Both the position numbers and the translations under genes were made by a program. A stretch of 64,000 nucleotides of DNA from Catajapyx aquilonaris (lineage: Eukaryota). Positions 1 through 64,000 of this stretch are shown here, one piece after another; the stretch's first letter is position 1; every line of letters starts with the position of its first letter. The stretch covers positions 248,001-312,000 of the forward strand of contig KZ537999.1 in assembly GCA_000934665.2 (NCBI GenBank), in the 5' to 3' direction. Below the pieces are notes generated by a model, which was given only the letters and a program-made list of their open reading frames with translations, did not search any database and was not told where the DNA came from.

Positions 1-909
1 CATTTGGCGAAGAAATTTCTATCAAACCATTCACTTTCATAATAACTGAACTGTAAACTTATAGCTGTAATTAATTTTGTTTTTGTGAATGGAAAAATGG
101 CATAATAAGATGACAGGTCGAAATATCATTAGGTGATTTTTTTTGCAAGATTCGTAAATAACTTACAATGTTTATGTAATAGAAAAAGAAATGTACAGAG
201 GGTGTTTACAAAGAAAAACGAGTCTTTCCTGTTGCCAAGGTCGTTTAACAGCAATTAACTTATCAAAATATCATAGTGGATGTTGTACAATGAATCATAC
301 TCTATAATAAATTACAGGCAATATTGCACACACAACAACTTGTTCCCGCATAATTTTGGAAGAATAACCGCCATATTTGCCTCCCCATGACCCCATCGCC
401 TGCAGCTACAGATTACAGAACCTTAAGAGTACCGGTAATAAAAATATTACACGCAATTTACTGAATTAAACGCACTGCTTATATCTCAAGAGGCACGAGT
501 TTTCTCAGTATATGCACCCTAAATGCATGTTGGTCCGGTACAATAATGATGACATAATGATATTATTTAACCCAGATACCAGTTCGATATATGATGATCA
601 GTTCACCGTTTTTTTTTCAGGAAACAATTCCACAGAAAACATTAGAAAAATATCGAGTCATTAATTCCCAATAACTATGCAGTAACATCAGCTAGACGTA
701 GTGAAAATACACCAAAAACTACAATAAAAAGAGTGTATGGCTGCTTCAGATAATAATAACGCCTTATCTGGAATATCTTCATTCCATTGTGATATGTCTG
801 CATATCAAGGCTTCAAATGATTAGGAAATCGCTAGAGGAAAATCAGAGTGCTTAAAGTACGAGATAATGCACCAGTTGTGAGAAGTTGTCCCTAAATTCT
901 GTGGATGAA

Positions 910-3900
910 ATGGCTTCGGCGAGTTCACCCATGTTTGGAATCGACCTGGGCACTTCCGAGTCCAGAATCGCAGTGTGGAAGGATGGACAAATCCAGGTTA
1001 TTCCTACCGTGAAAGGACAACTTTATACACCCAGTTACGTCACTTTTACTGGCCAACACATTTTAGCTGGAGACGACGCCAAAAACCAGGTTAGCATGCT
1101 GGTTTAGCTTCAACTTTCAAGCAGTTCATGACCTGCCGGTTTCAGGTTTCAAACCCGGAAAACACTGTGTTTTACGTCAAGCGTCTGATTGGAAGAGATG
1201 GCGACGGCACTCTACCAGGAACCACCAAATTCCACTGGCCATTTCAAGTCTCGATTATTTCAAGAGAGGCACATATGGTGGTAAGAAAAGGCGGAAAGTC
1301 GGAAACGTACAGTCCTGAACAAATCATGCACACTGTGCTGGATAAAATGCTGAAAGATGCCAAGATGTTCATGAACCTCGAAGTGAACCGCGTCGTAATG
1401 ACTGTTCCCACTTATTTCAACGAGGACCAACGAGAACGAGCAACAATGAATGTGGCTAAAATGGCCAAAGTCAACTTGATTCATGTGATCGACAGCAGCA
1501 CAGCGGCTGCCCTTGCTTACTGCTTCAGAAAGAACCTGAAGGACGCGGAGAACATCTTGGTGTACGACATGGGCACATATGTGTTCCAGGCAGCCTTGCT
1601 GAACGTGAAGGACCTCAACCCGGAAGTGGTTGCTAGCGATAATTTCCATAATCTAGGAGGCAGAAACCTGGATCAAGGTCTGCTGTCGCACTGCTTCGCT
1701 GCTATTATGAAGGACAGTAAGTTAGACTTGAGGAATGACATCGAGGCCAGATGGAAGTTGTTCCCAGCTTGCGAGGAAGCTAAGAAAAAATTGTCGTTTC
1801 AAAACGAGACGATTATCCGAGTTGATAATCTCTGCAAGGACTATAATTTCAACTTCAAGGTATTATGTAAAGCCTATACTTTGTATAGCTGTGGATATGT
1901 TGTCATAATATTATTGCCCTCTCGCCGTTCCAGATATCTCGACAAAAATTCGAATCACTCAGCTCAGAAGTGATTAAGAAAACTCTCAGCGTAGTGGGAG
2001 ATGTATTGTCGACGGCTAAGGTTGAAAAGAGCAAAGTAAAACACGTGGTCCTTGTGGGTGGTTCCTCACGAATACCCAAGTTGAGGGAGGTGGTAAAGGA
2101 TTACTTTAATTTGAAAGAGTTGGACCACTTCATCGACCCAGAGGAAGCAATCGTGTATGGAAGTGCTGTGCAAGGTGCACTTCTGAACAAAAGCATAAAA
2201 ATCGAAGATATGAGGAAGGTTTGTTAGTGCGGTACCGTACCTTTGCCTAAGCATCGAAAGTTTTTTTTCTCGGCAATATATGATTTTCAGATGAGTTCAG
2301 AAAATAGGCAACCACATGTGCCCAATATTCCAAAGAGCAACATGCCCGGAAGAGGACCAGCTGTGGGCATAGATTTGGGCACCACATGTTCGTGCATTGC
2401 TGTGTGGAAAGAAGGCCGTGTAAACATATTGTTCAACGACCATGGTAATCGAGTGACGCCAAGTTACGTCTCGTTCACCGAAGAAGAGAGGCTTGTAGGA
2501 AACCCAGCCAAGCAACAGGTCAGATGCTGAGTAAATTTGAGACTTAATTTCGTTTAAATGAATGCATATTTCAGATGCTAATGAAGCCTGAGAACACTGT
2601 GTTTGATGCAAAACGACTGATTGGGCGTACTTACAATGACCCTGAAACTCAGAACGACATTAAATCCTGGTGTTTCCGGGTAGTAGATGAGGCTGGTAAA
2701 CCCCGCATTGAAATTAAATACCAGAGAGGGAGGAAAAGGTTTTATCCTGAGCAAATAAGTTCAATGGTTCTGGCCTATTTGAAGCAGACAGCCGAGTCTG
2801 CTTTGAGAACAGAGGTGACCGACGCAGTGGTGACCGTACCTGCTTACTTCAACGACGCCCAAAGACAAGCGACCAAAGACGCGGCACAGATAGCTGGTCT
2901 GAACGTCCTCCGAATAATAAACGAACCGACAGCAGCAGCCATTGCCTACGGATTGGAAAACAAGGCGATGGAAGAGCGTACAGTCCTGGTGTACGATCTC
3001 GGAGGAGGTACATTCGACGTCACTGTTCTGACCATCGAAGACTTGACCTTCAAAATCAGGTCGACATGCGGAGACACCCATTTGGGAGGCAGAGACTTTG
3101 ACAACCGAATGGTGGACTTTTACGTCAAAATGTTGAAGACGAAGCAAAATACGGACATTTCAAGCGATCGCAGGGCCATGCAACGACTGCGTGTTGCGTG
3201 CGAGGAAGCGAAAGAAGCGCTCTCAAGTAGCACGTCTTCATACGTCGTTGTGGACAACATTTGCAATGGAATTGACTTAAACCATAAGGTGTGCTTTAAA
3301 AAGGAAAGTCACCATTTTAATAACGTCTCTTTACTTTCTTGCACTTTATTTTGCAGTTGACAAGAAACAGGTTCGACGACCTCTGTTTGAGCCTGTTTCG
3401 AAAGACGTTGGATATTGTACAACAAGCTCTTTCTGATGCAAAAGCAGACAAGAAGGACATTCATGACGTGGTTTTGGTTGGCGGTTCCACTCGCATACCA
3501 CGGATACAGGCCATGGTCAAGGAGTTTTTTAACGGAAAAGAACTCTGCAAGAATGTTCATCCTGAGGAATCGGTGGCCATCGGAGCTGCTGTTCAAGCCG
3601 CTGTCCTCAATGGTGGTCCCAAAGACCCTCGAATTAATAGAGTGGCGCTAGAGGATGTGATCCCGATGTCTCTTGGGATACAAGCCGAAGGACATAAAAT
3701 GGTGCATATCCTTAAAAAGAACACCATGATTCCCTGCAAAAATTCAAGGATGTTTACAACAGTTCAACACGACCAGAATCTAATTCCCATACGTGTGAGT
3801 AATACAGAATGTTGTTCAATTTGCTACAAATCATTAAACTAGTTTTGTCAACAATATGTTAGGTTAGTCAATGTTTATTCTAAGCTATATACTATAACAG

Positions 3901-4422
3901 TTAATATTTTTCCAGATATATGAAGGGGAGAACGACGAGACGGAAGAAAACAACTTTCTGGATTTATTTACCTTGAGTGGCTTATCTCTGAAACCTGCAG
4001 GGGTCCCTAAATTTAGGGTGACGTTTGAAGTTGACGAAAATGGCATTCTCAACGTCACCGCAGTCGAAACCACGTCAGGCCAAACTAACAAAGTAACCGT
4101 TACAAATTCAAGGGTACGATTCAGCCAAGAGCAGATTGAGCAGATGAGACGGGAAGATGAGAGACTCAGAGAAGCAGACAGAAAAAGAAAGGCTCAACAA
4201 CTTGCCAAGAGTGAATTGGAAAAATACATATTCTCTGCCAAGGAAGAATTGGAAAGCACATCTGCTGTTAAAGCCAGTTCAAAAGTACAGATGAAGCGCA
4301 TGAAAGAAAAATGCCTCTCGCTATTGGATTGGATCGAGGAAAACCCACTGGCAGGAAAGGAAGTGTTTGAGAAGAAATTTGACATGTTTAAGAAAGAATG
4401 GTTGAATTTTAAGCGTAAATAA
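910..4422 (+). CDS. Locus A: double-NBD HSP70 fusion (altered NBD + near-canonical HSP70, ~1021 aa, no EEVD)
   Basis: Exons 910-1089, 1146-1859, 1934-2218, 2291-2518, 2575-3288, 3357-3794, 3916-4422; all introns GT-AG, phase 0. Two GIDLGT motifs and two VLVGGS[ST]RIP motifs. The second NBD has IINEPTAAA and DLGGGTFD. A 72-nt intron (2219-2290) joins ...EDMRK to MSSENRQ...GIDLGTT in frame. Confidence 0.8.
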
Positions 4423-4604
4423 AAAATTTGAGACTAACACCAAACATGTTGTGGCTGGATTTGACCTAATATAAATTTTGTTGGAATATTTACACATAAC
4501 TTCATCCTCATGTTGGTTGCATGCAGTATTATTAAAAGTTCAGATAGCTTATTCAAAGGCGACTAAATAATGTTCTGCATTACGCAATATCTCCAGGGGA
4601 AATA

Positions 4605-7151
4605 TTATTGCTTTATTATTATGCCCAACTTATTCGTCACATTTTGCACATTTGCTTTGAACTCATCCAGCTTAGAAATAAATTCACTTTCTTCGGCCAG
4701 CTCGTTGTCGTCAATAAAGTCTAGAACCATGGCGCACTCATTCGTCACCTCTTGCCTCTCCTTTTGAGGCAGTTTGTCACTGCCCAATTCTTCCGCCGCT
4801 TGCTTCACAGTGTACGCATAATTTTCCAGAACCATTTTGGCCTCGTCTCGTTTTCTCCTTATGAGGTCCATGTCGCGAAATTTTTGCAGGTCTCCCTTCA
4901 TATTTAACATTTCGTCCCCTTGATGATGGGTCACCGTATAGTGCCTTTCGCCAACCGCTGCTTCTGAAGATTTGATATCCAAAATTCCGTTGGAATCCAC
5001 CCTGATCACCAGTTCAGTCATACCATTTGAATAATTATTGCGGGTATTGACTGATTTTTTGGGGTCTTCTACCTGTAACAATATTGAAGCGACCTAATAA
5101 TAATGCGCAAGTAACAAAATGTCAAAGTGTAATAATATTATTAGTGTGACAGATTCATAAAGGTGCTCCACTGCTCCTAATTGCTAACACTGCGAGCGCA
5201 AGCACCATACGAAGCAACCAACATTGAAATAGTCATTTTTGTAAAGCAAATCATGTTACTTACACGTACTGTGACGTCCACAAGTTTCCTTCCTACATTT
5301 TTGTTTGTAGTGATTTGACCGTAGCTAATCCCCGCGTTTTTCTCAAAGATTTGCATGATCCCTTTGTTAAAGTTTATATCCAGATTTAAACTGACCTCCT
5401 CACTCTTCAAGCTCTTATTGCAGTACAACACGACGTCCGAATTGCTTGGAAGTCTCTGGCAAGCAGTTAAGTCGATGAAGTCGTCATTTCTAATGTCGTT
5501 AGTTAAACATTTGGAATAACAACCCAGCTGCTCTCGCGTCATGGCTGCAACTAACCTGTACTGATTAGGATCATTTTCCGTCTCCGCAAAATGACCTGCC
5601 CAGGAATTTACAGGGCTGACTATCCTGTTGTCTACATCTCCAATCACCGCAGTTTCCTTGCAAGTGTCATTTTCGTTATTTGGAAATGAAAAGCTGTGTT
5701 CAGTTATTATCGATTCATCCACAGACTTCGCATCCATTTCTTTCGTGGCCTCGAAGCTACTGTCAAAAAGACTGGTTTTTCTCAAAGGATAAGCCAATGA
5801 TTCAATAATTTCGGTTTTTTGGTAGGGCCCATAGAGAGTGCTGGGCACTTGGTTTGCAACATGTCCGCCAACAATGGCCGCCCCACGGGCAACCGCTTCC
5901 TGAGGGTCTATGCACTGGTCCAGCTCTGTCAACTGGAAGTAATCCTTCACCATCTCTCTCAACTTTGGTATTTGGGTTGACCCACCAACCAGGATAACGT
6001 GCTCTATTTGACCTCTTGTTACATCGGCTTTTCTTAATGCACGTTCCACTACACTCAACGTGGTGGAGAAAGTGTCGATGCACATCTCCTCAAATTGATA
6101 CCGAAAAATCTGTGGATATAAGACAAAACTGAGAAAATTAAAAATGGCAGCAGTAATATATTTCTTTGCTACAATTCGTAAGCAAATAATGTAATAGTAC
6201 AGTGTATACCTTACGTGTGAAATTGCGGTTCTGGTAGAGATTGTTAACTTGTATTGTACTCTCATCTTGATAAGACAATGTTTTCTTAGCATCCTCACAG
6301 GCTGGGTAGAGTTTCCAGTGGAGCTTAATATCACTCGAATCCACATTATGATATTCCCGAATTATTTCCAAGCAATGTGACACTAGGAGTCGATCCAGGT
6401 TTATGCCTCCCAGATTAATGTTATTGTCGTATGCAACCATTTCCGGAATAAAATCCTACACCTTCATCACCGACACTTCGAAAGTGTATGTTCCCATGTC
6501 GTAAACCAGCACAAGACAAGTATCCTTTAGCTTTTTCTCGTAGCAGTAAGCAAGAACAGCCGCAGTAGAGTTGTCTATGACACGAAGAAGATTGATTTTG
6601 GCAATTTGCGCCACCTTGTTCGCTGCTTGATTTCGTTGAGCCTCGTTGAAATAATTAGGAACAGCCATCACAGCGTCGGTAGCATCGAGACCGAAGAATA
6701 TTTTCACATACCTCAGCATTTTTCTCAGCACAATAAACATAATGTATTCTGGACGGTACTTGTTGACCTTTCGATCATTTTCAATTGAAATTCGTGCTTC
6801 TCCATTATTAATCGACACGTGAAACGGCAAGGTCTCATTACGCTGACTAATCAGACGCCTCACATCAAAGATGGTATTTTTCTGGTCATCTCCAATCTGT
6901 AATGAGAAACAAAATGTCACGTATCACATAATTCGTTTAATAATAGAAAAAAGAGCAAACCCAACCTGTTTCTTGGCTAACTGTCCGATGAAAACTGTGT
7001 CTCCCATGAAAGTTACGCAGCTGAACATGAAGCGTTTCTCCCTATTGTAATAGTTCGGAATCAAATGCACATTTCCATTTTCCCAGGCCGCAATTCTGGT
7101 CTCAGAAGTCCCCAAGTCGATTCCAAGCACTGGAAATATCGGAGGTTCCAT
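4605..7151 (-). pseudogene. Locus B: altered-NBD HSP70-like gene with in-frame TAG
   Basis: Exons 7151-6966, 6896-6210, 6109-5264, 5072-4605. Motifs [27 protein letters not shown]. Reads VMKV*DFIPEMVA with TAG at 6456-6458, where paralogues read NVKD[LF]xPE. Confidence 0.8.
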
Positions 7152-7775
7152 TTCTTCAGAGGAGTATCACCTGCTCGAAATATTTCTTGAAAAATGCTGC
7201 GACAAAGTTATAGACCCAACACCTGTTCTTTCCATAATGCTAGATGACAATCTGACAAATTCTTTTTTCTCTCGTGTTATCTCTTCACCATAGCAACGAG
7301 ATGCGATTGGCATTTAGATAACAGTAGATAATGATTGGAAATTATGAGAAAGTCGTCCAAGGGTATTTCACGGATGTAGACTGGAGTAAATAATACTTTA
7401 CAAGTTTACATAGTGTCTACTCCGCTGTTACTGGCATTTCTCATCTTGACATTTTGGACTTGCATTGGGCCAAGGTAGCCATAGAATGATATGAACTACT
7501 AACTCAGTCTTTATAAGCAGTACAGATGCACTTTTCAACAGATGGGTGGATATTATACGAGTCGTTGACAAGAGACAACTGATCAGAAACCTTTATTTAT
7601 CACCGTACAAAAATGCAATATGCTTTGAAAATGGTTTACCGCTTACAATAACTCATGCATTGTTATACATTATAACAGGATCTAACATTAAAAAGTGAAC
7701 AGCTTGCAAATAGTGCAAATAATTCATTTTTCAAGTTATTTAAAAAAATGATAAAAGCAGTTGAAGTGCATTGTG

Positions 7776-10400
7776 TTACAGGTTTGGATGTAACAAAGGT
7801 TGGAATTTCTCTTTGATTTCTTCCAGCTTTGCTTCGAATTCGGTTTGGCCACACTCTTTGCTTTCGTCTATAAAGTGTACCATTTGATCACACTCATCCT
7901 TCATGAACTGCTTATCATTTTCGGACAATGTGGATTCTTCTTCCAACTCATGCTTCACGAAGTACACGTAGCTTTCCAACTCAGTTTTGGCCATGTCTCT
8001 ATTCCTCCTAACCGATTCTGTTTCGCGAATTCTGTTCAGCTCTTTCTTCATTTCTGAAAGGTTAGTTTTCCTTAACTTCTCCGCTTCGTTCTCGGTGATT
8101 ATGCTGAAGCTTCGGTCGGGCAGAATTTCGGCTGCTATCACGTCGACAATTCCACTGACATCGACACTGCAAGTGACGTCTCTGATTTTCTTCAAGCGAT
8201 TGCCCTCGTCCAATGCTGAGTCTCGTATTAGTTCCTGAAACTTAATGGAAAAGTAAATACAGGCTAACACTGTAAACATTATTTTACCACATAGACGCAC
8301 AGACCACATATTATGCGTGTATTAGACTTACAGGTAAAGTGATGTTTAACAGGCCTTCTCTGCTCTCGCACTTAATGCTGTTGGAAGAAATCCGCATCTT
8401 ATCCATCCCAATGTTCAAAACTCCTCCAGTATACTTTACATCCAGAGGTAAACGTCCTTTATTACTCTCACTCCTGATTCTGCTGCTTTGGTCAACTTCA
8501 TTATTACTGCTTGTAATTTCTTCCTGACCTGTGCTGATGTCGGCACCTTTGGCTTCGTTGACACTTTCGACTGTCTTGTCACAAACGTCTTTGGAAGTAT
8601 TTTCTGATGGCCTAGTCTCTGTGTTACTGCCATCAGCCATGGGATCTTCCATGAAGGAAATTGTATACTCGTGGAAGGCTGCTGGATCTTGGCCCTGTCT
8701 GTTTTCTCGAAGCTGAACATTTCCGTCACCTTCCGCGGCCTCGGCTGACCTTTCGTCTGGTACGTCCGTTTCTGGACTTGTCTCCTGTCTGATGTCACCT
8801 TCGGCTGAAGATTGCTCGTGACTGGGAACTGCTTGATATTGGCCCTTCTTCTTCGACTTCTTTCTAGGCCAACGGAGGCAACAACACCCAGTTGGAGAAG
8901 AACCACCTCTTACATCTCCCGTATCGTCTCTGCTCATACTTTTATGCAAAAGACCACCTTGAACAGCAGCCCCGTACACAACTATTTCCTGCGGATCTAT
9001 GCTCTGGTCCAGTTCCTCCAAATGGAAATAGTTCTTCACCATCTCCCTCAGCTTTGGTATGTGCGTCGATCCACCTACCAGGACAACGTGATCTATTTGA
9101 TCTCTTTTTATTCCGGCCTTCGCTAACGCTTGTTCCACTACATCCAGCGTTGCATCGATCAGGTCAGTGCATATTTCTTCTAAATGATGTCGGGAAATCT
9201 GTGGATATGAATAAACAATTAATAAGCAACATTCATGAAGAAGCAAGAGTTCGTTCTTAGCTATCGACTGAGGAATAAGTTACAATACGAGCTGCCTAAT
9301 GGTTGAAATGAAATGGGAAATAAAATTCTTCCCATAAAAATACTGACGCACCTTTATTTATTAACTGTATGGCTTACTGTACCTTGCAGGTAAAGTTGTA
9401 GTTCTTTCCGATATTTTTAATCTCTATAGTAGTCTCATCTTGCGAGGAGAGAGTTTCCTTTGCATTCTCGCAAGCTAGGAAAAGCTTCACCAGCGTGGCG
9501 ATGTCGTTATTCAAATTATGCCTTTTCTCCTGCTGCATCAACGTCAAGCAATGCGACATAAGCCATTCATCCAGATATTTACCTCCAACCTGGATGTCAC
9601 TCTCATGGGCAACAATTTTGGGGTTGAAGTCCTTCACGTTCAGGACGGACACTTGGAATGTGTATGTGCCCAGGTCATACACCAGAACAAGACCAGGGTC
9701 TTTAAGATCCTTTTTGAAGCAGTAGGCAAGGGCAGCAGCAGCGCAATCGTCGATGACTTGAAGTATGTTGATCCTGGCTAAGGCTGCAACCTTGCTTGTT
9801 GCTTGCTTTCGTTGGACCTCGTTGAAATATGTTGGCACCGCCATTACTGCACTGGTCACTTTGACACCCATAAATTCCTGAGAATCTTTCAACATTTCTT
9901 CTAGCACCCAGAAAAACAGGCGTTCTGGATGATATTTTTGAGTCTTTCCTCTTATCTTCACTTTAACATATTCTTCTCCTTTGACAGCAGATACTGGAAA
10001 CGGCCACTTATTTTTGCTGATTTTTGCAAAGGGGCCGTCATTGCCCCGCACAATGAGGCGTTTCACGTCAAAGAAAGTGTTCTCCGGATTGTAGATCATC
10101 TGTAAAAGAATAATTATTAAAACGTGCTTGTACAATCAGAGCCGGATCAGAGATACGCCGTATTAAAATCATATCGTCTTCTGGGACAGTTACATGGTAG
10201 GAATGCAAAATAACCTTTTCCTTGGCGAAGTTTCCGACATAAGTGGTAGTATCTGCGCACAAGACGTAACTGGGTGTGAAATGTTTTTCTGTGTCGTAGT
10301 TGCTGGGAATGAGCTTGACAATTTCGTCCTTCCATACAGCTATTCTGGACTCCGACGTGCCCAAATCTATTCCAAACACTGACGTCACCCCATACGCCAT
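7776..10400 (-). CDS. Locus C: altered-NBD HSP70-like protein with disordered linker, degenerate SBD and lid (~742 aa)
   Basis: Exons 10400-10215, 10099-9383, 9198-8332, 8234-7776. Motifs [34 protein letters not shown]; lid AKTELESYVY. Confidence 0.82.
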
Positions 10401-11879
10401 TGTGGCACAATTTTACTTCCCTGTTCAAATCCTGAAAAACAGACTATTGATTAATCTGTAAACTTATGGAACATTAAAGTAGGGCGTTGATATTTTAATG
10501 AGCAACATAGTAGTTGTTCAGCATTTAAACGCAATACTGATTTTTTAAAATTATTATCAATTTACACGACCAACAGCGCTTTCATTGTGACAAACAATCC
10601 CAATAGTATGTTCTAAGAAATCCAATTTCGTCATAAAATATTGTAAATTAATATTTTTACTTGATAACGCGTTATCGACATTTAATTACTTCCATAATGT
10701 TTAATCATAAACAAATTTACAGGCACAAATATAGTAGCGAGGGCGTCACTTACCTGTACTAAATTGCGGCGATTTGGTAAATGAACCTTCAAAATATTAT
10801 TCGCTTCTACAATCCATAACTCTCGTCAGTTTCTTCACATTGGGATCGGACCCTACTCTCTCTGACATCCACCTGCAGGACCTTGAACGTTACAAGTATC
10901 AATTCATGTTGAGTTTACACGTTATCTAGTTGCCACAGCAATGCGATAGACGTCTGGGAATCATCTCTCATCAGCCAGGATTGTAAGAGATAGCTTGAGC
11001 ATGATAACACGTTTCCCACTTATGTTGAAAAAAATGTCCTAAAATCACTCTCAGAACAATAATAAGTGCGGCTTGATATACTCTGATTCAATTATGTAGA
11101 GTGTGTTTCAATAATATTGATAACGCCATAATGCTGTTAGCAATCTGTCGCTTGAAACTGCTAATTCTTGAATGGTTCCTTTGCAGAAGCAACTTTTTGC
11201 GGTTATTTAAAAGATTAGTTGCTATTAAGCTAAATGGACCCACTCCTAGAGATAAAGATATGTTTGACTACAGTTAAAACCAAGGCTAAAGCTAACTGTT
11301 CGAAAATAACTGCTTGAAAATAATTTTATATCATAATAATCTCCAACTTATATTGTCGTCTCAATATTAGAACTTGATGTGCAGTATGAAAGGAAAGAAC
11401 CTCCCCAAATTGGCTGTGGAAAAATGCTAATAAGTATCATAAGTTCATAACAGTGGGACACATCCTATAATGATTGTACACCCCATTTGGAAAATGTTCT
11501 ATATTGTTGAAAACAAATGATTTTCATATTTTCCCAGGACAATTGGTAGACTGCAGAGGTTATGCTGAAATTGTTCAGGTATGGCAATCAGATCCTTGGC
11601 GATTAAAACTATACCGGCTATGGTACGTCATTTTTTGATGTGAGGCTGAATTTTGGCGTGTCAAGGAAATTTGGATTAGATTAATAAAATTAAATAACAT
11701 TACTAAATATATAATAGGAAACATACGCTATAAATAATATTATCACAACTGCCTTATCATTGACCAGGGTAACCTGAAGCAACTCCGTTAATAATTACTG
11801 ACAACTCAATCTACCAAGAAGGGAATGGTCGTGTGTAGAACGGACATATGTACCTGTATATGACAATAATTATTTTATT

Positions 11880-14346
11880 CTATTTCATTCTCGAGTACTC
11901 CTCCAGCTTCAATTGTTGGGATTCCACTTCGCTCTTATCCGCGTACTCGTTGGACTCTAACCATTCCAGCACCTCTTCGCATCTCTCCATCACCGCCTCG
12001 TTATTGGGCAAGTTTCTAACATTCTGCTTCAAATCATGAACATATTCTTCCAGGTTGACCCTTGCAGTGGCCCGATCCCTCTTCTTCTGGTCTTCCTTGC
12101 AGAATTTCTCAGCATCACTGATCATCTTCTCTATCTGTGCCTGGCTGAGCCGGCCCTTCTCGTTTTGGACGGTCACGTTGTTGGTGATTCCAGTGGACGT
12201 GTCCACGGATGTGACAGTCAGGATTCCATCCACGTCAATGGTGAAAGTGGTTTCAAGTTTAGCTTTGCCCCTGGGAGCAGGATGAATGCCCATGAGATTG
12301 AAGGAGTCCAGAAGGTTGTTGTCCTCGGTCATGGGCCGCTCACCCTCGTATATCTTGAATAGGAAATGGGTTCAAGTGTAGTATAAAATAAAGGACTGCA
12401 GATGGTCTTATGGGATTTACCTTAAAGTCCACTCCTATTTGATTGTCTTTGCTGGTTGAAAACGACCTTGCCATTTCGCAAGGTATTGGGGTGTTCCTCG
12501 GGACTACCACGGACATCATTCCTCCCACTATGTCGACTCCTAGAGACAAAGGGGTCACGTCCTCCAGCAGCACCTCGCTGATGTAGTTGGCGTCCTCCGC
12601 GTCTGTGATGTAATTCTCCTGTTCCGCATCTGTCATGAAGTCACTGAAGTTTCCACTGATAGCCACTGCTTCTATGGCAGCCCCGAAGGCAACAGCTTCG
12701 TCCGGATGTATGCTCTTGCACGGCACTTTTCCTCCGAAGTAATCAGTCACCATCTTACGTATCTTGGGAATACGGCTCGATCCTCCGACCAAAACGACGT
12801 CGTCGATCTGACTCTTGTCCAGCTTGGCGTCCTTCAACGCTGATGCGACTCTGTCCATCGTCTTTCGAAAGAGGTCCTTGCATAGATCTTCGAATTTGGC
12901 TCGGCTTATCTGTTGGATATGTCAGAGAAAGAAGGTACTGCCTGTTGTAATATTCACGAATGTTGTAATTCATCTAGAAAAACTCTTGGGCTACGTGTTT
13001 AGCAGCTGATCGTTGCAATATTATTATAAGCGAATATACAAGATATTGTTTTAACAAAGCAGTGGCAGTGATCAGGATAAATGCGCAGCTTATATAGCAG
13101 GAATTTTCCAGTGTGTATCTAAATAGAATTTATAAGTTAATAGGTGCGCCTATAGTACCAAATAATTAATGGGGCCGCTGTGGGTCTTTACCCTGGAGTT
13201 TTAGCAAATCACCTATCATCGTACACAACAGTAACGTCCTCTGGCGAAAGTTCCAATATATAAAAAGATCCCTATTACTCTTGGGACGTGCTTAGGACAC
13301 ACTGAAAAATTATACACACCCTTTGAGCAAAGTCGATATTACTGCAAATGTTGTCCACTATCACAGGAGCCTCATTCACGCTCGACAAGGTCCTCTTGAC
13401 CTCCTCGCAGGCGGTACGGAGACGTCGCAGTGACTTTGGCTCTTTTGTGAGGTCTTTACCATGAGTCTTCTTGAACCCTTTGACAAAGTGGTCCAAAATA
13501 CGATTGTCAAAGTCTTCTCCTCCCAGATGGGTGTCTCCATCAACTGATAGTACTTTCAGATGGGGGCCCTTGATGGTCAGCACTGAAACGTCGAATGTTC
13601 CTCCTCCGAGGTCGTACACCAGGATGTTGTTGGCCTCCTTCAGCTTCTTGTCCAATCCGTAGGCCAAGGCTGCTGCTGTCGGCTCGTTTATTATTCGGAG
13701 GACGTTCAGACCAGCGATCTGTCCAGCGTCCTTCGTGGACTGTCGTTGGGCGTTATTGAAGTAAGCAGGTACCGTCACCACTGCATCTGTCACCTCCATG
13801 CCCAGGTATTTTTCGGCCGATTCCTTCAGACTGCCCAAAACCATGGCGCTAATCTCTTCAGGGTGGAACCTTTGCTTTAATCCATCGTGCTTGACCTCTA
13901 GGAGAGGTTTATTTTTCTCATTTACGACGCTGAAGTTCCACAGCTTGATGTCGCCTTGGACCAGGGGGTCGTCGTAGGTCCGACCAATAAGGCGCTTTGC
14001 ATCGAATATAGTGTTTCTCGGGTTCACCGCCACCTACAACAAGATAAGGCAGGAGATCATTAACCTGAATGTCCTTTTCATGCTTACGTATTCACTGCAT
14101 TAATACAAGTACATATGGAGTAGCACTAAATCGCACGACAATTTTATTGGTTACGGTACTCATTCTCACCTGCGCCTTGGCTGCGTCTCCGATCAGTCTC
14201 TCTGTCCCAGTGAATGCGACGTAACTAGGTGTCACCAACTTTCCATGCTCGTTCGGAATGATCTGAACCTTTCCTTTCTGCCAGACACCCACGCAGGAAT
14301 AAGTGGTTCCCAAATCTATCCCAATAACTGGAGCTTTTATGGACAT
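11880..14346 (-). CDS. Locus D: near-canonical HSP70 family protein (~617 aa, no EEVD)
   Basis: Exons 14346-14170, 14033-13320, 12909-12421, 12353-11880. Motifs [61 protein letters not shown]. Confidence 0.9.
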
Positions 14347-16469
14347 TATTCAAAAGTCTGCAGGAAACATTAAAAGCGAGAGTATAGGAACATTCGTAAG
14401 TGTGACCAGCGTGCTTTAACTCTCAGGCAGGTCGAGTGACTACAGACTTATTTGACAACAATACATTCCGATTACGGTACAATGTAGCGCACACTTACTG
14501 TGTCTAAATTTGGTGGCTATGCGATAAATAGTCCTCTTCGCAATTTCGTAAATGATGAGCTCCAGAGAAAATATTGGTAGGAACTGAGCTGGGGGGAACA
14601 CCCCCTCCTCCTCCTCCTCCACTAGATACGAGATAGACAATCATGTTCTTTCCGATAAGGTCTCCCTTAGAGCCCAAAGATGTGGAGATATGCCATTGAA
14701 ACTGGGACTAAGCAAGGGATTAGGTTCTTGGCCTCTGATTGGCTCTACTTGATTATTATCACCCGTTCTCCAAGTGTAGCAGATGATAATATCATCTGCC
14801 ACACTGGAGAACTGATGATGCTATTCTTCATTCCGTCACACTTGAAATCCCGCCTTTATGTCCATATAAATTGTCATAATTTTAATTCAAAAAAATTAAA
14901 ATTATTACAATTTATGTGGACGAAAAGTGGGATTTCAAGTGTCACTAAATTAAGAATAGCATCATTATTTTGCATGACGGTGTCGCGCTGGATATTGATA
15001 TCCAGGAGAAGCAAATTCCCGTCTGAGATACACTCTGGCTTCATTGCACCAAGACGTCCAATCCAGAGAAAATTATTCAGAAGTACCAACACCTAAGTTA
15101 TATCTGACGAGCTGTTCCCCAAAATAATTACATATTGCCTCCAGGGTAATCCACCTGCGATGGTCATGCAGGAAATATCTTGTTCTTATCTGGTGATAGG
15201 CTAATCGCAACGTCACACCTGGTGCTACAGAAACAAGATAATAAGTGTGGAAACCATTATTTTGTACAGGAGGCAGAACTTTCGGAAAAACAGTTTCATT
15301 TATTTCACAGATCCAGCGCAGGATTTGATCACTTGACACTCTCTCTAACTTGTGCTTTTTGTCTTTTTGGACATCTCTGGACCATTTCTTGCCAGAAATG
15401 GATGCGACGTAGGGGACAAACTTTTATCTCTCAGACTGCGAGATTTCTGACAACATTATCCAAGTTATTTTTTATGTGAAGTGAGTTACAACGTGTTTTG
15501 TGTCATTGTACTCGTTTCGTACTAGCATTGGTATTCTGTCTCTTTTCGACTGCCATAGTCTTCCATCTTCCACTTTTAGAAGTACTATACAGCATCAGTA
15601 ACTCACAGCACGTTCTGCCCATCCCTTTTAGGATTCAACGTCATCTGGGCCCATAACCGGTTGGTTCCTGAACATAACACATACATAATACACACATAAC
15701 ATAACAGGCCAGCGCAGCTCCGCTCCCTGTCAGCGACAGCGTCAGGGTCCTGCTCGGACCTGCTAAAAAGGATGTGAGGTACTGCAGCCATTTTGCCTCG
15801 ACAACAACTCAGCTTTATTTTGCCCTGAGGAAAAGCAGTTACATTTTGATATTTTAACACTGTTACATTTTGATATTTATTTTAACATTTTGTATATACC
15901 TGGAAAACTATATTTTCCCACCGAGGGGCCAAGAAATGGTGTGATATACCCGAGATGGGGGTGCAAATGAGTATGTTAAATCAGAAGTCAAATACTGCAC
16001 AGGGCCTTATGGAAGCATGCCGGGACCGGCATTTATAACAAAAAGTCTGTATAGTTATAGCCGAGGCTGTTACAACCGCATTCATATATAATAAGTACAA
16101 TCCGTTCATCCCAGAGCAGCGGGGTAAAATTTCGCTAACAATATGGCGAGGTGTAAATAATAATTGACATTGCTATAGGTGAAGATGGAATCATGAACAA
16201 ATAATGAAGTATTTGACAGAAAAAAAAAATTGTGAAAAAGGCATAACTTCAATCCTGCAGCAGGTGGAGCTATGAGGTTTTGAACATAGATCCGCACCAT
16301 CCTTCTGCGCATTCGGCCCTTTGATGAAGAAACAAAATTCCGAATAGTTATTGAGAAAAAAATAGAAACGTGTTTTTTAGTGGAGTTGAATTCTTTGCGG
16401 CGTTTGGAAGAGGAATTGAGTTTAGCTGTAGTTGGTAGGAATGCACTTCACGACGGTGGGGATCTGTGT

Positions 16470-19042
16470 TCAAAATTCCGAAGCACTACATGCAGCTGAA
16501 TTTGAGTTAGGGCGAATAAAAAAACGTAACAACAAGAAGCAGAACAAGAAGAACACGATGTTGAAAAAATTCATTGGTGAAAATTGTTGTGTGGTCATTC
16601 TCGAGTACTCTTCCAGCTTCAATTGTTGGCGTTCCACTTCGTTCTTTTCAGCATCATCGTTGGACTCTAACCATTCCAGCACCTCCTCGCATCTCACCAT
16701 CACCGCCTCGTTATTGGGCAAGTTTCTAACTTTCTGCTTCAAATCATGAACATAGTGTTCCAGGTTGACCCTTGCAGTGGCCCGATCCCTCTTCTTCTGG
16801 TCTTCCTTGCGGAACTTCTCAGCATCACTGATCATCTTCTCTATCTGTGCCTTGCTGAGCCGGCCCTTCCCGTTTTGGACGGTCACGTTGTTGGTTATTC
16901 CAGTGGACGTGTCCACGGATGTGACAGTCAGGATTCCATCCACGTCAATGGTGAAAGTGGTTTTAAGTTTAGCTTTGCCCCAGGGAGCAGGAGGAATGCC
17001 CATGAGATTGAAGGAGTCCAAAAGGTTGTTGTCCTCGGTCATGGGACGCTCACCCTCGTATATCTTGAATAGGAAATGAGGTCAAGTGTAATATAAAATG
17101 AAGTACTGCAGATGGTGTTATAACTGTTATTAGATTTACCTTAAAGTCCACTTCTATTTGATTGTCTTTGCTGGTTGTAAACGGGCTTGTCATTTCGCAA
17201 GGTATTGGGGTGTTCCTCGGGACTACCACGGACATCATTCCTCCCACGATGTCGACTCCTAGAGACAAAGGGGTCACGTCCTCCAGCACCACGTCTCTGA
17301 TGTAGTTGGCGTCCTCCGCGTCTGTGATGTAATTCTCCTGTTCCGCATCTGTCATGAAGTCATTGAATGTTCCACTGATAGCCACTGCTTCTATGGCTGC
17401 CCCAAAGGCAACGGCTTCGTCCGGATGTATGCTCTTGCACGGCACTTTTCCTCCGAAAAAATCAGTCACCATCTGACGTATCTTGGGAATCCTGCTCGAT
17501 CCTCCGACCAAAACCACGTCGTCTATTTGACTCTTGTCCAGCTTGGCGTCCTTCAACGCTGATGCGACTCTGTCCATCGTCTTTCGAAAGAGGTCCTTGC
17601 ATAGATCTTCGAATTTGGCTCGCCTTATCTGTTGGATATGTCAGAGAAAGAAGCTACTGCCTGTTGTAATATTCACGAATGTTGTAATTCACCTAGAAAA
17701 ACTCTTGGGCTACGTGTTTAGCAGCTGATCGTTGCAATATTATTATAAGCGAATATACAAGACATTGTTTAACAAAGCAGTTGCAGTGATCAGGATAAAT
17801 ACGCAGCTTATATAGCAGGAATTTTTTAGTGTGTATCTAAATAGCATTTATAAGTTAATAGGTGACTATAGTAAATATATTTATGGGGACGCTGCGGGTC
17901 TTTACCCTGGAGTTTTAGCAAATCACCTGTCATCGTACACAAAGGTAACGTCCTCTGGCGAAAGTTCCAATAAATAAAAATATCCCTATTACTCTTGGGA
18001 CGTTCTTAGGACACTCTGAAAAATTATACAGACCCTTTGAGAGAAGTCGATATTATCGCATATGTTGTCCACTATCACAGTAGTCTCCTTCACGCTCGAC
18101 AAGGTCCTCTTGACCTCCTCGCAGGCGGTACGGAGACGTCGCAGTGACTTTGGCTCTTTTGTGATGTCTTTACCATGAGTCTTCTGGAACTCTTTGACAA
18201 AGTGGTCCAAAATACGATTGTCAAAGTCTTCTCCTCCCAGATGGGTGTCTCCACCAACTGACAGTACTTTCAGATGGGAGCCCTTGATGGTGAGCACCGA
18301 GACGTCGAATGTTCCTCCTCCGAGGTCGTACACCAGTATGTTGTTGGCCTCCTTAAGCTTCTTGTCCAATCCGTAGGCCAAGGCTGCTGCTGTCGGTTCG
18401 TTTATTATGCGAAGGACGTTCAGACCAGCTATTTTCCCTGCGTCTTTTGTGGACTGTCGTTGGGCGTCGTTGAAGTAAGCAGGTACCGTCACCACTGCAT
18501 CTGTCACCTTCATGCCCAGGTACTTCTCTGCCGATTCCTTCAGACTGCCCAAAACCATGGCGCTGATCTCTTCAGGGTGGAACCTTTGCTTTGCGCCATC
18601 GTGCGTGACCTCGAGGAGAGGTTTATTTTTCTCATTTATGACGCTGAAGTTCCATAGCTTGATGTCGCCTTGGACCAGGGGGTCGTCGTAAGTTCGGCCA
18701 ATAAGGCGCTTTGCATCGAATATGGTGTTTCTAGGGTTCACCGCCACCTGCAGGATATGGCAGGAGATCATTAACGTCCTTTTCTTGCTTACAATATTCA
18801 CTGTATATTAATACATATGGAGTAGCACTAAATCACACGACAATTTCGTGGGTACTCATTCTCACCTGCGCCTTGGCTGCGTCTCCGATCAGTCTCTCTG
18901 TCCCAGTGAATGCGACGTAACTAGGTGTCACCAACTTTCCATGATCGTTCGGGATGATCTGTACCTTTCCTTTCTGCCAGACACCCACGCAGGAATAAGT
19001 GGTTCCCAAATCTATCCCAATAACTGGAGCTTTTATGGACAT
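16470..19042 (-). CDS. Locus E: recent duplicate of D with a replaced hydrophobic C-terminal extension (~657 aa)
   Basis: Exons 19042-18866, 18747-18034, 17628-17140, 17063-16470. Nearly identical to D including introns; diverges after EEYSRM into [26 protein letters not shown]... Confidence 0.85.
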
Positions 19043-19699
19043 TATTCAAAAGTCTGCAGGAAACATTAATAGCGAGAGTAGGTACATTCGTAAGTGTGAC
19101 CAGCGTGCTTTAATTCTTTGTCAGGTCGAGTGACTATACAGACTTATTTGACAACAATACATTCCGATTACGGTACAATGTAGCGTACACTTACTCTGTC
19201 TAAATTGGGTGGTGATGCGATAAATTCTTTTGCGCAATTTCGCAAAAGATGATATCCAGAGAAAATGTTGATAGGAACTGAACTATAGGGGTGAACACTA
19301 TCCCCCCCCCCCTCCAACAGAGACGAGATAGAGATGTTCTTTCCGATAAGATGTCACTAAGAGCCCAAAGATGTGGAGATATGGCATTGAAACTCGGGAC
19401 TAAGCAAGGTATTAGGTCCTTGGCTTCTGATTGGCTCTACTGGATTATTATCAGCCGTTCTCCAAGTGTGGCAGATGATATCAAAGTCCATCACTCACAT
19501 CACCTCTCTAGCTTCTAAAAAATTAAAATTATGACAATTTATGTGAACATAATAAAAGTGGGATTTCAAGTGTCACGGAATTACTGGAATAACATCATTA
19601 TTTTGGATGACGGTGTCGCGCTGGATATTTATATATAGGAGAAGCAAATTCTCGTCTGAGATACACTCTGGCTTTATCGCACCAATAAGTCCAATCCAA

Positions 19700-21344
19700 T
19701 ATATATAAAGCCCCTAAACGAGGAGGAGGAGGATACGTAGGAGGAGGAGGATGGAAAAGATTTCGCACTTCCCGGCGTCGCAGAGACGTCGGACTTACGC
19801 CGTTGGATTCCTTGCACCCGGTTTCCTGTTTTCAAAAATCCTCATAATCGCCAAATTCCCAGCCGTTTTCGAGATCGCCAAATTAAATGTAGACGCAAAC
19901 CCGAGATCGCGAAATTAATGTATATCCGCCAACTCCCCCGGTTCCCCGAGAACAATAGCCCACCCCCTTCTCTCCCCTCTCCTCTCCAGCCGCTGTCACT
20001 CAATCCAGCCGGTGAAGTTCGTTAAAGCCCGAGAACAATAGCCCAATCCATCACCCGCTGACAGCTCCATTCACTCATCCCACCTAGCCTTTTTTCATGA
20101 TACGTCACCTAGGGCGCATTTTAATACTCCACAGCTTTGTGGACCGTGACGTCACGGGTTCTGTAACCGGATGGATTAGGCGGAACATGGTCACTCCGTT
20201 GACGACGAACTCGAGGTTATTATTTCCAGCTCTCTAGCGGTGCTGGGTACGCCCGGGCGGGAAGGCGCGCCAATTGGGGCGCAGCCCCAAGGGGGGGTGT
20301 GGGGGGGCGGAGCCCCCCCGCCTCGCAAAGCGAGTCTAATATATATAAAGCCCCAATCCGAGGAGGATATAGGATGGAAAAGATCTCCCACTTCCAGAGG
20401 TCGTACAGACCTCGGACTTACGCCGTTGGATTCCTTGCACCCGCTTTCCTATTTTCAAAAATCCTCAAAACCGCGAATTTCCCAGCCGTTTTCGAGATCG
20501 CCAAATTAAATGTAGACGCAAACGCGAGATCGCGAAATTAATGTATATCCGCCAACTCCCCCGGTTCCCCGGGCGGCCAACAGACGAGCACCACTATCGC
20601 ATTGCCTCCACCACCCACAATAACCTCCCGCTTCCCCCGGCGCCCCCCCCCCCCCNCCTCGAATCCTCCTCCCCTACTCAACGCCTCCACTACGTCATCT
20701 GTTATTGCGTCATGTTGCCTTTTACTCGCACCTCTATTGGTGACGTCACGGGTGTCCTGTGAACATAGATGCCACATTGCCACCTCGTCCGACCAATTTT
20801 TGCGGAGTGTCGGAGGAAGTGTGTGGCGGCCGGCTGCACTTGCACTGTTGTTTGTGGGGCGCGCTCATTGTCGTTGGTTGATTGGCTGGTTGGTAGGTAG
20901 GTTGATTGTTGCAGGTGTGGTATTTGTCATGCTTCATTGGTGACTCCGTTGACGACATACTCCACGTTATTGTTGCCAGCCCTGTAGTGGTGATCCTGGT
21001 ATTTGTCATGCTTCACTGGTCACTCCGTTGACGACAAACTCCAGGTTATTGTTGCCAGCCATGTAGTGGTGATCCTGGTATTTTCATGCCCCTCTGGTCA
21101 CTCCGTTGACGACGAACTCCAGGTTATTGTTGCCAGCCCTGAAGTGGTGGTCCTGGTATTTGTCATGCTTCATTGGTGACTCCGCTGACGACGAACTCCA
21201 GGTTATTATTTCCAGCTCTCTAGCGGTGCTGGGTAAGTGGGTAGGCCCGGGCGGGAACGCGTAGCGCCGAAGGCGCGCCAATTGGGGCGCAGCCCCAAGG
21301 GGGGGGGTGTGGGGGGGCGGAGCCCCCCCGCCTCGCAAAGCGAG
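19700..21344 (+). mobile_element. Non-autonomous Helitron-like (rolling-circle-type) element, head-to-tail dimer
   Basis: Absent from the duplicated empty site near 15060. Two units both start TATATATAAAGCCCC and end with hairpins TTGGGGC-GCA-GCCCCAA, GGGGGGGC-GGA-GCCCCCCC and CTCGC-AAA-GCGAG. Flanked by TCCAA; internal junction TCTAA. Family assignment is inference. Confidence 0.65.
20919..21232 (+). repeat. ~79-bp minisatellite (about 3.7 copies) inside the insert
   Basis: GGTATTTGTCATGCTTCA...CTCCGTTGACGAC...GTTATTGTTGCCAGCC recurs at about 20919, 20998, 21077 and 21155. Confidence 0.9.
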
Positions 21345-21953
21345 TCCAAATAATATTATTCAGAAGCATCAACACCTACATCTGACGAATTGTTCCTCAA
21401 ATTAATTATATACTGCATCCAGGGTAATCCACCTGCGATGGTCATGCAGGAAATATCTTGTTTTTATCTGGAGATAGGCTAATCGCAACGTCACACCTGG
21501 TTGCTACAGAAACAAGATAATAAGAAGTGTGGAATACCATTTGTCTACTTGGTAACTGTACAGGAGGTAGAAGTTTCGGAATAACAGTTTCATTTATTTC
21601 ACAGATCCAGCGCAGGATTTGGTCACTTGACACTGTGTCTAACTTGTCCTTTTTGTGTCTTTTAGGACATCTCTGGACCATTTTCTTGCAACTAATGGAT
21701 GCGACTTAGGGGACATACTTTTATCTCTCAGATTGCGAGATTTCTGCCACCACTATCCAAGTTATTTTTCAAGTGAAGTGAGTTTCAACTTGTTTTGTGT
21801 TTTTGTACTCGTTGCGTTGCCAACAACTAGCATTGGTATTCCCAGTCGCAAGATTTTTGACTGCCATTTTCTTCTACTTTAGAAGTACTGTACAGCATCA
21901 GTAATCGTGTGAGTTTTGAGTCTAATTGCTAAATTATTGTAGGCCTTAACTTG

Positions 21954-21955
<2 letters not shown>

Positions 21956-22022
<67 letters not shown>

Positions 22023-22073
22023 TTCTTCTTCTTCTTCTTCTTCTTCTTCTTCTTCTTCTTCTTCTTCTTCTTC
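21956..22073 (+). repeat. Compound microsatellite (TTA)n(TTC)n
   Basis: Directly visible trinucleotide runs. Confidence 0.97.
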
Positions 22074-22191
22074 TCATCGGCTATAAAGAAATATGAAGAA
22101 TGCAGACTCTCAGAAGTCATAATATATTAAACTCTTATGTCTTTAGGTTTCTCCGCAGCGCATAATCTTGTGGTACATTACCATCGTTAAA

Positions 22192-25100
22192 ATGGCAGAC
22201 GTTCCGAGAGGAAATGAAAAAATTGATAGAAAGGCAGAAATAACACCCATGTTTGGAATCGACTTGGGCACGTCTGAGTCCAGAATGTCTGTGTGGAAAG
22301 ACGGAGAAGTAAAGCTCTTGCCTAACTGGCGGACGGAAAAAACATTCACGTCCAGTTATGTCACATTTATGAGCAACAAAAGAGGCGTTGGAGAGTTTGC
22401 CAAAACATGTGTTAGTCTGACTCTTCGATAATGGAGTGTGCGTAATGTGACGCTTTTTACAAAAGATTCTCTCACTCTTGGTTACAGGTGGGATGGAACA
22501 TGAAGAACACTGTGTTTGACGTGAAACGTCTGATTGGACGAGAGGTGGACGATTCGTCTCAACCATTATTCCCGTTGCCGTTTCAAGTGTCTCTCAGAGA
22601 AGGAAAAGTACAGGTTGAAGTTGAGAAATACAAGGAGCTGAAAGCGTATTACCCAGAAGACATTATGTTCAAATTTTTGAAGAGAATGTTGGAAAATGCG
22701 CAGGAATTTATGAAACTCCAAGTGAGCCACGCCGTAATGACAGTACCTGTATATTTCAACGAGGCTCAGCGAGAGCAGGCGACGAACAGTGTCGCCAGAA
22801 AGTCCAAAATCGAACGGATTCACGTCATCGACAATCCAACAGCTGCTGCTATAGCCTACTGCTACGCAAAAGAGATAAAAGACGCTGGTCTGGTGCTGGT
22901 GTATGACCTAGGGACCTACACAACAGAAGTGTCGGTGATGAATGTGAAGGACTTACACCCTGAGATGGTGGCAAGCTCCAATAATGCAATTCTAGGAGGC
23001 AGAAACTTGGATCGAAGTCTATTATTGCACTGTTTGATGGTGATAATGAAGAAACATAACCTTGACTTTGCGAATGACAATAATAGCAAATGGAGGCTAT
23101 TGCTGGCCTGTGAGGAAGCAAAGAAAACCCTGTCCTCGGAATGTGAAGCCACGATAAAAGTTAACCATCTTTGCACGGGCTTGAATTTCAATTGTAAGGT
23201 ACGTTACGTATAAAGCAGTAGTTTATACTATGTCGTAGAAGACGATTTCAAAACAGGTACAGTAGGTATTGGAAATAATATTAAGTATATAAACGTGTAT
23301 CTAATTGAGGCGTGGATGGGTAGAACTCGGTTTGTCCAAAAATGGCCTTTTTTAAAAGTTCGTGCACTAACTGGATACTAGTGGCACCTACCGAGCGGGC
23401 TGGAAAGGTTTGGTAAGGAAAAACACAGTTTCCCCACCTCAAAAGGCGGATTAAAGTGTAGGCGATTCCTGAAGAACTTGACATGTCCACCGGTTTTTCC
23501 TTGAAAAACTCAATTTGTCCATATGTAACGTAAAAACACTACTTGTCAATCCGCACCGGGAATTTGTATCAACTCGTATAGAAGTGTTGTGCAGTATTTA
23601 CACGGTTGTTTCTTTGACATCAGTAAGTATTAGACATAGTACTTGACAAAATGTGTTTTTTTGTAATATGTGTTGGAAGGAGGCTATAATAAAAGCTATT
23701 GATACATGTAAATTTACAGTAAGTTTTGTATTTAATATATTCCTGTTCATACCAAATGCACTCACATACACTTCAGGGTGTTGAAAAACAATGTCACCAT
23801 GATCTGACCTGAAAGGGAGATCTTAAACAGTTTTCCTTGATTATCTCAAAACTGATATTTTGGACAAAGCGGTTCTTCCCATCCATCAATTAATTATCAT
23901 TGCATTAATGCAATTATTTCGTGTTAAATCAGTAATAATTATTATACTTCATATTAATAGTACAGTGGTAAAAAATTAATGGAGAAGCTTCACGTAGCGG
24001 AAAACCTCCGCCAGGAGGCGCCACTTGTGCTTCTCCATTAATTTCCATCACTGTACATTATTAGACTATTGGTCGTCATATCTCTGCATAATTTCATAAG
24101 GAATAAGCTCGTTCGCAAGTTCATTTCTTAAAAGGAAGGATATGGTTTACTTTAATTTTTAAACATCACGTTATACAGTAGGCTATATATCTTCTTGATT
24201 AATTTCAACAGATTTCTCGACAAGAATTTGACGACATGTGCACAGACAAGATAAGGAGTACCCTCAAGGTAGTGGATCAAGCACTCTCCAATGGAAAATT
24301 AAGCAAAAGTGAAATAAAGCACGTGGTCCTTGTGGGTGGTTCAACCCGAATTCCGAAGGTGAGGGAGACGCTGAGGGATCACTTCCAGATGAGAGAGCTG
24401 GACCAGAGCATCCCTCCAGAGGAAATCGCTGTGTACGGAGCAGCAGTGTACGGTGCCCTCTTGAATGGAACCATAGAAGGTCACGGGAGTTGTTGTATGT
24501 CGGGGACAGCACCGGCTAAATCAGCAAATGCTCCTGCACTCGTAGATGAAAGTGAGTCACAGAGAAGTGACATCCGGGATGCCATAGGAATTAGTGACAC
24601 ATATGAATCTGGGAACACACGTGAACACGCTAAAGACCTCTCTACGCCCAATGAACAGAGAGGAGATGAGGGCGCTGTAACTCTTGTGGAGGATAGTCGC
24701 GGAATATCTGGCTTACCTGTCCCCTGCAGCACAATTACATCAGAGAAAGGTTTGCGGATTACCAACCGCGCTGGTTTGGAATGAATATGTTCAGTAATCG
24801 ACCGGTTTTTTCGCAGATCCTGAGAACAGTGAAAACAGTCAGAGCAGCGAGGATCACTTCCAGTTGGATATAACATACAAGGAAGGAAATTTGCGAATTT
24901 GTAAGAAAGATATGACGGCTGAATGGGACAAAGCTGTCAAAAAATTAAATGAAAAACAGATCACCTTCACTATAACTGTAAGTAACACGCATTGAAATAA
25001 TTTTTGTCGAGTACGTTTAACATTTATGCAGTTACAGCGAGATCCACCTGAGGGAGCAGGAAACAATGCTAATCAATTGAATCGCAACATTGAAGTAATA

Positions 25101-25475
25101 TTCCATGCGTATTACAACGGAATGCTTCACTTTAAATCGAGCGTTGACCAAGACAATAATGAAGCAGACGAGCCGAGGGAAAAGGCATTGTCAGTGATGC
25201 ATTGTGAAGCTAAGGAACTCCGGGAAAAGGAAGAATCGAAGAGAAGAAGTGACATTGCAAGGACAAAATTGGAGACTTATGTGTACAACGTCAAGCAGAC
25301 GGTGGAAGTTGACCAAAATTTGTCCACGAATATGAAGCAAATGGTGGAGAGTGCGTGCTGCCAGATGTTGGACTTCATCGAAGAAAACCCGCTGGCCACT
25401 AAAGACAACTTTGAATCTGAGCTGGAAACATTCCAAAAAAGGTTCGGTACATTGTTGAAGTCGACGAGAAAGTAA
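22192..25475 (+). CDS. Locus F: altered-NBD HSP70-like protein with linker, degenerate SBD and lid (~690 aa)
   Basis: Exons 22192-22410, 22488-23198, 24212-24749, 24817-24977, 25032(or 25038)-25475. Motifs [46 protein letters not shown]; lid ARTKLETYVY. Extra phase-1 intron 24750-24816 restores frame. Confidence 0.8.
23307..23887. mobile_element. MITE-like TIR element in intron 2 of locus F
   Basis: Left end GAGGCGTGGATGGGTAGAACTCGGTTTGTCCAAAA and right end TTTTGGACAAAGCGGTTCTTCCCATCCATC are imperfect inverted repeats; both flanked by AATT. Confidence 0.65.
23963..24053. mobile_element. Short Tc1/mariner-type MITE
   Basis: TA|CAGTGGTAAAAAATTAATGGAGAAGC...GCTTCTCCATTAATTTCCATCACTG|TA: inverted arms, CAGT termini, TA flanks. 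Confidence 0.65.
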
Positions 25476-26399
25476 TGGGCTATTAGCTGTGACCAGTGTT
25501 CAAGCAAAAATTAGTGGTTTACTTAGTTTACCTTACTATGAATGTGCAGTGTCATGGAGAAGGATAATGACGGGAAAATAATATTCCAGTACTCACTGTT
25601 TACAAACTGTACGGCTCACTTATTATAATAAAGCATGTATGATGTCGGAATGAGTCATATGGATTTTGTTCAATCACACGCGAATAAATCCAGCAGGAGA
25701 GTACACTCTAGTTTTGCAATAAATTCAGTGGTACTATTGACTCATGAATGTGACTTTAGCTGGGTAAAATGCTTAAACAGTAATCCTCTCTTTATTTTCT
25801 CAAACATCGTACTGATCTGGAGTAGAAGTAGGATGTGCCGCCAAGGTATGTAGCCTACAGTATGTAGTACAAAAAGTTCACTTTGCTTTGGAATTTGGCC
25901 CATAATGACGTTTTAGATTCAAATACTATACTGCCTGTCCTTTGCGCAGAATAAATTGCTTAGTTACATAAATATCGAACTCTTGCTCTCTTGATAGCAG
26001 ATAACCCACAAGATAAAAGTAAATGATAATATGTGCAGCTATTCTAAGCCTATGCAGAGAGTAGTTGTCTCACTGAAAAAACTCCCTTTCCGTGGAGGCC
26101 ATTTCAGCGGTAGGTAATTGATGGTTTCTACCTATTCTCAAGCCGCTCATTAAAGCATCAGTTTCTCCCTTAATTGCCAAGAGTTCCACAAAACCAACTA
26201 TGTGAGGTAAGAGGAAAAGGTTTTATTCCACTGATAAATTAATGCATTGCCGGAGCTGAATGTTAAACAACTTTAAACCACGACATTGTCATTGTGATAC
26301 TTTGTCTTAAAAGAGTCAAGTTATCACACAAATTTTTGTATTTTTATTTTTACAGCATTTTGATGCTACAAGTAAATAAACAGGTTATTTCTGAATGAC

Positions 26400-28911
26400 A
26401 TGGCTTCTGCGAAGGAACATGTTGTTGGCATTGACCTGGGCACCTCCGGGTCCAGAATCGCAGTGAAGAAGAAGGGAAAAGTTCAGCTCATTCCCGACTA
26501 CCAAACAAAACGTTCTTCCATTCCCAGTGTCGTCTCCTTCATCAACTACAATGAAATTTCCGTTGGCGAACCCGCCCAAAAACAGGTCAGACTGAGAATT
26601 AGGGCTACCATAATATATTATTATCATTATTATTCAAGTTACATAACTGCAGGTTCCGAACATCCAATTGCAGATGGGCAAGAATTACACTGTGTTTGAC
26701 ATGAAGCGTCTGATTGGAATAGAACAAAACAGTGCCATTCTACCTGGGGAAAGATGTTACTGGCCTTTTCAAGTGTCTTTCACTGAGGGAAGAGCAGCGA
26801 TTGCTGTGGATATTAATGGCATTCAGCATGAGTACACGCCTGAAAGAATCATGTCCTGGGTGTTGGAAAAAATGTTGGAAAATGCCAAGAAATTTTTGGG
26901 TGTTCAAGCGACCCAGGCGGTAATGACTGTGCCTACGTATTTCGACGATATCCAACGATATCAAGTGACTAATGTAGTTGCGGAAATGACAAATATCACT
27001 CCTATTTACGTCATCGATGAATGCAGGGCGGCTGCACTTGCCTACTGCTACAAAAATAATATCAAGGACGCAAGTCATGTTCTGGTGTATGGCAGATTAG
27101 TGCAATGGTTCTGGCCAATTTGAAGGAGACAGCTGAGAAATGTCTGAGGACGAAGGTGACCGATGCAGTGGTGACGGTACCTGCTTACTTCAACGACGTC
27201 CAAAGACAGGCGACCAAAGACGCGGGACAGATCGCTGGTCTGAACGTCCTCCGAATAATAAACGAACCAACAGCAGCAGCCATTGCTTACGGATTGGAAA
27301 ACAATTCGAAGGAAGAGAAAAACGTGTTGGTGTACGATCTCGGAGGCGGAACATTCGACGTCACATTGCTGACCATCAAAGGTCTGACCTTCACTGTCAG
27401 GTCGACAAGTGGCGACACCCACTTGGGAGGGAGAGACTTTGACAACATGATGGTGGATTTCTACGTTGACATGTTGAAGAATAAACACAACAAGGACATA
27501 ACCCGGAACCACAGGGCCATGCAAAGATTGACAGTGGTCTGCGAGGATGCCAAGCAAGCTCTGTCCAGCACTACAAAGACAGACGTTATTGTAGACAACA
27601 TATGTGATGGATTCGATTTGAAACACAAGGTATACTTTCAGGTAAAAATAGTGACACACTTATATGTCACCCAATTCTTTGATTACTCTCGCAGTTTTCA
27701 AGAAACAGATTCAACGACCTATGCAAGAAACTGTTCCAAAGGACACTTGACATTGTGCAGCAAGCGCTTTCAGACGCCAAACTAGAAAAAGACGAGATTG
27801 ACGACGTGGTATTGGTGGGAGGTTCTACTCGAATCGTGAAGGTAGAGGAAATGATCAAGGACTTTTTCAATGGTAAAGAGCTCTGCAAGAACGTGAATCC
27901 CGAAGAAGCCGTTGCCTTCGGAGCTGCAGTGCAAGCAGCTGTCCTTCATGGGGATGGCAAAGGTCACCTCATAAACAAAGTGGTACTGGAGGACGTACTT
28001 CCCATGTCCCTGGGAGCCAGTGTTGATGGAAATGAAATGGTGGTGATCTTAGAGAAGAATACCAAAATACCATGCAGAAAATCCAGCGTATTTGATATGG
28101 ACAAAGGAGGCGAGGGGAATATTTCTATGCGTGTGAGTATCACTCAATATTATTTTGTACATGTCATGTAATTACGTATAGTATGAAAATTATGAGGCAT
28201 TTGTCCAAACAAAATATCACAGTAAAACCTGTATAATACCAAAATGGCACATTTTCGCAGTCAGATAGAAGTTTCTGCTATACCCGAGATCTGCTATAGG
28301 CAGGGTACGATGTAATTCGCAGTCAAGAAATTTAAAATTGTCAGTTGTAATGGAGTGGTGGTTCTATTTTTCAGGTGTTTGAGATAGAGAATTACGAAGC
28401 ACAGAAAAACAACCTTCTTGCTTCGTTTAACTTGGGAAGATTACCAACTAAGTCAGGAAAATCCAAGATTGTTGTGGCTTCTTCCATTGACGAGAATGGC
28501 ATTCTCAACGTCACAGCGGAGACCATGACAGGTCAAAGTATGAACATGACCATAAATAGAACAAAGGGAGGGTTCAGCCAAGAAGAGATTGACCAGATGA
28601 AGTTGGAAGAGGAGAGCCTTAAAGTAGGAGAAAGAAGGATCAACGAACAATTTGCTTTGGAAAATTTCATATATTCCATTAAAGAAGAACTGGAAAGTAC
28701 ATCATCTGCTGCATCAAAGTCAATGTCAGAAAAACAGAAAAATCTTTTAATAGAAATGTGCAATTCCCTTTTGGAATGGATAGAGGAAACCCCACATACA
28801 GAGAAGGAACAGTTTGAAAAGGAATTGAGCAATCTTAAAGAAGTGTGTTTAACCTTCAACTTGCAAACTGTGTATAAGATTTCAAATAATGAAGGTACAT
28901 CTTCTGCATAA
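26400..28911 (+). pseudogene. Locus G: second double-NBD HSP70 gene, frameshifted by an internal deletion
   Basis: Exons 26400-26585, 26674-27629, 27695-28132, 28375-28911. Altered-type NBD (GIDLGTSGS...DASHVLVY) switches at ~27091 into canonical-type [11 protein letters not shown]...IINEPTAAA...DLGGGTFD in another frame; the first frame stops at 27123. Confidence 0.8.
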
Positions 28912-29229
28912 GACCGCACGCAAAATAATGATGCTTTTTAAAAATTGGCAACAAAACACATTAAAACAATGTTGTACTCCCGATTATCCGGACTAATGAC
29001 TCCACGGGTGTCGCCAGATAATAAAAATGGTCCTAGATAGGCTACCATAAAAATGAGCTGTCCAGAGGCGCTCACAATAAATCCATAACTCTCGCAATAA
29101 CACTTTACTTAGGGTGGTTTCGGTCGCCTCACGAGGTGTGAAATAAATGAACAGATTCAATAAATAATAATCGAGACAAAAATGGAAACCTCGTAGCAAC
29201 ATTTTCTTGCTTTGCCAAAATTGAGGAGT

Positions 29230-29735
29230 GACGTGACTCTTGCACGCTTCTGCTCTTTTTTGAGGTTCCTTCCTTTAGGCCCACACTTGCGACTCATCAT
29301 TTTCCAATGCAAATGCACCCAGTGGAATGGCCAGTCCAACCAACCACATGCTGAAGATGGCTTTCAGCTTTGTCATAGTCAACACTTCCTCTGCCTTTTG
29401 TGGGTTGTCCCTCTCCCTGGACAGTCAGGTGCATGTAATCACGCAAAAATACTCTTACAAGGTCACTTTCATTTACATATCGGGTGACTTTTGTTCCGAT
29501 ATCATATGCCATGGTTTGACCTCGGGGGAGAGCGGGCCCAATGTAAGTCGTAAATAATATATTTGGCTGACCAGAAGTGCAGCGGATCATCAACGAAGGG
29601 CATAACTTTCTTTCAGAGAACAAAATAATTGATTAAATCCATATCGATGGATTCGGTGTGGTCACCGAACATGGCCATGACCACGGAGCAGAGGACTAGC
29701 ACGCTTGCAACCCGGACATGCTTCACCCAAACAAT
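29230..29735 (-). pseudogene. Internally deleted ionotropic-receptor-like pseudogene, paralogue of 39506-41965
   Basis: The minus strand has signal-peptide-like DNA (CCTCTGCTCCGTGG..GCCATGTTCGGTG.CCACACC, matching ~39530-39561) joined directly to C-terminal segments (TSGQP, IGPALPRGQTMAY, RDYMHL and last-TM DNA GCCATCTTCAGCATGTGGTTGGTTGGACTG), with stops and frameshifts. Confidence 0.72.
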
Positions 29736-30919
29736 GACGTGGCCCAAGCACATTCACCTTCCCACCTCCATCCCCACACAATGCATTTCCACACCGATAT
29801 CCTACATTGCCACTGCCAAGCGCTTGCAAAGGAGTTGTAATAATAATAATCAGATGTGAGAATATGTCGATCAAAAAATGTTCCATGCGGGAATGGCCTT
29901 TTCTGGTTTTGGCCCACTCAGCTCGATATAGGCTACGTATATGATAATATTGTTCCTGCAGCCTCAATCTCTCAGGTGACCAAAAATTTATTTGAAGTAG
30001 GCCTACCTATATATTCAGAATTAGGAAATGTACGGACATGTGTCCATCGACATACGTAATATAAAGGGACGTAAAATTATAAATTCATAGCAAACTGTCA
30101 TCAAAATATGGACAAAATACCACCGAACTCTGAAAATATCTCTCATTATCAAACAGTTATCTAATCATATTGCTGTAGCAACGAGATACTGTGTGCAAAG
30201 CGGAGATGTGCGTTGGATTGTTCATTTGTGTTTTTTGAACAAGCACTCTGCATGCTGGCTTGGAAGGTAGGTGAGGAACTGGAAATAAGTCCGGTGTGTA
30301 CAGGTATCACATAACTTATAAGCTTACATTATTTTCTTATCACATGGTTCAGCACATCCGTGAATCTGGCCTCGGCAAATTCATAATTATGACAAATAAC
30401 TATTATGTATGTACTGTACGTCGCTTGTAAACAGTATATTGATGTTTGTAAATTTTCATTGCTCTCTTAAAACCTAGTTTTTAAAAATGCATGTGGGTAT
30501 AGTACAGTACCAACGTAAAGAAAAAACCTTAAATTCTAGTATCAGTATTTTGCTTGGAAATACGACCATCACACAATATTTTCCTTATACAAAATCTGTC
30601 ATCAAATTCAAAATAAGTGATACAATAAGGTGCAATACATTGATCACAGAGACAGGTACACCTATTTCGCATAGCTGTAAAGTCTTTTGTACCTTTTTTT
30701 ACAGATATCTCAACAGCAATTTGAAGCACTTAGATTAGGAAGAAGCTGTGGATTAAAGAAAAATCCAGCAAGAAGAAAAGTGCTTTACGAGTCAGCGTAT
30801 ATCCAATGTGGTAAAGCATTTACTTTAACCTAATCTTCCACCTAAATGAATTATTTGTGGCCTGCAGTCATATTCGCTATTCTAAACAACAGATAACTAG
30901 AAGGCGAAGGTCTACCAAA

Positions 30920-32213
30920 ATGGAGCAAGTTTATTTACGTCCCAGGAAGCCAAAAGGGAAGACTAAAAAGGAAGATCAAATTGGAAATTTAGAGATCGAC
31001 ATGGCACGTGCACATGTTCATGATCGAGAAAAGACCAAATCACTCCATGAATACAAAATGTCCTTTGTTGAAGACGATCAAGAGGGAGGATGTTCCAGAG
31101 GCAAGAAAAGGTCAGGAACAATGCTGGAAGAAGAGGTCGAGGTCAAGAGGGCAAAGCTGTTCTCTCCAAGGAAGTATGCTTCATCTGGATCTGCCACTGG
31201 TAATCTTCATGAGTACAGAATAGCATTCGACATGTCTCACGACCAGTTGAGTCATGAATGCAGCTTAATAAAATTGGAGGATGATGTCATCGACAACAAG
31301 AGGCAGAAAAAAATTCCTCCAAAAAGAAAAAGGTCTCTAAGGTGTTACCAATCAGAAGGTCAGGGCATGGAGAAGAGAAGAAAGGTCGATATCGATGTAG
31401 TGGTGGATATCAAGTATGACGGAGGAATTGTGAAAATTTCAAAGGACAAACAGCTGATGTCCTGGAACAACGAAGTTACATGCGAAAAGAGGGGAAATCG
31501 TGTCAACGTCACCATGACTAGTAATTCATTGTTTTTTATGTAATCATAAAACTGCACTGCATATATTTAACTATTCACAGTCTCGTGCAGAACCAAATTT
31601 TAAATCAATAACATTTTAGTAAGTTTTTAGAATACTGTATGACTTTATAAATATTTGGCATTATCTATACAATTTAATATTTGCCTGGCTTACTTTATGC
31701 TAATTACATCTAATTACAGGGGGAGAAAGCAGAGAGGAGGAGAGAAGTACGCACGTCACGAAATATTCGGACCACACAACTGAATTAATCATCAGCGTCG
31801 ATGCTAACGGAATAATTGCCAATAAAGTTTCCAAAACACAAGCCAAAACAGCCAATGGCGAACGTAGCAAAGTAATTAGCGAAGATGACGCTGATGAGAA
31901 GAGGAACTCTGAATTGCTACAAATGCGAAATGAAGCGCAGAAATTTCGCGATAAGGAAGGAGCGAAGAGAGACAGAGATGTTGCCAAAACAAAATTGGAA
32001 TCTTACGTGTACGAAGTAAAGCAAGCAGTAGAAGAGGAATGTGATGTTAACGTTGTTTCCGAAGAAGAGAAGCAGAGTGCTAAAGATGAATGCACTAAAA
32101 TGTTGGACTATCTGGACGAAGACCAGCATGCTGACAAGAATGAGCTAAAATCTAATCTGAAAAAATTTAAAGAAATGTTTTCACATCTGTTGAAAAAGTT
32201 GGGCAAAAAATGA
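30920..32213 (+). CDS. Locus I: NBD-less HSP70 derivative (basic disordered region + degenerate SBD + lid, ~364 aa)
   Basis: Exons 30920-31520 and 31720-32213 (phase-1 GT-AG intron). Motifs VDIKYDGGIVKI, LIISVDANGII, AKTKLESYVYEVKQ. No NBD exon seen upstream. Confidence 0.75.
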
Positions 32214-32903
32214 GAGAATATCTGCAATAAAAATTATTTACGCCATTTTTCTACTTTCAGTTCGATTCGCAAAATGATCATATTTACTAAGTCCAAAGCA
32301 CGTTCTTCAATGATAGATTTTGGCTGGGTGAAAAATAACGTTTAGTTCGAAATAACATTGTGCAATAAGTTAGTATACTGTAATAGTGATTCCTGCCTGG
32401 CTGGATTTGAAAACAGAACATGTTCAGTTACAAAAAAAATTGCTTAGAAAGCATTGTAAACTACGTATCGTGCAAAATATAATTTCAACTGCTTAGGTAC
32501 AGTCTACCCTTATTGCCAAGAAATAGCTTATATAAGGTAATGTTTCGAAAAAAGCAGCAAGCCAATCAGACACAAGGAAGACAGCAGGAAATCCCTGCTA
32601 ATAAGATAATAATATTCTGACTAACGGTTTAGTCACATTGCTTTTAGAAGTAGCGCAAACACATCATGAGACCTTATCGTTATCTTATCCTACAGATATA
32701 TCCAACTGTGCGCAGTCCAACAACTATACCTAAGCACTGCAGGTTTCAAGGAGAGTCTGTCGTTATAATATTCAGCGACATCCGGAATAATTATAAGTAA
32801 GATTTTATTGTTACGTTTTCCTTCTGATGCGAGTAACATACCGTATTTGGTTCTATCTGTTCGTGATAGCTGTGTTGTCACTCCGATTAATTTTCAGTTG
32901 AAA

Positions 32904-35822
32904 ATGTCAAAGAAAGCGCCTGCTGTTGGGATAGACTTAGGCACAACTTTTTCCTGCGTGGCTGTCTGGCAACATGGAAAGGTCGAGATCATCCCAAACA
33001 GCCATGGGAAATTGGTCACGCCCAGTTACGTCGCTTTCACAGAAACAGACAGACTGATTGGTGATCCAGCCAAAGCACAGGTGAAATGGAATAAACATTG
33101 AAGTGCTTTCATAGACATTAATGGACCACTGCTTATTTATTAAGTCAAAAGGAGTTAGATCATATAATTATGAACAATATGATATAATTTTCGTCCCACT
33201 GCTAGTTACTGCTAACTTAGCAGTAACCATTCTCAACACTGGTACTGATAAGTTAGTAGTAACTAGCAGTGATATGAAAATTCCACCCATTGCCACTTTC
33301 CGTCTGAAGGTGACACATATACGTACATTGTCTGCTTAACCTTGTAATGTATGGAGCATTGTTGTTAATTATGTTGTTTGTGATTGTAATGTATGTAATG
33401 CATGGAGCAGTGTTGTTATATTTATGTTGATTATGTTTGTTTTGTCTCCATGCATTATCTGTAACTATAGTGAATCGTTATGGTTACCCTGGTGTGACTC
33501 ACACTTATGTTGTAGCAACATGGTCAAAACCGAGGTGTTAAATAAAAGTACTTTGGGCCTGTACAGGCAGTCGGTCAGCAGTCAGCGGCGAGTGAGGTTC
33601 TGCCCTCCTGAGCTGGCCCTTGACCCTACTCTCTGCCCGGTCCAAGTTGTATGAGCAAAGTCGTTGTTGTCATTTCTAAGTTACGGTACGGTATCGGTAC
33701 TGCTGGGTAATCGGTTGGTCCGCAGGGATCTGTACCACCAACCTTTTACCAAGTGGTAGCCGTATAAGACCTTCTAATCAGTTATACGATCAGGTCCGCA
33801 GGGATCTGTACCACCTGGTCGTATACTTCATTGGTGGCTGTCCGTACCCACAGACGAAGTGGACGAAGTGCTTCCCTCTCACCAGCCATACCAGGCTGGC
33901 GGAAGCCCGGACCAGGTCCGGTCAAGTGTCATACTGGCCGCACCCTCCCGTGTGAACAACTGTCCGTAAACCTGGCGTCACAACCTGAAAAGACAATAAT
34001 TAACATACTCATTGAACTCACTTCCTTTCAGGTGTCAGTTAATCCCGAAAACACAATTTTTGATGCAAAACGCCTGATTGGACGCACTTACGATGACCCA
34101 ATAGTTCAATACGACATCAATCTCTGGAACTTCAACGTGGTGAACGAGAAGAACAAGCCGCTCGTGGAGGTAAAACATGGAAGAAAAAAGTTGAGGTATC
34201 ACCCTGAAGAGATCAGCGCCATGGTTTTGGGCAATTTGAAGGAATCGGCCGAAAATTTCCTGGGCATGAAGGTGACCGAAGCAGTGGTGACTGTACCGGC
34301 TTACTTCAACGACGCCCAGCGCCAGTCCACAAGAGACGCGGGACTGATCGCTGGTCTAGACGTCCTCCGAATAATAAACGAGCCAACAGCAGCAGCCTTG
34401 GCCTACGGATTGGAGAAGAAGCTGAAGGAGGCCAACAACATTTTGGTGTACGACCTCGGAGGAGGAACATTCGACGTCTCGGTGCTGACCATCAAGGGCT
34501 CTCATCTGCGAGTACTGGCAGTTGCTGGAAACACACATCTTGGTGGGGAGGACTTTGACAACTGCCTCTTGGACTACTTTGTCGATGAGTTCAAGCGGGT
34601 TCATAAGAAGGACCTCACGGCACATCCGAAGTCACTGAGACGTCTCCGTACCGCCTGCGAGGAGGCCAAGAGGAATTTGTCTGGTGTGGCTGAGACAACA
34701 GTAGTGGTGGACAACATATGCGGAAATATCGACTTTGCTCAGAAGGTTTGTAACAATATGAGCTGTTGCTCTTCTGCAATGAAACACTAATCAGGCCTAT
34801 CATAAAGTAATCGATGTTTTATGCAGATAAGTCGGGCCCGATTTGAAGAATTATGCAAGGAATGGTTCAACCGGACACTGCGCACTGTCAAAACAGCATT
34901 GGACGATGCCCATCTGGACAAGAGTCAGATAGACGACGTAGTTTTGGTCGGTGGATCGACCCGGATTCCCAAGATACGTCAGATGGTGACTGATTTCTTC
35001 GACGGAAAAGAGCCATGCAAAAGCATACATCCGGATGAAGCTGTGGCTTATGGAGCAGCCATTCAGGCCGCGGCCATTACCATGGAGCAGGATAGAAATC
35101 AATACGGTGGCCAAAATGATAGCATCAGAGAAGTGGTGCTGGAAGATGTCACGCCTTTGTCTCTCGGGATCGAGGTCAGGGGAGGATTAATGTCCGTGGT
35201 CGTGGAGAGGAATACTCCTGTGCCATGCAGGATAAGTACAAGCTTTACAACCGTCTACGACTATCAAGACATGGTACACTTTCAGGTACAGTAGATCTTA
35301 CTTGTCGGAGTTAACCATTACTCATGTCTGCATTTCTTTTTCAAGATATACGAAGGAGAGAGAGTCATGACAAAGGGAAACAACCTCCTGGACTCTTTTA
35401 TACTCACTGGAATTCCCCCAGCACGCAGAGGCGTTCCTGATCTTAAAATCACCTTCGAGATGGACGCCGACGGAATTCTCCGGGTCAAAGCGGTTGATAC
35501 CTTCACGAAAAAAACTAGAAACGTGACCATAAAGAACGTGAAGGGCCGTCTCAGCGACGTGGAGATCAAAAGGATGATCCTGGAAGCTGAGAAGTTCCGC
35601 AAAGTAGACCAGAAGATGAAGGATACCGCAGTGGCCAGGACCAACCTGGAAAGCTACGTCTACGACTTGAAGGAAAAGATTTGTGACATGCCCAACAAGA
35701 GGGACCTGTTGCAGAAGTGCTACCAAGTTCTGGACTGGCTTGACAGCAACCAGAACGCGAAGAAAGAACAGTACGAAAAGCAGCAACGGAACCTCCAGCA
35801 GGTGTATGCCAATGTGAAATAA
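32904..35822 (+). CDS. Locus J: near-canonical HSP70 family protein (~608 aa, no EEVD)
   Basis: Exons 32904-33080, 34032-34745, 34827-35285, 35346-35822. All three HSP70 signatures; [20 protein letters not shown]. Confidence 0.9.
33343..33982 (+). mobile_element. Solo LTR (Gypsy-like) in intron 1 of locus J
   Basis: 640 bp with TGTAA...TCACA termini, 4-bp target duplication ACCT (33339-33342 and 33983-33986) and an internal AATAAA at 33541. Confidence 0.72.
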
Positions 35823-36102
35823 TAATCATCCTAATCTACAAACTGTAATATGTAACATAATAAAAAATGTATGCAATTACACATATTCCACAGCTGTATG
35901 TGACACAATCACTTAATAATGAAGAGGCCATCACACGTTTTAATACGAAATCAAATTGGCGATTTATTGCTGACAAACTCGAGTTTAATCCCAGTGTCTA
36001 ATTTTTATAACATAATTGAATGGAACTGACAGCACCGTTTCTAGTATGTTGTTGAAGGAGGTCACTTTTGTTGCATAAGTGCACTAAACTGCTGCTGCTA
36101 AC

Positions 36103-38422
36103 TCATATGTTCAATCTATGCATCAGGTTTTCAAACTCTTCCCTGAAACTGCGCAATTTCTCTTCAAATTGGGTTTTTTCGGCTTGTTCATTTTCGTATA
36201 TGAAGCACAACGCTTGGTCACAACCATCCTCCACTTCTTTCCTCTCTTCCTCAGAGACCAGGTTATCCTCTGCTGCATCATCCACAGAATGCTTTAGTTT
36301 GTAAACGCACTTTTCCAAAATTGTTTTGGCGACTTCTGTGTCCCTCTTCTTTGCTTCGATTTTCCGAAACTCTTGTAATTCATTCCACATTTTTGATATT
36401 CTTTGTACACCCGGGTCATCATAACATTTGTCAGGTACTCGCTTGGTCTGTCCTCGAAACACAGATTTGACGAGGTTGACCTCGAGGATTCCATTAGAGT
36501 TGACGCCGAAGATGATCTCAGCCACCGGATCCGAATGGGTTGTCTCTCTCTGGAATTATATAATATTAGTTATGTATAGGACTCACTTGAAAATTAAATA
36601 TGCTACTCGTTACTAACCGGCATTGTGATGTCAACGCGATTTATTTCCAAATCTCTGCTGAAAGTGATACATTTGTTGTAAGGAATCATCAATATGTCCT
36701 TAGTAGTGTGCAGAATGCCTCCGTCATACCAAATGTCCAAAGCGAACCTGACATCACTCTGTGTGTTGGCCGTCCTTTGCTCCTTTGCCAACATTTTTCC
36801 TTGCAAATTTCTGGAAGCGTTTTAAAAACATGAGGTGCGATTTTTCGCATTGTCATGGCAAGTACTTCCTTACCTCAACCTGCTACTGTCATGTGCGTCA
36901 GTGCCATGAGGGGTTTGTACTAATTTATTTGCAGTTAATTGGTACTGACTGATCGTCACGTTAGCTTTACCAGACTTGGAACCTTGGATTGGATTTGTTT
37001 TAGAACGTATCATGTGGACGGCTTCTTCAGGTCCTTTATTTGGTTCATGCAATCGTTTTTTAGTCCAAGCATTTACTTTCGATGATTTTATAATATCTTG
37101 AACCAAAAGTCCTTGAATAATGTCAGTCTCGTCGCATTTGATAACAGCCGCTTGGATCGCAGCCCCACGTACAGCTGGTTCTAATAGCTTCCCAAACTCA
37201 TAAAATGTCGTGTCAGGAAACAATTCTTGCACAACTTCACGTACTGTAGGAATGTAAGTTGACCCGCCCACCAAAAGAATTTGATTGATGTCCTTCTTGT
37301 CCAAATTGGCCCTTTTAAGAGCTTCGGCCACTTTCTCTATTGATCTTGATCGAAATAATTTATCGCAAATGTGTTTAAACTCTGTTGTAGAAATCTGCAA
37401 GGGAAAAGCAGGTCATGTCAATAAATCTTGGTCTCATGCAAAAACTGGCTGGAAATATTACCTTAACGATGAAGTCTTTATCATCATAAAACTTGTTCAC
37501 AACTAAAAAATAGTCGCTAGTGTCAATCAGATTTCGTTTAGCCTTCTCGCAGGCGCTTCGCAGTGTCGTCAATCTCGTCATGAGCAGTTTATCATATCTG
37601 TCAAAATTCAATGAATCCTTATTCTTTCCCAGAGCTAATTCGACCAGACACATGTCCAAGTCGATTCCTCCCATGCAGGGATCGCCAGATGTGGACAACA
37701 CCTGGATATTCAGTCCTTCTATTTCGACCACCGACACGTCGAATGATCCTCCTCCGAGGCTGTACACGAGGATGTTGCTCTTCTTCTGAGGTCTGGTCTC
37801 CACTGCATAGGCAATGGCGACAGCAGTTGGCTCGTTTATGAGATGAACAGTGTCGAATCCAGCGAGACTTCCAGCTTCTATTGTTGTCTGTCTCTGAGCC
37901 TCATTGAAAGAAGCCGGTACGGTCACCACTGCATCGGTCACCTTCGCTTTCAGAAAAGCTTCAGCAATGCCCTTCACCTTTTCCAATATCTTCGAGACGA
38001 GTTCTTGGGCGTTCAATGCCGGCTTTCCACCGATTTTAACAGCTGGTTGTGAGTCCTTACAAGTAACTTGAAATGGCCAAAACTGCCTAATTTTTTCGGT
38101 TTCACGGCAGAATTCGTCGTAACCTCGTCCTACCATACGTTTTAAATCAAACACTGTGTTTTTCATGTTCGGAAATTCCTGTAACAATGTTCGCGTATAA
38201 GCTTACTGGCTTGAATGCAAAAGTGTCAATAATAATGCTTGCCTGCTGCTGGTGGGAAGAATCTCCGTCGCAGCTGCCCTTTTCGGTGAAGGAAACGTAA
38301 CTCGGGTGAACTGTGCGTCCTTCTTTGTTTGGAATGACCTTGGCCTGACCTTCATGCCAGACTGCCACCCTGGTGTAGGTGGTGCCCAGGTCAATCCCAA
38401 TTATTGCGCTCTTCTTGTCCAT
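36103..38422 (-). CDS. Locus K: divergent HSP70-like protein ([12 protein letters not shown] + linker + degenerate SBD + lid, ~685 aa)
   Basis: Exons 38422-38243 (GC donor), 38178-37462, 37394-36874, 36810-36618, 36549-36103. Motifs [46 protein letters not shown]. Confidence 0.78.
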
Positions 38423-39505
38423 CGTGACCTACCGTAATAATTTTCACTATACAGAAAACTATTTGCGACCTTAAAATAATATAAGTTAAATATGAACAGT
38501 GTTACGCTATGATATGAAATAATTTCGCTACCGTACTCTAAGCATATCCATACGAAATAAAATAGTGCACTCACCTGAAGCAAACGGCTGATTTACCAAT
38601 TCCTCTGTATATCGCCTAGGCTGGAGTCGCCTCTGCATCAACTAGATAAGATTATCGCTAAGGTGAGTGAAAAATGGTTAGTGGGTGAATCATGAGACCG
38701 CAAACTTACTTTAACAAGTAATGATACTAATAATTAATTCTAGCCACAATAATTATGGCTAGAAATAATTGCTATAGTGTTATTATGGCAGCAATCATTA
38801 AATTGCTGTAATGGGTTAGTGTGCAAAAATAGGACATGTGCTATTGCCTCACAGCTTGCTTTTACCTGTTGTGGCCGTTTGAGGAGGTATAACGTTTCAA
38901 GTGATAATCTTATCAGCAGACTACAAAAAAAATCAGTCTTCCCATGGATATTGATTTAATTCTTTCTCAGCCAATATTTTCATACACATACCGCCATTTT
39001 AAAGTACCGGTAAATCATTTTTCCACCTCAGCTGCAATGATTTCCAATAATAAATATTTCGCCAAATGACCACGGGCCATTTCCAATTGGTAGTCACAGA
39101 TCTGTACTGGCCAACCTCTGGAAACACAATTCCAGAACTGCGTAGGTATCTCAGTACTTGGGCCACGTCAGTGGTTGTATGAAACATTTCTGGGTTAAGT
39201 GGAGGTCCTTTGAACTTCGACCATGGTCATGTTTGGTGGCCATAATATTATCTCATCATCATCGTAGGGCTTGTGGCGGGTGTAGAGTCAGTAGGAATTA
39301 TTGACGTGTTTTGGGGTCAACTCCTGGAATTGTTGCTGGCGGCTTTTGACTGATACAATCTCTTCCTTGCCCTTTGATGTGCACTCTACGTCTTGGAAAG
39401 CGTCTGTACTGCGTAGTAGAGTTATTATGGTCAATTAAATATAGACGGGATATGTGGTGGTGGGAATGGTACAGAACTCGGGCCACGTCAGTGCTTGGGT
39501 GAACC

Positions 39506-41965
39506 ATGTTCTGGTTGCCAGTGCTTCTCCTCTGCTCCGTGGCCATGTTCGGTGGCCACACCTCATCATCATCGTTGTCGGGTGTTGGGAAGAATGTGTC
39601 TCGTCTGATGGAAGATGAGAAGAGGAAGGTTGGGGAGGAAGGAGAGTGGTGGGCAGTGTCCAGACTGGTGAGGGGTGTCCTGGACACGAGAGATGACATG
39701 CGGGAATGCGGCCTGGTCCTGTCCACTGACCTCGTCGGGTCATCGGGCGTCTGGGAGGGAGTCTGGAAGCCGCTTCTCAAAAGTCAATCGGACCAGTACC
39801 TCCCGTCCTTCTCCCTCCAGATGACCACCTTTCCTTACTCCTTCCGAGACTACCCCTGTCTCAAGCGTCAATCTGACCTCTTGGACTTCACCACCGTCCC
39901 TCCTGAACTCCTCATGACCTACTCTGGGTGGTCATCCTCCCCCTGCACCCTCCACGTTCTCTTCCCCTCCTCCCCATCCTCTCTCCCTCAACTACTAATG
40001 TCCACTGCATTCAAGGTCAAGGTCAGTCCACTCGACGACCGTTTCATCATCCACTTCCCTCACCAGTCGATAGCACTCTCTGCAGCGGACAGAAAGGTCT
40101 ATCGAGTGTTGACCTCACCCCCTGTGAATGCCCTCAGGCTAAAAGTTTCCACCAGGATGGAAGAAGATGGTGTCATGAGGATGGAGACTGTCTGCTTCTT
40201 CTGCGCAAAAGGGGGTCAACCAATGGCGATCAATCTCGGCGGTGTTCTCCACGCGCACAAGCCAACAGTTGTCGGATTCTTCAACAACTATGACAAAAAC
40301 AAGCTGAACAAAGCACCATATGTGACTGGAAGTTACTTCAAGCCAATTGACATGGAGGACGCTCGAAGGAGAAGAAAACAAGTGGGACTGGTTAACTTTT
40401 TTTTTTTTTTTTTTTGTAATTACCCCGTAATGACCGTTTAAGGGTCTTGAGGGGGGTGGATTACCACCATCTCCTTCAATTTTCAACTTTTTCTTCAGAC
40501 TCCGGTGCAAGGAAGAAAGGACATGGGGAAAGGATAGGGATTTTTGGGGAGGGAACATGGGTGCAAGGTGCACGTCTGAATAACGGGTCATGTGCTGTTC
40601 CCCAGGAGGTTAGGTTGCCAGACACCTCCTTGGTGCAGGTCAGAGACCCTCCCGACGCAGGTGAAAGGATAGTTCCCCAGGCGGGGATCGAACCTGGGGC
40701 CTTTCACACAGCAAGCCGTGACGTTACCATCACGGCCACCACACCTCCCCGTGGGACTGGTTAACTTAGACTATTATGAAAGGCTCTACATAATGGGCGA
40801 GGAAGCGTTGAATGGTTTCATTTCGGAGATTTACGTGAAGGGGCCAACCAGTGCCGACTTCGACCTCAGGCTGGAAAACGGCACTTGGGAGGGCCTAATG
40901 CCAGATTTGTTGTCAGGAAGAGTGCATTCACTAAGTATAGTGATATTCACGGAGGACACATACCGACAAACATTCCTCGGGTATCCATTCGTTTTCGCAT
41001 ACGCTACATTCATGACCAGAAGACCCGGTGGCGTAATCAGCTGGAAGGTCATCTACAGGCCTTACGCCCTCCCCTTCTGGGTGTCCTTGGGGGTCACCCT
41101 CGCCCTTCTGCCGATTGCGATGAGCAGACTCTCCCGCTGCAAGACAGGTGGAGGGAGATCAGAGGCCGAGGAGGATTCCCTGACCATGGTAGGATCCCTC
41201 CACATCTTGACCAGCCACCTGATAGAACAGCCCGTTCCCTTCCCCAAGTCACGCCGCTTTCTTTTTCTGGCCGCATCCTTCCTCTTTCTCTCCACAGTGG
41301 TCATCACTGGCTACAAGGACAAAATGGTCGCCTTCCTGACCTTTCCTCCGAGGGAGTTTGTCCCGAGGAACTTCGGGGAACTGGCGGATTCGGATTGGAC
41401 CATCGAAACGGATATGATCAATTTTCTGATATGGAAGAAATTAATCTCCTATATTGACGATCCTCTCCACAACACATTAGATACGAAGATATCCATGGGT
41501 GTGAGTATACAGAGTTGCCTGGAAAGGATGCAGAGAGGGCGGTTCGTTTGCGCTGGTGCAAACCTGCTATTGGATCCGGAGATTTATCTATTTCGCGACA
41601 CTTCTGGGCAGCCAACATTCCAGTATTCTGATGACCACATATTTCCAACTGCCCTTGGGCCCGCTTCCCCACGGGGTCTAACCATGGGATATCACATCGT
41701 AAAGCAATTCATCCGATTTTTCAATGAAAATAACATGCTGTCAGTCTGCATGCGTGACTACATGTACCTGATGTTCCTCCGCTCGTTGGATCTAATCAGG
41801 GCCTGGGAGATTGGCGAACATGAAAAACCAAAGGAGTTTCTGACCTGGAAGAAGCTCTCGACCGTCTTCGCCATGTGGTTGGTGGGACTGTCCATTGCAC
41901 TGGGTGCATTCGCAGTCGAAATCGTGGGTCGCAAGGGTACAGTGTGTCTCAAGCAAAGGAAGTAG
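39506..41965 (+). pseudogene. Intronless divergent ionotropic receptor (IR/iGluR-like), interrupted by a SINE
   Basis: Signal peptide; S1-like ENGTWEGLMPDL; TFMTRRP...WKVIYRPY preceding TM1; further TM segments; S2-like VPRNFGELADS; final TM LSTVFAMWLVGLSIALGAFAVE. Removing the 369-bp insert plus one TSD gives a continuous 696-codon ORF (RRKQVGLVNLDYYER). Confidence 0.8.
40399..40750 (-). mobile_element. tRNA-derived SINE
   Basis: 17-bp TSD GTGGGACTGGTTAACTT (40382-40398, 40751-40767); on the minus strand A-box TGGCCGTGATGG, B-box GGTTCGATCCC and a poly(A) tail. Confidence 0.9.
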
Positions 41966-43059
41966 GGTGAGTGCCAGAAGATTGATATTAATATTAATAT
42001 TAAATGTGTCACTCACGCAGAGGCGAAGTGAGCGAGTTTCTTGTAAATGGAAATATAATCAAGGCACTTTTGTGTAATATTATTGTATGTGAGTTCTGTA
42101 CAATATTATTTTGTGTGAGTTGTGGCACACACTTGACAACTATACCACAAGAGAAAAATTAATATGAGCCTCCTTGTGTATATATGCCTGGGTTTATGTC
42201 ACCCAATTGAGTGTTGCATGTCCATTTGCACTCATGGAGAGAAGGAAGCTGGACTATACATGAAGGTTACATGAAAATGGTTATTTCATATAGCCTGCAT
42301 ATAACTTATGATGTTGCATTGGTTTATAGGATTTTATTGTAAAATTACGTACCAAATGTCGAAATATTTCACAAATACGAATACTTCAGTTTTTTTTGCA
42401 TTTGTGTGTGTGGCATTTTAGGATTGGGGGAACTCATTTTCTCACAAAATTTCTTGATCACTTAGGTTCAATACAACAACACGTAGCCAAAATCACAGTC
42501 GTCATCAAAGCTACTGGTTGTGGTTTATTAGCGAAAATATGCTCCTAATAATTTTCCTCAGCTTCGACATTGGTAACCTGACTCCTCTTTCTCTAAAGTT
42601 ACTCTTTATTTTGCTGTCGCAATTAGTAATTCTAACTCCACTTATGTAACTCCGTGTGACTGTAATATCGATCCTTTGTTGCATGCTTTGTTGTGTCTCA
42701 TTTCACAAGCCCTGCACATGCACAGTTGTACTAACGTGGCAGTATTAATCAATAAAGACATGGAGGGAAGTGCCACTTATTCATTTAATACCGGCCCTGC
42801 TTTTGTTTACCTTCCTCACTTTCAGAAGAGTGCAGAATGAATATTATTAATCTCGTGGAGAAAAAATGTCTTCGACGACTGATTAAGGTAGCAGAATGGT
42901 GGTTTCAGCTAGGCCATGGGACTTTAAAATAATTCAGGCGAGGGAAGAAGGTAGTGCGCTCCCTCTGGCAGACAGCTTTTCACCACCACAATAATTATGC
43001 AACTTGTACAGTACAGTACTGATTTTCGGTATGCTAATGCATATACGTGCTGGATGCGT

Positions 43060-43170
43060 GGATAAATGTGAGGAGGTGCTGGAATGGCGTGAGTTCAACA
43101 AGGACGCGGATGCGAAGGAAGTGGAGTCCTAACAATGGAAGTTGGAGAGGGAGTACTCCAGGATGAAATA
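43060..43170 (+). pseudogene. Relic of an HSP70 3' end (D/E-like)
   Basis: Translates as KCEEVLEWREFNKDADAKEVES*QWKLEREYSRMK*, matching the D C-terminus [34 protein letters not shown]. Confidence 0.78.
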
Positions 43171-44636
43171 ATTAATTTTTTAAAATGTGTGACATGTTTT
43201 TAAGGCGTTTAAGAAGGGAAGCAAAACGACAGACATGTTGACATTTTGTCACATTTAAAAAATAAACAGACAGTATCCTAAGGGAGGGAATATACTTGGC
43301 CTTTGGCAATTTGTACGGAAGAGTAATGCTACGCGACAGTCCAATTTTTATTACCTGATCCCTTTTGGTTCAAAGCGGAGTTAAATCTGGTCCCTATGTG
43401 AACAGCAAATGCCTTAGGAAAAGGCAAGTGTGGGGCAGCAGATAAGCAGTACTTGGCTTGTTCTGGGAGAAACTAGATTTTTTAAAAGTGTACGTATTAC
43501 GCTTCAGTATGTCGCGAGTGAATGAATGGAACAAGTGTGTTTAGGTCACTGTGACGTCCTAGCTGTCAACTCATCAGGGTATGGGCCTCCCCAACACTAG
43601 GTAATTAAACCATGATGTTGCCAATCATTTCTCATTTCTTGCAGGTTGCGTAAATGTTACGTGTTTGACCTGACCTTGAACCAGATTCTTACATACATGA
43701 TTCGCATTTCTCCACCGACACATTGCCTTGCAAAAAAATTTGGTACTATGATCCAGCTGACCTGGTTAATTTCCTGTTTGTATAATAATTAGAACCTGCA
43801 ACGAAAAGGGCGTTCGATACATGCTCGCTGTCACGTGTTCCCTTTGACTGGATCATATTGGAAAGTGAACAATGGACGTGCAGTACTGTACAGTACCAAG
43901 CCATCTTACAACTTATTAATCAAGTGAAATATAATGATTTTCTAGTAAAATTTAGGCCTATTTTAAAATAACATTTTAAATTAAGGTCCATTTAAAGTTC
44001 ATTCAAATTGGTAAGAATGTTCTATTATTCCCATTGAATGTATTACTCACTATTGCTGTACATACTTCCCACAATAAATATTATTGTCCTTTTAGAACCA
44101 CTCGCTTCTTAAAATTGTTAATTGTTCACTGTTTCTGACAAATGTTTTCCATTTTATGCTATTTAAATGTAAGTACGCGTATAGGTATTTGCGTAATGTT
44201 CAAAATTGGATTCGAATTGATCAGTCGAAATATTAATGTGAGCATTACTTACATTATTTTGAAGTGTATGGTGGTGGCCTTGGAATGTTTTGATGGAAAT
44301 TACCTGTTTGAATAATAATATTTCCAGAGTGCAAGATTGGTGAGTTGTAAAATGTTTCATTATTACTTTTAACTGAGAGTGACATCAAAAATAATTAGGA
44401 ACTAAATAAGCATTTACTTAACATTGACAGTTGTCGGAAAGTAATTTTTGTTACTTGCAACCTGCCTTAATCTTTAAATGTGACACCATAATCAAGTCTG
44501 GCATATAAATTCCAAATTGAGGAATAAATTCATTTCAATTCTGAAATCGGCTCAGAAATGAAAGTGCACCTTGCGATATCGTGTGTTTGTGAATTTGTGC
44601 ATGTTAAAATTATGTTAACATTAAATAGGCGTACTG

Positions 44637-44975
44637 TGGGGAGACGGAGTGGCGCCGTGGCAACGCGTGCGCCCACGGAAGTTAAGGTCCCGGGTTCAAT
44701 CCCCACCCGGGGTTCCCACCTTCTTTCGTGCAGAGTTGGGCCATCTCTGGCTTCGTTTCGGGTGGCAATTTCCGATAGACTAAGCCACCCGGGGGAGTTC
44801 ACAAAATGACCAATTACCGACAGCGCACATGCACTTTGCACATCCCCTCCTAACTACCTGGAGTATACTAATAAGATTATTCTTAACTCGCTCCAAAAAA
44901 AAACAAATACCAATGGTGGTAATCCACCACCCCCTATAGACCTACAAAGGTCATCACGGGGTAAGTAAAAAAAAA
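44637..44975 (+). mobile_element. tRNA-derived SINE
   Basis: TSD AGGCGTACTG (44627-44636, 44976-44985); A-box-like TGGCGCCGTGG, B-box GGTTCAATCCC, poly(A) tail; 3' tail similar to the SINE at 40399. Confidence 0.85.
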
Positions 44976-45675
44976 AGGCGTACTGGTTTTAATTAGTTTA
45001 TCATATCAATGTATACGGCATGCCTGTCGTGCCGCTATCGATCTTGTAAATAAGTTAGACGTAAGGCCCGTATGTAAGAGTCATGTGCAAGAAGTAAAAA
45101 AGTGTGGGGCCGATTTTTCCTGTCTGTTAAGAGCTAACGGTATTAACGAAAATAAATTTTTTATATGTTTGAACCGTTACAAGTGCGGATATCAGAGTGT
45201 CAATACACAGCTCAAGCATCAAGACAGCCATGGCAACAAGATAAAGCCGGTGGAAGACATTGCATGTACTCTTCAAAGCATTCCGATAAATAGAACTTGT
45301 AATCAAACGACCATTCCAGAGAAGGCCACGCTCACAACATGAGGTTGATGGTGTCCATGAAGACTCTGATGGTGATCATTCAAGTTTGGGTCCAATAATA
45401 CACAAGTAACACTTGAGGTAAGAAAAGACGTTTCACAAAATTATGTACACCTCTCATGTATAATATTGCTGAAGAAATTTTTATGATTTCCGTTGCCAAA
45501 TGTACACCCACTTTAAACCAATTCCTGAGTTCATACTGTATTTTTTCTGTATCAATAAAAATATTCTTAAACAGAGTCTTGTGGTTAACTTTAATATTGT
45601 TTACTTACAAATCATGGGCAGTTATTATGATGTTATTTTTTATTGCTCACTTGTCGACGAAGATTTTGGACTCCC

Positions 45676-48600
45676 ATGGCTGGTGAGAGGCCTCCAGTGG
45701 TTGGGGTCGACCTGGGCACATCCGAGTCCAGAGTAGCAGTGTGGAAAGATGGAAGAGTTCATATTATTCCAGACTACCACACAGGAAAGCAAGCTACACC
45801 CAGTTATGTGTCAGTCACTGATAACAATATTTACATCGGAGAACGCGCCAAGGAGAAGGTCCGATGTGCCCCATTTAATAATCGAGAATGTTAACTAAAC
45901 CGAGTTCATTTACAGATGGGTAGGAATATGAAGAACACGGTGTTTGGCATGAAGCGTCTGACTGGACGAACAAACGACGATACTCTTCTACCAACGTACA
46001 GGTGTCACTGGCCGTTTAAAGTTTCAGTGACGTCTGGAAAAGCGCAAATTGTGTTACAAATCGAGGGAGAGCAGCGAGTGTTTAATCCAGAACGTATCAT
46101 GTCCTGGGTGCTGTCAGAAATGATGGAAAATGCGGATAATTTCTTAGGACTGCATGTGACCCATGCTGTAATGACGGTGTCCACTTATTTCAACGAGGCT
46201 CAACGAGAGCAAGCGACAAGAGACGTCGTGGATATGGCCAGTGTTAGCTTGTTACATGTCATCGACACTAGCACTGCTGCAGCTATTGCCTACTGCTTTC
46301 AAAAAAATTTAAGAGACGCCGGCTATGTACTCGTTTATGATATTGGCACATACGCATTCGAAGTGTCCGTGCTACTTGTGAGAAACTTTACTCCCATTAT
46401 GGTTGTGAGTGACAATAACGATATTGTGGGAAGCGAGAACTTTGATCGACTCATAGCAGACCTGTGCTTGAAGGAAATTTTGAAGAAGTATAACCTGGAC
46501 TTGAGGTTTGATGCTAAGGCGATATCAAAACTCCTTCCTGCTTGTGAGGAAGCCAAGAAAACTTTATCTGTCCAGAAAGAGGCAAATATATTTGTGAAAA
46601 ATCTCTTCAAAGGTCGCGATGTCACTTTTAAGGTATGGCTTCGATAGTTGCTTTTAAGTCACGTTATAACAACATCAATGTTTCTTGCATTATGCAAGGT
46701 ATCATTTTCACGGCATTCACTCAACTCGATATAATTATTGATGCATGTGTTTGCTATTGATTGTTTATTTGTGTTTCAGATTTCGCGACAGCTTTTTGAA
46801 GATCTGTGCTCAGATATGATCAGCACAACATTGAGTGTAGTGGACCGTGCGCTGTGGACGGCCAGAATAGACATGAGGCAAATAAAGCACGTGGTTCTGG
46901 TGGGTGGCTCGACCCGAATACCAAAACTGAGGGAAATGGTTAAGGATTACTTCAAAATGGAAGACCTGGACCAGTGCATTGAACCAGAGGAAGCGGTTGT
47001 GTACGGAGCCGCTATTCAAGGCGCTCTCTTAAATGGAAGTATAAATATCGAGGGCGTTTGGCCATTGATTAACATGAAGATGACACCAGTGTACTTCCCT
47101 GTTAGTAAATTTTTGGCACCAAATATTATCAGCAACGAGGAAGTGCCAACTGTCAGTAGCAGACATGTGCATGACTATCCTCACAACAAGAAACAGAGGA
47201 ACAGGGCGAAAGGAAGTTTTGAGGGCAGTAATAAATATGACCAGGTACACGACAATAGCAATCCGCAAGTGTCCCACCAATATCAGACTTCTTTTGCTGC
47301 AAAAGAACAAGATAGTGGTAGAAGTATTAAGATTAATGACGAATCGTTAAAGTCACCAGAGCAAGTAGAACAAACCCAGCCCAGTCACACCGATTTTAGT
47401 GACAACGCTAGATCAGGATATGTGGGTCATCTAGAAAATGAATTGCATCAATACCGACTAAGGTCTGATAATTTACTTGACGGAATTCACAGCAATTCTA
47501 TCACAGACGCAAGGAAACTGGAGGAAACTGCTGACAATAAGGGAGAGTTTAGAAACATCACTAGTCGGAGAAATGAGAGTTCACGAAGACACCAACAGTT
47601 AGCTAAGTACACTGAAAGCAGCAGCATTAACAATCCCGTGAAGGTCACGAAAAACAAGGCTGCGCCATTAGACGGGATTCGTCAGAAATTAGCGCATGAC
47701 ATATCCCAAAAGGAGTCTATTAAAAAACACCGACCAGCTATAAATTCCGAAGCCAAGGGTAAAAGTGTCAAGAGCGATCAACGAAAGCATGAACCTGCTC
47801 ACATTGCAAGAGATAAACGCAAGCACGGAGCAATCGGAAAGTCTAAAAGAACACATGTTGACAAAAAGACAGCTGAAATTAAAATTCTCAATGAAGGCAA
47901 CACTACTCATCATCCTAACAAGTACAGCCACTTGCACCAGTACCGACTACATGCTAACGAATCGCATAACCAGTTTTATGAGGATTACATATCAGGCAAT
48001 GGTATATTGGAAACGACGGGTAAAAGTGTCAGAAGAACCTCCCCCGAGATAACTAGCGTTCCAGGTAGCCCCGAAATTGATGTGGTCAAGAACAACGCCG
48101 AAATAAGGGATTATATCAGTTTCAAGTTGGACATTAGGTATGAAGGGGGCATTCTGCATATTCCAAAGAAAAATATGACAACCCCTTCCAGCAAAGATAT
48201 GTGGTGCATGAACTTGGGAGGAAACCTTGTCAGCATCACATTACCTGTAAGTGACGCATAATTTTTTATCCTCCTAACACAAGATGAATTATTTCTGTAT
48301 AATGCCATAGACAATATTCACATCCTAGTACTACCCCTTCCCCTTTATTTAACCTGGATTTGTCTTTCAGAATGCAACATCATTCGTTACAAGCCTCTTA
48401 TTCCACCAGCCGCATATTGATTTATTATGCTTAATTGTATATTATGTTATTAAATTTCAGGCAAGGACATTCAAGACTGGAAAGAATGACTCCACTAGAT
48501 CGGAGAGCAAGGTTGGCCTCACTCTCAAAATCGACGCCAACGGAATTATCGACATCAAATCACCAGATCAACGCAGTGTGAAGTTAGCCAGCAATCGAGA

Positions 48601-48898
48601 TGTGTCAGAAATGCGGAAAGAACTGCAGACATTTCGGGACAAAGAAGTGACGATTAAAAATAGGGACGTGGCCAAAACAAATTTGGAGAACTACGTGTAC
48701 AAACTGAAGCAGGCCGTGGAAGACGAATCAGTTGGCACTAAAGTGTCGGAAGAAGAGAAGAAACGAGTGAAGGACGAATGTGAACGAATGTTAGACTTTC
48801 TGGATGAAAACGACATGGCCGAAGAAAGCACATTTGTTTCTGCGCTGCAAGCGTTCAAGAAAATGTTCCGACCATTGGTTCGGATTTTGATAAAATAA
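45676..48898 (+). CDS. Locus M: altered-NBD HSP70-like protein with ~350-aa disordered linker, degenerate SBD and lid (~934 aa)
   Basis: Exons 45676-45858, 45916-46632, 46780-48246, 48461-48898. Motifs [63 protein letters not shown]. Confidence 0.83.
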
Positions 48899-50043
48899 TC
48901 TATGGGAATCAATGTTAGAGTTTTTACCGGTTCGCTGCCAACAAAATTATTATGTTTTGCTTAATAAAAAGTACATTAACTCATTTCAAAAACAATACCA
49001 AAATGTATGCCGCATAGTTAATGTATAGTTTTGTATTTGTGACAATAGTGGCAACATCTTCAATGATTCAATAATACAGTGTATCATTGGGGCGCAACGG
49101 TAGGATAAATCCAAGTCAGGAATAACTGCCATACATTACTATCAGCGCATATCACTTGATAGTCTGGTGATAAACGTACATACAAATGCACTTGTCACGA
49201 GTTCTAAAACAAAGCGAAGCGGTCATTCCGTGACAGTTCGTTGCTTAATCAGCGTTGGACGTTAAGGTAGAGGTTATTAGCTGAACACCCATGTTTGGAG
49301 GCACATTTGAAGGGATGTGTGCTTTTCCCTCTGCCGATACTCTTCTTAAGAGAACCAAAAACCGAGAAGAGGCAGCAAAATAATTTTGATTGATTGTCCA
49401 CCACACCACTTTCTAAAGAAATTCATTGACAGGTAAGAAATCTTTCATTCATACATAACATCTGCTCAGTTTCCCAGGGTAAAAATTAAGATAATTTCGA
49501 GCCAAATTGCCACAGAAGAAGCCGGAAGCATTTTAAAAATACTCGTGTTTAGTAATGTTTTTTTTAAAAATTATGGACAAAATTTATTTCACAAATTGCC
49601 CAGTACAATAAATATCAATGGAGTAAATGTGTGTGAATGATTCATTGTCCGGTTTTGATGGTTGTCACATTCTACAAACAGGATTGTACCGAGCCAAATT
49701 TATTTTATGAAAAATAATACTTACTTTTCGTTAACAAGAAGGTAGTAAAAAAACCTTAGCATATAATTATCTTATTATTGCCAAGAAAAAGTTGCGCCAA
49801 AGTTATCCTATGTGCCTCGTTCTCTGGCCACATAAATTTGAAAAAAACTGAAAATCTTCCAGCGCATTAGCGATATGTTTGAGTAGCTGAACCTCCCCGC
49901 TTTTAAACCAATCCTCATGAATTTCCCTGTTTTTTTTCCAGTGATTTTATGCTCGGATTCATGAGTAACTTGAGGTGAAGAAAGTGGCTGTCCGAGGAAA
50001 TTGCTTTGCTTGAGCCTTTGTAAATTAGGCCTACGACAAATTA

Positions 50044-50418
50044 ATGGGGTCTATTTCGCAATACTTTTTGAGCAAAGCGAGAGGATGTTACGAATATTTT
50101 GTTGGCTTATTGTATCGCATCAGAAAAAGGAGCCAAGAGTCAGAGGAAAACAGGAAGTCCTCTTTGGATCATGACCACCGAGAGAGCAGTCTTACCAACG
50201 AGCAACGAACAAGTACGCCCCATGAATATCATCGTTCATACGTCAATCGCACATCAGATAAGCACCAGAATACTGGCCCCAACAGAACAGAAAGGATCCG
50301 AAACCAGGACGACAAAGGTGCAAGATCGGATTCTGCTGATTCTGGGGAAGACATTTTTCAATACAGACGTTCCTATCCCAATTCAAGTGCACAATTACAT
50401 GGTAATCAGTCCCGCTAA
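50044..50418 (+). pseudogene. Locus N: truncated paralogue of NBD-less locus O (linker only, 124 aa)
   Basis: Ends FQYRRSYPNSSAQLHGNQSR* versus O FQYRHSYPTSSAQLHDNQPRKG; upstream 49275-49438 resembles 51124-51235. Could alternatively be a real small protein. Confidence 0.6.
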
Positions 50419-51393
50419 GAGTATGTTTTTGATACCACGCAGGGTATTTTTCTAACATTTTATTCTCACCTGTCGAGGTATTTTTTTGAAATTTTCTTCC
50501 TTCTTTGTACTCACAGCGTTCTCTTTTTATACAGATCAAAAAATAATTCTGTAATAAAGTTTATGCTAACAACAACATTTACACTACCTCCCCCTTCCAC
50601 ACACACCCGTCCTGATTGTTGACTGTGTGCAGTTGGCAAATATTCCAATGTTATAATATTGTAACTACTGTATTTGAATAACCTGTCGACGACAAACAAA
50701 TAAATAAATAAAATAATTCAATTAGAAGCAGAGCTATATTTAAATCGATATAAACTCGATTTATAAACACTGTATGGAAGCAGAAGTATAGGCCTACTCC
50801 AAGTCAGAATGATATTCGTGGTAGAAGGATGCGTGTAGTCCGCGTACAACAATGGCAACATATTGAAAGATGCAACTAAATAAAATTTATCGGAGCAGGA
50901 AAAGCAGTCGTTTTTTTAAATTTATCAGCAATGGCACGGTGGGATTCATGAACGTTAGAAATAACTGCCTGTTATTATCAGCCAGTATCACTCTTTTATC
51001 TGATAAAGATGCACTCGAATGCCATGGCTACGAGTTAATGGAACAAAGCAAAGCATGTGAAAATCCCGACGTCATTCCATATGTGTCCTGGTTGGTTAAC
51101 CAGCATTGCCGTGAAGATGAAGCTTATTAGCTAAATACCGGTGTGGGGAGGCCAAAAACTGACGAGAGGCAGCAAAATAATTGGGATTGGTTGGACACCA
51201 CACCATGTTCTGAAGAAACTATCCGACAGGTAAGAAGCATCCTAATTAATTTGGAATGAATTTTTGTGCATCATACGCACCATAATTCTAATTAGTGTTT
51301 GCTTCACATTTCAGGGGTTCGTGAGGGACAAAAACTGAATGAAGTTGCAGTCGGAGGAGTGTCTGCTTGACCGTGTATAAATAAGGACGCAAA

Positions 51394-52576
51394 ATGGCAT
51401 TTGTGTCAAATTTTTTTACTATTAAAGCAAAAGTAGCAGTAGATTTTTTTAACAAAGCAAAAGAAAAATTTGAATCATGGTCGGATATATTGGATGGTAC
51501 AACAGAGCCTGTATATGGTGTGGTATACAGGAGTTGTCCTTTTCATTATGTCTTTGTTGAGAGAAGTACCCATCAACAACGTCCCCCTTCCCAGGATTAT
51601 CGTAGCTGTTACGTCCAACCCACATCACCACGACCGGATGACCACCAACAACGTCCCCCTTCCCAGGATTATCATCACAGCTACGTCCAACCCACATCAT
51701 CACGACCGCATGACCACCAAAATCTTCACACTTACAGATTAGAATTTGCCCAAAGCAATGCCAACCAAGGCAAAAGACCGAGTTCTGCTCCTGCTGCTAG
51801 AGAGAACCATTTTCAATACCGACATTCCTACCCCACTTCAAGTGCACAATTGCACGATAATCAACCACGAAAGGGATGTTTATCTCTCTTCATAAATTAC
51901 AAGGCAGGCATATTAAAGATTAGCACAAAAAATCTCCAAAAGCCCTACAAAAACATCACGTACGCTAATTGTAGAGGAGATCCTGCCAGAATCACTTTGC
52001 CTGTAAGTATAATTTCACGTTTTATAATTAATTACATTTACGGGACAAACATCGTCACATCAGCGACATGCATGACCATAAACTCACTCTAGAACCTAAA
52101 CATTAACAATAATGTAACTTTTATTGTTGCAGGTTGACTACCTCACATCGTCCCGTAGCACTGATGACATAATTTTCAGCGTCGACGCCAAATGTTTTCT
52201 GGACATAAATGTTCGCGGGACATCTGGCGTTACAAGCCTGTGCACAGACGACAAAGCCAGGGACAGGAAACTGGCTGAAATGTGGAATGTGCTAGACACG
52301 TTTCGAAAAAAGGATGAGGTGAAGAAAAAGAAAGATGCAGCCAAAAGATACTTGGAGTCTTTCATTTACAACCTGAAGCAGGCCATGGAAGGAGCACCAG
52401 AGGATGTTCTGCCGAAAGGACAGAAGGAGGAAGCAATTAAGAAGTGCAATAAAATGTTGGACCTTCTAGAGGAATGTGACAATCTGGAAGACGAAATGTT
52501 CAAACGTGAGGTGGAAGATTTTAAGGCAACGATGGTACCCCTAATGGAAAAGTTAGGGCGTTCCTTGAATCAGTAA
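51394..52576 (+). CDS. Locus O: NBD-less HSP70 derivative (repeat linker + degenerate SBD + lid, ~350 aa)
   Basis: Exons 51394-52002 and 52133-52576. Motifs LFINYKAGILKI, IIFSVDAKCFLD, AKRYLESFIYNLKQ. Confidence 0.77.
51571..51720 (+). repeat. 72-bp coding tandem repeat (2 copies of a 24-aa unit)
   Basis: HQQRPPSQDYRSCYVQPTSPRPDD / HQQRPPSQDYHHSYVQPTSSRPHD. Confidence 0.93.
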
Positions 52577-53223
52577 TTGGGGGGCAGCAGGAATCTGCTA
52601 CGACAAATGTTTCATCCAGCGAAATATCATAATATTGTAACTATTATATAATTTTCTGTCAACCGCATCATTAACCAAATAAACAGATTGAGGTAACATT
52701 ACAAGCAGAGGGATATTATTATTTTTAAACATGCCTGTCTCAGTATCTTCCAATCAAGTTTTCCTACAACCAGATATATAAATCCATAATTATATACAGC
52801 TGGACAACAACGTTTCCGGCGATTCCATGCTTCTCAGTCGTTACAAATACGACCCAGAATAATTTACGTACTGTACCGGTACGTTATGTAACATATTTTG
52901 CAGTAGATGGCGACACTCCTGCACCAAGGCCTCTTAGAATAGATTGCAGTCAGATTAAGTATGATTAGTTGCTCTACAGGTGATCAGTGAGGATAAAGCA
53001 AAAGGTACGAGCTCGCCCATAATGGCCACATGACCTTCCCTTTTCTATTTGCAACTCGTTTCAAATCTAACAGCATTTGACCTTGTCATAATATGAAAAT
53101 ATCATAAATGGAATATCAATGTGAATATTGTTTGCATGTTGCAGAAACAACGAGCCATAATAAATAGTTGAAAACCTATACAAATGAATTCAATCATATA
53201 CTAACTGCATGAATATTAACAGG

Positions 53224-54954
53224 ATGACCGAGACAAGAGCGATTGGGATCGACCTGGGCACCACCTACACAAGGGTGGCAGTCTGGCACGAAGGTCAGGT
53301 CAAGATCCTTCCAAACGATCACGGAAACCAAGCAACACACAATTACGTCGGCTTCAACGACACGTCAGACAGGCTGGTTGGTGATCCCGCAAAAAAGCAG
53401 GCAAGCAACGTCTCAACAATTGGCAAGGCCTTTTATTTGACGCCTTATTTTGACAATTGCAGGAATTTTTGTACTCGAAGAGCACCGCTTTCGATTTCAA
53501 ACGCCTGATAGGTCGCCCTTCAAAGGATATCCTCACAGAAAGCGACAAACTCAAGCGGTTCTGGCCATTTGAAGTGGAGGACAGGGACGGTTACTCGGCA
53601 GTCAGTGTAATATACGACAAAAATGAACGATGGTTTCACACAATCACAATGACAGCCATGATACTGGAAAAGATGAAGGACATCGCTACAGATTTTTTGA
53701 AAGCACCGGTGGCCCACGCATTGGTGACGGTACCAGCCTCTTTCAACGACGTCCAACGACAGGCGACGATCGACGCTGGACGTGTCGCCGGATTTGAAAC
53801 TGTCCACCTTATAAACGAGCCAACATCAGCCGCTATTGCCTACGCAGTGGACACCAGACTTCAGAAGAAGAGCAACGTCCTTGTGCTCAGCATCGGAGGA
53901 GGATCACTTGATGTATCGGTGGTCGAAATACAAGGACTGAACATCCAGGTGTTGTCCACTGTCGGAGATCCATGCATGGGAGGAATGGACCTCGACATTA
54001 GTCTAGCAGAGTACATTATGAATGAGGATAAAAGCATCCCGATTGACCAAAACGATACAAAGTCGCTAATGAAGGTCCGTAACGCTTGCGAGAAGGCAAA
54101 GCAGAATTTGTCACTAATTAAAGAGACTCGAGTGGAAGTGGATGGCCTGGAGGGAGGGAAAAATTACACCACCACGGTATGCATCATGACACATTTTTAC
54201 ATTTCTTATCTGCATGAAATAATGACATTGTCCGTCGCTGGCTACCCCATCATTGGGACAGTGCCGTGATGAATGTAATAAAACAATGCATGAGTCGATT
54301 TCATTTCAGATTACGCAGGACACGTTTGAAGAAGTGTGCAAGGACTTCTTTGTCAAAACTGAAGGACTAGTTAAAGAAGCTCTCGAGAAGACTGACCTGC
54401 AGGAAACAGATATCGACGACGTGCTTCTTGTGGGTGGGTCTACTTACATCCCCAAAATACGACAGATTATTCCAAAAGTGTTTGGCGGTAAACAACATTG
54501 CAAGAGCGTACATCCGGAGGAAGCAGCCGTTTGTGGAGCTGCAATGCAAGCAGCGGTTGCCATCAACAAAGAGAAGAGTGAACGAATCAGAGACCTGGTC
54601 GTCGAGGATATAGTTCCTCTGAAGATGCGTGTTGTCATTACTGAAGGACAGATCACCATCGAAATGATTCGTGATTCGAAAATTCCATTTGCAGACAAGT
54701 TGGACCACATTAAGGTGACTTCTGCACTTTAGACGTTGTGACCATTATTTTTAAACACATCCCATTTCACAATTTTTTGACAGGAAGGGAAAGATGAAGT
54801 CACCTTGGATTTACGGTCTGAAAGACATGGCGTACCACGTGGTGAACCTGAGCTTCAAGTGACAATAAACACGGATGAACAAGGAGTCCTCACTGCCAGG
54901 GCCAGTGCATCAGTTTTTGGTCAAAAGAAGACGATCAGAGATATTACGTTCTAA
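53224..54954 (+). CDS. Locus P: lid-less divergent HSP70 (NBD + shortened beta-SBD, ~488 aa)
   Basis: Exons 53224-53400 (GC donor), 53463-54176, 54310-54714, 54784-54954. Motifs [37 protein letters not shown]; last exon [25 protein letters not shown]...DITF*. Confidence 0.82.
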
Positions 54955-55484
54955 ATATTAGGGGAAGCCACTCTCACACTTGTTGCAATATGCAAGATGT
55001 TCAAATTACAGGAGCATGTGGATGTTAAGGACATGTTTATACACCAGATGAAGACCTGAACTTCAATATGATGAGCATAAAATTTGTCATTGTTAATGTA
55101 GGCCTACTCCTCTGGGATTACTTTCTGATCATGGAATCGGATGTTTCATAGAAAAAGTACAATCCTCCAGAAAAATTTTGAGGTAAAAATTTATTTTATG
55201 CAAAAATAATATTGCAATACTTTTCCACCGTCACACTCTCATAATATTGAAATTTAAGTGTCACTCTGATCGTTTTGCATTTCAGGGTTTCAAATAAATA
55301 GACGCTATAACAAAATGGCTGGGTTGGATTTATGAGCAACTCATTGTCATTGTGAAGGTAAAGAAAAATGTAACAATAAAATAATTCAGTATGGTTCTAA
55401 ATCTTGTTGTGGACATGAAATCTTGTTGTACGTACTGTACTTCGAATTTTGTAACTTGCAGGTCGTGGAGATAATTAGTGTTGT

Positions 55485-55485
<1 letters not shown>

Positions 55486-55547
<62 letters not shown>
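55486..55547 (+). repeat. (CTA)n microsatellite
   Basis: Directly visible. Confidence 0.97.
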
Positions 55548-57746
55548 ACTATTTTACGCGATATTGTATACCTGCCCGTCTATCTGATTCGTTGGACACT
55601 TTTAGCTTGCTTCAATGAATAAGACCTCTATTGTGTAATGACATCATGAATATGGTATATATGCCTGCTGTAGTAGTAGTATAGACGTATAGTGGTCTAT
55701 TATTTGTCATCTTCTCAGGCCATGCACACTTAGGGCCTTATGCGACAGACGGCCTTGTTATACAGATGACAAATCTGTATGACATCAGACAAATCAATAG
55801 CCAAACAATTCCAAGTCTAAACTTCAGTCGAATGTTTTTCTGAACAGCTTTCCTCATATTTTCTGAATTTGATATTTATTGAGTGTAGCATATTATGACG
55901 CGGTATAATGTGTGTAGCACTTACACGAAAAGGGAGCACTTTTATTGCGATCTCAACTACCTGTGACAAATATATCAATCCTCTTGTACACTAATAATAA
56001 GATCAACTGAATTCCATCTCCCTCTCCTATTCAACCCATATTTTGGGACGATAAAATCGACATGACCGTGGCGAAATTTCCACATGAAGAGCTGGAAAAG
56101 TATCCTGACCATCATTTGGCAACCCTGCAGAGTCATGGCAACTTTATCAGCTGATATTTTCACTTCGCTTGCAGTTTCAAACCACATAACTTTTTAATAG
56201 TTTCAAATGACGTCATAATTTATGGGCGATCCCTTAGCTTATGTTCCTTTGGCTACAGACACATTACATGTGGCTATATTACAGTAGGCTGTACAGTACA
56301 GTCATGTTATTGTTTTATTCGGTACAAGTTTATTATTGTGCATATGACCTCGTAAGTGAGAAGAATTAAATTTCATGATACTTGCACATATTGCATCTTA
56401 AAAGTTTGCCAGCAGAATTTTTTTCCCTTCATTGTCATGAAGGAAATAGTTTTAAAAAGTGTAGGCCAGGGTGTGCTGCCCCCATAAATATGTCGCAACT
56501 ATATTGCACAAATATGTTCTCAGAACGTACTGATTTCCTTATGATAACAAGGAATGCAGTCGTTAGTAGGGGACGTTTTCATTCAGGCTTTTATTTGTTC
56601 ACCGATTTGTTAACTCTTGCGATAACATGTTGGTGAATTATTTAATCTGATATCCAGCTCACAATGCGAGACAAATGATGTCGGGTTTAAAATGGGACAG
56701 ATAAATATGTGTTAAAAGAAAATGTCCCCATTGAGCTCTAAAAATTAAAGTACAACCCATTTTATTGTTCAGGGCATAACTTTCATTCTACCTTGTCAAG
56801 GGCCTTTGTTTTTACAAAATCTCAAGAGTTGTTATATATATCATTTTTCCCCGTATTGTGAAGGTTACATAATACAGTGCACACTTGAATCAAGTTTGAA
56901 TTAAGCAGATAAGATTATATGGAGAGGACTTTAAGTTAGTGCCAGCACTGCATGCGTCATGATAAAATCGCGTTAGGAGGTGAATATGAGAGTGACAACG
57001 CCTTTAAAGAACATCAAGGACAGCCGAAATAGAAAAAAAAATACAAAAGTTGATTGTACAATAAGGGAATGATAAATTGATCGCTTGGCATGTAAGGTAA
57101 TGCTCATTTCCTACGAGTTTTGCACCGGCTCTTACTTCTTGGTCATTTTGACACACAAGCACTAGAGTCGCAACTACGCAGTATGTTCATGATGTAAGTT
57201 GTTCTTTACCTCTTATGTCAACATCAGAAAATGAAAGAGGCGAATTAAACTGTTTGGTTTTATTATTTACATTCTCTTACACAACAGTAAATCTATAGTC
57301 AGGATTTATTATAATAATTATGTAATCCTTTAGAGTCGCCATTGTCTGTCTACGTACTGCCACGTGATAAGTGATAAGTTATCATCCTTTGAAGACAAGT
57401 GGATTGGGTACGTAGCTTGGGCATATTTTCCCCCCAGCTTCATTCCTGCAGTTATTTCGTGGGTGTTATCAATTATTCAAGAAGTGTGAAACACTCTCAC
57501 ATTAGCATGTCCTGTGGGTCACACATCGTGAGACAGTAAGTGAGCAAACATTAAACACTTGGTTATCAAACAGAGAAGTTATGTTTTGATTATGATCATC
57601 TCTTTCCTACATGTGTTTATTCATAAGAAAGTTATGTATTCTTCGTGGTTAGGATAATAAAAATGTTAAAGATTTGCAATATTTATAGGCGAAACTACAG
57701 AAAACACTCATTGGATTTCTAATAAGACTGAAGAAGGATATTAGAA

Positions 57747-58312
57747 ATGGGACCAGCTGTGGGCATAGATTTGGGCACCACGTGTTCCTGCATCGCCGTG
57801 TGGAAAGATGGCAGTGTTAAGATACTCTTCAACGATCGTGGAAATCGAGTGACGCCAAGTTACGTCGCGTTTGATGGAACTGACAGACTCATAGGAGAGG
57901 CCGCCAAAAAACAGGTCAGGCAATGGTTTTGGGTGCATTATCTATACAGAAAAATGTTTGCAATTATTTTTAAACCCCCTTTTAAATAGCTCAGTGATTA
58001 CAGCCTTTTTCAAAATTGCAGATTGTGTTGTCACCTGAAAACACCGTGTTTGATGCCAAGCGCCTGATTGGTCGCAAATATGATGACCCCCACGTTCAGC
58101 ATGACTTGAATTCCTGGTCTTTTCAAGTAGTAAACGAGTCTGGGAAACCCCGTATTGTAGTCGAGTATCAAGGTGGAAAGAAGAACTTTAATCCCGAGCA
58201 GATTAGTTCCATGATTTTGGCTCATTTGAAAGCAACAGCTGAGTCCTTCCTAGGGACCAAGGTGACCGACGCGGTGGTGACAGTTCCGGCCTATTTCAAC
58301 GACTCCCAAAGA

Positions 58313-58344
<32 letters not shown>

Positions 58345-59967
58345 TCTGAACGTCCTGCAAATTATCAACGAACCCACAGCAGCAGCCATTGCTTACGGAT
58401 TGGAAAACAATTCGAAGGAAGAGAAAAACGTGTTGGTTTACGACCTCGGAGGAGGAACCTTTGACGTCACTGTGCTGACCATCAAAGGCCTGACCTTCAC
58501 TGTCAGGTCGACAAGCGGTGACACCCACTTGGGAGGGAGAGATTTTGACAACATAATGGTGGATATATGCGTCGATATGCTGAAGAAGAAGCACAAGAAA
58601 GACATCAGAGGGAACCACAGGGCCTTGCAAAGACTGCGAATCGCCTGCGAGGAGGCCAAGCAAGCTCTGTCTAGCATTGATAACACAGACGTTGTAATAG
58701 ATAACATTTGCGATGGAGTCGATTTAAAACACAAGGTGTATATCAAAGAATTTAGACTAATGGCCATATTATTACCACATATAAGTTGTTATTCCGGCCA
58801 TTAAAATATATGAATTTATTTCAGATGTCTAGACTCAAATTCGAGGACCACTGCCTACCGCTGTTTAGAAAGACCTTGGAGATTGTGAAGAAAGCTCTTT
58901 CTGATGCCAAACTAGAAAAAAAAGACATCCATGACGTTGTTCTGGTTGGTGGTTCCACCCGCATCCCAAAAATACAGGCCATGGTTAAGGATTTCTTCAA
59001 CAATAAAGAGCTCTGCAGGAATGTCCATCCGGATGAAGCCGTTGCAGTTGGGGCCGCTGTTCAAGCCGCTGTCCTTCACGGTGACAACAAAGGTAACCTC
59101 ATAAACGAAGTGGTGCTGGAGGACGTGCTTCCCATGTCTCTTGGAACCGAAGTGGACGGGCACATCATGAGAGTGATTTTACCAAAAAACAGCAAAATAC
59201 CATGCTCAGAATCCAAGCTATTTACAACATTTCGTGATCAACAGGATAAGATCAACATTCGCGTAAGTATTGCTGCTGAAAATAATGTTGCTTGAGTAAA
59301 GCCGCTGAACCTAACTGTACTATGGGCGCCAAAAGAATTGACCGGAGTTGATGGGTATATGGCGCTATATACCCATCAACTCCGGTCAATTCTTTTGGCG
59401 CCCATAGTACAAGTTGCAGCCATGAAGAGGCTATATGTTGGTGCAACTCATCCATTATTTTTGTAGGTCTTTGAAGGCGAGAATGAGGAGGCGATGGACA
59501 ACAACCTGCTAGATTCATTTGAACTGACAGGCTTTCCTCTGCAGCCAAAAGGAGTTCCCAAGTTCAAAGTGACCTTTGAAGTTGACACAAATGGCATTCT
59601 GAGCGTCTCCGCAGTTGACACAGCGATGGGTATAAAGAAGTGCATAAAGGTCACGAATGCAAGAGGACGATTCACTCAAGAAGAGATTGACAAGATGAAG
59701 GCTGAGGATGAAACACTCAATGAAGGGGCGAGAAAGGGTAAAGAGCGAGACACAGCCAAGTCAGAATTGGAATCTTACGTCTATTTTGTGAAGGAGAAAC
59801 TGCAGTGCATGTCTACTGGATCGGCTAGTCGAGAAAAACGAAAAGATGCTCTGCTAAAAAAGTGCATTGATCTCCTTGACTGGCTGGATGAGGGTGAAGT
59901 TGCGGACAAAAAAACATGTGAAGAAAAACTGCGCATATTAAAAAAGGAATGGGAAAAATTTTCATAA
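57747..59967 (+). CDS. Locus Q: near-canonical HSP70 family protein (~606 aa, no EEVD)
   Basis: Exons 57747-57914, 58022-58735, 58825-59262, 59467-59967. Motifs [54 protein letters not shown]. Most similar to the second half of loci A and G. Confidence 0.9.
59316..59411. mobile_element. Perfect palindromic MITE-like foldback in intron 3 of Q
   Basis: 45-bp perfect arms (59316-59360, 59367-59411) with a 6-nt loop GGCGCT; TA flanks around CTATGGGC...GCCCATAG. Confidence 0.75.
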
Positions 59968-60256
59968 GGAGCAATAAGTAGCGAAGGACAAGGTAATTAA
60001 GAAAATCGCTGCCCCATAATGCGATCATATGGCTGGCCTGAAAAACAATAAACTTTATTATGCAATAAATTCTGCTATGTAAACAGTTATAATAATTATT
60101 ATGAAGTATGAGACGATGTGATATTCCAGATACTCCATTGATCGAGACATCGGGTCCATTAAGACAACTTTGAATATTACCAGCAGTGAACATTCCAAAA
60201 TATTCATTATTTCTAAATTAAATAAATAATTTGCCTTAGTTTGTATACATGTTTGT

Positions 60257-60420
60257 ACGAGGGCACGTCAATAAAGAGTAAGAAATAATTCATTTTTCAC
60301 GGAATGCATTAACCAGGTTTATATTGTGTTTTTCGACAAAGCCCCCATTGAGTTGTATGCACTTGGCCCAACATTTCTGGCAGTCGTGGAAGACAGCATG
60401 CTAGAACCAGTTTTTTGACA
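60257..60420 (-). mobile_element. Mariner transposase 3'-end remnant
   Basis: Minus strand reads KNWF*HAVFHDCQKCWAKCIQLNGGFVEK, like the mariner C-terminal 'RWxKCIxxxGxYVEK'; ends at a TACGAGGG-type terminus. Confidence 0.6.
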
Positions 60421-62232
60421 TCGTCTTCACAACCGCCTCCGCGCTTACCTAGAACATTTTCGTGGGGGGTCGAACTTGGGGGAGGAGGGAGAGGGGAAGG
60501 GAGGATAGTTTACTTTTTACAACACCGCGCTGCCCCCCTACGGAGGATAATGTTACAGAAAATAAAAAAGCTAGAAAAATTTTATTGGCCTAAAGTATTG
60601 CCTTCCGGAAAAGCTTTCTGTCATCGTCATTCACAAAATGTTATATGACGAAACCCTTAAATTCAGTTCCTTTGGCTATACAGATAAACATGTGGCTACA
60701 TTACATTAGGCTGTACAATACATGTCATTGGCTTCTTCGGTACAAGTTAATAAATTATTGTTCAAATGACCTCGTAACTGAGACGAATTAAATTTCACGA
60801 TGTTTGCACTTACAAGGTTATAGTGTATCTTAAAAGTTTGCCAAACAGACATAATTTTCCTTCATTGTCGTGAGGAAAATGTCCTTTAAAAAGTGTAATA
60901 TATGCTGCCCCCGTTATGTTGTAACTACAGTACCGTATATTGAACCAGAAATTTCTCAGAACGTACTGATTTCCTTATTAATAATTAGTAGGGGACGTTT
61001 TCATTCAAGTTTTTATTTTGTTCGCAGATTTGTTCACTCTTGCGATAACAGTCATGTTGGTGAAGTGTTTAATCTGACATATCCAGCTCACAATGAGAGA
61101 CAAGTGATATCGGGTTTAAAATATGACAGATATGCCTATGTGTTAAGAAAATGTCCCAATAATATTGAGGTCTAAAAATGAAAGCACAGGCCATTTTGAA
61201 TTTTTCAATGCATAATTTTCTTTCTACATTGTTGCAGAACCTTTTTTCTTCATAAAAACTCAAGAGTTGTAATTAACAATTTTTCCTCAAATGATTGTGT
61301 GTTACATAAGATAACTTCTGTATACAGTGTACACGTGAATCAAGTCTGAATTAAGCTGATAAGATTGTATGGTTTTAAGTTAGCGCCCATCATGATAAAA
61401 TCACATTAGAAGGTGAATATGAGAGTGATAACTCCTCCATTTAAAGAACTTCAAGGACAGCCGAAATTGGAAAATAATACAAAAGTTGATTGTCCAATAA
61501 GCGAATGATAAAGTGATAGCTTGAAATGTAAGGTAATGCTCATTTCCTAAGAGTTTTGCACCGGCACTTACTTCTTGGTCATTTTGACGGGATTTAATAC
61601 CCTGCTGGACACACAAGCAAGGAAGAGTCGCAACTATGCAGTATGTTCATGATGTAAGTTGTTCTTTACCTCTTATGTAAACAGGAGAAAATGGAAGAGG
61701 TGAATTAAACTGTTTGGTATACATTATTTATATTCTCTTACACAACAGTAAACCTAGTTAGGATTTATCATAATATTATGTAATCCATTGGAATCGCCAT
61801 TGTATGTCTACGTACTTCCATACGTAATTAGTGATAAGTTATCATTCGTTGAAGGCAAGTGGATTGGGTACGCATCCTGTGCATATGTCCTGTCAGCTTC
61901 ATTCCTGGAGTTATTTAGTGGGTGTTATTACAGGATTTATCAATTATTCAAGCAGCGTGAAACACTCTCACATCAGCATGTCCTGCGGGTCACACCTCGT
62001 GAGAGAGTAAGTTCGAGCAAACATTGAACACTTGGTTATAAAACAGAGAAGTTATGATTTTTATTATGAACTATGAACATTTCTTTCCCACATGTGTTTA
62101 TAATATTCATAAGAAAGCTATGTATTCTTCGTGGTTAGGATAATAAAAATGTTAAATATTTGCACTATTTATAGGTGAAACCACGGAAAACACTCATTGG
62201 ATTTCTAATAAGACTGAAGAAGGATATTAGAA

Positions 62233-64000
62233 ATGGGAGCAGCTCAGAGTAGGATAAAATCCGGAAAAGGTGGCCACAATATGAAAATATTACCTGAGGA
62301 CAAGAAAAATGAGGATTCAGGGGTTTTCCTAGACGGGGGATTCAAATCTGTCGTTTGAAATGCATAATTAAATATGGCGGATCCAATATGGCGGATGAAA
62401 TAATAGAAAACTAATCACATTTGACTGAAAATGTTGAATTTAGGGGTTTTCTTAGACACGGAATTGAAATATGTTGTTTAAAATGTATAATTAAAGGTGA
62501 CGAATCCAATATAGAACACAGCTTAACGTGAAACTAATGAGACTAAAAGAAAAACTGCTATTTTGGGGTGCCCAAGAGTAGGGGTTCTTATTTTGAAAGA
62601 TCCCCGGTTTCATCATATTCCGGTCTTGGTCAAACTTTCCCTAAGGATTGGGAGGCATTCCTCCGAACCGTTTAGCATTCTACATCAAATTAAAAATAAA
62701 AGCAGGAAACAAGTTTGCGCTCTCACGTCGCCACATAATCGGAGCTCATGTCAGGATTAGTATCGTAATTGCTTACAACAATTACTGAACTTCCAGATAT
62801 TTCTTATGCTCTGCGCTTGGAACATTGTTCATTGTGTTGAAGAGTTTCAACCTTGCAAACTATAGCCCTCTGGAAATGAAGCACAATTTCGTAAGCCTAT
62901 CGGCGGGGTAAATTGAGAAATCGCGCAACAGCGTAATGTAATAGAAAAATATGATGTGGGGTGGGGGAGAAGGCAAATGCAGATTTAGCTCCCAAACGGA
63001 CACGTTCGAGCACCCACTTCCAACTAAAAAATATGAAGGTATAAAGAGAGGCCTTTCGCAATTGCAGTTGACCTGGAAATACCTGACGCCTCATATTTTC
63101 CTCGAAATTGATTTTTTTACATGACGCAATTGCCGACTCTGAAAGTCTGCCACTTCGAGTTAATTTTGACAAAACTCTGATCGTTTTACCCATTAATGTT
63201 TTTAAATGTAGCTCATACCCTTATACCTACTGGGTCCAATCTCTTTCCCTGCACTTTGGTGCACCTATACATAATGGGAAATGACATTTTCCAAACATCG
63301 TCACGAGCACATGACTTGTGTTTGCACTTAGCTTTTCCGCCCCATGGGTGCCATTTTTGCCAGGTTTATTATGGAGATACGACGTGGATTCGTGTAAACG
63401 TCATTTCTGTAGCAGGGAAATGTCAGGAATCAATCAAAGAATAAATTATGTTTTAAATCCCACCAACTGAAAAAATTGAATTTGGCCATGTTTTTCACGT
63501 TCTGTCCTACTGTGCAGCTGTGGGCATAGATTTGGGTACCACGTGTTCCTGCATCGCCGTGTGGAAGGATGGCAAGGTTGAGATACTTTTCAACGATAGT
63601 GGAAATCGAGTGACGCCAAGTTACGTCGCCTTTGATGGAACTGACAGGTACATAGGAGAGGCAGCCAAAAAACAGGTCAGTTATCTATAGAGAAAAATGT
63701 TTGCAATTATTTTTGAACCTATTTGAAATAGCTCAGTAAGTTATTCCAATCCATGAGATGATTGATAGTGATTACAGCCGTTTTCAAAATTGCAGATTGT
63801 GTTGTCACCTGAAAACACCGTGTTTGATGCCAAGCGCCTGATTGGTCGCAAATATGATGATCCACACGTTCAGAATGACTTGAATTCCTGGTCTTTTCAA
63901 GTAGTAAACGAGTCTGGGAAACCCCGTATTGTAGTGGAGTATCAAGGGGGAAAGAAGTACTTTAATCCCGAGCAGATTAGTTCCATGATTTTGGCTTATT
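62233..64000 (+). pseudogene. Locus R: duplicate of Q, interrupted after codon 4 by a transposon; continues beyond the window
   Basis: ATG GGA GCA GCT at 62233-62244; resumes GTG GGC ATA GAT TTG GGT ACC at 63520-63675; exon 2 from 63796 ([17 protein letters not shown]). Confidence 0.82.
62245..63514. mobile_element. Non-autonomous Transib-like DNA transposon
   Basis: 5-bp TSD CAGCT (62240-62244, 63515-63519); imperfect TIRs CAGAGTAGGATAAAA...TGGCCA and CACAGTAGGACAGAA...TGGCCA; absent from the paralogous site in Q. Confidence 0.75.

Follow-up and report, generated by a model that had tools for sequence, protein, structure and literature searches.

Few proteins are known to be as conserved as HSP70, and a constrained local radiation of its gene into several forms therefore offers a natural experiment that shows which components of the machine are dispensable and what is left for the rest to do. 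The 64-kb stretch of DNA analysed here (the window) raises the question of what such a radiation consists of and whether its atypical members are working genes. Mapping by tblastn with a spider HSP70 (P0011), together with gene models built here, yielded 16 HSP70-derived gene units and two relics on the two strands. HSP70-like coding sequence was found by tblastn in A1/A2, B, C, D, E, F, G, I, J, K, M, O, P, Q and R, and exon ORFs were matched by Pfam PF00012. A sequence-only reading had counted 16 loci and one relic; the 16 units stand, whereas tblastn found two relics, namely N (50224..50415, + strand), a fragment resembling the insert of O (49% across 68 residues), and a D/E-type C-terminal tail (43055..43168, + strand; 66–68% identity across 33–37 residues).

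All catalytic and phosphate-binding residues (D10, K71, E175, D199, G201–T204 and D206, in the usual motif numbering, which was checked against P0011) are kept in A2 (2291..4422, +; 611 aa with the start placed at the ATG of 2342, an alternative ATG lying at 2291; 4 exons), D (11880..14346, −; 617 aa), E (16470..19042, −; 657 aa), J (32904..35822, +; 608 aa) and Q (57747..59967, +; 606 aa). E is a recent duplicate of D, and its C-terminal read-on resembles the 3′ flank of D. R (62104..64000, +) is a recent copy of Q that ends at the window edge and consists of a Q-like 5′ piece with the ATG (62104–62244) and the rest of exon 1 (63517–63675); of its motifs the window includes only D10, K71 and the first phosphate loop, all of which are kept. 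As judged from these motifs, A2, D, E, J, Q and R are classed as motif-complete members without EEVD. In D and Q, exon 2 corresponds to PF00012 profile positions 53–298, exon 3 to 293–434 and exon 4 to 435–592.

A1, B, C, F and M no longer have E175, and in them GGT is changed to TY(T/V/A) and D206 to Q or E, so that the altered ATPase motifs claimed by the sequence-only reading are borne out by residue comparison. These units are assigned by their motif states to a pseudo-ATPase ("altered") class. A1 (910..2227, +; 395 aa, 3 exons) is NBD and linker only and ends with a TAG at 2225–2227, whereas a linker insert, a degenerate SBD and a lid are present in B (4605..7151, −; 728 codons, one of them an in-frame TAG at 6458–6456), C (7776..10400, −; 744 aa, intact), F (22192..25475, +; 696 aa, 5 exons, with introns of 43 nt and 60 nt placed by homology only) and M (45676..48898, +; 934 aa, with the longest insert of the class). 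Class-specific residues are invariant in six altered exon 2 sequences. In the C-terminal part, the altered class matches PF00012 only at 293–384 and 461–596, and no match to this profile was found at about 385–460 in B, C, F, K and M. An SBD "missing" from the altered and NBD-less members was rejected on profile–profile alignment, in which the altered C-terminal module is collinear with the canonical SBD across 199 columns (E = 8.6e-35); these members therefore keep an SBD-beta that is degenerate, not absent. The same alignment places the insert at the site where the hydrophobic interdomain linker would be expected, ahead of SBD strand 1. The inserts (~100–350 residues) are rich in serine, acidic and basic residues and are likely disordered, and a short H-x-Y-R-hydrophobic motif is retained within their otherwise unalignable sequences. 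They also carry basic NLS-like patches, which may point to nuclear targeting.

K and P form a third NBD type, with D199 changed to S and T204 to S. K (36103..38422, −; 685 aa, 5 exons) retains the linker, which is followed by an insert, a degenerate SBD and a lid; it had been placed among the altered B, C, F and M, from which it has to be removed, its NBD grouping with P in the tree. P (53209..54954, +; 493 aa) has a normal linker and a short SBD-beta and is without a lid, as had been read. Some exon-level mosaicism is evident in both: exon 2 of P, for example, is K-like and its later exons are canonical-like. I (30920..32213, +; 364 aa, 2 exons) and O (51394..52576, +; 350 aa, 2 exons) are the altered-class C-terminal module without an NBD, I comprising a basic insert predicted to be disordered, a degenerate SBD-beta and a lid. 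N had been listed with them as NBD-less; it is an insert fragment only, in which a lid exon was not found by tblastn.

Where do these different forms come from? Intron 1 lies in phase 0 after reference residue 58 in all 13 NBD-bearing loci that were modelled (in K at 59), and intron 2 in phase 0 after reference residue 297 in 12 of 12 modelled loci. The exon 2 between them measures 711 nt in F, 714 nt in A1, A2, D, E, J, P and Q, 717 nt in C, K and M, and 687 nt in B, in agreement with the earlier description. The intron preceding the last exon is common to B, C, F, K, M and O and is offset by one base in I; the pre-lid intron ascribed to the NBD-less loci is confirmed for I and O. Of the 40 modelled introns 38 are GT–AG and two are GC–AG (intron 1 of K and of P); full-length members have 3–4 introns, and A1, I, O and the window-cut R have 1–2. 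It should be noted that eleven of the gene models are based on homology alone. No whole domain is contained in a single exon.

In a tree of 12 window NBDs, whose branches are long (1.19 for K) and which was built without Hsp110, HSPA12, HSPA13 and HSPA14 references, the window sequences form a single clade (UFBoot 99/SH-aLRT 98) nested in animal cytosolic HSP70 (99/97) and separate from BiP and DnaK. The stem of the altered class measures 1.15 changes per site as compared to about 0.1 for the outgroup tips. Clade and common intron positions and phases both speak for the single local ancestor proposed by the sequence-only reading. Since the atypical members share the clade (in this tree) and the introns of their competent neighbours, their origin is probably local rather than in an ancient atypical line such as HSPA14/Ssz1, HSPA12 or HSPA13.

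Among 390 proteins compared, even the best members show only 54–58% identity to ordinary HSP70s, and the named best matches of E exon 2 are from spiders, ticks, nematodes and bivalves (62–67% identity). Searched against solved structures, altered exon 2 is nearest to Ssb1, Hsc70 and Hsp70 (E about 1e-42 to 1e-41), with Ssb1 the single best; the best 60 of 121 solved matches are Ssb1, Hsc70, Hsp70 or unnamed Hsp70 entries, and none among these 60 is named Hsp110 or Sse1. The signature of the altered class occurs in 0 of 149 representatives examined, of the 150 best listed in a search of 1.84 billion, and a word-based search for relatives gave a best identity of 37–39%. As far as the databases show, the family thus appears lineage-restricted, which together with the long branches agrees with its earlier description as fast-evolving and lineage-specific.

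Expansions of this kind have been described before. In the tapeworms Echinococcus and Taenia, hsp70-like genes form a lineage-specific, clustered expansion of cytosolic type without the C-terminal motif, with elevated diversity, with pseudogenes and with no known function (PMC4413821). The window family is likewise lineage-specific and clustered, is without the C-terminal motif and includes damaged copies. It differs in its NBD-less members and in its pseudo-ATPase class, in which the linker bears an insert, neither of which is mentioned in the passages of that review considered here, and no named best match lies nearest to cestode proteins, one Mesocestoides protein being found among scattered top profile hits. 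The likeness is probably one in kind and not by descent, and the window would provide a second, independent case beside the unexplained tapeworm expansion. [quoted passage not shown]

Are the atypical members working genes? They could be birth-and-death debris, only the motif-complete copies mattering and the other forms being transcribed pseudogenes or by-products of unequal crossing-over. Decay is indeed visible. The TAG of B is also found in a contig of run X5, exon 1 of R is interrupted by about 1.27 kb, N and the 43-kb relic are fragments, and A1 stops directly past the linker. G (26400..28911, +), which had been read as a double NBD, proved to be an out-of-frame chimera. Its exon 1 and its exon 2 up to 27093 are of altered type, with a stop met in their frame nine codons later, and they abut a canonical-type copy that starts mid exon 2 at 27096 in a different frame. 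A had been read in the same way: its two adjacent units in the same frame are confirmed, but they are two ORFs with one TAG (2225–2227) between them. A candidate 72-nt GT..AG intron (2219–2290) could fuse the two. The five reshuffled architectures of the sequence-only reading are therefore overstated, G and perhaps A resembling deletion or decay products. Tapeworm hsp70-like families also include pseudogenes, and a putative pseudogene that is transcribed is cited in the review (PMC4413821).

Against debris as a general explanation speaks that the frames of C, F, K, M, I, O and P are open over 350–934 codons despite dS between paralogues of mostly more than 1. In simulations of neutral evolution over 0.1 to 0.3 changes per site, any of four ORFs of 685–934 codons stayed open in 0 of 300 runs, and those of I and O in 2 of 300 at 0.1 and in 0 of 300 at 0.3. 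Exon 2 dN/dS is 0.08–0.28 in the canonical group, 0.18–0.51 in the altered group and 0.35 for K–P, and that of the last exon is 0.21–0.69; these values are rough because dS is saturated, and being pairwise they cannot reveal the recent death of a copy. The values of 0.18–0.69 for non-canonical members, the conserved splice sites, the invariant class residues and the retained insert motif all argue against debris as well. Spliced RNA-like contigs, present in run X5 and absent from the DNA run X1, reproduce four modelled introns exactly: 5072/5264 in B (with a further contig at 6212–6490), 9198/9383 and 8240/8332 in C, and 12353/12421 (intron 3) in D, with faint depth on E. This evidence comes from one run, the kind of which is not on record, and covers the loci before base 20000 with the exception of A, so that the RNA validation suggested earlier is achieved for introns of B, C and D. 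B, C and D are under constraint, transcribed and spliced. Taken together, debris is an unlikely explanation of the atypical forms.

Heat-shock genes of the usual type would look different. None of 14 complete modelled C-termini ends in EEVD, KDEL or HDEL, which for EEVD and KDEL had been noted before. Perfect trimeric heat-shock elements (textbook consensus of inverted nGAAn trimers) were not found in the 64 kb in either orientation, 1.0–1.3 being expected by chance. Of 23 sites with one mismatch, two lie in the promoter stretches considered, which reach 500 nt upstream from each of the 16 starts and cover 12.5% of the window, where about three are expected. Several genes have an acceptor-like CAG immediately before the ATG, and their promoters may therefore lie further away. 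With no heat-shock elements found, no EEVD and 1–4 introns per gene, the view that this is not a typical heat-shock cluster holds.

On balance it is rather probable that the window contains an old, lineage-restricted tandem family derived from a single cytosolic-type HSP70 gene and that most of its members are working genes. The family would have grown by repeated local duplication, divergence and some gene conversion or exon-level recombination, with copy loss continuing. A2, D, E, J and Q (and R if intact), with all ATPase motifs, a full substrate-binding domain and a lid, may be specialised ATP-driven chaperones, uncoupled from TPR co-chaperones and outside classical heat-shock promoter control. 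The altered members no longer have the glycine-rich phosphate-2 loop or the catalytic glutamate, from which we infer that they have lost ATPase activity and that their two domains are uncoupled; they may also partner with other members. They would be unable to run the ATP-driven allosteric cycle and could serve as non-cycling binders, adaptors or regulators, with contacts made via the NBD surface, the lid/SBD or the H-x-Y-R-hydrophobic motif of the insert.

There are precedents for atypical HSP70s. Hsp110 and Grp170 consist of an NBD, a beta domain into which a long stretch, acidic or disordered, is inserted, and a helical lid; they act on canonical HSP70, and ATP hydrolysis is dispensable for their main activity. 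The altered class resembles them in its insert-bearing architecture of NBD and lid. It differs in that the insert is at the NBD–SBD linker rather than inside the beta domain, the nucleotide motifs are degenerate, the introns match those of local HSP70 copies, and exon 2 is nearest to Hsc70 and Ssb1 (among the best 60 of 121 solved matches), Hsp110 having been left out of the tree. Another parallel is with Ssb, which is without EEVD; a long insert at the linker site is, to our knowledge, not a described feature of its partner Ssz1. In the Ssb/Ssz1 (HSPA14) system a canonical, ATP-cycling HSP70 is paired with an atypical one that does not act like a normal chaperone (PMC8476630). In the window, too, competent and atypical HSP70s occur together and Ssb1 is the best solved match to altered exon 2, but the atypical members have the introns and clade of their competent neighbours (Ssz1/HSPA14 being left out of the tree).

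With these precedents, above all the triad of Ssb, Ssz1 and Zuo1 (PMC8476630), the pseudo-ATPase members could be Hsp110- or Ssz1-like exchange or tethering factors that bind competent NBDs or a J-protein, the array being a self-contained machine. Competent and degenerate members are indeed adjacent, A1 even abutting A2 in the same frame, and the NBD surface is constrained as judged from exon 2 dN/dS. Hsp110 is an exchange factor for canonical HSP70, and its exchange activity requires bound ATP. The altered class has neither the catalytic glutamate nor the phosphate-2 glycines, and nucleotide binding itself is therefore doubtful. A co-chaperone-like role of this kind is rather unlikely.

Another proposal, that of the sequence-only reading, is an immunity-like sensor or decoy role. 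Modules that are inactive or incomplete would join active ones and either sense HSP70-targeting effectors of pathogens or absorb them. The tandem array, its lineage-restricted spread, the long branches, the mixture of competent and degenerate copies and the P and K mosaics are all compatible with this, and none of them is specific to it. No immune-type domain was found in any window ORF, and no pair has a dN/dS above 1, so that positive selection is not indicated, although episodic selection would escape this pairwise measure. Most duplicates are old and show no recent diversification, the only young ones being D/E (exon 2 dS 0.21) and Q/R (dS 0.10). Where an active HSP70 is known to be paired with an atypical one, as Ssb is with Ssz1, the pair has a housekeeping role (PMC8476630). 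A sensor or decoy role is very unlikely.

Within the favoured reading of an old family of mostly working genes, one could think of a closed, co-evolving network in which dead HSP70s and SBD-only proteins steer the EEVD-less competent ones, with the insert as a pseudo-substrate or targeting arm. We consider this improbable. If true, copies of HSP70 would here have become co-chaperones of HSP70 itself, and the task they serve might be a nuclear one or one related to conflict. The forms present (ATP-competent without EEVD, dead-ATPase with a linker insert, SBD-only and one lid-less) may offer naturally evolved, separable modules for the study of NBD–SBD coupling, of lid function in trans and of HSP70-derived regulators. 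Only one other gene occurs in the window, and it is similar to the ionotropic receptors of arthropods.

The DNA of the window is eukaryotic (G+C about 37–50%, one N), and tblastn with P0011, a spider HSP70 that serves as reference for residue positions, finds HSP70-like coding pieces throughout it on both strands. Gene models were obtained by intron-aware protein-to-genome alignment together with four RNA-supported junctions. They comprise 395 amino acids for A1, 611 for A2, 744 for C, 617 for D, 657 for E, 696 for F, 364 for I, 608 for J, 685 for K, 934 for M, 350 for O, 493 for P and 606 for Q; B has 728 codons with one TAG inside, R is incomplete since the window end cuts the gene, and G is a chimera. 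Searching the window with the models yielded two additional relics, N (50224–50415) and a D-type tail (43055–43168). The modelled introns (n = 40) are of the GT-AG type with the exception of two GC-AG introns (intron 1 of K and intron 1 of P), leaving 38. Exon 2 has 711–717 nt in 11 loci, B being the exception with 687 nt. Intron 1 is located after reference residue 58 in 13/13 modelled loci and intron 2 after residue 297 in 12/12, both in phase 0; for intron 3 the position is after residue 442 in those five canonical-type loci that extend so far, and after 444 in P. EEVD and KDEL are absent from the ends of all 14 complete modelled C-termini. Models, tblastn and intron mapping thus bear out what the sequence-only reading had stated on locus counts, exon sizes, common intron positions of the loci with a nucleotide-binding domain (NBD) and the lack of EEVD or KDEL ends. 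A variant genetic code as explanation of in-frame stops was ruled out: in J, M, K and F they sit inside introns whose splice sites are good, and among these loci and B only B is left with one after splicing. Rfam and tRNA scans of the window gave no matches. The array is real, and its order exceeds what chance or decay would produce.

Alignment of the models to P0011, on which the catalytic and phosphate-binding residues were confirmed under the usual numbering (K71, D199, T204, D206), distinguishes three types of NBD in the window. In A2, D, E, J and Q all phosphate-binding and catalytic positions are kept; R, of which the first 121 residues lie inside the window, keeps the first phosphate loop and K71. 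In A1, B, C, F and M, TSES or TSET stands in place of TTYS, the catalytic glutamate is gone, the second phosphate loop GGT is replaced by T-Y-(T/V/A) and D206 by Q or E. In K and P, D199 and T204 are both serine. The C-terminal halves differ, too. Pfam matches the canonical copies over the full profile length; its matches in B, C, F, K and M are confined to the lid and the final part of the NBD. A profile alignment of the C-terminal modules (B, C, F, I, K, M and O) with the canonical substrate-binding domains (SBDs) runs collinearly over 199 columns (E 8.6e-35), a conserved motif 5′ of the last intron corresponding to SBD strands 1–4. This collinearity argues for a predicted order in B, C, F, K and M of NBD (D199S/T204S in K, pseudo-ATPase in the others), linker insert, degenerate SBD-beta and lid. 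I and O consist of the C-terminal module of the altered class without an NBD. In P a normal linker is followed by a short SBD-beta, and the protein ends ahead of the lid. The pre-lid motif had also been considered as an internal duplicate of strands 7–8 (E 7e-4, probability 26%); this was dropped, the module being collinear to strands 1–8 plus lid.

The inserts are, as read from the models, roughly 85 to 350 residues in size and rich in serine, acidic and basic residues. They are located at the interdomain linker, in K immediately past it. Those of B, C, I, M and O cannot be aligned outside a short motif, (L/F)-H-(E/Q/T)-Y-(R/K/T)-hydrophobic (L/I/M), which occurs in B, C, I (twice), M (twice) and O and is absent elsewhere in the window models. 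Looser Y-R/H-S-Y variants are found in O within a 72-nt tandem repeat (51570–51720). In C, I and M the insert additionally carries basic patches resembling nuclear localization signals, and both the motif and the patches may have a functional role. A comparison of the C insert with the protein atlas gave no usable match.

That B, C and D are transcribed and spliced follows from X5, a small run from the same organism (other study, run type unrecorded), the contigs of which behave like RNA. No run recorded as RNA contains the stretch 11800–19100. Run contigs were placed on bases 1–20000 of the window, where A is uncovered and outside of which F to R are located. X5 contigs contain the joints 5072/5264 in B, 8240/8332 and 9198/9383 in C, and 12353/12421 in D. 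All four are flanked by GT..AG on the strand of the gene, none of the four is present in contigs of the DNA run X1, and all four agree with the independent homology-derived models. Untranscribed non-canonical members would, by the sequence-only reading, have spoken against its proposal; for B and C, within the range 1–20000, the spliced RNA-like contigs show the contrary. The genes B, C, D, E, F, G, I, J and R have a pyrimidine-rich stretch ending in CAG 10–50 nt 5′ of their ATG, and an alternative ATG of A2 (2291) comes immediately after such a site; the pattern suggests 5′-UTR introns or spliced-leader trans-splicing.

The dN/dS ratios, which the sequence-only reading had proposed to determine for each class, are below 1 in every class (0.08–0.69). 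For exon 2 they are 0.08–0.28 in the canonical, 0.18–0.51 in the altered class and 0.35 for K–P, and for the last exon 0.21–0.69. It should be noted that these figures are rough because dS is saturated (in exon 2 mostly >1, exceptions being D–E with 0.21 and Q–R with 0.10), and that a recent death, e.g., of B, is beyond their dating power. When random substitutions amounted to 0.1–0.3 changes per site, the frame stayed open in 0/300 replicates for each of four open reading frames of 685–934 codons, and for I and O in 2/300 at 0.1 and 0/300 at 0.3 changes per site. Together, the ratios and the simulation indicate that the non-canonical members have been retained by selection through most of their history.

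A maximum-likelihood tree was calculated from 12 window NBDs and 20 outside sequences, without I, O and R (NBD missing or too short), without the chimera G, and without Hsp110, HSPA12, HSPA13 and HSPA14. The window NBDs form one clade (99/98) within animal cytosolic HSP70 (99/97), separate from BiP and DnaK, and the subclades (A2,Q), (J,(D,E)), (K,P) and (M,(A1,(F,(B,C)))) each have a bootstrap of 100%. Among solved structures Ssb1, Hsc70 and Hsp70 are closest to the altered exon 2. The sisterhood of K and P is supported independently of branch lengths: in K (38243/38242) and P (53400/53401) the donor of intron 1 reads GCAAGC, where all other copies have GT, and the GC-AG intron is a shared derived character of the two. 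In a quick tree of the last exon K falls among the altered lids (100) and P beside A2/Q/G (99). Exon 2 of P is nearest to K (52%) and its later exons are nearer to canonical copies. Nucleotide tracts of 80–88% identity join otherwise saturated paralogues. Tracts inside exon 2, with 81–88% identity between paralogues of overall dS about 1–1.4, are 2812–2972 with 13636–13796 and 18358–18509, and 37646–37990 with 53660–54004; they are candidate gene-conversion tracts. Taken with the last-exon groupings of K and P and the exon mix of P, the 80–88% tracts make some gene conversion or exon-level exchange in the array likely; the last exon of P being short and on a long branch, the signs are suggestive only.

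Several loci require separate mention. A and G had been taken for double-NBD genes in the sequence-only reading. For G this has to be abandoned: the altered-type part comprises exon 1 and exon 2 up to 27093, a canonical-type copy sets in at 27096, in the middle of its exon 2 and in a different frame, and the altered-type frame stops nine codons past the junction. At the A locus, A1 stops at TAG 2225–2227 directly past a linker-like stretch, and the first exon of A2 is in the identical frame. A 72-nt GT..AG interval with a strong acceptor (2219–2290) is a candidate intron, removal of which could fuse A1 and A2. B carries an in-frame TAG at 6458–6456, a site under an X5 RNA-like contig that reads the same. 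The B stop (6456–6458) and the end of the altered frame of G (27093–27120) both lie about 211 residues in, right past the second phosphate loop, which may be a coincidence. N, previously counted as an NBD-less member, is a fragment only. In R the homology to Q begins a few bases inside the coding sequence, and a copy of the Q 5′ end (95%, ATG included) is found about 1.27 kb upstream of the Q-homologous part. The hydrophobic C-terminal extension of E was ruled out as a tail anchor: it is read-on into D-3′-flank-like sequence beside a high-copy repeat. Very high-copy repeats are present at about 15900–16600 and 19344–20000 (DNA contig depth about 4,000 and 32,000 versus about 45 elsewhere), and one of them adjoins the 3′ end of E, where the frame continues beyond the stop position of D.

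A perfect trimeric heat-shock element is not found in the whole 64-kb window, and one-mismatch sites are not enriched (2/23 in upstream stretches, which make up 12.5% of the window). Compared with 390 fetched HSP70s, the best members have only 54–58% full-length identity to the nearest, the altered NBDs about 40%, and a word-based search with C exon 2 gave no match above 39% identity. A profile built on six exon 2 sequences of the altered type, searched against 1.84 billion representatives, retrieved ordinary or double-domain HSP70s scattered over plants, nematodes, one beetle and one cestode, and the altered-class signature was in none of the 149 best representatives of 150 listed. The family looks lineage-restricted, and close relatives of the source are possibly missing from the collections. 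Four proteins of other organisms, P0247, P0249 and P0251 from Juncus and P0255 from Mesocestoides, are annotated with about 1,200 residues and two HSP70 NBDs, one of which has degenerate phosphate loops; these could be genuine tandem fusions or result from the merging of gene models.

Hsp110 is an atypical HSP70 that serves canonical HSP70, and it is among the systems closest in logic to the window family. So is Ssz1 with Ssb, Ssz1 being an atypical HSP70 serving canonical Ssb (PMC8476630). Closest in kind is the tapeworm expansion of hsp70-like copies, described as cytosolic-type, clustered, diverse, without the C-terminal motif and of no known function (PMC4413821); plant truncated Hsp70T shares the missing C-terminal tail (PMC10687569). 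Unlike these four, the window family is of local origin, combines a putatively dead ATP site with a predicted disordered insert at the allosteric linker, and has SBD-only and lid-less members within one array. Literature searches found no description of such an HSP70 set or architecture. The putative immunity-like role that had been proposed for the array is not favoured.

The sole other recognisable gene in the window, at 39503–41962 (+) in the middle of the array, is divergent and ionotropic-receptor-like, with two large open reading frames of 312 and 430 amino acids. Among 35 open reading frames outside the HSP70 loci the sole Pfam match is a weak Lig_chan (E 5e-4, below family cutoff), and a word-based search with the 430-residue frame found no homologue; a language-model look-up places the gene beside arthropod glutamate or ionotropic receptors, which hints weakly at an arthropod source. 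The E–F spacer contains a 79-nt tandem repeat in 3.9 copies (20918–21228), and the D–E and E–F spacers are joined by two direct repeat pairs of 88–92% identity (15099–15520 with 21377–21817).

Follow-up and report, generated by a model that had tools for sequence, protein, structure and literature searches.

The locus spanning positions 910 to 4422 raises the question of whether a truncated HSP70 domain and the complete HSP70 that follows it make up one gene or two. It lies in a 64-kb stretch of DNA (the window), which holds a eukaryotic cluster of approximately 14 HSP70 paralogs belonging to four clades. By coordinate-based translation, the first unit (unit1, 910-2218) consists of three exons that encode 393 aa with no stop, and the second (unit2, 2291-4422) of four exons that encode a full HSP70 of 628 aa followed by a stop; both are on the forward (+) strand, as are their exons and introns, the gap and linker between them and the poly(A)-type hexamer that follows. 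The two units share only about 32-50% protein identity (32% in the central exon) and are separated by a GT..AG gap at 2219-2290 whose length, 72 nt, is a multiple of three. The first-pass annotation had proposed that this gap is an intron and that the first NBD is spliced in frame onto the second unit. The landmarks it relied on can be read directly in the sequence: the first NBD ends with EDMRK (last codon AAG, 2216-2218), followed by GT at 2219-2220, TTTTCAG at 2284-2290 and ATG at 2291-2293. When the 72 nt are removed, the frame indeed resumes and stays open for 1021 aa. When they are retained, the frame of unit1 closes three codons past the proposed donor, at the TAG in 2225-2227.

To establish what the first unit is, we compared its exons with the PF00012 profile. 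Exon 1 (910-1089) starts with the ATG at 910 and carries the phosphate-1 loop GIDLGTSES behind an N-terminus (MAS...) like those of its clade paralogs C and G. A 56-nt GT..AG intron (1090-1145), located at the same position as the unit2 intron at 2519-2574, leads to exon 2 (1146-1859; 714 nt, 238 aa), which encodes the central NBD. After a second intron of 74 nt (1860-1933), exon 3 (1934-2218; 95 aa) encodes the NBD end, including LVGGSSRIP and the last helix. The three exons belong to the HSP70 family (PF00012 E-values 6.7e-13, 2.1e-50, and 7.4e-26; profile positions 2-384 overall), and their matches are limited to positions 2-53, 55-281, and 293-384, which bears out the earlier claim that the unit has neither SBD nor lid. 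The cut coincides with the NBD boundary, just before the expected start of the HSP70 interdomain linker.

The catalytic motifs of this NBD are altered, as had been claimed and as both motif comparison and alignment to solved Ssb1/Hsc70 chains make clear. We took the catalytic set to be K71, E175, D199, T204, and D206 in Hsc70 numbering. Exon 2 of unit1 keeps the catalytic Lys but has DSS in place of NEP and DMGTYVFQ in place of DLGGGTFD, so that with the Glu and the phosphate-2 loop substituted the domain falls outside the definition of a catalytically competent HSP70 NBD. Besides the Lys, it retains the adenosine motif GGSSRIP and the Asp residues of GIDLG and VYDMG; neither the catalytic Glu nor the GGG-Thr phosphate-2 loop is left. 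The domain probably binds nucleotide without hydrolysing it. Similar motif changes are found in four full-length members of the same divergent clade, the window paralogs B, C, F, and K, with which unit1 groups in the tree with 99/99 support, and its terminal branch (0.50) is not longer than those of these clade-mates (0.54-0.68). We considered whether unit1 could be a member of the Hsp110/Grp170 families and rejected the idea, as it has no SBD or lid and is nested within the HSP70 paralogs of the window itself. The 60 solved chains listed for unit1 are HSP70 chains (e.g., Ssb1, Hsc70, Hsp70, BiP), and none of them bears an Hsp110, Sse1, or Grp170 name. Among the best 150 matches listed from a library of 1.84 billion proteins, none exceeded 40% identity to exon 2. 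Sequence comparison places unit1 as a derived HSP70-type NBD and not as an Hsp110.

Unit2, a member of the near-canonical clade, is a complete HSP70 with all catalytic motifs intact. Its four exons match PF00012 with E-values of 2.3e-20, 8.2e-95, 8.9e-47, and 8e-25 across profile positions 1-592. Exon 1 (2291-2518) contains GIDLGTTCS; exon 2 (2575-3288, 714 nt) encodes the central NBD, with NEPTAAA and DLGGGTFD preserved; exon 3 (3357-3794) encodes the NBD end, the interdomain linker, and the first part of the SBD-beta (profile positions 293-433); and exon 4 (3916-4422) encodes the remainder of the SBD plus the lid (positions 435-592), ending at the TAA in 4420-4422, with the first poly(A)-type hexamer past it, ATTAAA, at 4531-4536 (+109). 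Unit2 is not a canonical cytosolic HSP70/HSC70, since its C-terminus reads ...NFKRK and has no EEVD, and across its central exon the identity to named animal HSP70s does not exceed 64%. It is under purifying selection, with a terminal-branch dN/dS of 0.14 compared with 0.28 for the 3′ part of a broken locus in the same cluster (G, see below).

The ancestral start of unit2 is the ATG at 2342, where its leader MPGRGPAV begins and aligns with the leaders of paralogs (MGPAV among them). The 17 codons between 2291 and 2341 would then be former 5′UTR of unit2, read in frame as a linker. Ten of the 11 other paralogs carry a GTRAG donor in the 450 nt that precede the ATG. In 8 of the 11, the 120 nt before the ATG also contain an acceptor rich in pyrimidines, an arrangement that indicates a 5′UTR intron. 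No GTRAG donor was found upstream of unit2, because the coding exon of unit1 fills the place where it would be. By positional analogy with the paralogs, the acceptor at 2290 may be the old 5′UTR-intron acceptor of unit2. At the nucleotide level, 2150-2365 matched the sequences upstream of the 11 paralogs no better than shuffled controls did. A resemblance noted by eye between the region upstream of unit2 and the UTR of paralog M was rejected.

The length of the candidate intron (2219-2290, AAG|GTTTGT ... TTTTCAG|ATG), 72 nt, is inside the range of five neighboring introns (56-121 nt). We scored its ends with matrices trained on 21 local introns, a small set built partly from the intron ends of paralogs, from which 4 of the 20 paralog introns modeled by DP (both introns of J, the 88-nt intron of C, and the 53-nt intron of Lg) were left out on account of doubtful boundaries. 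The donor reaches 8.51 bits, above the median of the local introns (8.12) and higher than 12 of the 21, which puts it in the top 0.89% of 7455 GT sites. Donors of this strength occur outside known introns at a rate of 3.9e-4 per nt, and one is expected within 30 nt of an ORF end with p ~0.012. The acceptor, on the other hand, is weak: at 1.65 bits it ranks below 20 of the 21 training acceptors, 11.9% of all AG sites score at least as high, and by our hand count 7 of the 12 bases before its CAG are pyrimidines. The 51-nt linker (2291-2341) is a multiple of three and free of stops, which has a chance probability of ~0.14; combined with a donor of such strength at the end of the ORF, the joint chance falls to ~0.002. 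An inherited donor at 2219 was considered and rejected, as the long open exons of C, F, and B continue across that position, and in paralog C the site aligns with a Val codon inside the open exon. In a transcript that covered both units and kept the gap, the TAG at 2225 would be followed by three introns; a premature stop upstream of introns is a setting for nonsense-mediated decay, and the spliced form would then be the stable one.

The nearby stop leaves room for a different reading, which we consider rather unlikely: that the locus yields two separate products, an NBD-only protein with the C-terminus ...MRKVC ending at the TAG and an independent unit2 starting from the ATG at 2342 or 2291. 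Unit2 would be expressed either from a cryptic promoter within unit1 exon 3 or the spacer, where ATATAT is found at 2275-2280, or as part of an operon-like unit through spliced-leader trans-splicing at TTTTCAG|ATG. The position of the TAG, only three codons past the proposed donor, is consistent with this, and so is the ATG at 2342, which has kept its paralog-type leader of eight residues and an A at −3. A T-run some 25 nt ahead of the acceptor at 2290 fits this reading as well. For trans-splicing in particular, an acceptor abutting an ATG has the classic look of a trans-splice site, and the process occurs in some crustaceans; an IR-like ORF in the window has nearest Atlas clusters that are mostly from Arthropoda, which is a lead only. 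Several observations speak against two products. Between the TAG of unit1 and unit2 there is no AATAAA or ATTAAA, and the first such hexamer downstream is 432 nt away, inside exon 2 of unit2, whereas in eight of nine cluster genes with a defined last exon one lies within 180 nt of the stop or overlaps it (E is the exception). This count excludes I and M, whose anchors lie outside their last exons, and takes B by reading of the sequence; the chance of a hexamer within 180 nt is ~0.26. The spacing is also short, with 64 nt from stop to ATG compared with 624 nt (C to B) and 924 nt (F to G) at other same-strand neighbors; only 64-114 nt would remain for both 3′-end formation and a promoter, in agreement with the earlier remark that there is little promoter room. 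Moreover, no perfect three-unit heat-shock element is present in the 64-kb window, and its 55 two-unit matches, a number near chance, include ones at 1368 and 3551 but none in 1934-2341. As for the acceptors, GTAAGT-type cis donors upstream of them in most paralogs point to cis-splicing, and no Rfam family, including the spliced leader, matched the window.

A second possibility, to which we also assign a low probability, is that recombination in an unstable cluster left behind a locus without function, with unit1 a dead 5′ remnant, unit2 a promoterless orphan, or both, the frames being intact through recency and the in-frame GT..AG a coincidence. That such junctions arise as accidents in this cluster is shown by locus G (26400-28911), in which the same two clades are joined out of frame and the unit1-like frame stops at 27121-27123. 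The weak acceptor and a donor that is not an ancestral splice site fit this possibility as well. However, the joint chance of the good donor and the open in-frame linker is small, unit1 is cut precisely where its NBD ends, and neither unit has a stop, a frameshift, or a lost splice site; the branch of unit1 is not lengthened, and the dN/dS of unit2 is half that of the 3′ part of G. It should be noted that a recent rearrangement could also leave frames intact. Common ancestry of the unit1/unit2 junction and locus G was examined and rejected, given that the 5′ part of G is not sister to unit1. An assembly artefact, in which two paralogs of a repetitive cluster were mis-joined, seems highly improbable to us. 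There are indeed about 14 related genes within 64 kb, but the two units are too dissimilar in protein to be easily confused, the sequence at 2219-2341 does not significantly resemble that upstream of any of the 11 paralogs, and the only N base of the window is at 20656.

We therefore regard a chimeric fusion gene, formed by deletion or illegitimate recombination in the tandem HSP70 cluster, as the best reading of the locus and hold it with modest confidence. The deletion would have taken the 3′ part of a unit1-clade paralog (acidic insert, SBD, lid, and poly(A) signal) along with the promoter and non-coding first exon of a unit2-clade paralog, leaving the unit1 promoter to drive transcription through both units. 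The GT at 2219, recruited from a former Val codon, would be spliced to the old 5′UTR-intron acceptor at 2290, and the 17 former 5′UTR codons would become linker. The predicted product of 1021 aa would thus consist of NBD1, a spacer of ~35 residues (the C-terminal tail of NBD1, the 17 former UTR codons, and the eight-residue leader of unit2 itself), NBD2, SBD, and lid, with NBD2-SBD acting as a working chaperone. The single spliced product proposed by the first-pass annotation finds partial support: the donor quality, the missing poly(A) signal, the 64-nt spacing, and the missing upstream GTRAG donor favor it, while the weak acceptor and the immediate stop of the unspliced form do not. Counting against the fusion are also the equal coding potential for an NBD-only product, as the unspliced frame stops at once, the donor not being inherited, and the presence of the broken chimera G in the same cluster; a search of sequencing runs for 910-4422 listed no RNA run containing it.

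The first-pass annotation suggested a covalently tethered regulator/effector pair. If the fusion is expressed, NBD1 might promote nucleotide exchange as Hsp110 does, have another regulatory task, or be inert. Exchange factors that share the HSP70 fold, such as Hsp110, control HSP70 activity through contacts with its NBD. Hsp110/Sse1 has an HSP70-fold NBD, its own hydrolysis is dispensable, and it acts on a working HSP70 by NBD-NBD contact. In the solved Hsp110/Sse1-Hsp70 pair, whose Hsc70 or Hsp70 partner chains 3c7n_B and 3d2e_B are among those listed for unit1, the two domains belong to separate proteins, and the unit1-unit2 fusion would place both in one chain. Hsp110, however, is a separate protein with an SBD, an acidic insert, a long lid, and canonical ATPase motifs, whereas unit1 has none of the C-terminal parts. 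If true, a dead NBD tethered ahead of a live HSP70 would offer a ready-made system in which to study the effects of obligatory NBD-NBD contact, as well as a clear case of a pseudo-enzyme domain reused as a regulator. Under the fusion reading, the route to such a protein would be short: one deletion between tandem paralogs that have diverged, after which a former 5′UTR acceptor and a cryptic donor make the join.

Finally, we searched for comparable proteins elsewhere. Full-text literature searches found no description of a two-NBD HSP70, yet database proteins from two or more other lineages already show this layout. P0005 (1055 aa), P0274 (1028 aa), P0006 (1021 aa), and P0270 (1010 aa) each match PF00012 in two stretches, of which the first is degenerate and lacks an SBD. 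P0005 and P0274, which come from run assemblies and, judging by this type of source, are each probably one uninterrupted ORF, resemble unit1-unit2 in having a degenerate NBD without SBD, then a hydrophilic linker of ~50-80 residues, and then a complete HSP70. In their first NBD, too, the phosphate-2 loop has degenerated (HCGGHTTS and HCGGETTS, compared with DMGTYVFQ in unit1). The amphipod proteins P0006 (annotated as Heat shock protein 70 family, Trinorchestia longiramus) and P0270 (HAZT_HAZT007813, Hyalella azteca), both automated gene models, have a very divergent NBD-like domain followed by a linker and a full HSP70, a layout kept across the two genera with first domains that are 45% identical. 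Identity to unit1 exon 2 is 34% for P0005 (matched stretches) and 32% for P0006. In the tree the NBD1 of P0005 is on a long separate branch apart from the unit1 clade, and the first domain of the amphipod models, with a branch length of 3.7, has diverged much further and is unrelated to that clade. Common descent of unit1 with the first domains of P0005 and P0006 was rejected, given the placement of unit1 with B, C, F, and K. These comparisons indicate that the unit1-unit2 layout originated independently of those of P0005/P0274 and the amphipods. A bolder proposal, which we put forward as a doubtful one, is that these proteins form an undescribed two-headed class that has arisen at least three times (in the present lineage, in amphipods, and in the P0005/P0274 lineage), in which a hydrolysis-dead NBD that still binds nucleotide would act in cis on the live HSP70 to which it is naturally tethered, either as an Hsp110-like exchange/holding module or as an autoinhibitor whose hold is lifted under stress.

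Two PF00012 regions per protein are also found in merged or tandem double HSP70 models from plants, fishes, and pig (e.g., P0001 from Papaver somniferum, P0153 from Citrus sinensis, and P0164 from Sus scrofa). In P0001, P0003, and P0004 the halves are near-identical canonical copies, as expected from annotation that merges neighboring genes. Unlike these, unit1 and unit2 come from old, distinct clades, and the first half is cut cleanly at a domain border. The identical length of P0006 and the predicted fusion is a coincidence.

The window is eukaryotic and consists almost entirely of a cluster of HSP70 paralogs, with 14 G[IV]DLGT starts across both strands, matching exons downstream of them, and additional lid-like exons detected by Pfam. 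On the + strand, unit1 (exons 910-1089, 1146-1859 and 1934-2218) reads as 393 stop-free codons, both in the sequence itself and by coordinate translation, and maps to positions 2-384 of the Pfam HSP70 profile, the nucleotide-binding domain (NBD) alone. Unit2 (exons 2291-2518, 2575-3288, 3357-3794 and 3916-4422) follows with 628 codons and a TAA stop and maps to positions 1-592, that is, NBD, substrate-binding domain (SBD) and lid. The final unit1 codon, AAG (2216-2218), is directly followed by GTTTGT, and TTTTCAG (2284-2290) precedes an ATG at 2291; the 72 nt in between (2219-2290) are a multiple of three, unlike the other five gaps of the model (56, 74, 56, 68, and 121 nt). Joined without this gap, the two units give 1021 codons, open throughout. 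The first-pass annotation had described a first unit without SBD or lid that ends at a GT and resumes 72 nt later, after TTTTCAG, at an in-frame ATG to give a protein of ~1021 aa, and reading, translation and Pfam coverage bear this layout out. Absent from that description is an in-frame TAG inside the gap (2225-2227), at which the unspliced unit1 frame terminates, three codons beyond the proposed donor. We think the locus is probably a fusion gene: one deletion would have joined two diverged neighboring paralogs, and read-through via a 72-nt hybrid intron would yield a 1021-aa HSP70 with two NBDs, the first a pseudo-ATPase. That the junction between the units is a mis-assembly we consider very improbable. 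An out-of-frame ATG at 905 (905-912, +), five bases upstream of the unit1 ATG (910), opens a short overlapping frame that could lower initiation at 910.

To score the candidate splice sites, we used matrices from 21 local introns, 16 from homology-guided models of the paralogs and five from the locus, leaving out four doubtful paralog intron models. The donor scored 8.51 bits, higher than 12 of the 21 introns when scored leave-one-out (median 8.12), and ranked in the top 0.89% of all 7455 GT sites; since local donors vary widely at +3 to +6 (e.g., GTCTGT, GTGTGT, GTTAGC), GTTTGT is unremarkable. Away from known introns, GT sites of this quality occur at 3.9e-4 per nt, and the probability of such a GT within 30 nt of the end of an ORF is p ~0.012. 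The acceptor reached 1.65 bits, a value exceeded by 20 of the 21 acceptors in the training set and equaled or exceeded by 11.9% of AG sites overall. We take this as a real but soft negative because the matrix is small and the ends of paralogous introns resemble each other. We rejected the idea that the donor GT is an inherited splice site, as the corresponding position in paralog C is a Val codon within an open exon. At the matching position in this long exon (8920-8960, -), C has GAT followed by GTAAGA, a consensus-like donor that, judging from sequence, might give C an alternative isoform, either NBD-only or exon-skipping.

In 10 of the 11 other paralogs, a GTRAG donor precedes the ATG by no more than 450 nt, and eight of the 11 also have a pyrimidine-rich acceptor 6-94 nt upstream of the ATG, which indicates an ancestral gene with a non-coding first exon and a 5′UTR intron. 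The alignment of unit2 to its relatives begins at ATG 2342 (MPGRGPAV vs [16 protein letters not shown] and MGPAV), and the acceptor at 2290 lies 51 nt upstream of this ATG, as expected of a 5′UTR-intron acceptor. By position, 2290 may be the former 5′UTR-intron acceptor of unit2. No nucleotide homology was demonstrable between the region upstream of unit2 and that of any paralog, and unit2 is preceded by no GTRAG donor, whose place is taken by coding exon 3 of unit1. The 51-nt stretch contains no stop and its length is divisible by three (chance p ~0.14). These features suggest that unit2 lacks a 5′ end specific to it.

Of the nine cluster genes whose last exon is defined, eight (unit2, B, C, D, F, G, K, and the lid exon 31704-32210) have an AATAAA or ATTAAA hexamer within 180 nt past the stop or overlapping it, E being the exception; the chance of a hexamer within 180 nt is ~0.26. 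Past the unit1 TAG, the first hexamer comes 432 nt on, within exon 2 of unit2, and the unit1 stop is 64 nt from the next ATG, vs 624 nt (C-B) and 924 nt (F-G). A separate unit1 mRNA would thus have no evident end before unit2. That unit1 and unit2 give two separate products, via an internal promoter or trans-splicing, seems to us rather unlikely. In a co-transcript that kept the gap, three introns would follow the TAG, and stop codons so placed are targets of nonsense-mediated decay.

Trees built from the 238-residue central exon resolved four clades: unit1 with B, C, F, K and the 5′ part of locus G (support 99/99); unit2 with M and the 3′ part of G (100/99); I, D and E (100/99); and J with Lg (100/100). 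Unit1 and unit2 belong to separate clades and are ~32% identical in this exon, and are therefore old, distinct paralogs rather than a fresh tandem copy, while their common intron positions and central exon of 714 nt point to one ancestral gene structure. D and E (11880-14346 and 16470-19042, both -) are recent tandem duplicates down to their 5′UTR introns, which have the same donor (-152) and acceptor (-11) offsets; their C-termini differ, with stops 12 (D) vs 52 (E) codons past the last aligned residue. Coordinate translation revealed no stops, frameshifts or lost splice sites in unit1 or unit2. Unit1 has a terminal branch of 0.50, no longer than in B, C, F, and K (0.54-0.68), and terminal-branch dN/dS is 0.14 in unit2 (dS 0.77), compared with 0.17 in M and 0.28 in the 3′ part of G, figures that show long-term constraint and give no date for the rearrangement. 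Locus G (26400-28911, +) is a broken chimera of a unit1-clade 5′ part, comprising exon 1 and exon 2 through ...HVLVY (27090), and a 3′ part that is the closest relative of unit2 (77% identity in the central exon). Its junction is intra-exonic and out of frame (...HVLVY at 27090 meets ...QISAMVL from 27093); translation in the unit1-like frame terminates at 27121-27123. As unit1 and the 5′ part of G are not sisters, G arose in a separate event; it shows that illegitimate joins between these clades occur in the cluster and can be non-functional from the outset, which, like the non-inherited donor of unit1, weighs against the fusion reading. We hold it doubtful that the unit1-unit2 locus is likewise a non-functional recombination relic.

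We compared catalytic motifs in the cluster alignment and between unit1 and solved Ssb1 and Hsc70 chains. The catalytic Glu of HSP70s lies in NEP, and DLGGGTFD is the phosphate-2 loop with its Thr. The first NBD had been noted as altered in its catalytic motifs, and indeed unit1 has DSS for NEP and DMGTYVFQ for DLGGGTFD, while it retains the catalytic Lys (VKRLIGR), the Asp residues of GIDLG and VYD, and GGSSRIP. The same kind of changes in B, C, F, and K mark a conserved family trait, not decay. From the established roles of these residues in HSP70 catalysis, the unit1 NBD is predicted to bind nucleotide without hydrolyzing it. B, C, F, and K are full-length ATPase-degenerate members (4605-10400, -; 22192-25475, +; 45676-48898, +). 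In the three clade-mates whose exon was examined (B, C, and F), the exon extends directly beyond the NBD with a long insert, which in C and F is Ser/Asp/Glu-rich, lies between the NBD and lid-like exons, and is followed by SBD-like and lid exons. Unit1 has lost the insert, SBD-like and lid parts and ends at the would-be start of the interdomain linker. The comparison with solved chains led us to reject unit1 as an Hsp110, since its NBD is of a derived HSP70 type; B, C, F, and K are HSP70-derived as well, with an overall layout like that of Hsp110. The first-pass annotation had proposed a tethered regulator/effector pair; in the fusion protein, NBD1 might act as a tethered Hsp110-like regulator of unit2.

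A HMMER scan of the unit1 central exon against 1.84 billion representative proteins returned nothing above 40% identity among the best 150 listed matches, which implies that the unit1 clade and the genome's own models are absent from the library. Among these 150, 18 proteins of at least 800 aa have two matching stretches, and we examined nine. P0001 to P0004 have near-identical repeated halves or segments and look like merged tandem copies; in P0007, P0010, and P0012, a degenerate full-length HSP70 is followed by a second full-length one. P0005 and P0006 (a Trinorchestia longiramus model) have the proposed layout, a degenerate NBD without SBD, a linker, and a full HSP70. P0006 has a 1010-aa counterpart in Hyalella azteca (P0270), 45% identical in the first domain, and P0005 is 35% identical to P0274 (1028 aa), both from run assemblies; all four contain two PF00012 stretches. 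Their first domains sit on long separate branches apart from the unit1 clade, so the two-NBD architecture arose independently. A full-text literature search, judged by titles and abstract openings, yielded no description of a two-NBD HSP70.

Elsewhere in the window, the lid-like exons 31704-32210 (+; PF00012, E 1.2e-7) and 52118-52573 (+; E 2.5e-4, narrowly missing the cut-off) are preceded by long open frames of 242 and 235 aa, respectively, without a Pfam match, and the regions 30815-32210 and 51385-52573 that contain them may represent highly divergent relatives of HSP70 that lack a recognizable NBD. The only non-HSP70 gene seen is a 430-aa open frame (40673-41962, +) that weakly matches the ligand-gated ion channel profile (PF00060; the E value, 5e-4, is below the cut-off) and whose nearest Atlas clusters are annotated "probable glutamate receptor" and are mostly from Arthropoda, a faint pointer to the phylum. 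Tandem repeats comprise a 79-nt unit x3.9 (20918-21228), (ATT)22 running directly into (TTC)18 just upstream of the F ATG at 22192 (21956-22074), a 72-nt unit x2.1 (51570-51720) within the unassigned ORF 51385-52089, and (TAC)23 (55485-55551).

Follow-up and report, generated by a model that had tools for sequence, protein, structure and literature searches.

Why should one short tyrosine peptide recur in the linkers of a whole set of duplicated HSP70 genes? The question is raised by a stretch of 64,000 nucleotides from Catajapyx aquilonaris (GCA_000934665.2, contig KZ537999.1, positions 248,001 to 312,000; hereafter the window), which holds a spliced eukaryotic array of approximately 17 HSP70 paralogues. 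An initial annotation, made from the letters alone, had described an H-[EQ]-Y-x-x-[SA]-[FY]-like peptide persisting in polar linkers, and had proposed that it could complete a degenerate substrate-binding sandwich, act as an HSP70 pseudo-substrate or drive multivalent assembly.

In the diverged subfamily (genes B, C, F, K and M) a polar insert of 89–361 residues replaces the interdomain linker, and in three of its relatives (I, N and O) the NBD is absent altogether. The sandwich domain is interrupted by an intron in every gene. The NBD, the degenerate β1–4 and β6–8 strands and the helical lid of the diverged genes are recognisable as HSP70: the exons of M, C, B and K carrying the NBD end match Pfam PF00012 with E values of 2.1e-25 to 3.7e-16 (in the M linker exon the match is limited to residues 12–107), and among the last exons that of M reaches 33.3 bits and that of I 30.8 bits (E 1.2e-07), while that of O, at 19.9 bits, falls slightly below the curated cut-off of 20.6 bits. 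For the frames of I, N and O that hold linker only, no Pfam family was found.

The features are collected in the table below. Exon 1 of gene I runs from the ATG through a disordered region, which holds the two tyrosine islands A and B, to degenerate β1–4 (31373–31519); its donor is shifted by one base (phase 1), and a tblastn search for upstream NBD exons gave no NBD match between 28845 and 31797. Gene N consists of an N-terminal hydrophobic segment and the module only, without an HSP70 domain. Exon 1 of gene O leads from the ATG through an N-like N-terminal segment and a four-copy linker to degenerate β1–4 (51865–52002). In N and O the exons with the motif are covered by contigs from a sequencing run whose kind is unrecorded (X5). 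These contigs leave out GT..AG intervals, and their depths were left unused; one contig spans gene N (49974–50686, with a GT..AG joint 49429->49939 upstream) and another joins 51411–52002 of gene O to 52133–52678 across a GT..AG interval. In gene K, where degenerate β1–4 lie in the following exon (36761–36618, minus strand), there is an X5 joint at 36549->36618 (CT..AC). Gene F has the architecture of the other diverged genes and no copy of the motif. Because of one in-frame stop in its NBD exon, gene B may be a pseudogene.

Table. Positions in the window of the genes and exons that carry the tyrosine module, of the individual copies and of gene F
Feature	Position	Strand	Evidence
Gene B exon: linker, then β1–4 (5404–5261)	5261..6118	-	
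B island A, decayed, ITEHSFSF	5707-5684	-	
B island B, PNQYRLVA	5569-5546	-	confirmed; held-out matrix
Gene C exon: NBD end, linker, β1–4 (8463–8332)	8332..9207	-	
C island A, FHEYTISF	8676-8653	-	confirmed; held-out matrix; linker alignment
Gene F linker exons (span 24203..24977)	24203-24781 and ~24846-24977	+	
Gene I exon 1	30920..31519	+	ORF and start
I island A, LHEYKMSF	31043..31066	+	peptide confirmed in open frame
I island B, LHEYRIAF	31205..31228	+	peptide confirmed; held-out weight matrix
Gene I last exon: β6–8 and helical lid, β5 segment absent	31722..32210	+	Pfam, alignment
Gene K exon: NBD end and linker	36873..37412	-	
K island B, ISQYQLTA	36953-36930	-	confirmed; held-out matrix
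Gene M, whole	45682-48895	+	
Gene M linker exon: NBD end, 361-residue linker, degenerate β1–4 (48097–48246)	46774..48246	+	
M island A, SHQYQTSF	47272..47295	+	confirmed; held-out matrix; linker alignment
M island B, LHQYRLRS	47443..47466	+	confirmed; held-out matrix; linker alignment
M third copy, B-type, LHQYRLHA	47932..47955	+	confirmed; held-out matrix
Gene N, 124-residue open frame	50044..50418	+	ORF
N island A, PHEYHRSY	50218..50241	+	confirmed; linker alignment
N island B, IFQYRRSY	50353..50376	+	confirmed; linker alignment
Gene O exon 1	51394..52002	+	ORF; X5 contig
O island A, repeat copy 1, SQDYRSCY	51589..51612	+	confirmed
O island A, repeat copy 2, SQDYHHSY	51661..51684	+	confirmed; linker alignment
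O extra copy between A and B, LHTYRLEF	51724..51747	+	score reached by 0/2000 shuffles
O island B, HFQYRHSY	51808..51831	+	confirmed; linker alignment
Gene O last exon: β6–8 and lid	52133..52573	+	X5 contig, alignment

All 14 peptides listed in the initial annotation were found in open frames at the places given (genes I, M, N, O, K, C and B), in one to four copies per gene, and the linkers are as polar as it had said (62–77% polar, charged, Gly or Pro) and disordered in the AlphaFold2 model. Enrichment over shuffled linkers was likewise borne out. A motif-blind star alignment of eight linkers (B, C, F, I, K, M, N and O) returned the motif as the top shared block at widths of 6, 7, 8 and 9, which 1, 0, 0 and 0 of 100 composition-preserving shuffles reached (z 3.6, 5.2, 4.0 and 5.4, respectively). 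A weight matrix trained without the gene under test placed its top match on the listed site in six of the eight linkers: I (p 0.0005), M (0.0005), O (0/2000 shuffles), C (0.0045), K (0.011) and B (0.016). This held-out matrix finds no motif in the linker of gene F (p 0.75) and in gene N prefers another, N-terminal site (p 0.037). Since the matrix trained on the remaining genes misses the [HR]-S-Y copies of N and O, these may be something different. Over 87,600 six-frame positions the nine training instances score 17.5–25.0 and the best other position in the window 13.2; within the window the module is restricted to HSP70-derived genes. Two weak matches were dismissed, one at 15252 (minus strand) inside a repeated non-HSP70 element, the other at 20586 (plus strand) in a low-complexity frame beside an N at 20656. 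The star-alignment block, the held-out matrix and the window-wide scores agree that the recurrence goes beyond chance.

The copies sort into two positional classes. Island A approximates to [LF]-H-[EQ]-Y-x-x-S-[FY] and island B to x-[HF]-Q-Y-R-[LI], which is often followed by Q-L about ten residues on; in the five genes having both they lie 45–57 residues apart. The third copy of M is 61 residues from β1, a distance equal to that of island B in gene I, and in O island A is duplicated within a 24-residue tandem repeat. The module is partly dispensable, F having no copy, K having lost island A and C island B, which is a point against a docking role. Where the initial annotation called the flanking linkers unrelated and otherwise unalignable, the data contradict it: of 28 linker pairs, 8 give an alignment anchored on the motifs at p<=0.02, and several linkers align weakly over ~70–130 residues with the two islands in register. 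The I and M linkers, for example, align with both islands paired and a score of 93 against 36.6 for the null. Because the linkers align in this manner, most copies in the different genes represent one ancestral site and not independent recurrences. The sequence comparison thus establishes descent of the module from one ancestral linker, in which the peptide was kept while the spacers decayed.

Islands A and B are the two best of the 41 eight-column segments of the module alignment, with mean BLOSUM62 values of 1.55 and 1.35 against a median of 0.36. Conservation around the tyrosine reaches positions -2, -1, +2 and +4, and the remaining tyrosines of the same linkers do not have this context. 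To judge from their sequences, the carrier genes are old duplicates under constraint: the NBD exons of the six pairs among A, C, F and M are 44–53% identical, with dS 1.3–1.8 and dN/dS 0.20–0.36 (seven pairs with B were left out on account of the in-frame stop, and six other pairs, returning a dS of -1, are saturated). The islands retain 4–6 of 8 residues, and their L, H, E, Y, R, S and F are encoded by differing synonymous codons among the instances; in paralogues this old (dS >1.3) such variation means that it is the peptide which is conserved and not the DNA. The module regions of N and O, which are recent duplicates, have a near-neutral dN/dS of 0.80 over 73 codons. Selection seems to have kept both tyrosine islands. 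An island conserved among paralogues within a disordered, fast-evolving region is the general mark of a selected short linear motif, and that is the situation found here. The initial annotation did not recognise the motif as a described one, and the literature searched makes no mention of anything like it in HSP70 paralogues; to our knowledge it resembles no known class of short linear motif. The AlphaFold2 model of the module is disordered (pTM 0.12) and has a single pLDDT peak, on island A of gene I (the ten-residue block 41–50, at 72, is the only one above 70), with no confidence peak on island B; for the whole of gene I exon 1 the mean pLDDT of 37.9 is too low for use.

Two elements underlie the allostery of HSP70, the short hydrophobic linker between its domains and a complete peptide-binding sandwich. 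The former, LEDV-x-P-x-SLG before β1 in the four canonical paralogues aligned, was not found in the seven diverged genes, whose alignment has unrelated polar residues there. As for the latter, β5 and its loop are gapped in 7/7 diverged last exons (B, C, F, I, K, M and O); the gap comprises 10–15 columns, where NNLLDSF-LTGIPPAPRG is present in 6/6 canonical paralogues. The strands are named after PMC4110032 and our own reading of the alignment. According to the same paper, β5 in human HSP70 ends the sheet β5-β4-β1-β2, while support for the peptide cleft comes from loops L4,5 and L5,6. A reading of the module as a decayed β5–β8 copy was rejected as homology (hhalign probability 0.07%, reciprocal profile scans non-significant). 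The C-terminal EEVD, which database HSC70s have, is present in 0/13 last-exon translations. ATPase signatures were scanned with five regular expressions, which we take to stand for phosphate-1, catalytic Lys, catalytic Glu, phosphate-2 and adenosine. All five are present in J, D, E and Q and four in A2 and G, R being truncated where the window ends. In A, B, C and F the Glu and phosphate-2 patterns both go unmatched, in M both are altered, and phosphate-2 of K shows Ser in place of Asp, a missed pattern in such a scan being no proof of lost activity.

Relatives of these genes were sought elsewhere. The M linker gave 1804 candidates among longer proteins, with 0 at E<=0.001, and exon 1 of O gave 132, with 0 at E<=0.01. 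The M NBD exon, also compared with longer proteins, has 763 matches at E<=1e-20, of which the best 120 are generic HSP70s of <=43% identity. A lid profile of the seven diverged genes found 2551 matches among 1.84 billion representatives; the 13 inspected among the best 150 of these are canonical HSC70s, fusions or multi-lid proteins, and in the same best 150 a loose motif pattern has four matches, three of them inside the lid. A metagenome scan with a four-gene NBD profile gave four loci of 26–33% identity, and an atlas search gave no match that could be used. The diverged subfamily is lineage-restricted and fast-evolving. Since these searches found no orthologue in another species, the case for conservation is built on the paralogues of a single locus.

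What, then, might the islands do? Our tentative preference, which we hold to be a real possibility though short of probable, is that they form a strand-forming docking module for a peptide-binding site of the HSP70 system, carried in a disordered insert derived from the ancestral linker. The insert with its module has taken the place of the hydrophobic interdomain linker in the diverged subfamily, and it also heads the three NBD-less relatives. Each island would fold to a short β-strand upon binding, one face of which would carry the H, the Y, an aliphatic residue and the F/Y. The likeliest dock would be a sandwich domain, either that of a paralogue in trans or that of the same chain in cis; because N has the module without an HSP70 domain, a partner in trans is indicated. 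Docking would resemble the way in which an HSP70 substrate-binding domain holds a normal interdomain linker or a pseudo-substrate, and the one to four copies would confer tethering or self-assembly. When the I module (residues 30–115) and the two halves of gene I's own sandwich and lid were modelled as separate chains, with alignments unused, the complex prediction returned an ipSAE of 0.01–0.02, which speaks neither for nor against docking.

The partner could instead lie outside the HSP70 system, the islands being tyrosine phosphorylation or reader sites, client sites of J-proteins, or aromatic-arginine "stickers" for condensation. An invariant tyrosine with an adjacent basic residue is present in 13 of the 14 instances, basic runs abound in the I and M linkers, and both the one to four copies in polar linkers and the module of gene N, which is devoid of any HSP70 domain, would suit such a role. 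We nevertheless think it rather unlikely, as the conservation at -2, -1, +2 and +4 is too specific for a generic sticker, other tyrosines of the same linkers are without that context, and within the window the module keeps to HSP70-derived genes. We think it just as unlikely that the islands have no present function, being simply what has decayed most slowly of the ancestral linker while a young array partly turned into pseudogenes. That would accommodate the losses in F, K and C, the near-neutral N and O pair, the stop in B, the ATPase patterns unmatched in A, B, C, F and M, and the want of orthologues in which constraint might be tested; but the synonymous sites of the carriers are saturated while the islands persist with varied codons and stand out clearly in the conservation profile, the linker frames are still long and open (508 codons in M, 394 in B and 322 in C), and the dN/dS of the NBD exons points to purifying selection.

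A further alternative makes the island a structural part and not a ligand, inserting in cis or trans as the missing β5 beside β4. Here the suggestion of the initial annotation that the motif completes the sandwich has gained a concrete seat, since β5 with its loop is deleted in all seven diverged genes, at what in human HSP70 is the end of a sheet (PMC4110032). Module and gap occur together in six of the seven gapped genes, and the islands alternate aromatic and aliphatic residues. A sequence likeness to the strand itself was not detected: module and canonical last exon pair with a profile–profile probability of 0.07%, a β5 profile misses the islands in 8/8 linkers (best p 0.049, in M, adjoining island B), and island profiles miss β5 in 12/12 scans. 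Gene F has the gap without the motif and gene N the motif without a sandwich, and one to four copies per single gap exceed the structural need. We regard insertion as β5 as distinctly unlikely. More doubtful still is a self-contained assembly system, in which β5-less sandwiches would be completed or specifically loaded by the tyrosine islands on disordered arms of the same family, no longer driven by ATP and with copy number as valency; its island carriers would include the NBD-less I and O and the arm-only N, and its product would be a regulated HSP70-derived scaffold or condensate.

The docking module that we tentatively prefer concerns a subfamily which has given up the linker, the complete sandwich and apparently much of the ATPase signature, yet retains long open frames and has gained a conserved two-island peptide module where the linker was. 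If the islands bind HSP70-type domains, a chaperone fold would here have been turned into a motif-and-receptor scaffold, and there would be a defined peptide with which to probe recognition by a degenerate substrate-binding domain. If they bind something else, they constitute a new docking motif.

Compared with canonical cytosolic HSP70 (PF00012), the diverged genes share the NBD, β1–4, β6–8 and the lid; they differ in having no linker signature, β5 or EEVD, three are without the NBD, and A, B, C, F and M fail ATPase signature patterns in the regular-expression scan. Chaperone-usher pilus subunits are incomplete β-sandwiches completed by a donor strand. The likeness would hold only if the islands took the place of β5, a strand from a disordered extension then closing a sandwich; fold and biology are unrelated, and island insertion is here hypothetical. 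Closer to docking, the substrate-binding domains of HSP70 and BiP reportedly engage the interdomain linker of an adjacent protomer in trans (PMC3696110; PMC4608358). The likeness would be a short hydrophobic segment serving as a built-in ligand at the same chain position, the junction of NBD and substrate-binding domain, and leading to oligomers or self-inhibition; here the canonical linker signature is gone, and there are instead a disordered insert, two tyrosine islands in one to four copies and a putative receiver lacking β5. Finally, disordered pseudo-substrate "release domains" of exchange factors (HspBP1, BAG proteins) reportedly occupy the substrate-binding groove (PMC9346034). They would have in common with the islands client-like short segments in disordered regions, a second contact and multivalency, and differ in residing on exchange factors and not on HSP70 paralogues and in that, in what was consulted of that paper, no common sequence motif is described for them.

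All 14 Tyr-centred peptides listed in the initial annotation were found where it had placed them, and they are enriched over shuffled linkers. When the linkers, i.e. the polar inserts of the HSP70-like genes B, C, F, I, K, M, N and O, were put through a motif-blind star alignment (eight linkers, widths 6–9), the best shared block was the motif itself, its score being matched by at most one in 100 composition-preserving shuffles (z 3.6–5.4). When the tested gene was left out of the weight matrix, with N and O held out jointly, the listed site still ranked top in I, C, M, O, B and K (p 0.0005–0.016; 2000 shuffles each). The matrix recovered no motif in the F linker (p 0.75), and in N it picked a site other than the listed one: training on the other genes does not capture the [HR]-S-Y copies of N and O, which form a sub-type. 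Scores of the nine training instances run from 17.5 to 25.0, against at most 13.2 in the rest of the window (87,600 six-frame positions). The two best off-target matches were discarded, one lying in a repeated non-HSP70 element and the other in a low-complexity frame.

The same annotation had regarded the linkers as unalignable, which does not hold: local alignment beats at least 98% of shuffles in 8 of 28 pairs, and the significant alignments are anchored on the peptides. I and M align across about 130 residues and have two copies in register (score 93, null 36.6), and I with N and N with O follow the same pattern, again with two copies in register; an extended island A is common to C and I, and an extended island B to B and I. 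Multiple alignment of the linkers gives a module with two islands, A (H-[EQ]-Y-x-x-S-[FY]) and, 45–57 residues downstream, B ([HF]-Q-Y-R-[LI]), which are the two top-ranking of 41 eight-column windows. Genes I, M, N, O and C keep island A, B has a decayed version of it and K has lost it; island B persists in I, M, N, O, B and K, and C has lost it; the F linker holds no motif copy. The islands align in register across paralogues, so that most of the "recurrences" come down to a single ancestral pair of sites. The remainder are a few recent internal duplications. M carries a third copy, of B type, and O has one extra copy beyond an island A doubled by tandem duplication.

The carriers belong to an array of about 17 tandem HSP70 paralogues on both strands, as detected by tblastn with the four exons of the canonical-looking gene J. 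The paralogues sort into canonical, diverged and NBD-less groups, NBD being the nucleotide-binding domain. The canonical type comprises A2, D, E, G, J and Q, with R truncated at the window end. The diverged genes B, C, F, K and M have a polar insert of 89–361 residues directly after the NBD; gene A, also of this type, apparently ends after its NBD. The NBD-less genes I, N and O run from the ATG straight into the polar insert, and tblastn of the window found no NBD exons upstream of them. P has a linker signature related to the canonical one and, with no last exon detected, is left unclassed. The window is eukaryotic, 64 kb long, and its open frames are split into exons; five GT..AG or CT..AC intervals are skipped by contigs of X5, a public sequencing run whose kind is not on record, and unskipped by those of X1, a DNA run. 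One X5 contig joins O exon 1 to the last exon, and N is covered by an X5 contig with a GT..AG joint upstream. The array is interrupted by an HSP70-unrelated open frame of 430 codons. Two further frames have an almost identical stretch (VSSDQILRWICEINETV-PK-LPPVQ) in common and therefore represent a repeated element between HSP70 genes, and in two bins the contig depth of both runs is very high, as expected of high-copy repeats.

Window positions of the genes and features discussed
Feature	Position	Strand	Remark
Gene A	874-2224		diverged
Gene B	4608-7133		diverged
Gene B, main NBD exon	6207-6905	-	in-frame stop
Gene C	7779-10373		diverged
Open frame	15073-15423	-	repeated element
Open frame	21442-21705	-	repeated element
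Gene F	22219-25472		diverged
Gene I, splice sites after beta4	31505-31722	+	donor shifted one base
Gene J	32769-35822		tblastn query
Gene K	36106-38422		diverged
Bin	40038-41371		high depth
Open frame	40673-41965	+	430 codons
Bin	44040-45373		high depth
Gene M	45682-48895		diverged
Gene N, covered	49974-50686		X5 contig
Gene N, N-terminal segment	50044-50130	+	shared with O
Gene O, N-terminal segment	51394-51480	+	shared with N
Gene O, exon 1, covered	51411-52002		X5 contig
Gene O, 24-residue duplication	51571-51714	+	HQQRPPSQDY..YVQPTS.RP.D
Gene O, last exon	52133-52678		X5 contig
Gene P	53239-54729		unclassed

The module occupies exactly the position of the hydrophobic interdomain linker in canonical HSP70s. 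The LEDV-x-P-x-SLG linker/beta1 signature is present in A2, G, J and Q (alignment without D and E), and the paralogue alignment shows no hydrophobic linker signature in the diverged genes. Downstream of the module, strands beta1–4 of the substrate-binding sandwich are recognizable yet degenerate, with a conserved aromatic residue ahead of the Gly-Gly turn. After the intron, the last exon lacks 10–15 columns in all seven diverged genes (here B, C, F, I, K, M and O); it is complete in the six canonical paralogues A2, D, E, G, J and Q, each of which fills these columns with NNLLDSF-LTGIPPAPRG. In human HSP70 the sheet order is beta5-beta4-beta1-beta2, with beta5 at the end, and loop L5,6 is among those bracing the peptide cleft (PMC4110032); on that topology the missing segment corresponds to beta5 plus L5,6. 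Ahead of the module, N and O have a common, amphipathic-looking N-terminal segment, M-x-x-[IV]-S-x-[YF]-F-x-x-K-A. Since N ends right after island B, it encodes the arm alone.

Judged by their divergence, the module carriers are old paralogues: the NBD exons of A, C, F and M show 44–53% identity, synonymous divergence of 1.3–1.8 and dN/dS of 0.20–0.36. At that dS the islands retain 4–6 of 8 residues, and in the spacers almost no similarity is left. The codons for Leu, His, Glu, Tyr, Arg, Ser and Phe vary among motif instances, which argues for constraint on the peptide and not for a nucleotide element or recent gene conversion. Open linker frames reach 508 codons. The donor that follows beta4 lies one base off in gene I compared with M, O and C (ACT A/GTAAT versus CCT/GTAAGT); the acceptor compensates, which leaves a phase-1 intron and an intact frame, a sign of maintenance as a coding gene. 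Counter to selection, F, K and C have lost islands. The N–O pair has a dN/dS of 0.80 across the 73-codon module, and the stop codon in the main NBD exon of B may mark a pseudogene or an extra intron at that place. No search route through the protein and metagenome collections covered found orthologues in other organisms. That the islands are functionless remnants of decay, as these losses would allow, we consider improbable.

The islands alternate as H-x-Y-x-aliphatic-x-F/Y, and an extended strand would place the conserved residues on one face. It is attractive to see in an island the beta5 strand missing from the diverged sandwich, but this is unsupported: module and beta5 have no profile likeness, and gap and motif fail to go together in F and in N. 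In the AlphaFold2 model the module is disordered (pTM 0.12, mean pLDDT 56.7), the sole local confidence peak, 72, falling on island A. The most likely reading, tentatively held even with its demonstrated part counted in, is a docking motif: the islands would dock, in trans or in cis, into an HSP70-type peptide-binding domain. We rank it first because the module takes the place of the linker and is confined, within the window, to HSP70-derived genes, because N, which has no HSP70 domain, retains it, and because there are precedents. HSP70 sandwich domains are reported to hold a neighbour's interdomain linker (PMC3696110, PMC4608358), and exchange factors to carry disordered pseudo-substrate segments (PMC9346034). 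A partner outside the HSP70 system we think about as improbable as functionless decay.

All evidence on the module comes from the paralogues of one locus, and the partner is putative. The literature searched held nothing matching the module, and to our knowledge it matches no catalogued motif class. We rate these genes as an HSP70-derived, probably lineage-restricted subfamily in which a conserved two-island motif module replaces the linker.

By profile the genes belong to the HSP70 family. Five ATPase signature patterns were compared: all five occur in J, D, E and Q and four in A2 and G. The catalytic-Glu and phosphate-2 patterns are kept in these six and unmatched in A, B, C, F and M (VIDTSTAAA and YDIGTYAFEV at these places in M); in K the phosphate-2 Asp is Ser. 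The diverged paralogues may be ATPase-dead. Among the hits of a lid profile search of the protein library were four proteins (P0121, P0122, P0138, P0149) with 7 to 19 tandem HSP70 lid-like helical units, in some cases after a normal HSP70 body; this is a further unusual HSP70-derived architecture, unrelated to the window. The last exons of A2, D, E, G, J and Q have neither a Gly/Pro-rich tail nor EEVD, in which the canonical paralogues of the array differ from the HSC70s of the library. A canonical allosteric HSP70 is set apart from the diverged genes by its linker signature, complete sandwich and EEVD tail, and probably also by its ATPase signatures.

Follow-up and report, generated by a model that had tools for sequence, protein, structure and literature searches.

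Are two incomplete HSP70 genes that lie side by side the two parts of a single chaperone? The question is raised by loci O and P in the 64,000-nucleotide stretch of Catajapyx aquilonaris DNA analyzed here (contig KZ537999.1, positions 248,001 to 312,000; hereafter the window, in which all positions are counted). The initial annotation described O as a lid without an NBD and P as an NBD without a lid, took the two for complementary neighbors, and regarded a third locus, K, as their fusion, a pattern from which joint action of the O and P products was deduced. Our main finding is that O and P are probably separately truncated, transcribed members of a fast-evolving array subject to birth-and-death evolution, and that their adjacency is a by-product of it. 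Physical cooperation between the two products is unlikely.

Using tblastn and an ORF catalogue, about 17 HSP70-derived loci were located in the window, where they form a dense tandem array. The most canonical of them, J, reached a best identity of 65%. O and P share the window with other partial loci, namely A, which is NBD-only (its ORF stops 17 residues past the NBD), I, whose last exon matches positions 468-596 of the Pfam HSP70 profile (30.8 bits), and O', as well as with H, a chimera of a class-2 5' part and a class-1 3' part, and C, which carries an in-frame stop. Two C-terminal trees united C, D, G, I, K, N and O in an atypical C-terminal clade (100/99 and 100/100). A Tyr-Arg motif resembling [LF]H[EQ]Y[RK][IL] recurs in the disordered regions (11 copies, in seven of eight regions). 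Across the 64 kb, no perfect heat-shock element trimer was found in either orientation, where about one is expected by chance. The features discussed below are listed in Table 1.

Table 1. Positions and content of loci O, O', I, K and P in the window
Feature	Position	Strand	Description
O, whole	51394-52576	+	Intact frame; coding 51394-52002 and 52133-52573, 350 codons; stop 52574-52576
O, probable non-coding first exon	51152-51229	+	Donor GT at 51230; putative 85-base intron ending at 51314
O, coding exon 1	51394-52002	+	203 aa: N-terminal peptide common with O', disordered region, first half of reduced SBD-beta
O, intron	52003-52132	+	GT-AG, 130 bases; spliced in X1 contig, joint 52002/52133
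O, coding exon 2	52133-52576	+	147 aa and stop: last SBD beta hairpin and complete alpha-helical lid
O'	49355-50686	+	Transcribed O paralogue; start codon 50044, stop 50416-50418
I	30920-32210	+	NBD-less locus: charged disordered N-terminus, reduced SBD-beta, lid
K	38422-36106	-	Full-length, five exons: P-type NBD, linker, disordered insertion of about 90 aa, reduced SBD-beta, lid
P, whole	53224-54954	+	Intact frame, 488 aa; exons 53224-53400, 53463-54176, 54310-54714, 54784-54951
P, exon 1	53224-53400	+	59 aa, NBD start; Pfam HSP70 1-53, E 3.5e-15; X1 contig from 53221
P, intron 1	53401-53462	+	GC-AG, 62 bases; skipped in X1 contig; donor GCAAGC as in K
P, exon 2	53463-54176	+	238 aa, NBD core with SIGGGS loop; Pfam HSP70 59-278, E 4.8e-58
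P, exon 3	54310-54714	+	135 aa: NBD end, interdomain linker (10-residue string), first SBD-beta strands; Pfam HSP70 294-415, E 4.3e-28
P, exon 4	54784-54954	+	56 aa and stop TAA: SBD-beta end; stops at the beta8/lid boundary as aligned to canonical HSP70

The description of O as a lid without an NBD holds for what it names but leaves out a 5' exon of its own, disordered repeats and a reduced SBD-beta. Coding exon 2 matches positions 498-596 of Pfam HSP70 (PF00012; E 2.3e-4, 20.0 bits, cut-off 20.6). Searched alone against the PDB with phmmer, it retrieved the solved HSP70 SBD 6ZHI (E 1.9e-9), and a profile of the seven atypical last exons retrieved 4PO2 (E 3.5e-26). Its predicted structure consists of a hairpin and three helices (helix pLDDT 80-92); the best 10 Foldseek rows for this model were all HSP70 SBDs or lids, none at E <= 0.001. 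O carries an HSP70 C-terminal alpha-helical lid (SBD-alpha), and its fold is intact. The end of coding exon 1 corresponds by homology to the first half of the SBD-beta that six other loci have in reduced form (E 3.4e-6 with a profile built without O, against 2.7 for the best of 999 shuffles), and the intron that follows it lies, after IT[LM]P, at a position homologous in K and N. Between canonical HSP70s and the beta piece of the atypical clade and O the resemblance is weak: the best E was 0.014, and E <= 10 was reached in 69 of 136 real proteins versus 11 of 272 controls. Since it combines a reduced SBD-beta with a full lid, O is a self-contained SBD. No Pfam family was found in coding exon 1, whose disordered region is rich in Q, P, H and Y and holds a 72-base repeat (2.1 copies, 51570-51720). 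Two N-terminal strings that recall the NBD end by eye, DFFNKAKE and EPVYGVV, were rejected as remnants: pairwise z values did not exceed 2.3, and a profile search ranked O no higher than 997 shuffles.

RNA evidence comes from X1, a single public run whose kind is not on record and whose contigs show spliced joints. In the O contig, 51411-52002 is joined to 52133-52678, where the contig ends in the locus's own 3'UTR near AATAAA. Because this contig begins only at 51411, the non-coding first exon of O was deduced from homology with O' (81% identity over 85 bases to 49355-49439). O' lacks an SBD but retains 5' exon, start codon, N-terminal peptide and disordered region. It is related to O both in protein (score 144, z 16.4, 0 of 500 shuffles) and in DNA (blastn blocks of 81-87% identity, one of them in the 3'UTR), and X1 provides a joint at 49429/49939, a contig at 49974-50686 and a spliced donor at 49432. 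O has its promoter, 5' exon and start peptide in common with O', and is therefore a gene type of its own.

Locus P keeps its NBD and stops where the lid would begin, as the initial annotation had it, but it also carries the linker and a shortened SBD-beta of canonical type. Its exons 1 to 3 cover positions 1-415 of the HSP70 profile (PF00012), and the protein has an actin-like NBD of this family, with its phosphate-1, phosphate-2 and adenosine motifs. Four of six catalytic residues (D10, K71, E175 and D206) are kept; the other two are changed, as in K (D199S and T204S). The best solved relatives of exon 2 are HSPA6 and Hsc70, and the third is a D199S mutant, 1QQM. Exon 4 matches profile positions 460-494 weakly (E 0.052), and positions 416-459 are missing. 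The SBD-beta tail is of canonical type, with z values of 5-12 against class-1 loci (7-12 against most of them) versus -0.4 against O. In X1, the joint across intron 1 is printed as 53396/53459 with five ambiguous letters, and the sole placement with a canonical acceptor is 53400/53463, which gives GC..AG; introns 2 and 3 were predicted from sequence alone. Another X1 contig (54873-55203) runs unspliced through the stop into the 3'UTR. The P contig begins with 54 letters that have no reported placement within 45000-60400, and the 5' end of P is only partly explained. Local alignment detected no lid remnant within 900 bases downstream of P. A string 3' of the stop, ICKMFKLQEH, resembles an 11-residue string of K by eye and was rejected: among 27 tests of three downstream frames against nine lids, K gave z 1.1, and the best was G at z 3.2 (3 of 300 shuffles).

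K indeed has a P-type NBD. The two NBDs are sisters (100/99; 52% identity over 240 columns), and the motifs quoted for K, O and P are all present: the 18-residue string in P (53245) and K (38398), SIGGGS in P (53889) and SLGGGS in K (37761), KPYKNITY in O (51940) and IPYNKCITF in K (36686), and MWN.L..FRK in O (52280) and K (36390). Among 14 loci examined, the GC donor (CAG/GCAAGC) occurs in K and P only; the same two loci alone combine the D199S/T204S-type loop with a GC-AG intron 1, which X1 confirms for P. K returns to frame through one more short GT-AG intron, near 36873-36812. No promoter sequence shared by K and P was found; blastn of their upstream regions gave nothing below E 0.58. As for the C-terminus of K, it belongs to the clade of O, but separate trees of the two parts, which settled the NBD, left a specific K and O pairing weak: it received 80/79 from the lid and 62/64 once the beta piece was added, K and O are the longest branches, and the alternative pairing of O with I was not rejected (p-AU 0.33). 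The annotation had named a K lid no closer to O than to other loci as evidence against its proposal, and by identity O is indeed the least similar (N 35%, I 33%, G 33%, C 30%, D 28%, O 26%). The small PY and MWN motifs are restricted to K and O, and together with the weak pairing in both C-terminal trees they make it possible that O and the K/P lineage share a specific history.

These results bear directly on the proposal that O and P make up a split chaperone, in which O would give P its lid in trans or the two would otherwise work as a pair, a reading prompted by the composite build of K. In its favor, a lid is missing from P and present in O, both genes are on the plus strand with 647 bases between the O stop and the P ATG, spliced X1 contigs cover both in one run, which is compatible with co-expression, and K has an NBD that is sister to that of P and a C-terminus weakly paired with O. 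Complementarity itself is no more than partial, since P also has an SBD-beta; O and P thus are not complementary halves, and their SBD-betas are of different types (canonical in P, reduced in O and K). As O has an SBD-beta of its own, a cis partner for its lid is already present. Moreover, the C-terminal type lies upstream of the N-terminal type, an order opposite to that left by a fission, and this order together with the overlapping SBD-betas excludes a simple fission. Nor does pairing recur elsewhere in the array: the neighbors of the NBD-less I are full-length, not lid-less, and no partner is visible for A in the window. Finally, when loci were placed at random, 41% of trials left an NBD-less locus adjacent to a C-truncated one, and the low identity of the K and O lids points the same way. 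We therefore judge a split chaperone improbable. A single gene, with P and O exons brought into NBD-SBD-lid order by back-splicing or trans-splicing, has in its favor the unplaced 54 letters of the P contig; however, no joint from P to O is among the X1 joints listed, the O contig extends from exon 1 to the 3'UTR of O itself, and the last exon of P continues past its stop into another 3'UTR, which makes this reading extremely unlikely. A broader version, in which selection would keep stand-alone SBDs (O, I) along with ATPases that are lid-less (P) or NBD-only (A) as a modular Hsp70 system that assembles non-covalently, with the Tyr-Arg motif as a docking or pseudo-substrate link, seems to us highly doubtful.

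A more serious competitor, though one we still regard as the lesser possibility, holds that O, P or both are decaying pseudogene fragments whose open frames are transcribed without giving a useful protein. The array does contain damaged copies (the stop in C, the chimera H, and O', in which the disordered part is what remains). Within its clade the O lid has diverged most, with the longest branch (1.46-1.52) and a Pfam score that compares poorly with the 30.8-33.3 bits of I, K and N, and P has both the gap in its SBD-beta and D199S. Against decay, the frames of O and P are open over 350 and 488 codons in spite of only 26-35% (lid) and 52% (NBD) identity to the nearest paralogues, both are spliced accurately, and O has kept its start codon and N-terminal peptide in common with O'. 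P retains most of its catalytic residues and its linker; its branch in the NBD tree (0.67) equals that of K (0.63), so that P shows no acceleration. We therefore favor separate truncation of O and P within the array. Duplication, unequal recombination and decay would change such an array and produce partial and mosaic copies. P would then be a lid-less HSP70, predicted to bind ATP, to hydrolyze it slowly and to bind rapidly exchanging clients. O belongs to the atypical subfamily, lacks an NBD, and has its own promoter and a disordered region with the Tyr-Arg motif; it may be an ATP-independent client binder or competitor. K would be a normal full-length member that combines its P-sister NBD with an O-type C-terminus, possibly through recombination.

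HSPA14 (Hsp70L1) and yeast Ssz1, the atypical Hsp70 subunit of the ribosome-associated complex, consist of an NBD followed by a truncated SBD without a lid, and have altered ATPase chemistry. Their known partner is a J-domain protein, not a lid-only Hsp70 paralogue. P resembles them in architecture (NBD, truncated SBD, no lid) and in altered ATPase chemistry, but it does not belong to their orthologous group: within the array its NBD pairs with that of K as sister, and neither protein is among the best 60 solved relatives listed for P, where canonical HSPA6, HSPA8, HSPA1A and SSB1 are found instead. Isolated SBD constructs (4PO2, 6ZHI) crystallize with bound peptide according to their entry titles, and O has the content of such a stand-alone SBD; likewise, the D199S change of the laboratory mutant 1QQM is natural in P and K. 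All three entries are engineered, whereas O is a gene found in nature that has a promoter of its own and joins a disordered N-terminal region to a reduced SBD-beta. HSPA13 (STCH, Hsp70-13) is a natural Hsp70 without the C-terminal peptide-binding domain, as described in PMC12692333, and its truncation is of the same kind as that of A and, in part, of P; HSPA13 is an old, conserved metazoan lineage, while A and P derive locally from members of the array. Plant Hsp70T proteins are lineage-specific cytosolic paralogues that lack the C-terminal motif alone, and an NBD-less partner goes unmentioned in the abstract of PMC10687569.

Database searches returned distant relatives. For P exon 2 the best identity was 43% and no orthologue was found; the 70 metagenome loci with this exon were all at 50% identity or less. 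O exon 2, searched against 1.84 billion representatives, had 12 matches (best E 2.6e-5) and no orthologue, and all nine of these matches that were scanned are Hsp70 C-terminal fragments. No relatives of the last exon of I were retrieved. An atlas search gave Hsp70-fragment clusters at 0.84-0.88, which are leads only, and a literature search of narrow scope found no NBD-less Hsp70 genes paired with lid-less neighbors.

Truncated Hsp70s are already known, as HSPA13, HSPA14/Ssz1 and plant Hsp70T illustrate. Where tandem arrays shuffle domains, recombination yields a fusion in one place and a split in another, and such a pattern is weak evidence that the products interact. What is unusual here is that an Hsp70 gene without an NBD is naturally expressed and has a promoter of its own, and also that the interdomain linker region of a whole subfamily carries a long disordered insertion with a repeated Tyr-Arg motif. 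Should proteins of the O type be produced, they would represent naturally occurring Hsp70 substrate-binding modules independent of ATP, and would help in studying the SBD without its motor.

The window is eukaryotic DNA with short spliced introns, nearly full of HSP70-derived genes on both strands; with pieces of loci O and P and the canonical HSP70 P0033 as tblastn queries, matches to a nucleotide-binding domain (NBD) or to an alpha-helical lid were found at about 17 places. Our main finding is that this region is a lineage-specific array of Hsp70 genes, some of which are truncated or mosaic; the proposal of the initial annotation that the products of the adjacent genes O and P act together is unsupported. 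From an ORF catalogue and an NBD tree, three classes of NBD were drawn. Class 1, canonical-like with the motif DLGGGT, comprises B, E, F, the 3' part of H (H2), J, Q and R. Class 2 (A, C, D, G, N and the 5' part of H, H1) is a clade with branch supports of 100/100 and the motif [10 protein letters not shown], and its phosphate-2 loop is altered to D.GTY.F in all five members having that region; in addition, the canonical interdomain linker is missing from genes of this class. Class 3 contains only P and the full-length gene K (100/99). The most canonical locus, J, has a best identity of 65% to any protein of a large library, and P exon 2 one of 43%. E and F are recent duplicates, 90% identical in their last-exon block, compared to 20-50% identity among other loci. 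A terminal EEVD is absent from all class-1 genes, as the C-termini of B, E, J and Q illustrate, and no perfect trimeric heat-shock element occurs in either orientation in these 64 kb with about 17 HSP70-type genes. Translations of tRNA-like, SINE-looking appearance lie near 40700 and 44700.

Coordinates of the loci and other features discussed in the text
Feature	Position	Strand	Description
A	925-2224	+	class-2 NBD; frame ends 17 residues past the NBD
C	6923-6141	-	in-frame stop within NBD exon 2 (VSVMKV-stop-DF)
E	11883-14334	-	duplicate of F
F	16473-19030	-	duplicate of E
H	26421-28848	+	mosaic: class-2 5' part (H1), class-1 3' part (H2)
I	30920-32210	+	NBD-less; charged disordered region, reduced SBD-beta, lid; layout as O
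K	38422-36106	-	full-length gene
ORF between K and N	39503-41965	+	non-HSP70; weak match to Lig_chan (ligand-gated ion channel), E 5.2e-4, under cut-off
O'	49355-50686	+	transcribed, spliced paralogue of O, 2 kb upstream of it
O	51394-52002, 52133-52573; stop 52574-52576	+	350 codons
P	53224-53400, 53463-54176, 54310-54714, 54784-54951; stop 54952-54954	+	488 aa
Tyr-Arg motif regions	e.g. O 51394-52002, N 46735-48258		disordered insertions of C, D, N, K, I, O, O'

O and P are placed as initially annotated, with intact frames and spliced contigs in X1, the one public run containing this DNA; its kind is not on record, and since its contigs are spliced, it derives from RNA. One contig joins 51411-52002 to 52133-52678, confirming the O intron and making O's own 3'UTR visible. 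Exon 2 of O consists of the last beta hairpin and the entire helical lid of a substrate-binding domain (SBD): it falls, as a borderline match, on positions 498-596 of the Pfam HSP70 profile and matches the solved SBD of PfHsp70-x (phmmer, E 1.9e-9), and a profile of seven atypical last exons finds the human HSP70 SBD 4PO2 at E 3.5e-26. Its AlphaFold model (mean pLDDT 71, rising to 80-92 in the helices) consists of a hairpin with three helices; the best 10 Foldseek rows for this model are all Hsp70 SBDs or lids, none reaching E 0.001. The last 46 residues of exon 1 match a profile of their equivalents in C, D, G, I, K and N at E 3.4e-6 (best of 999 shuffles, E 2.7) and resemble canonical HSP70s weakly (best E 0.014); its location, its spacing and a common intron after IT[LM]P lead us to read this piece as the first half of a reduced SBD-beta. 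It is preceded by a Q/P/H/Y-rich stretch that is disordered and contains a 72-base repeat. Pairwise alignments and a profile search detected no NBD remnant in O which, having both beta piece and lid, is therefore best described as a reduced SBD, complete in itself, whose N-terminal arm is disordered.

Judged by its sequence kinship with O', O represents a distinct type of gene. The two match at 81% over 85 bases of the 5' exon, at 87% over 54 bases of the coding exon and in a 3'UTR block, and their proteins align with a score of 144 (z 16.4), sharing the start methionine and first residues. O' has retained the 5' exon and start codon as well as the N-terminal peptide and disordered region, without the SBD: its ORF of 124 codons (50044-50415) meets a stop at 50416-50418, exactly where O continues into the SBD. 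It is spliced in X1 from 49432 to 49942 (GT-AG) and has the top contig depth of the O/P neighbourhood. By homology to O', a non-coding first exon of O is predicted at 51152-51229.

As for P, an X1 contig joins 53221-53396 to 53459-53618, so that 62 bases are left out (5 letters are ambiguous), and this joint fits a GC-AG intron between 53400 and 53463; a second contig (54873-55203) passes the stop unspliced, and introns 2 and 3 are predicted from sequence. The first 54 letters of the contig of exons 1 and 2 were placed nowhere in 45000-60400; an acceptor (cag) lies 1 base upstream of the ATG (the contig starts at 53221), and the extra letters could be an upstream 5' exon outside that range, a spliced leader or an assembly artefact. 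Exons 1-3 cover positions 1-415 of the Pfam HSP70 profile and exon 4 positions 460-494. P retains the interdomain linker, has an SBD-beta that is shortened, and terminates where beta8 would give way to the lid; comparison of the downstream sequence with lids demonstrated no lid remnant 3' of the stop. Exon 4 resembles class-1 B, E, J and Q (z 7.0-9.4) and the exon 3 tail B, E, F, H, J and Q (z 5.0-11.7), with 0 of 500 shuffles in each comparison, while the beta parts are weakly similar to K (z 4.5 and 1.9) and show no likeness to O (z -0.4). An alignment to a canonical HSP70 shows that D10, K71, E175 and D206 are kept in P and K, with Ser at D199 and T204 (Hsc70 numbering, carried over via this alignment). 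Among the solved structures that match P exon 2, third place goes to 1QQM, the D199S mutant of bovine Hsc70, which reportedly hydrolyzes ATP poorly.

The suggestion that K looks like a fusion of P and O proved partly right as a reading of architecture. K is an intact gene of five exons, in which a short GT-AG intron near 36873-36812 restores the frame, and all motifs quoted initially were found in K, P and O. Its NBD is the sister of that of P (52% identity, branches 0.63 and 0.67), and the donor CAG/GCAAGC of a GC-AG intron, spliced in P in X1, is present in these two alone among 14 loci. The C-terminal part of K (disordered insertion, reduced SBD-beta and lid) belongs to a clade with those of C, D, G, I, N and O, supported at 100/99 with three outside HSP70s as outgroup and at 100/100 once the beta piece is added. 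Within this clade K and O pair in both trees at only 80/79 and 62/64 and are its two longest branches; O with I is not rejected (p-AU 0.33), and O with I and N is borderline (0.086). Two motifs that only K and O share, PY (beta piece) and MWN (lid start), favor a link between them. The identity of their two lids, 26%, is below that of the K lid with any other clade member; the lids closest to that of O are those of I (35%) and N (32%). Since the SBD-beta of P is of canonical type and that of K is not, K or P is a recombinant, one of them having exchanged its C-terminal part, and H is similarly mosaic.

O indeed lacks an NBD and P a lid, as initially described, but both carry SBD-beta, and because of this overlap they are not complementary halves. 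Nor do we read them as a pair, as O itself supplies a beta domain on which its lid can close, and the order O then P reverses that of a fission. Moreover, the window holds other partial or mosaic loci: NBD-only A, NBD-less I, O', chimera H and C with its in-frame stop. A is considered an NBD-only gene because only about 130 bases separate its stop from the ATG of B; C is probably a pseudogene or a sequence error. H1 consists of class-2 exon 1 and half of exon 2, with a stop at 27121, and H2 is a class-1 gene in another frame, from about residue 112 through the lid. I lies between H and full-length J, its donor 4 bases away from the position in O, K and N with the frame kept. When two NBD-less and two C-truncated loci were placed randomly among 17, an NBD-less locus fell next to a C-truncated one in 41% of 100,000 trials, a frequency that likewise argues against a pair. 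The sole positive point for cooperation is that O and P occur in the same run, X1, a single library.

That O, P or both are pseudogenes is a less likely but still serious reading; against it, their frames are long and open despite such divergence, both are spliced correctly, the P branch shows no acceleration and the O start is conserved. As to their probable mode of action, P would, as an Hsp70 without a lid, hydrolyze ATP less effectively, with linker docking still possible and clients exchanged fast, and O might serve as an ATP-independent substrate-binding module or as a competitor for clients. The disordered arm of O carries a Tyr-Arg motif ([LF]H[EQ]Y[RK][IL]-like); this motif, a pattern picked after the data were seen, has 11 copies in seven of eight insertion regions versus 0.23 expected (0 of 1000 shuffles), and may be a docking or pseudo-substrate element.

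In layout P is like HSPA14/Ssz1, without being their orthologue, and A is like HSPA13, which lacks a peptide-binding domain according to an excerpt of PMC12692333; the abstract of PMC10687569 describes plant Hsp70T as truncated at the C-terminal motif. A narrow literature search found no description of natural NBD-less Hsp70 genes, and protein libraries and metagenome contigs yielded no relatives of O, I and P closer than generic Hsp70s.
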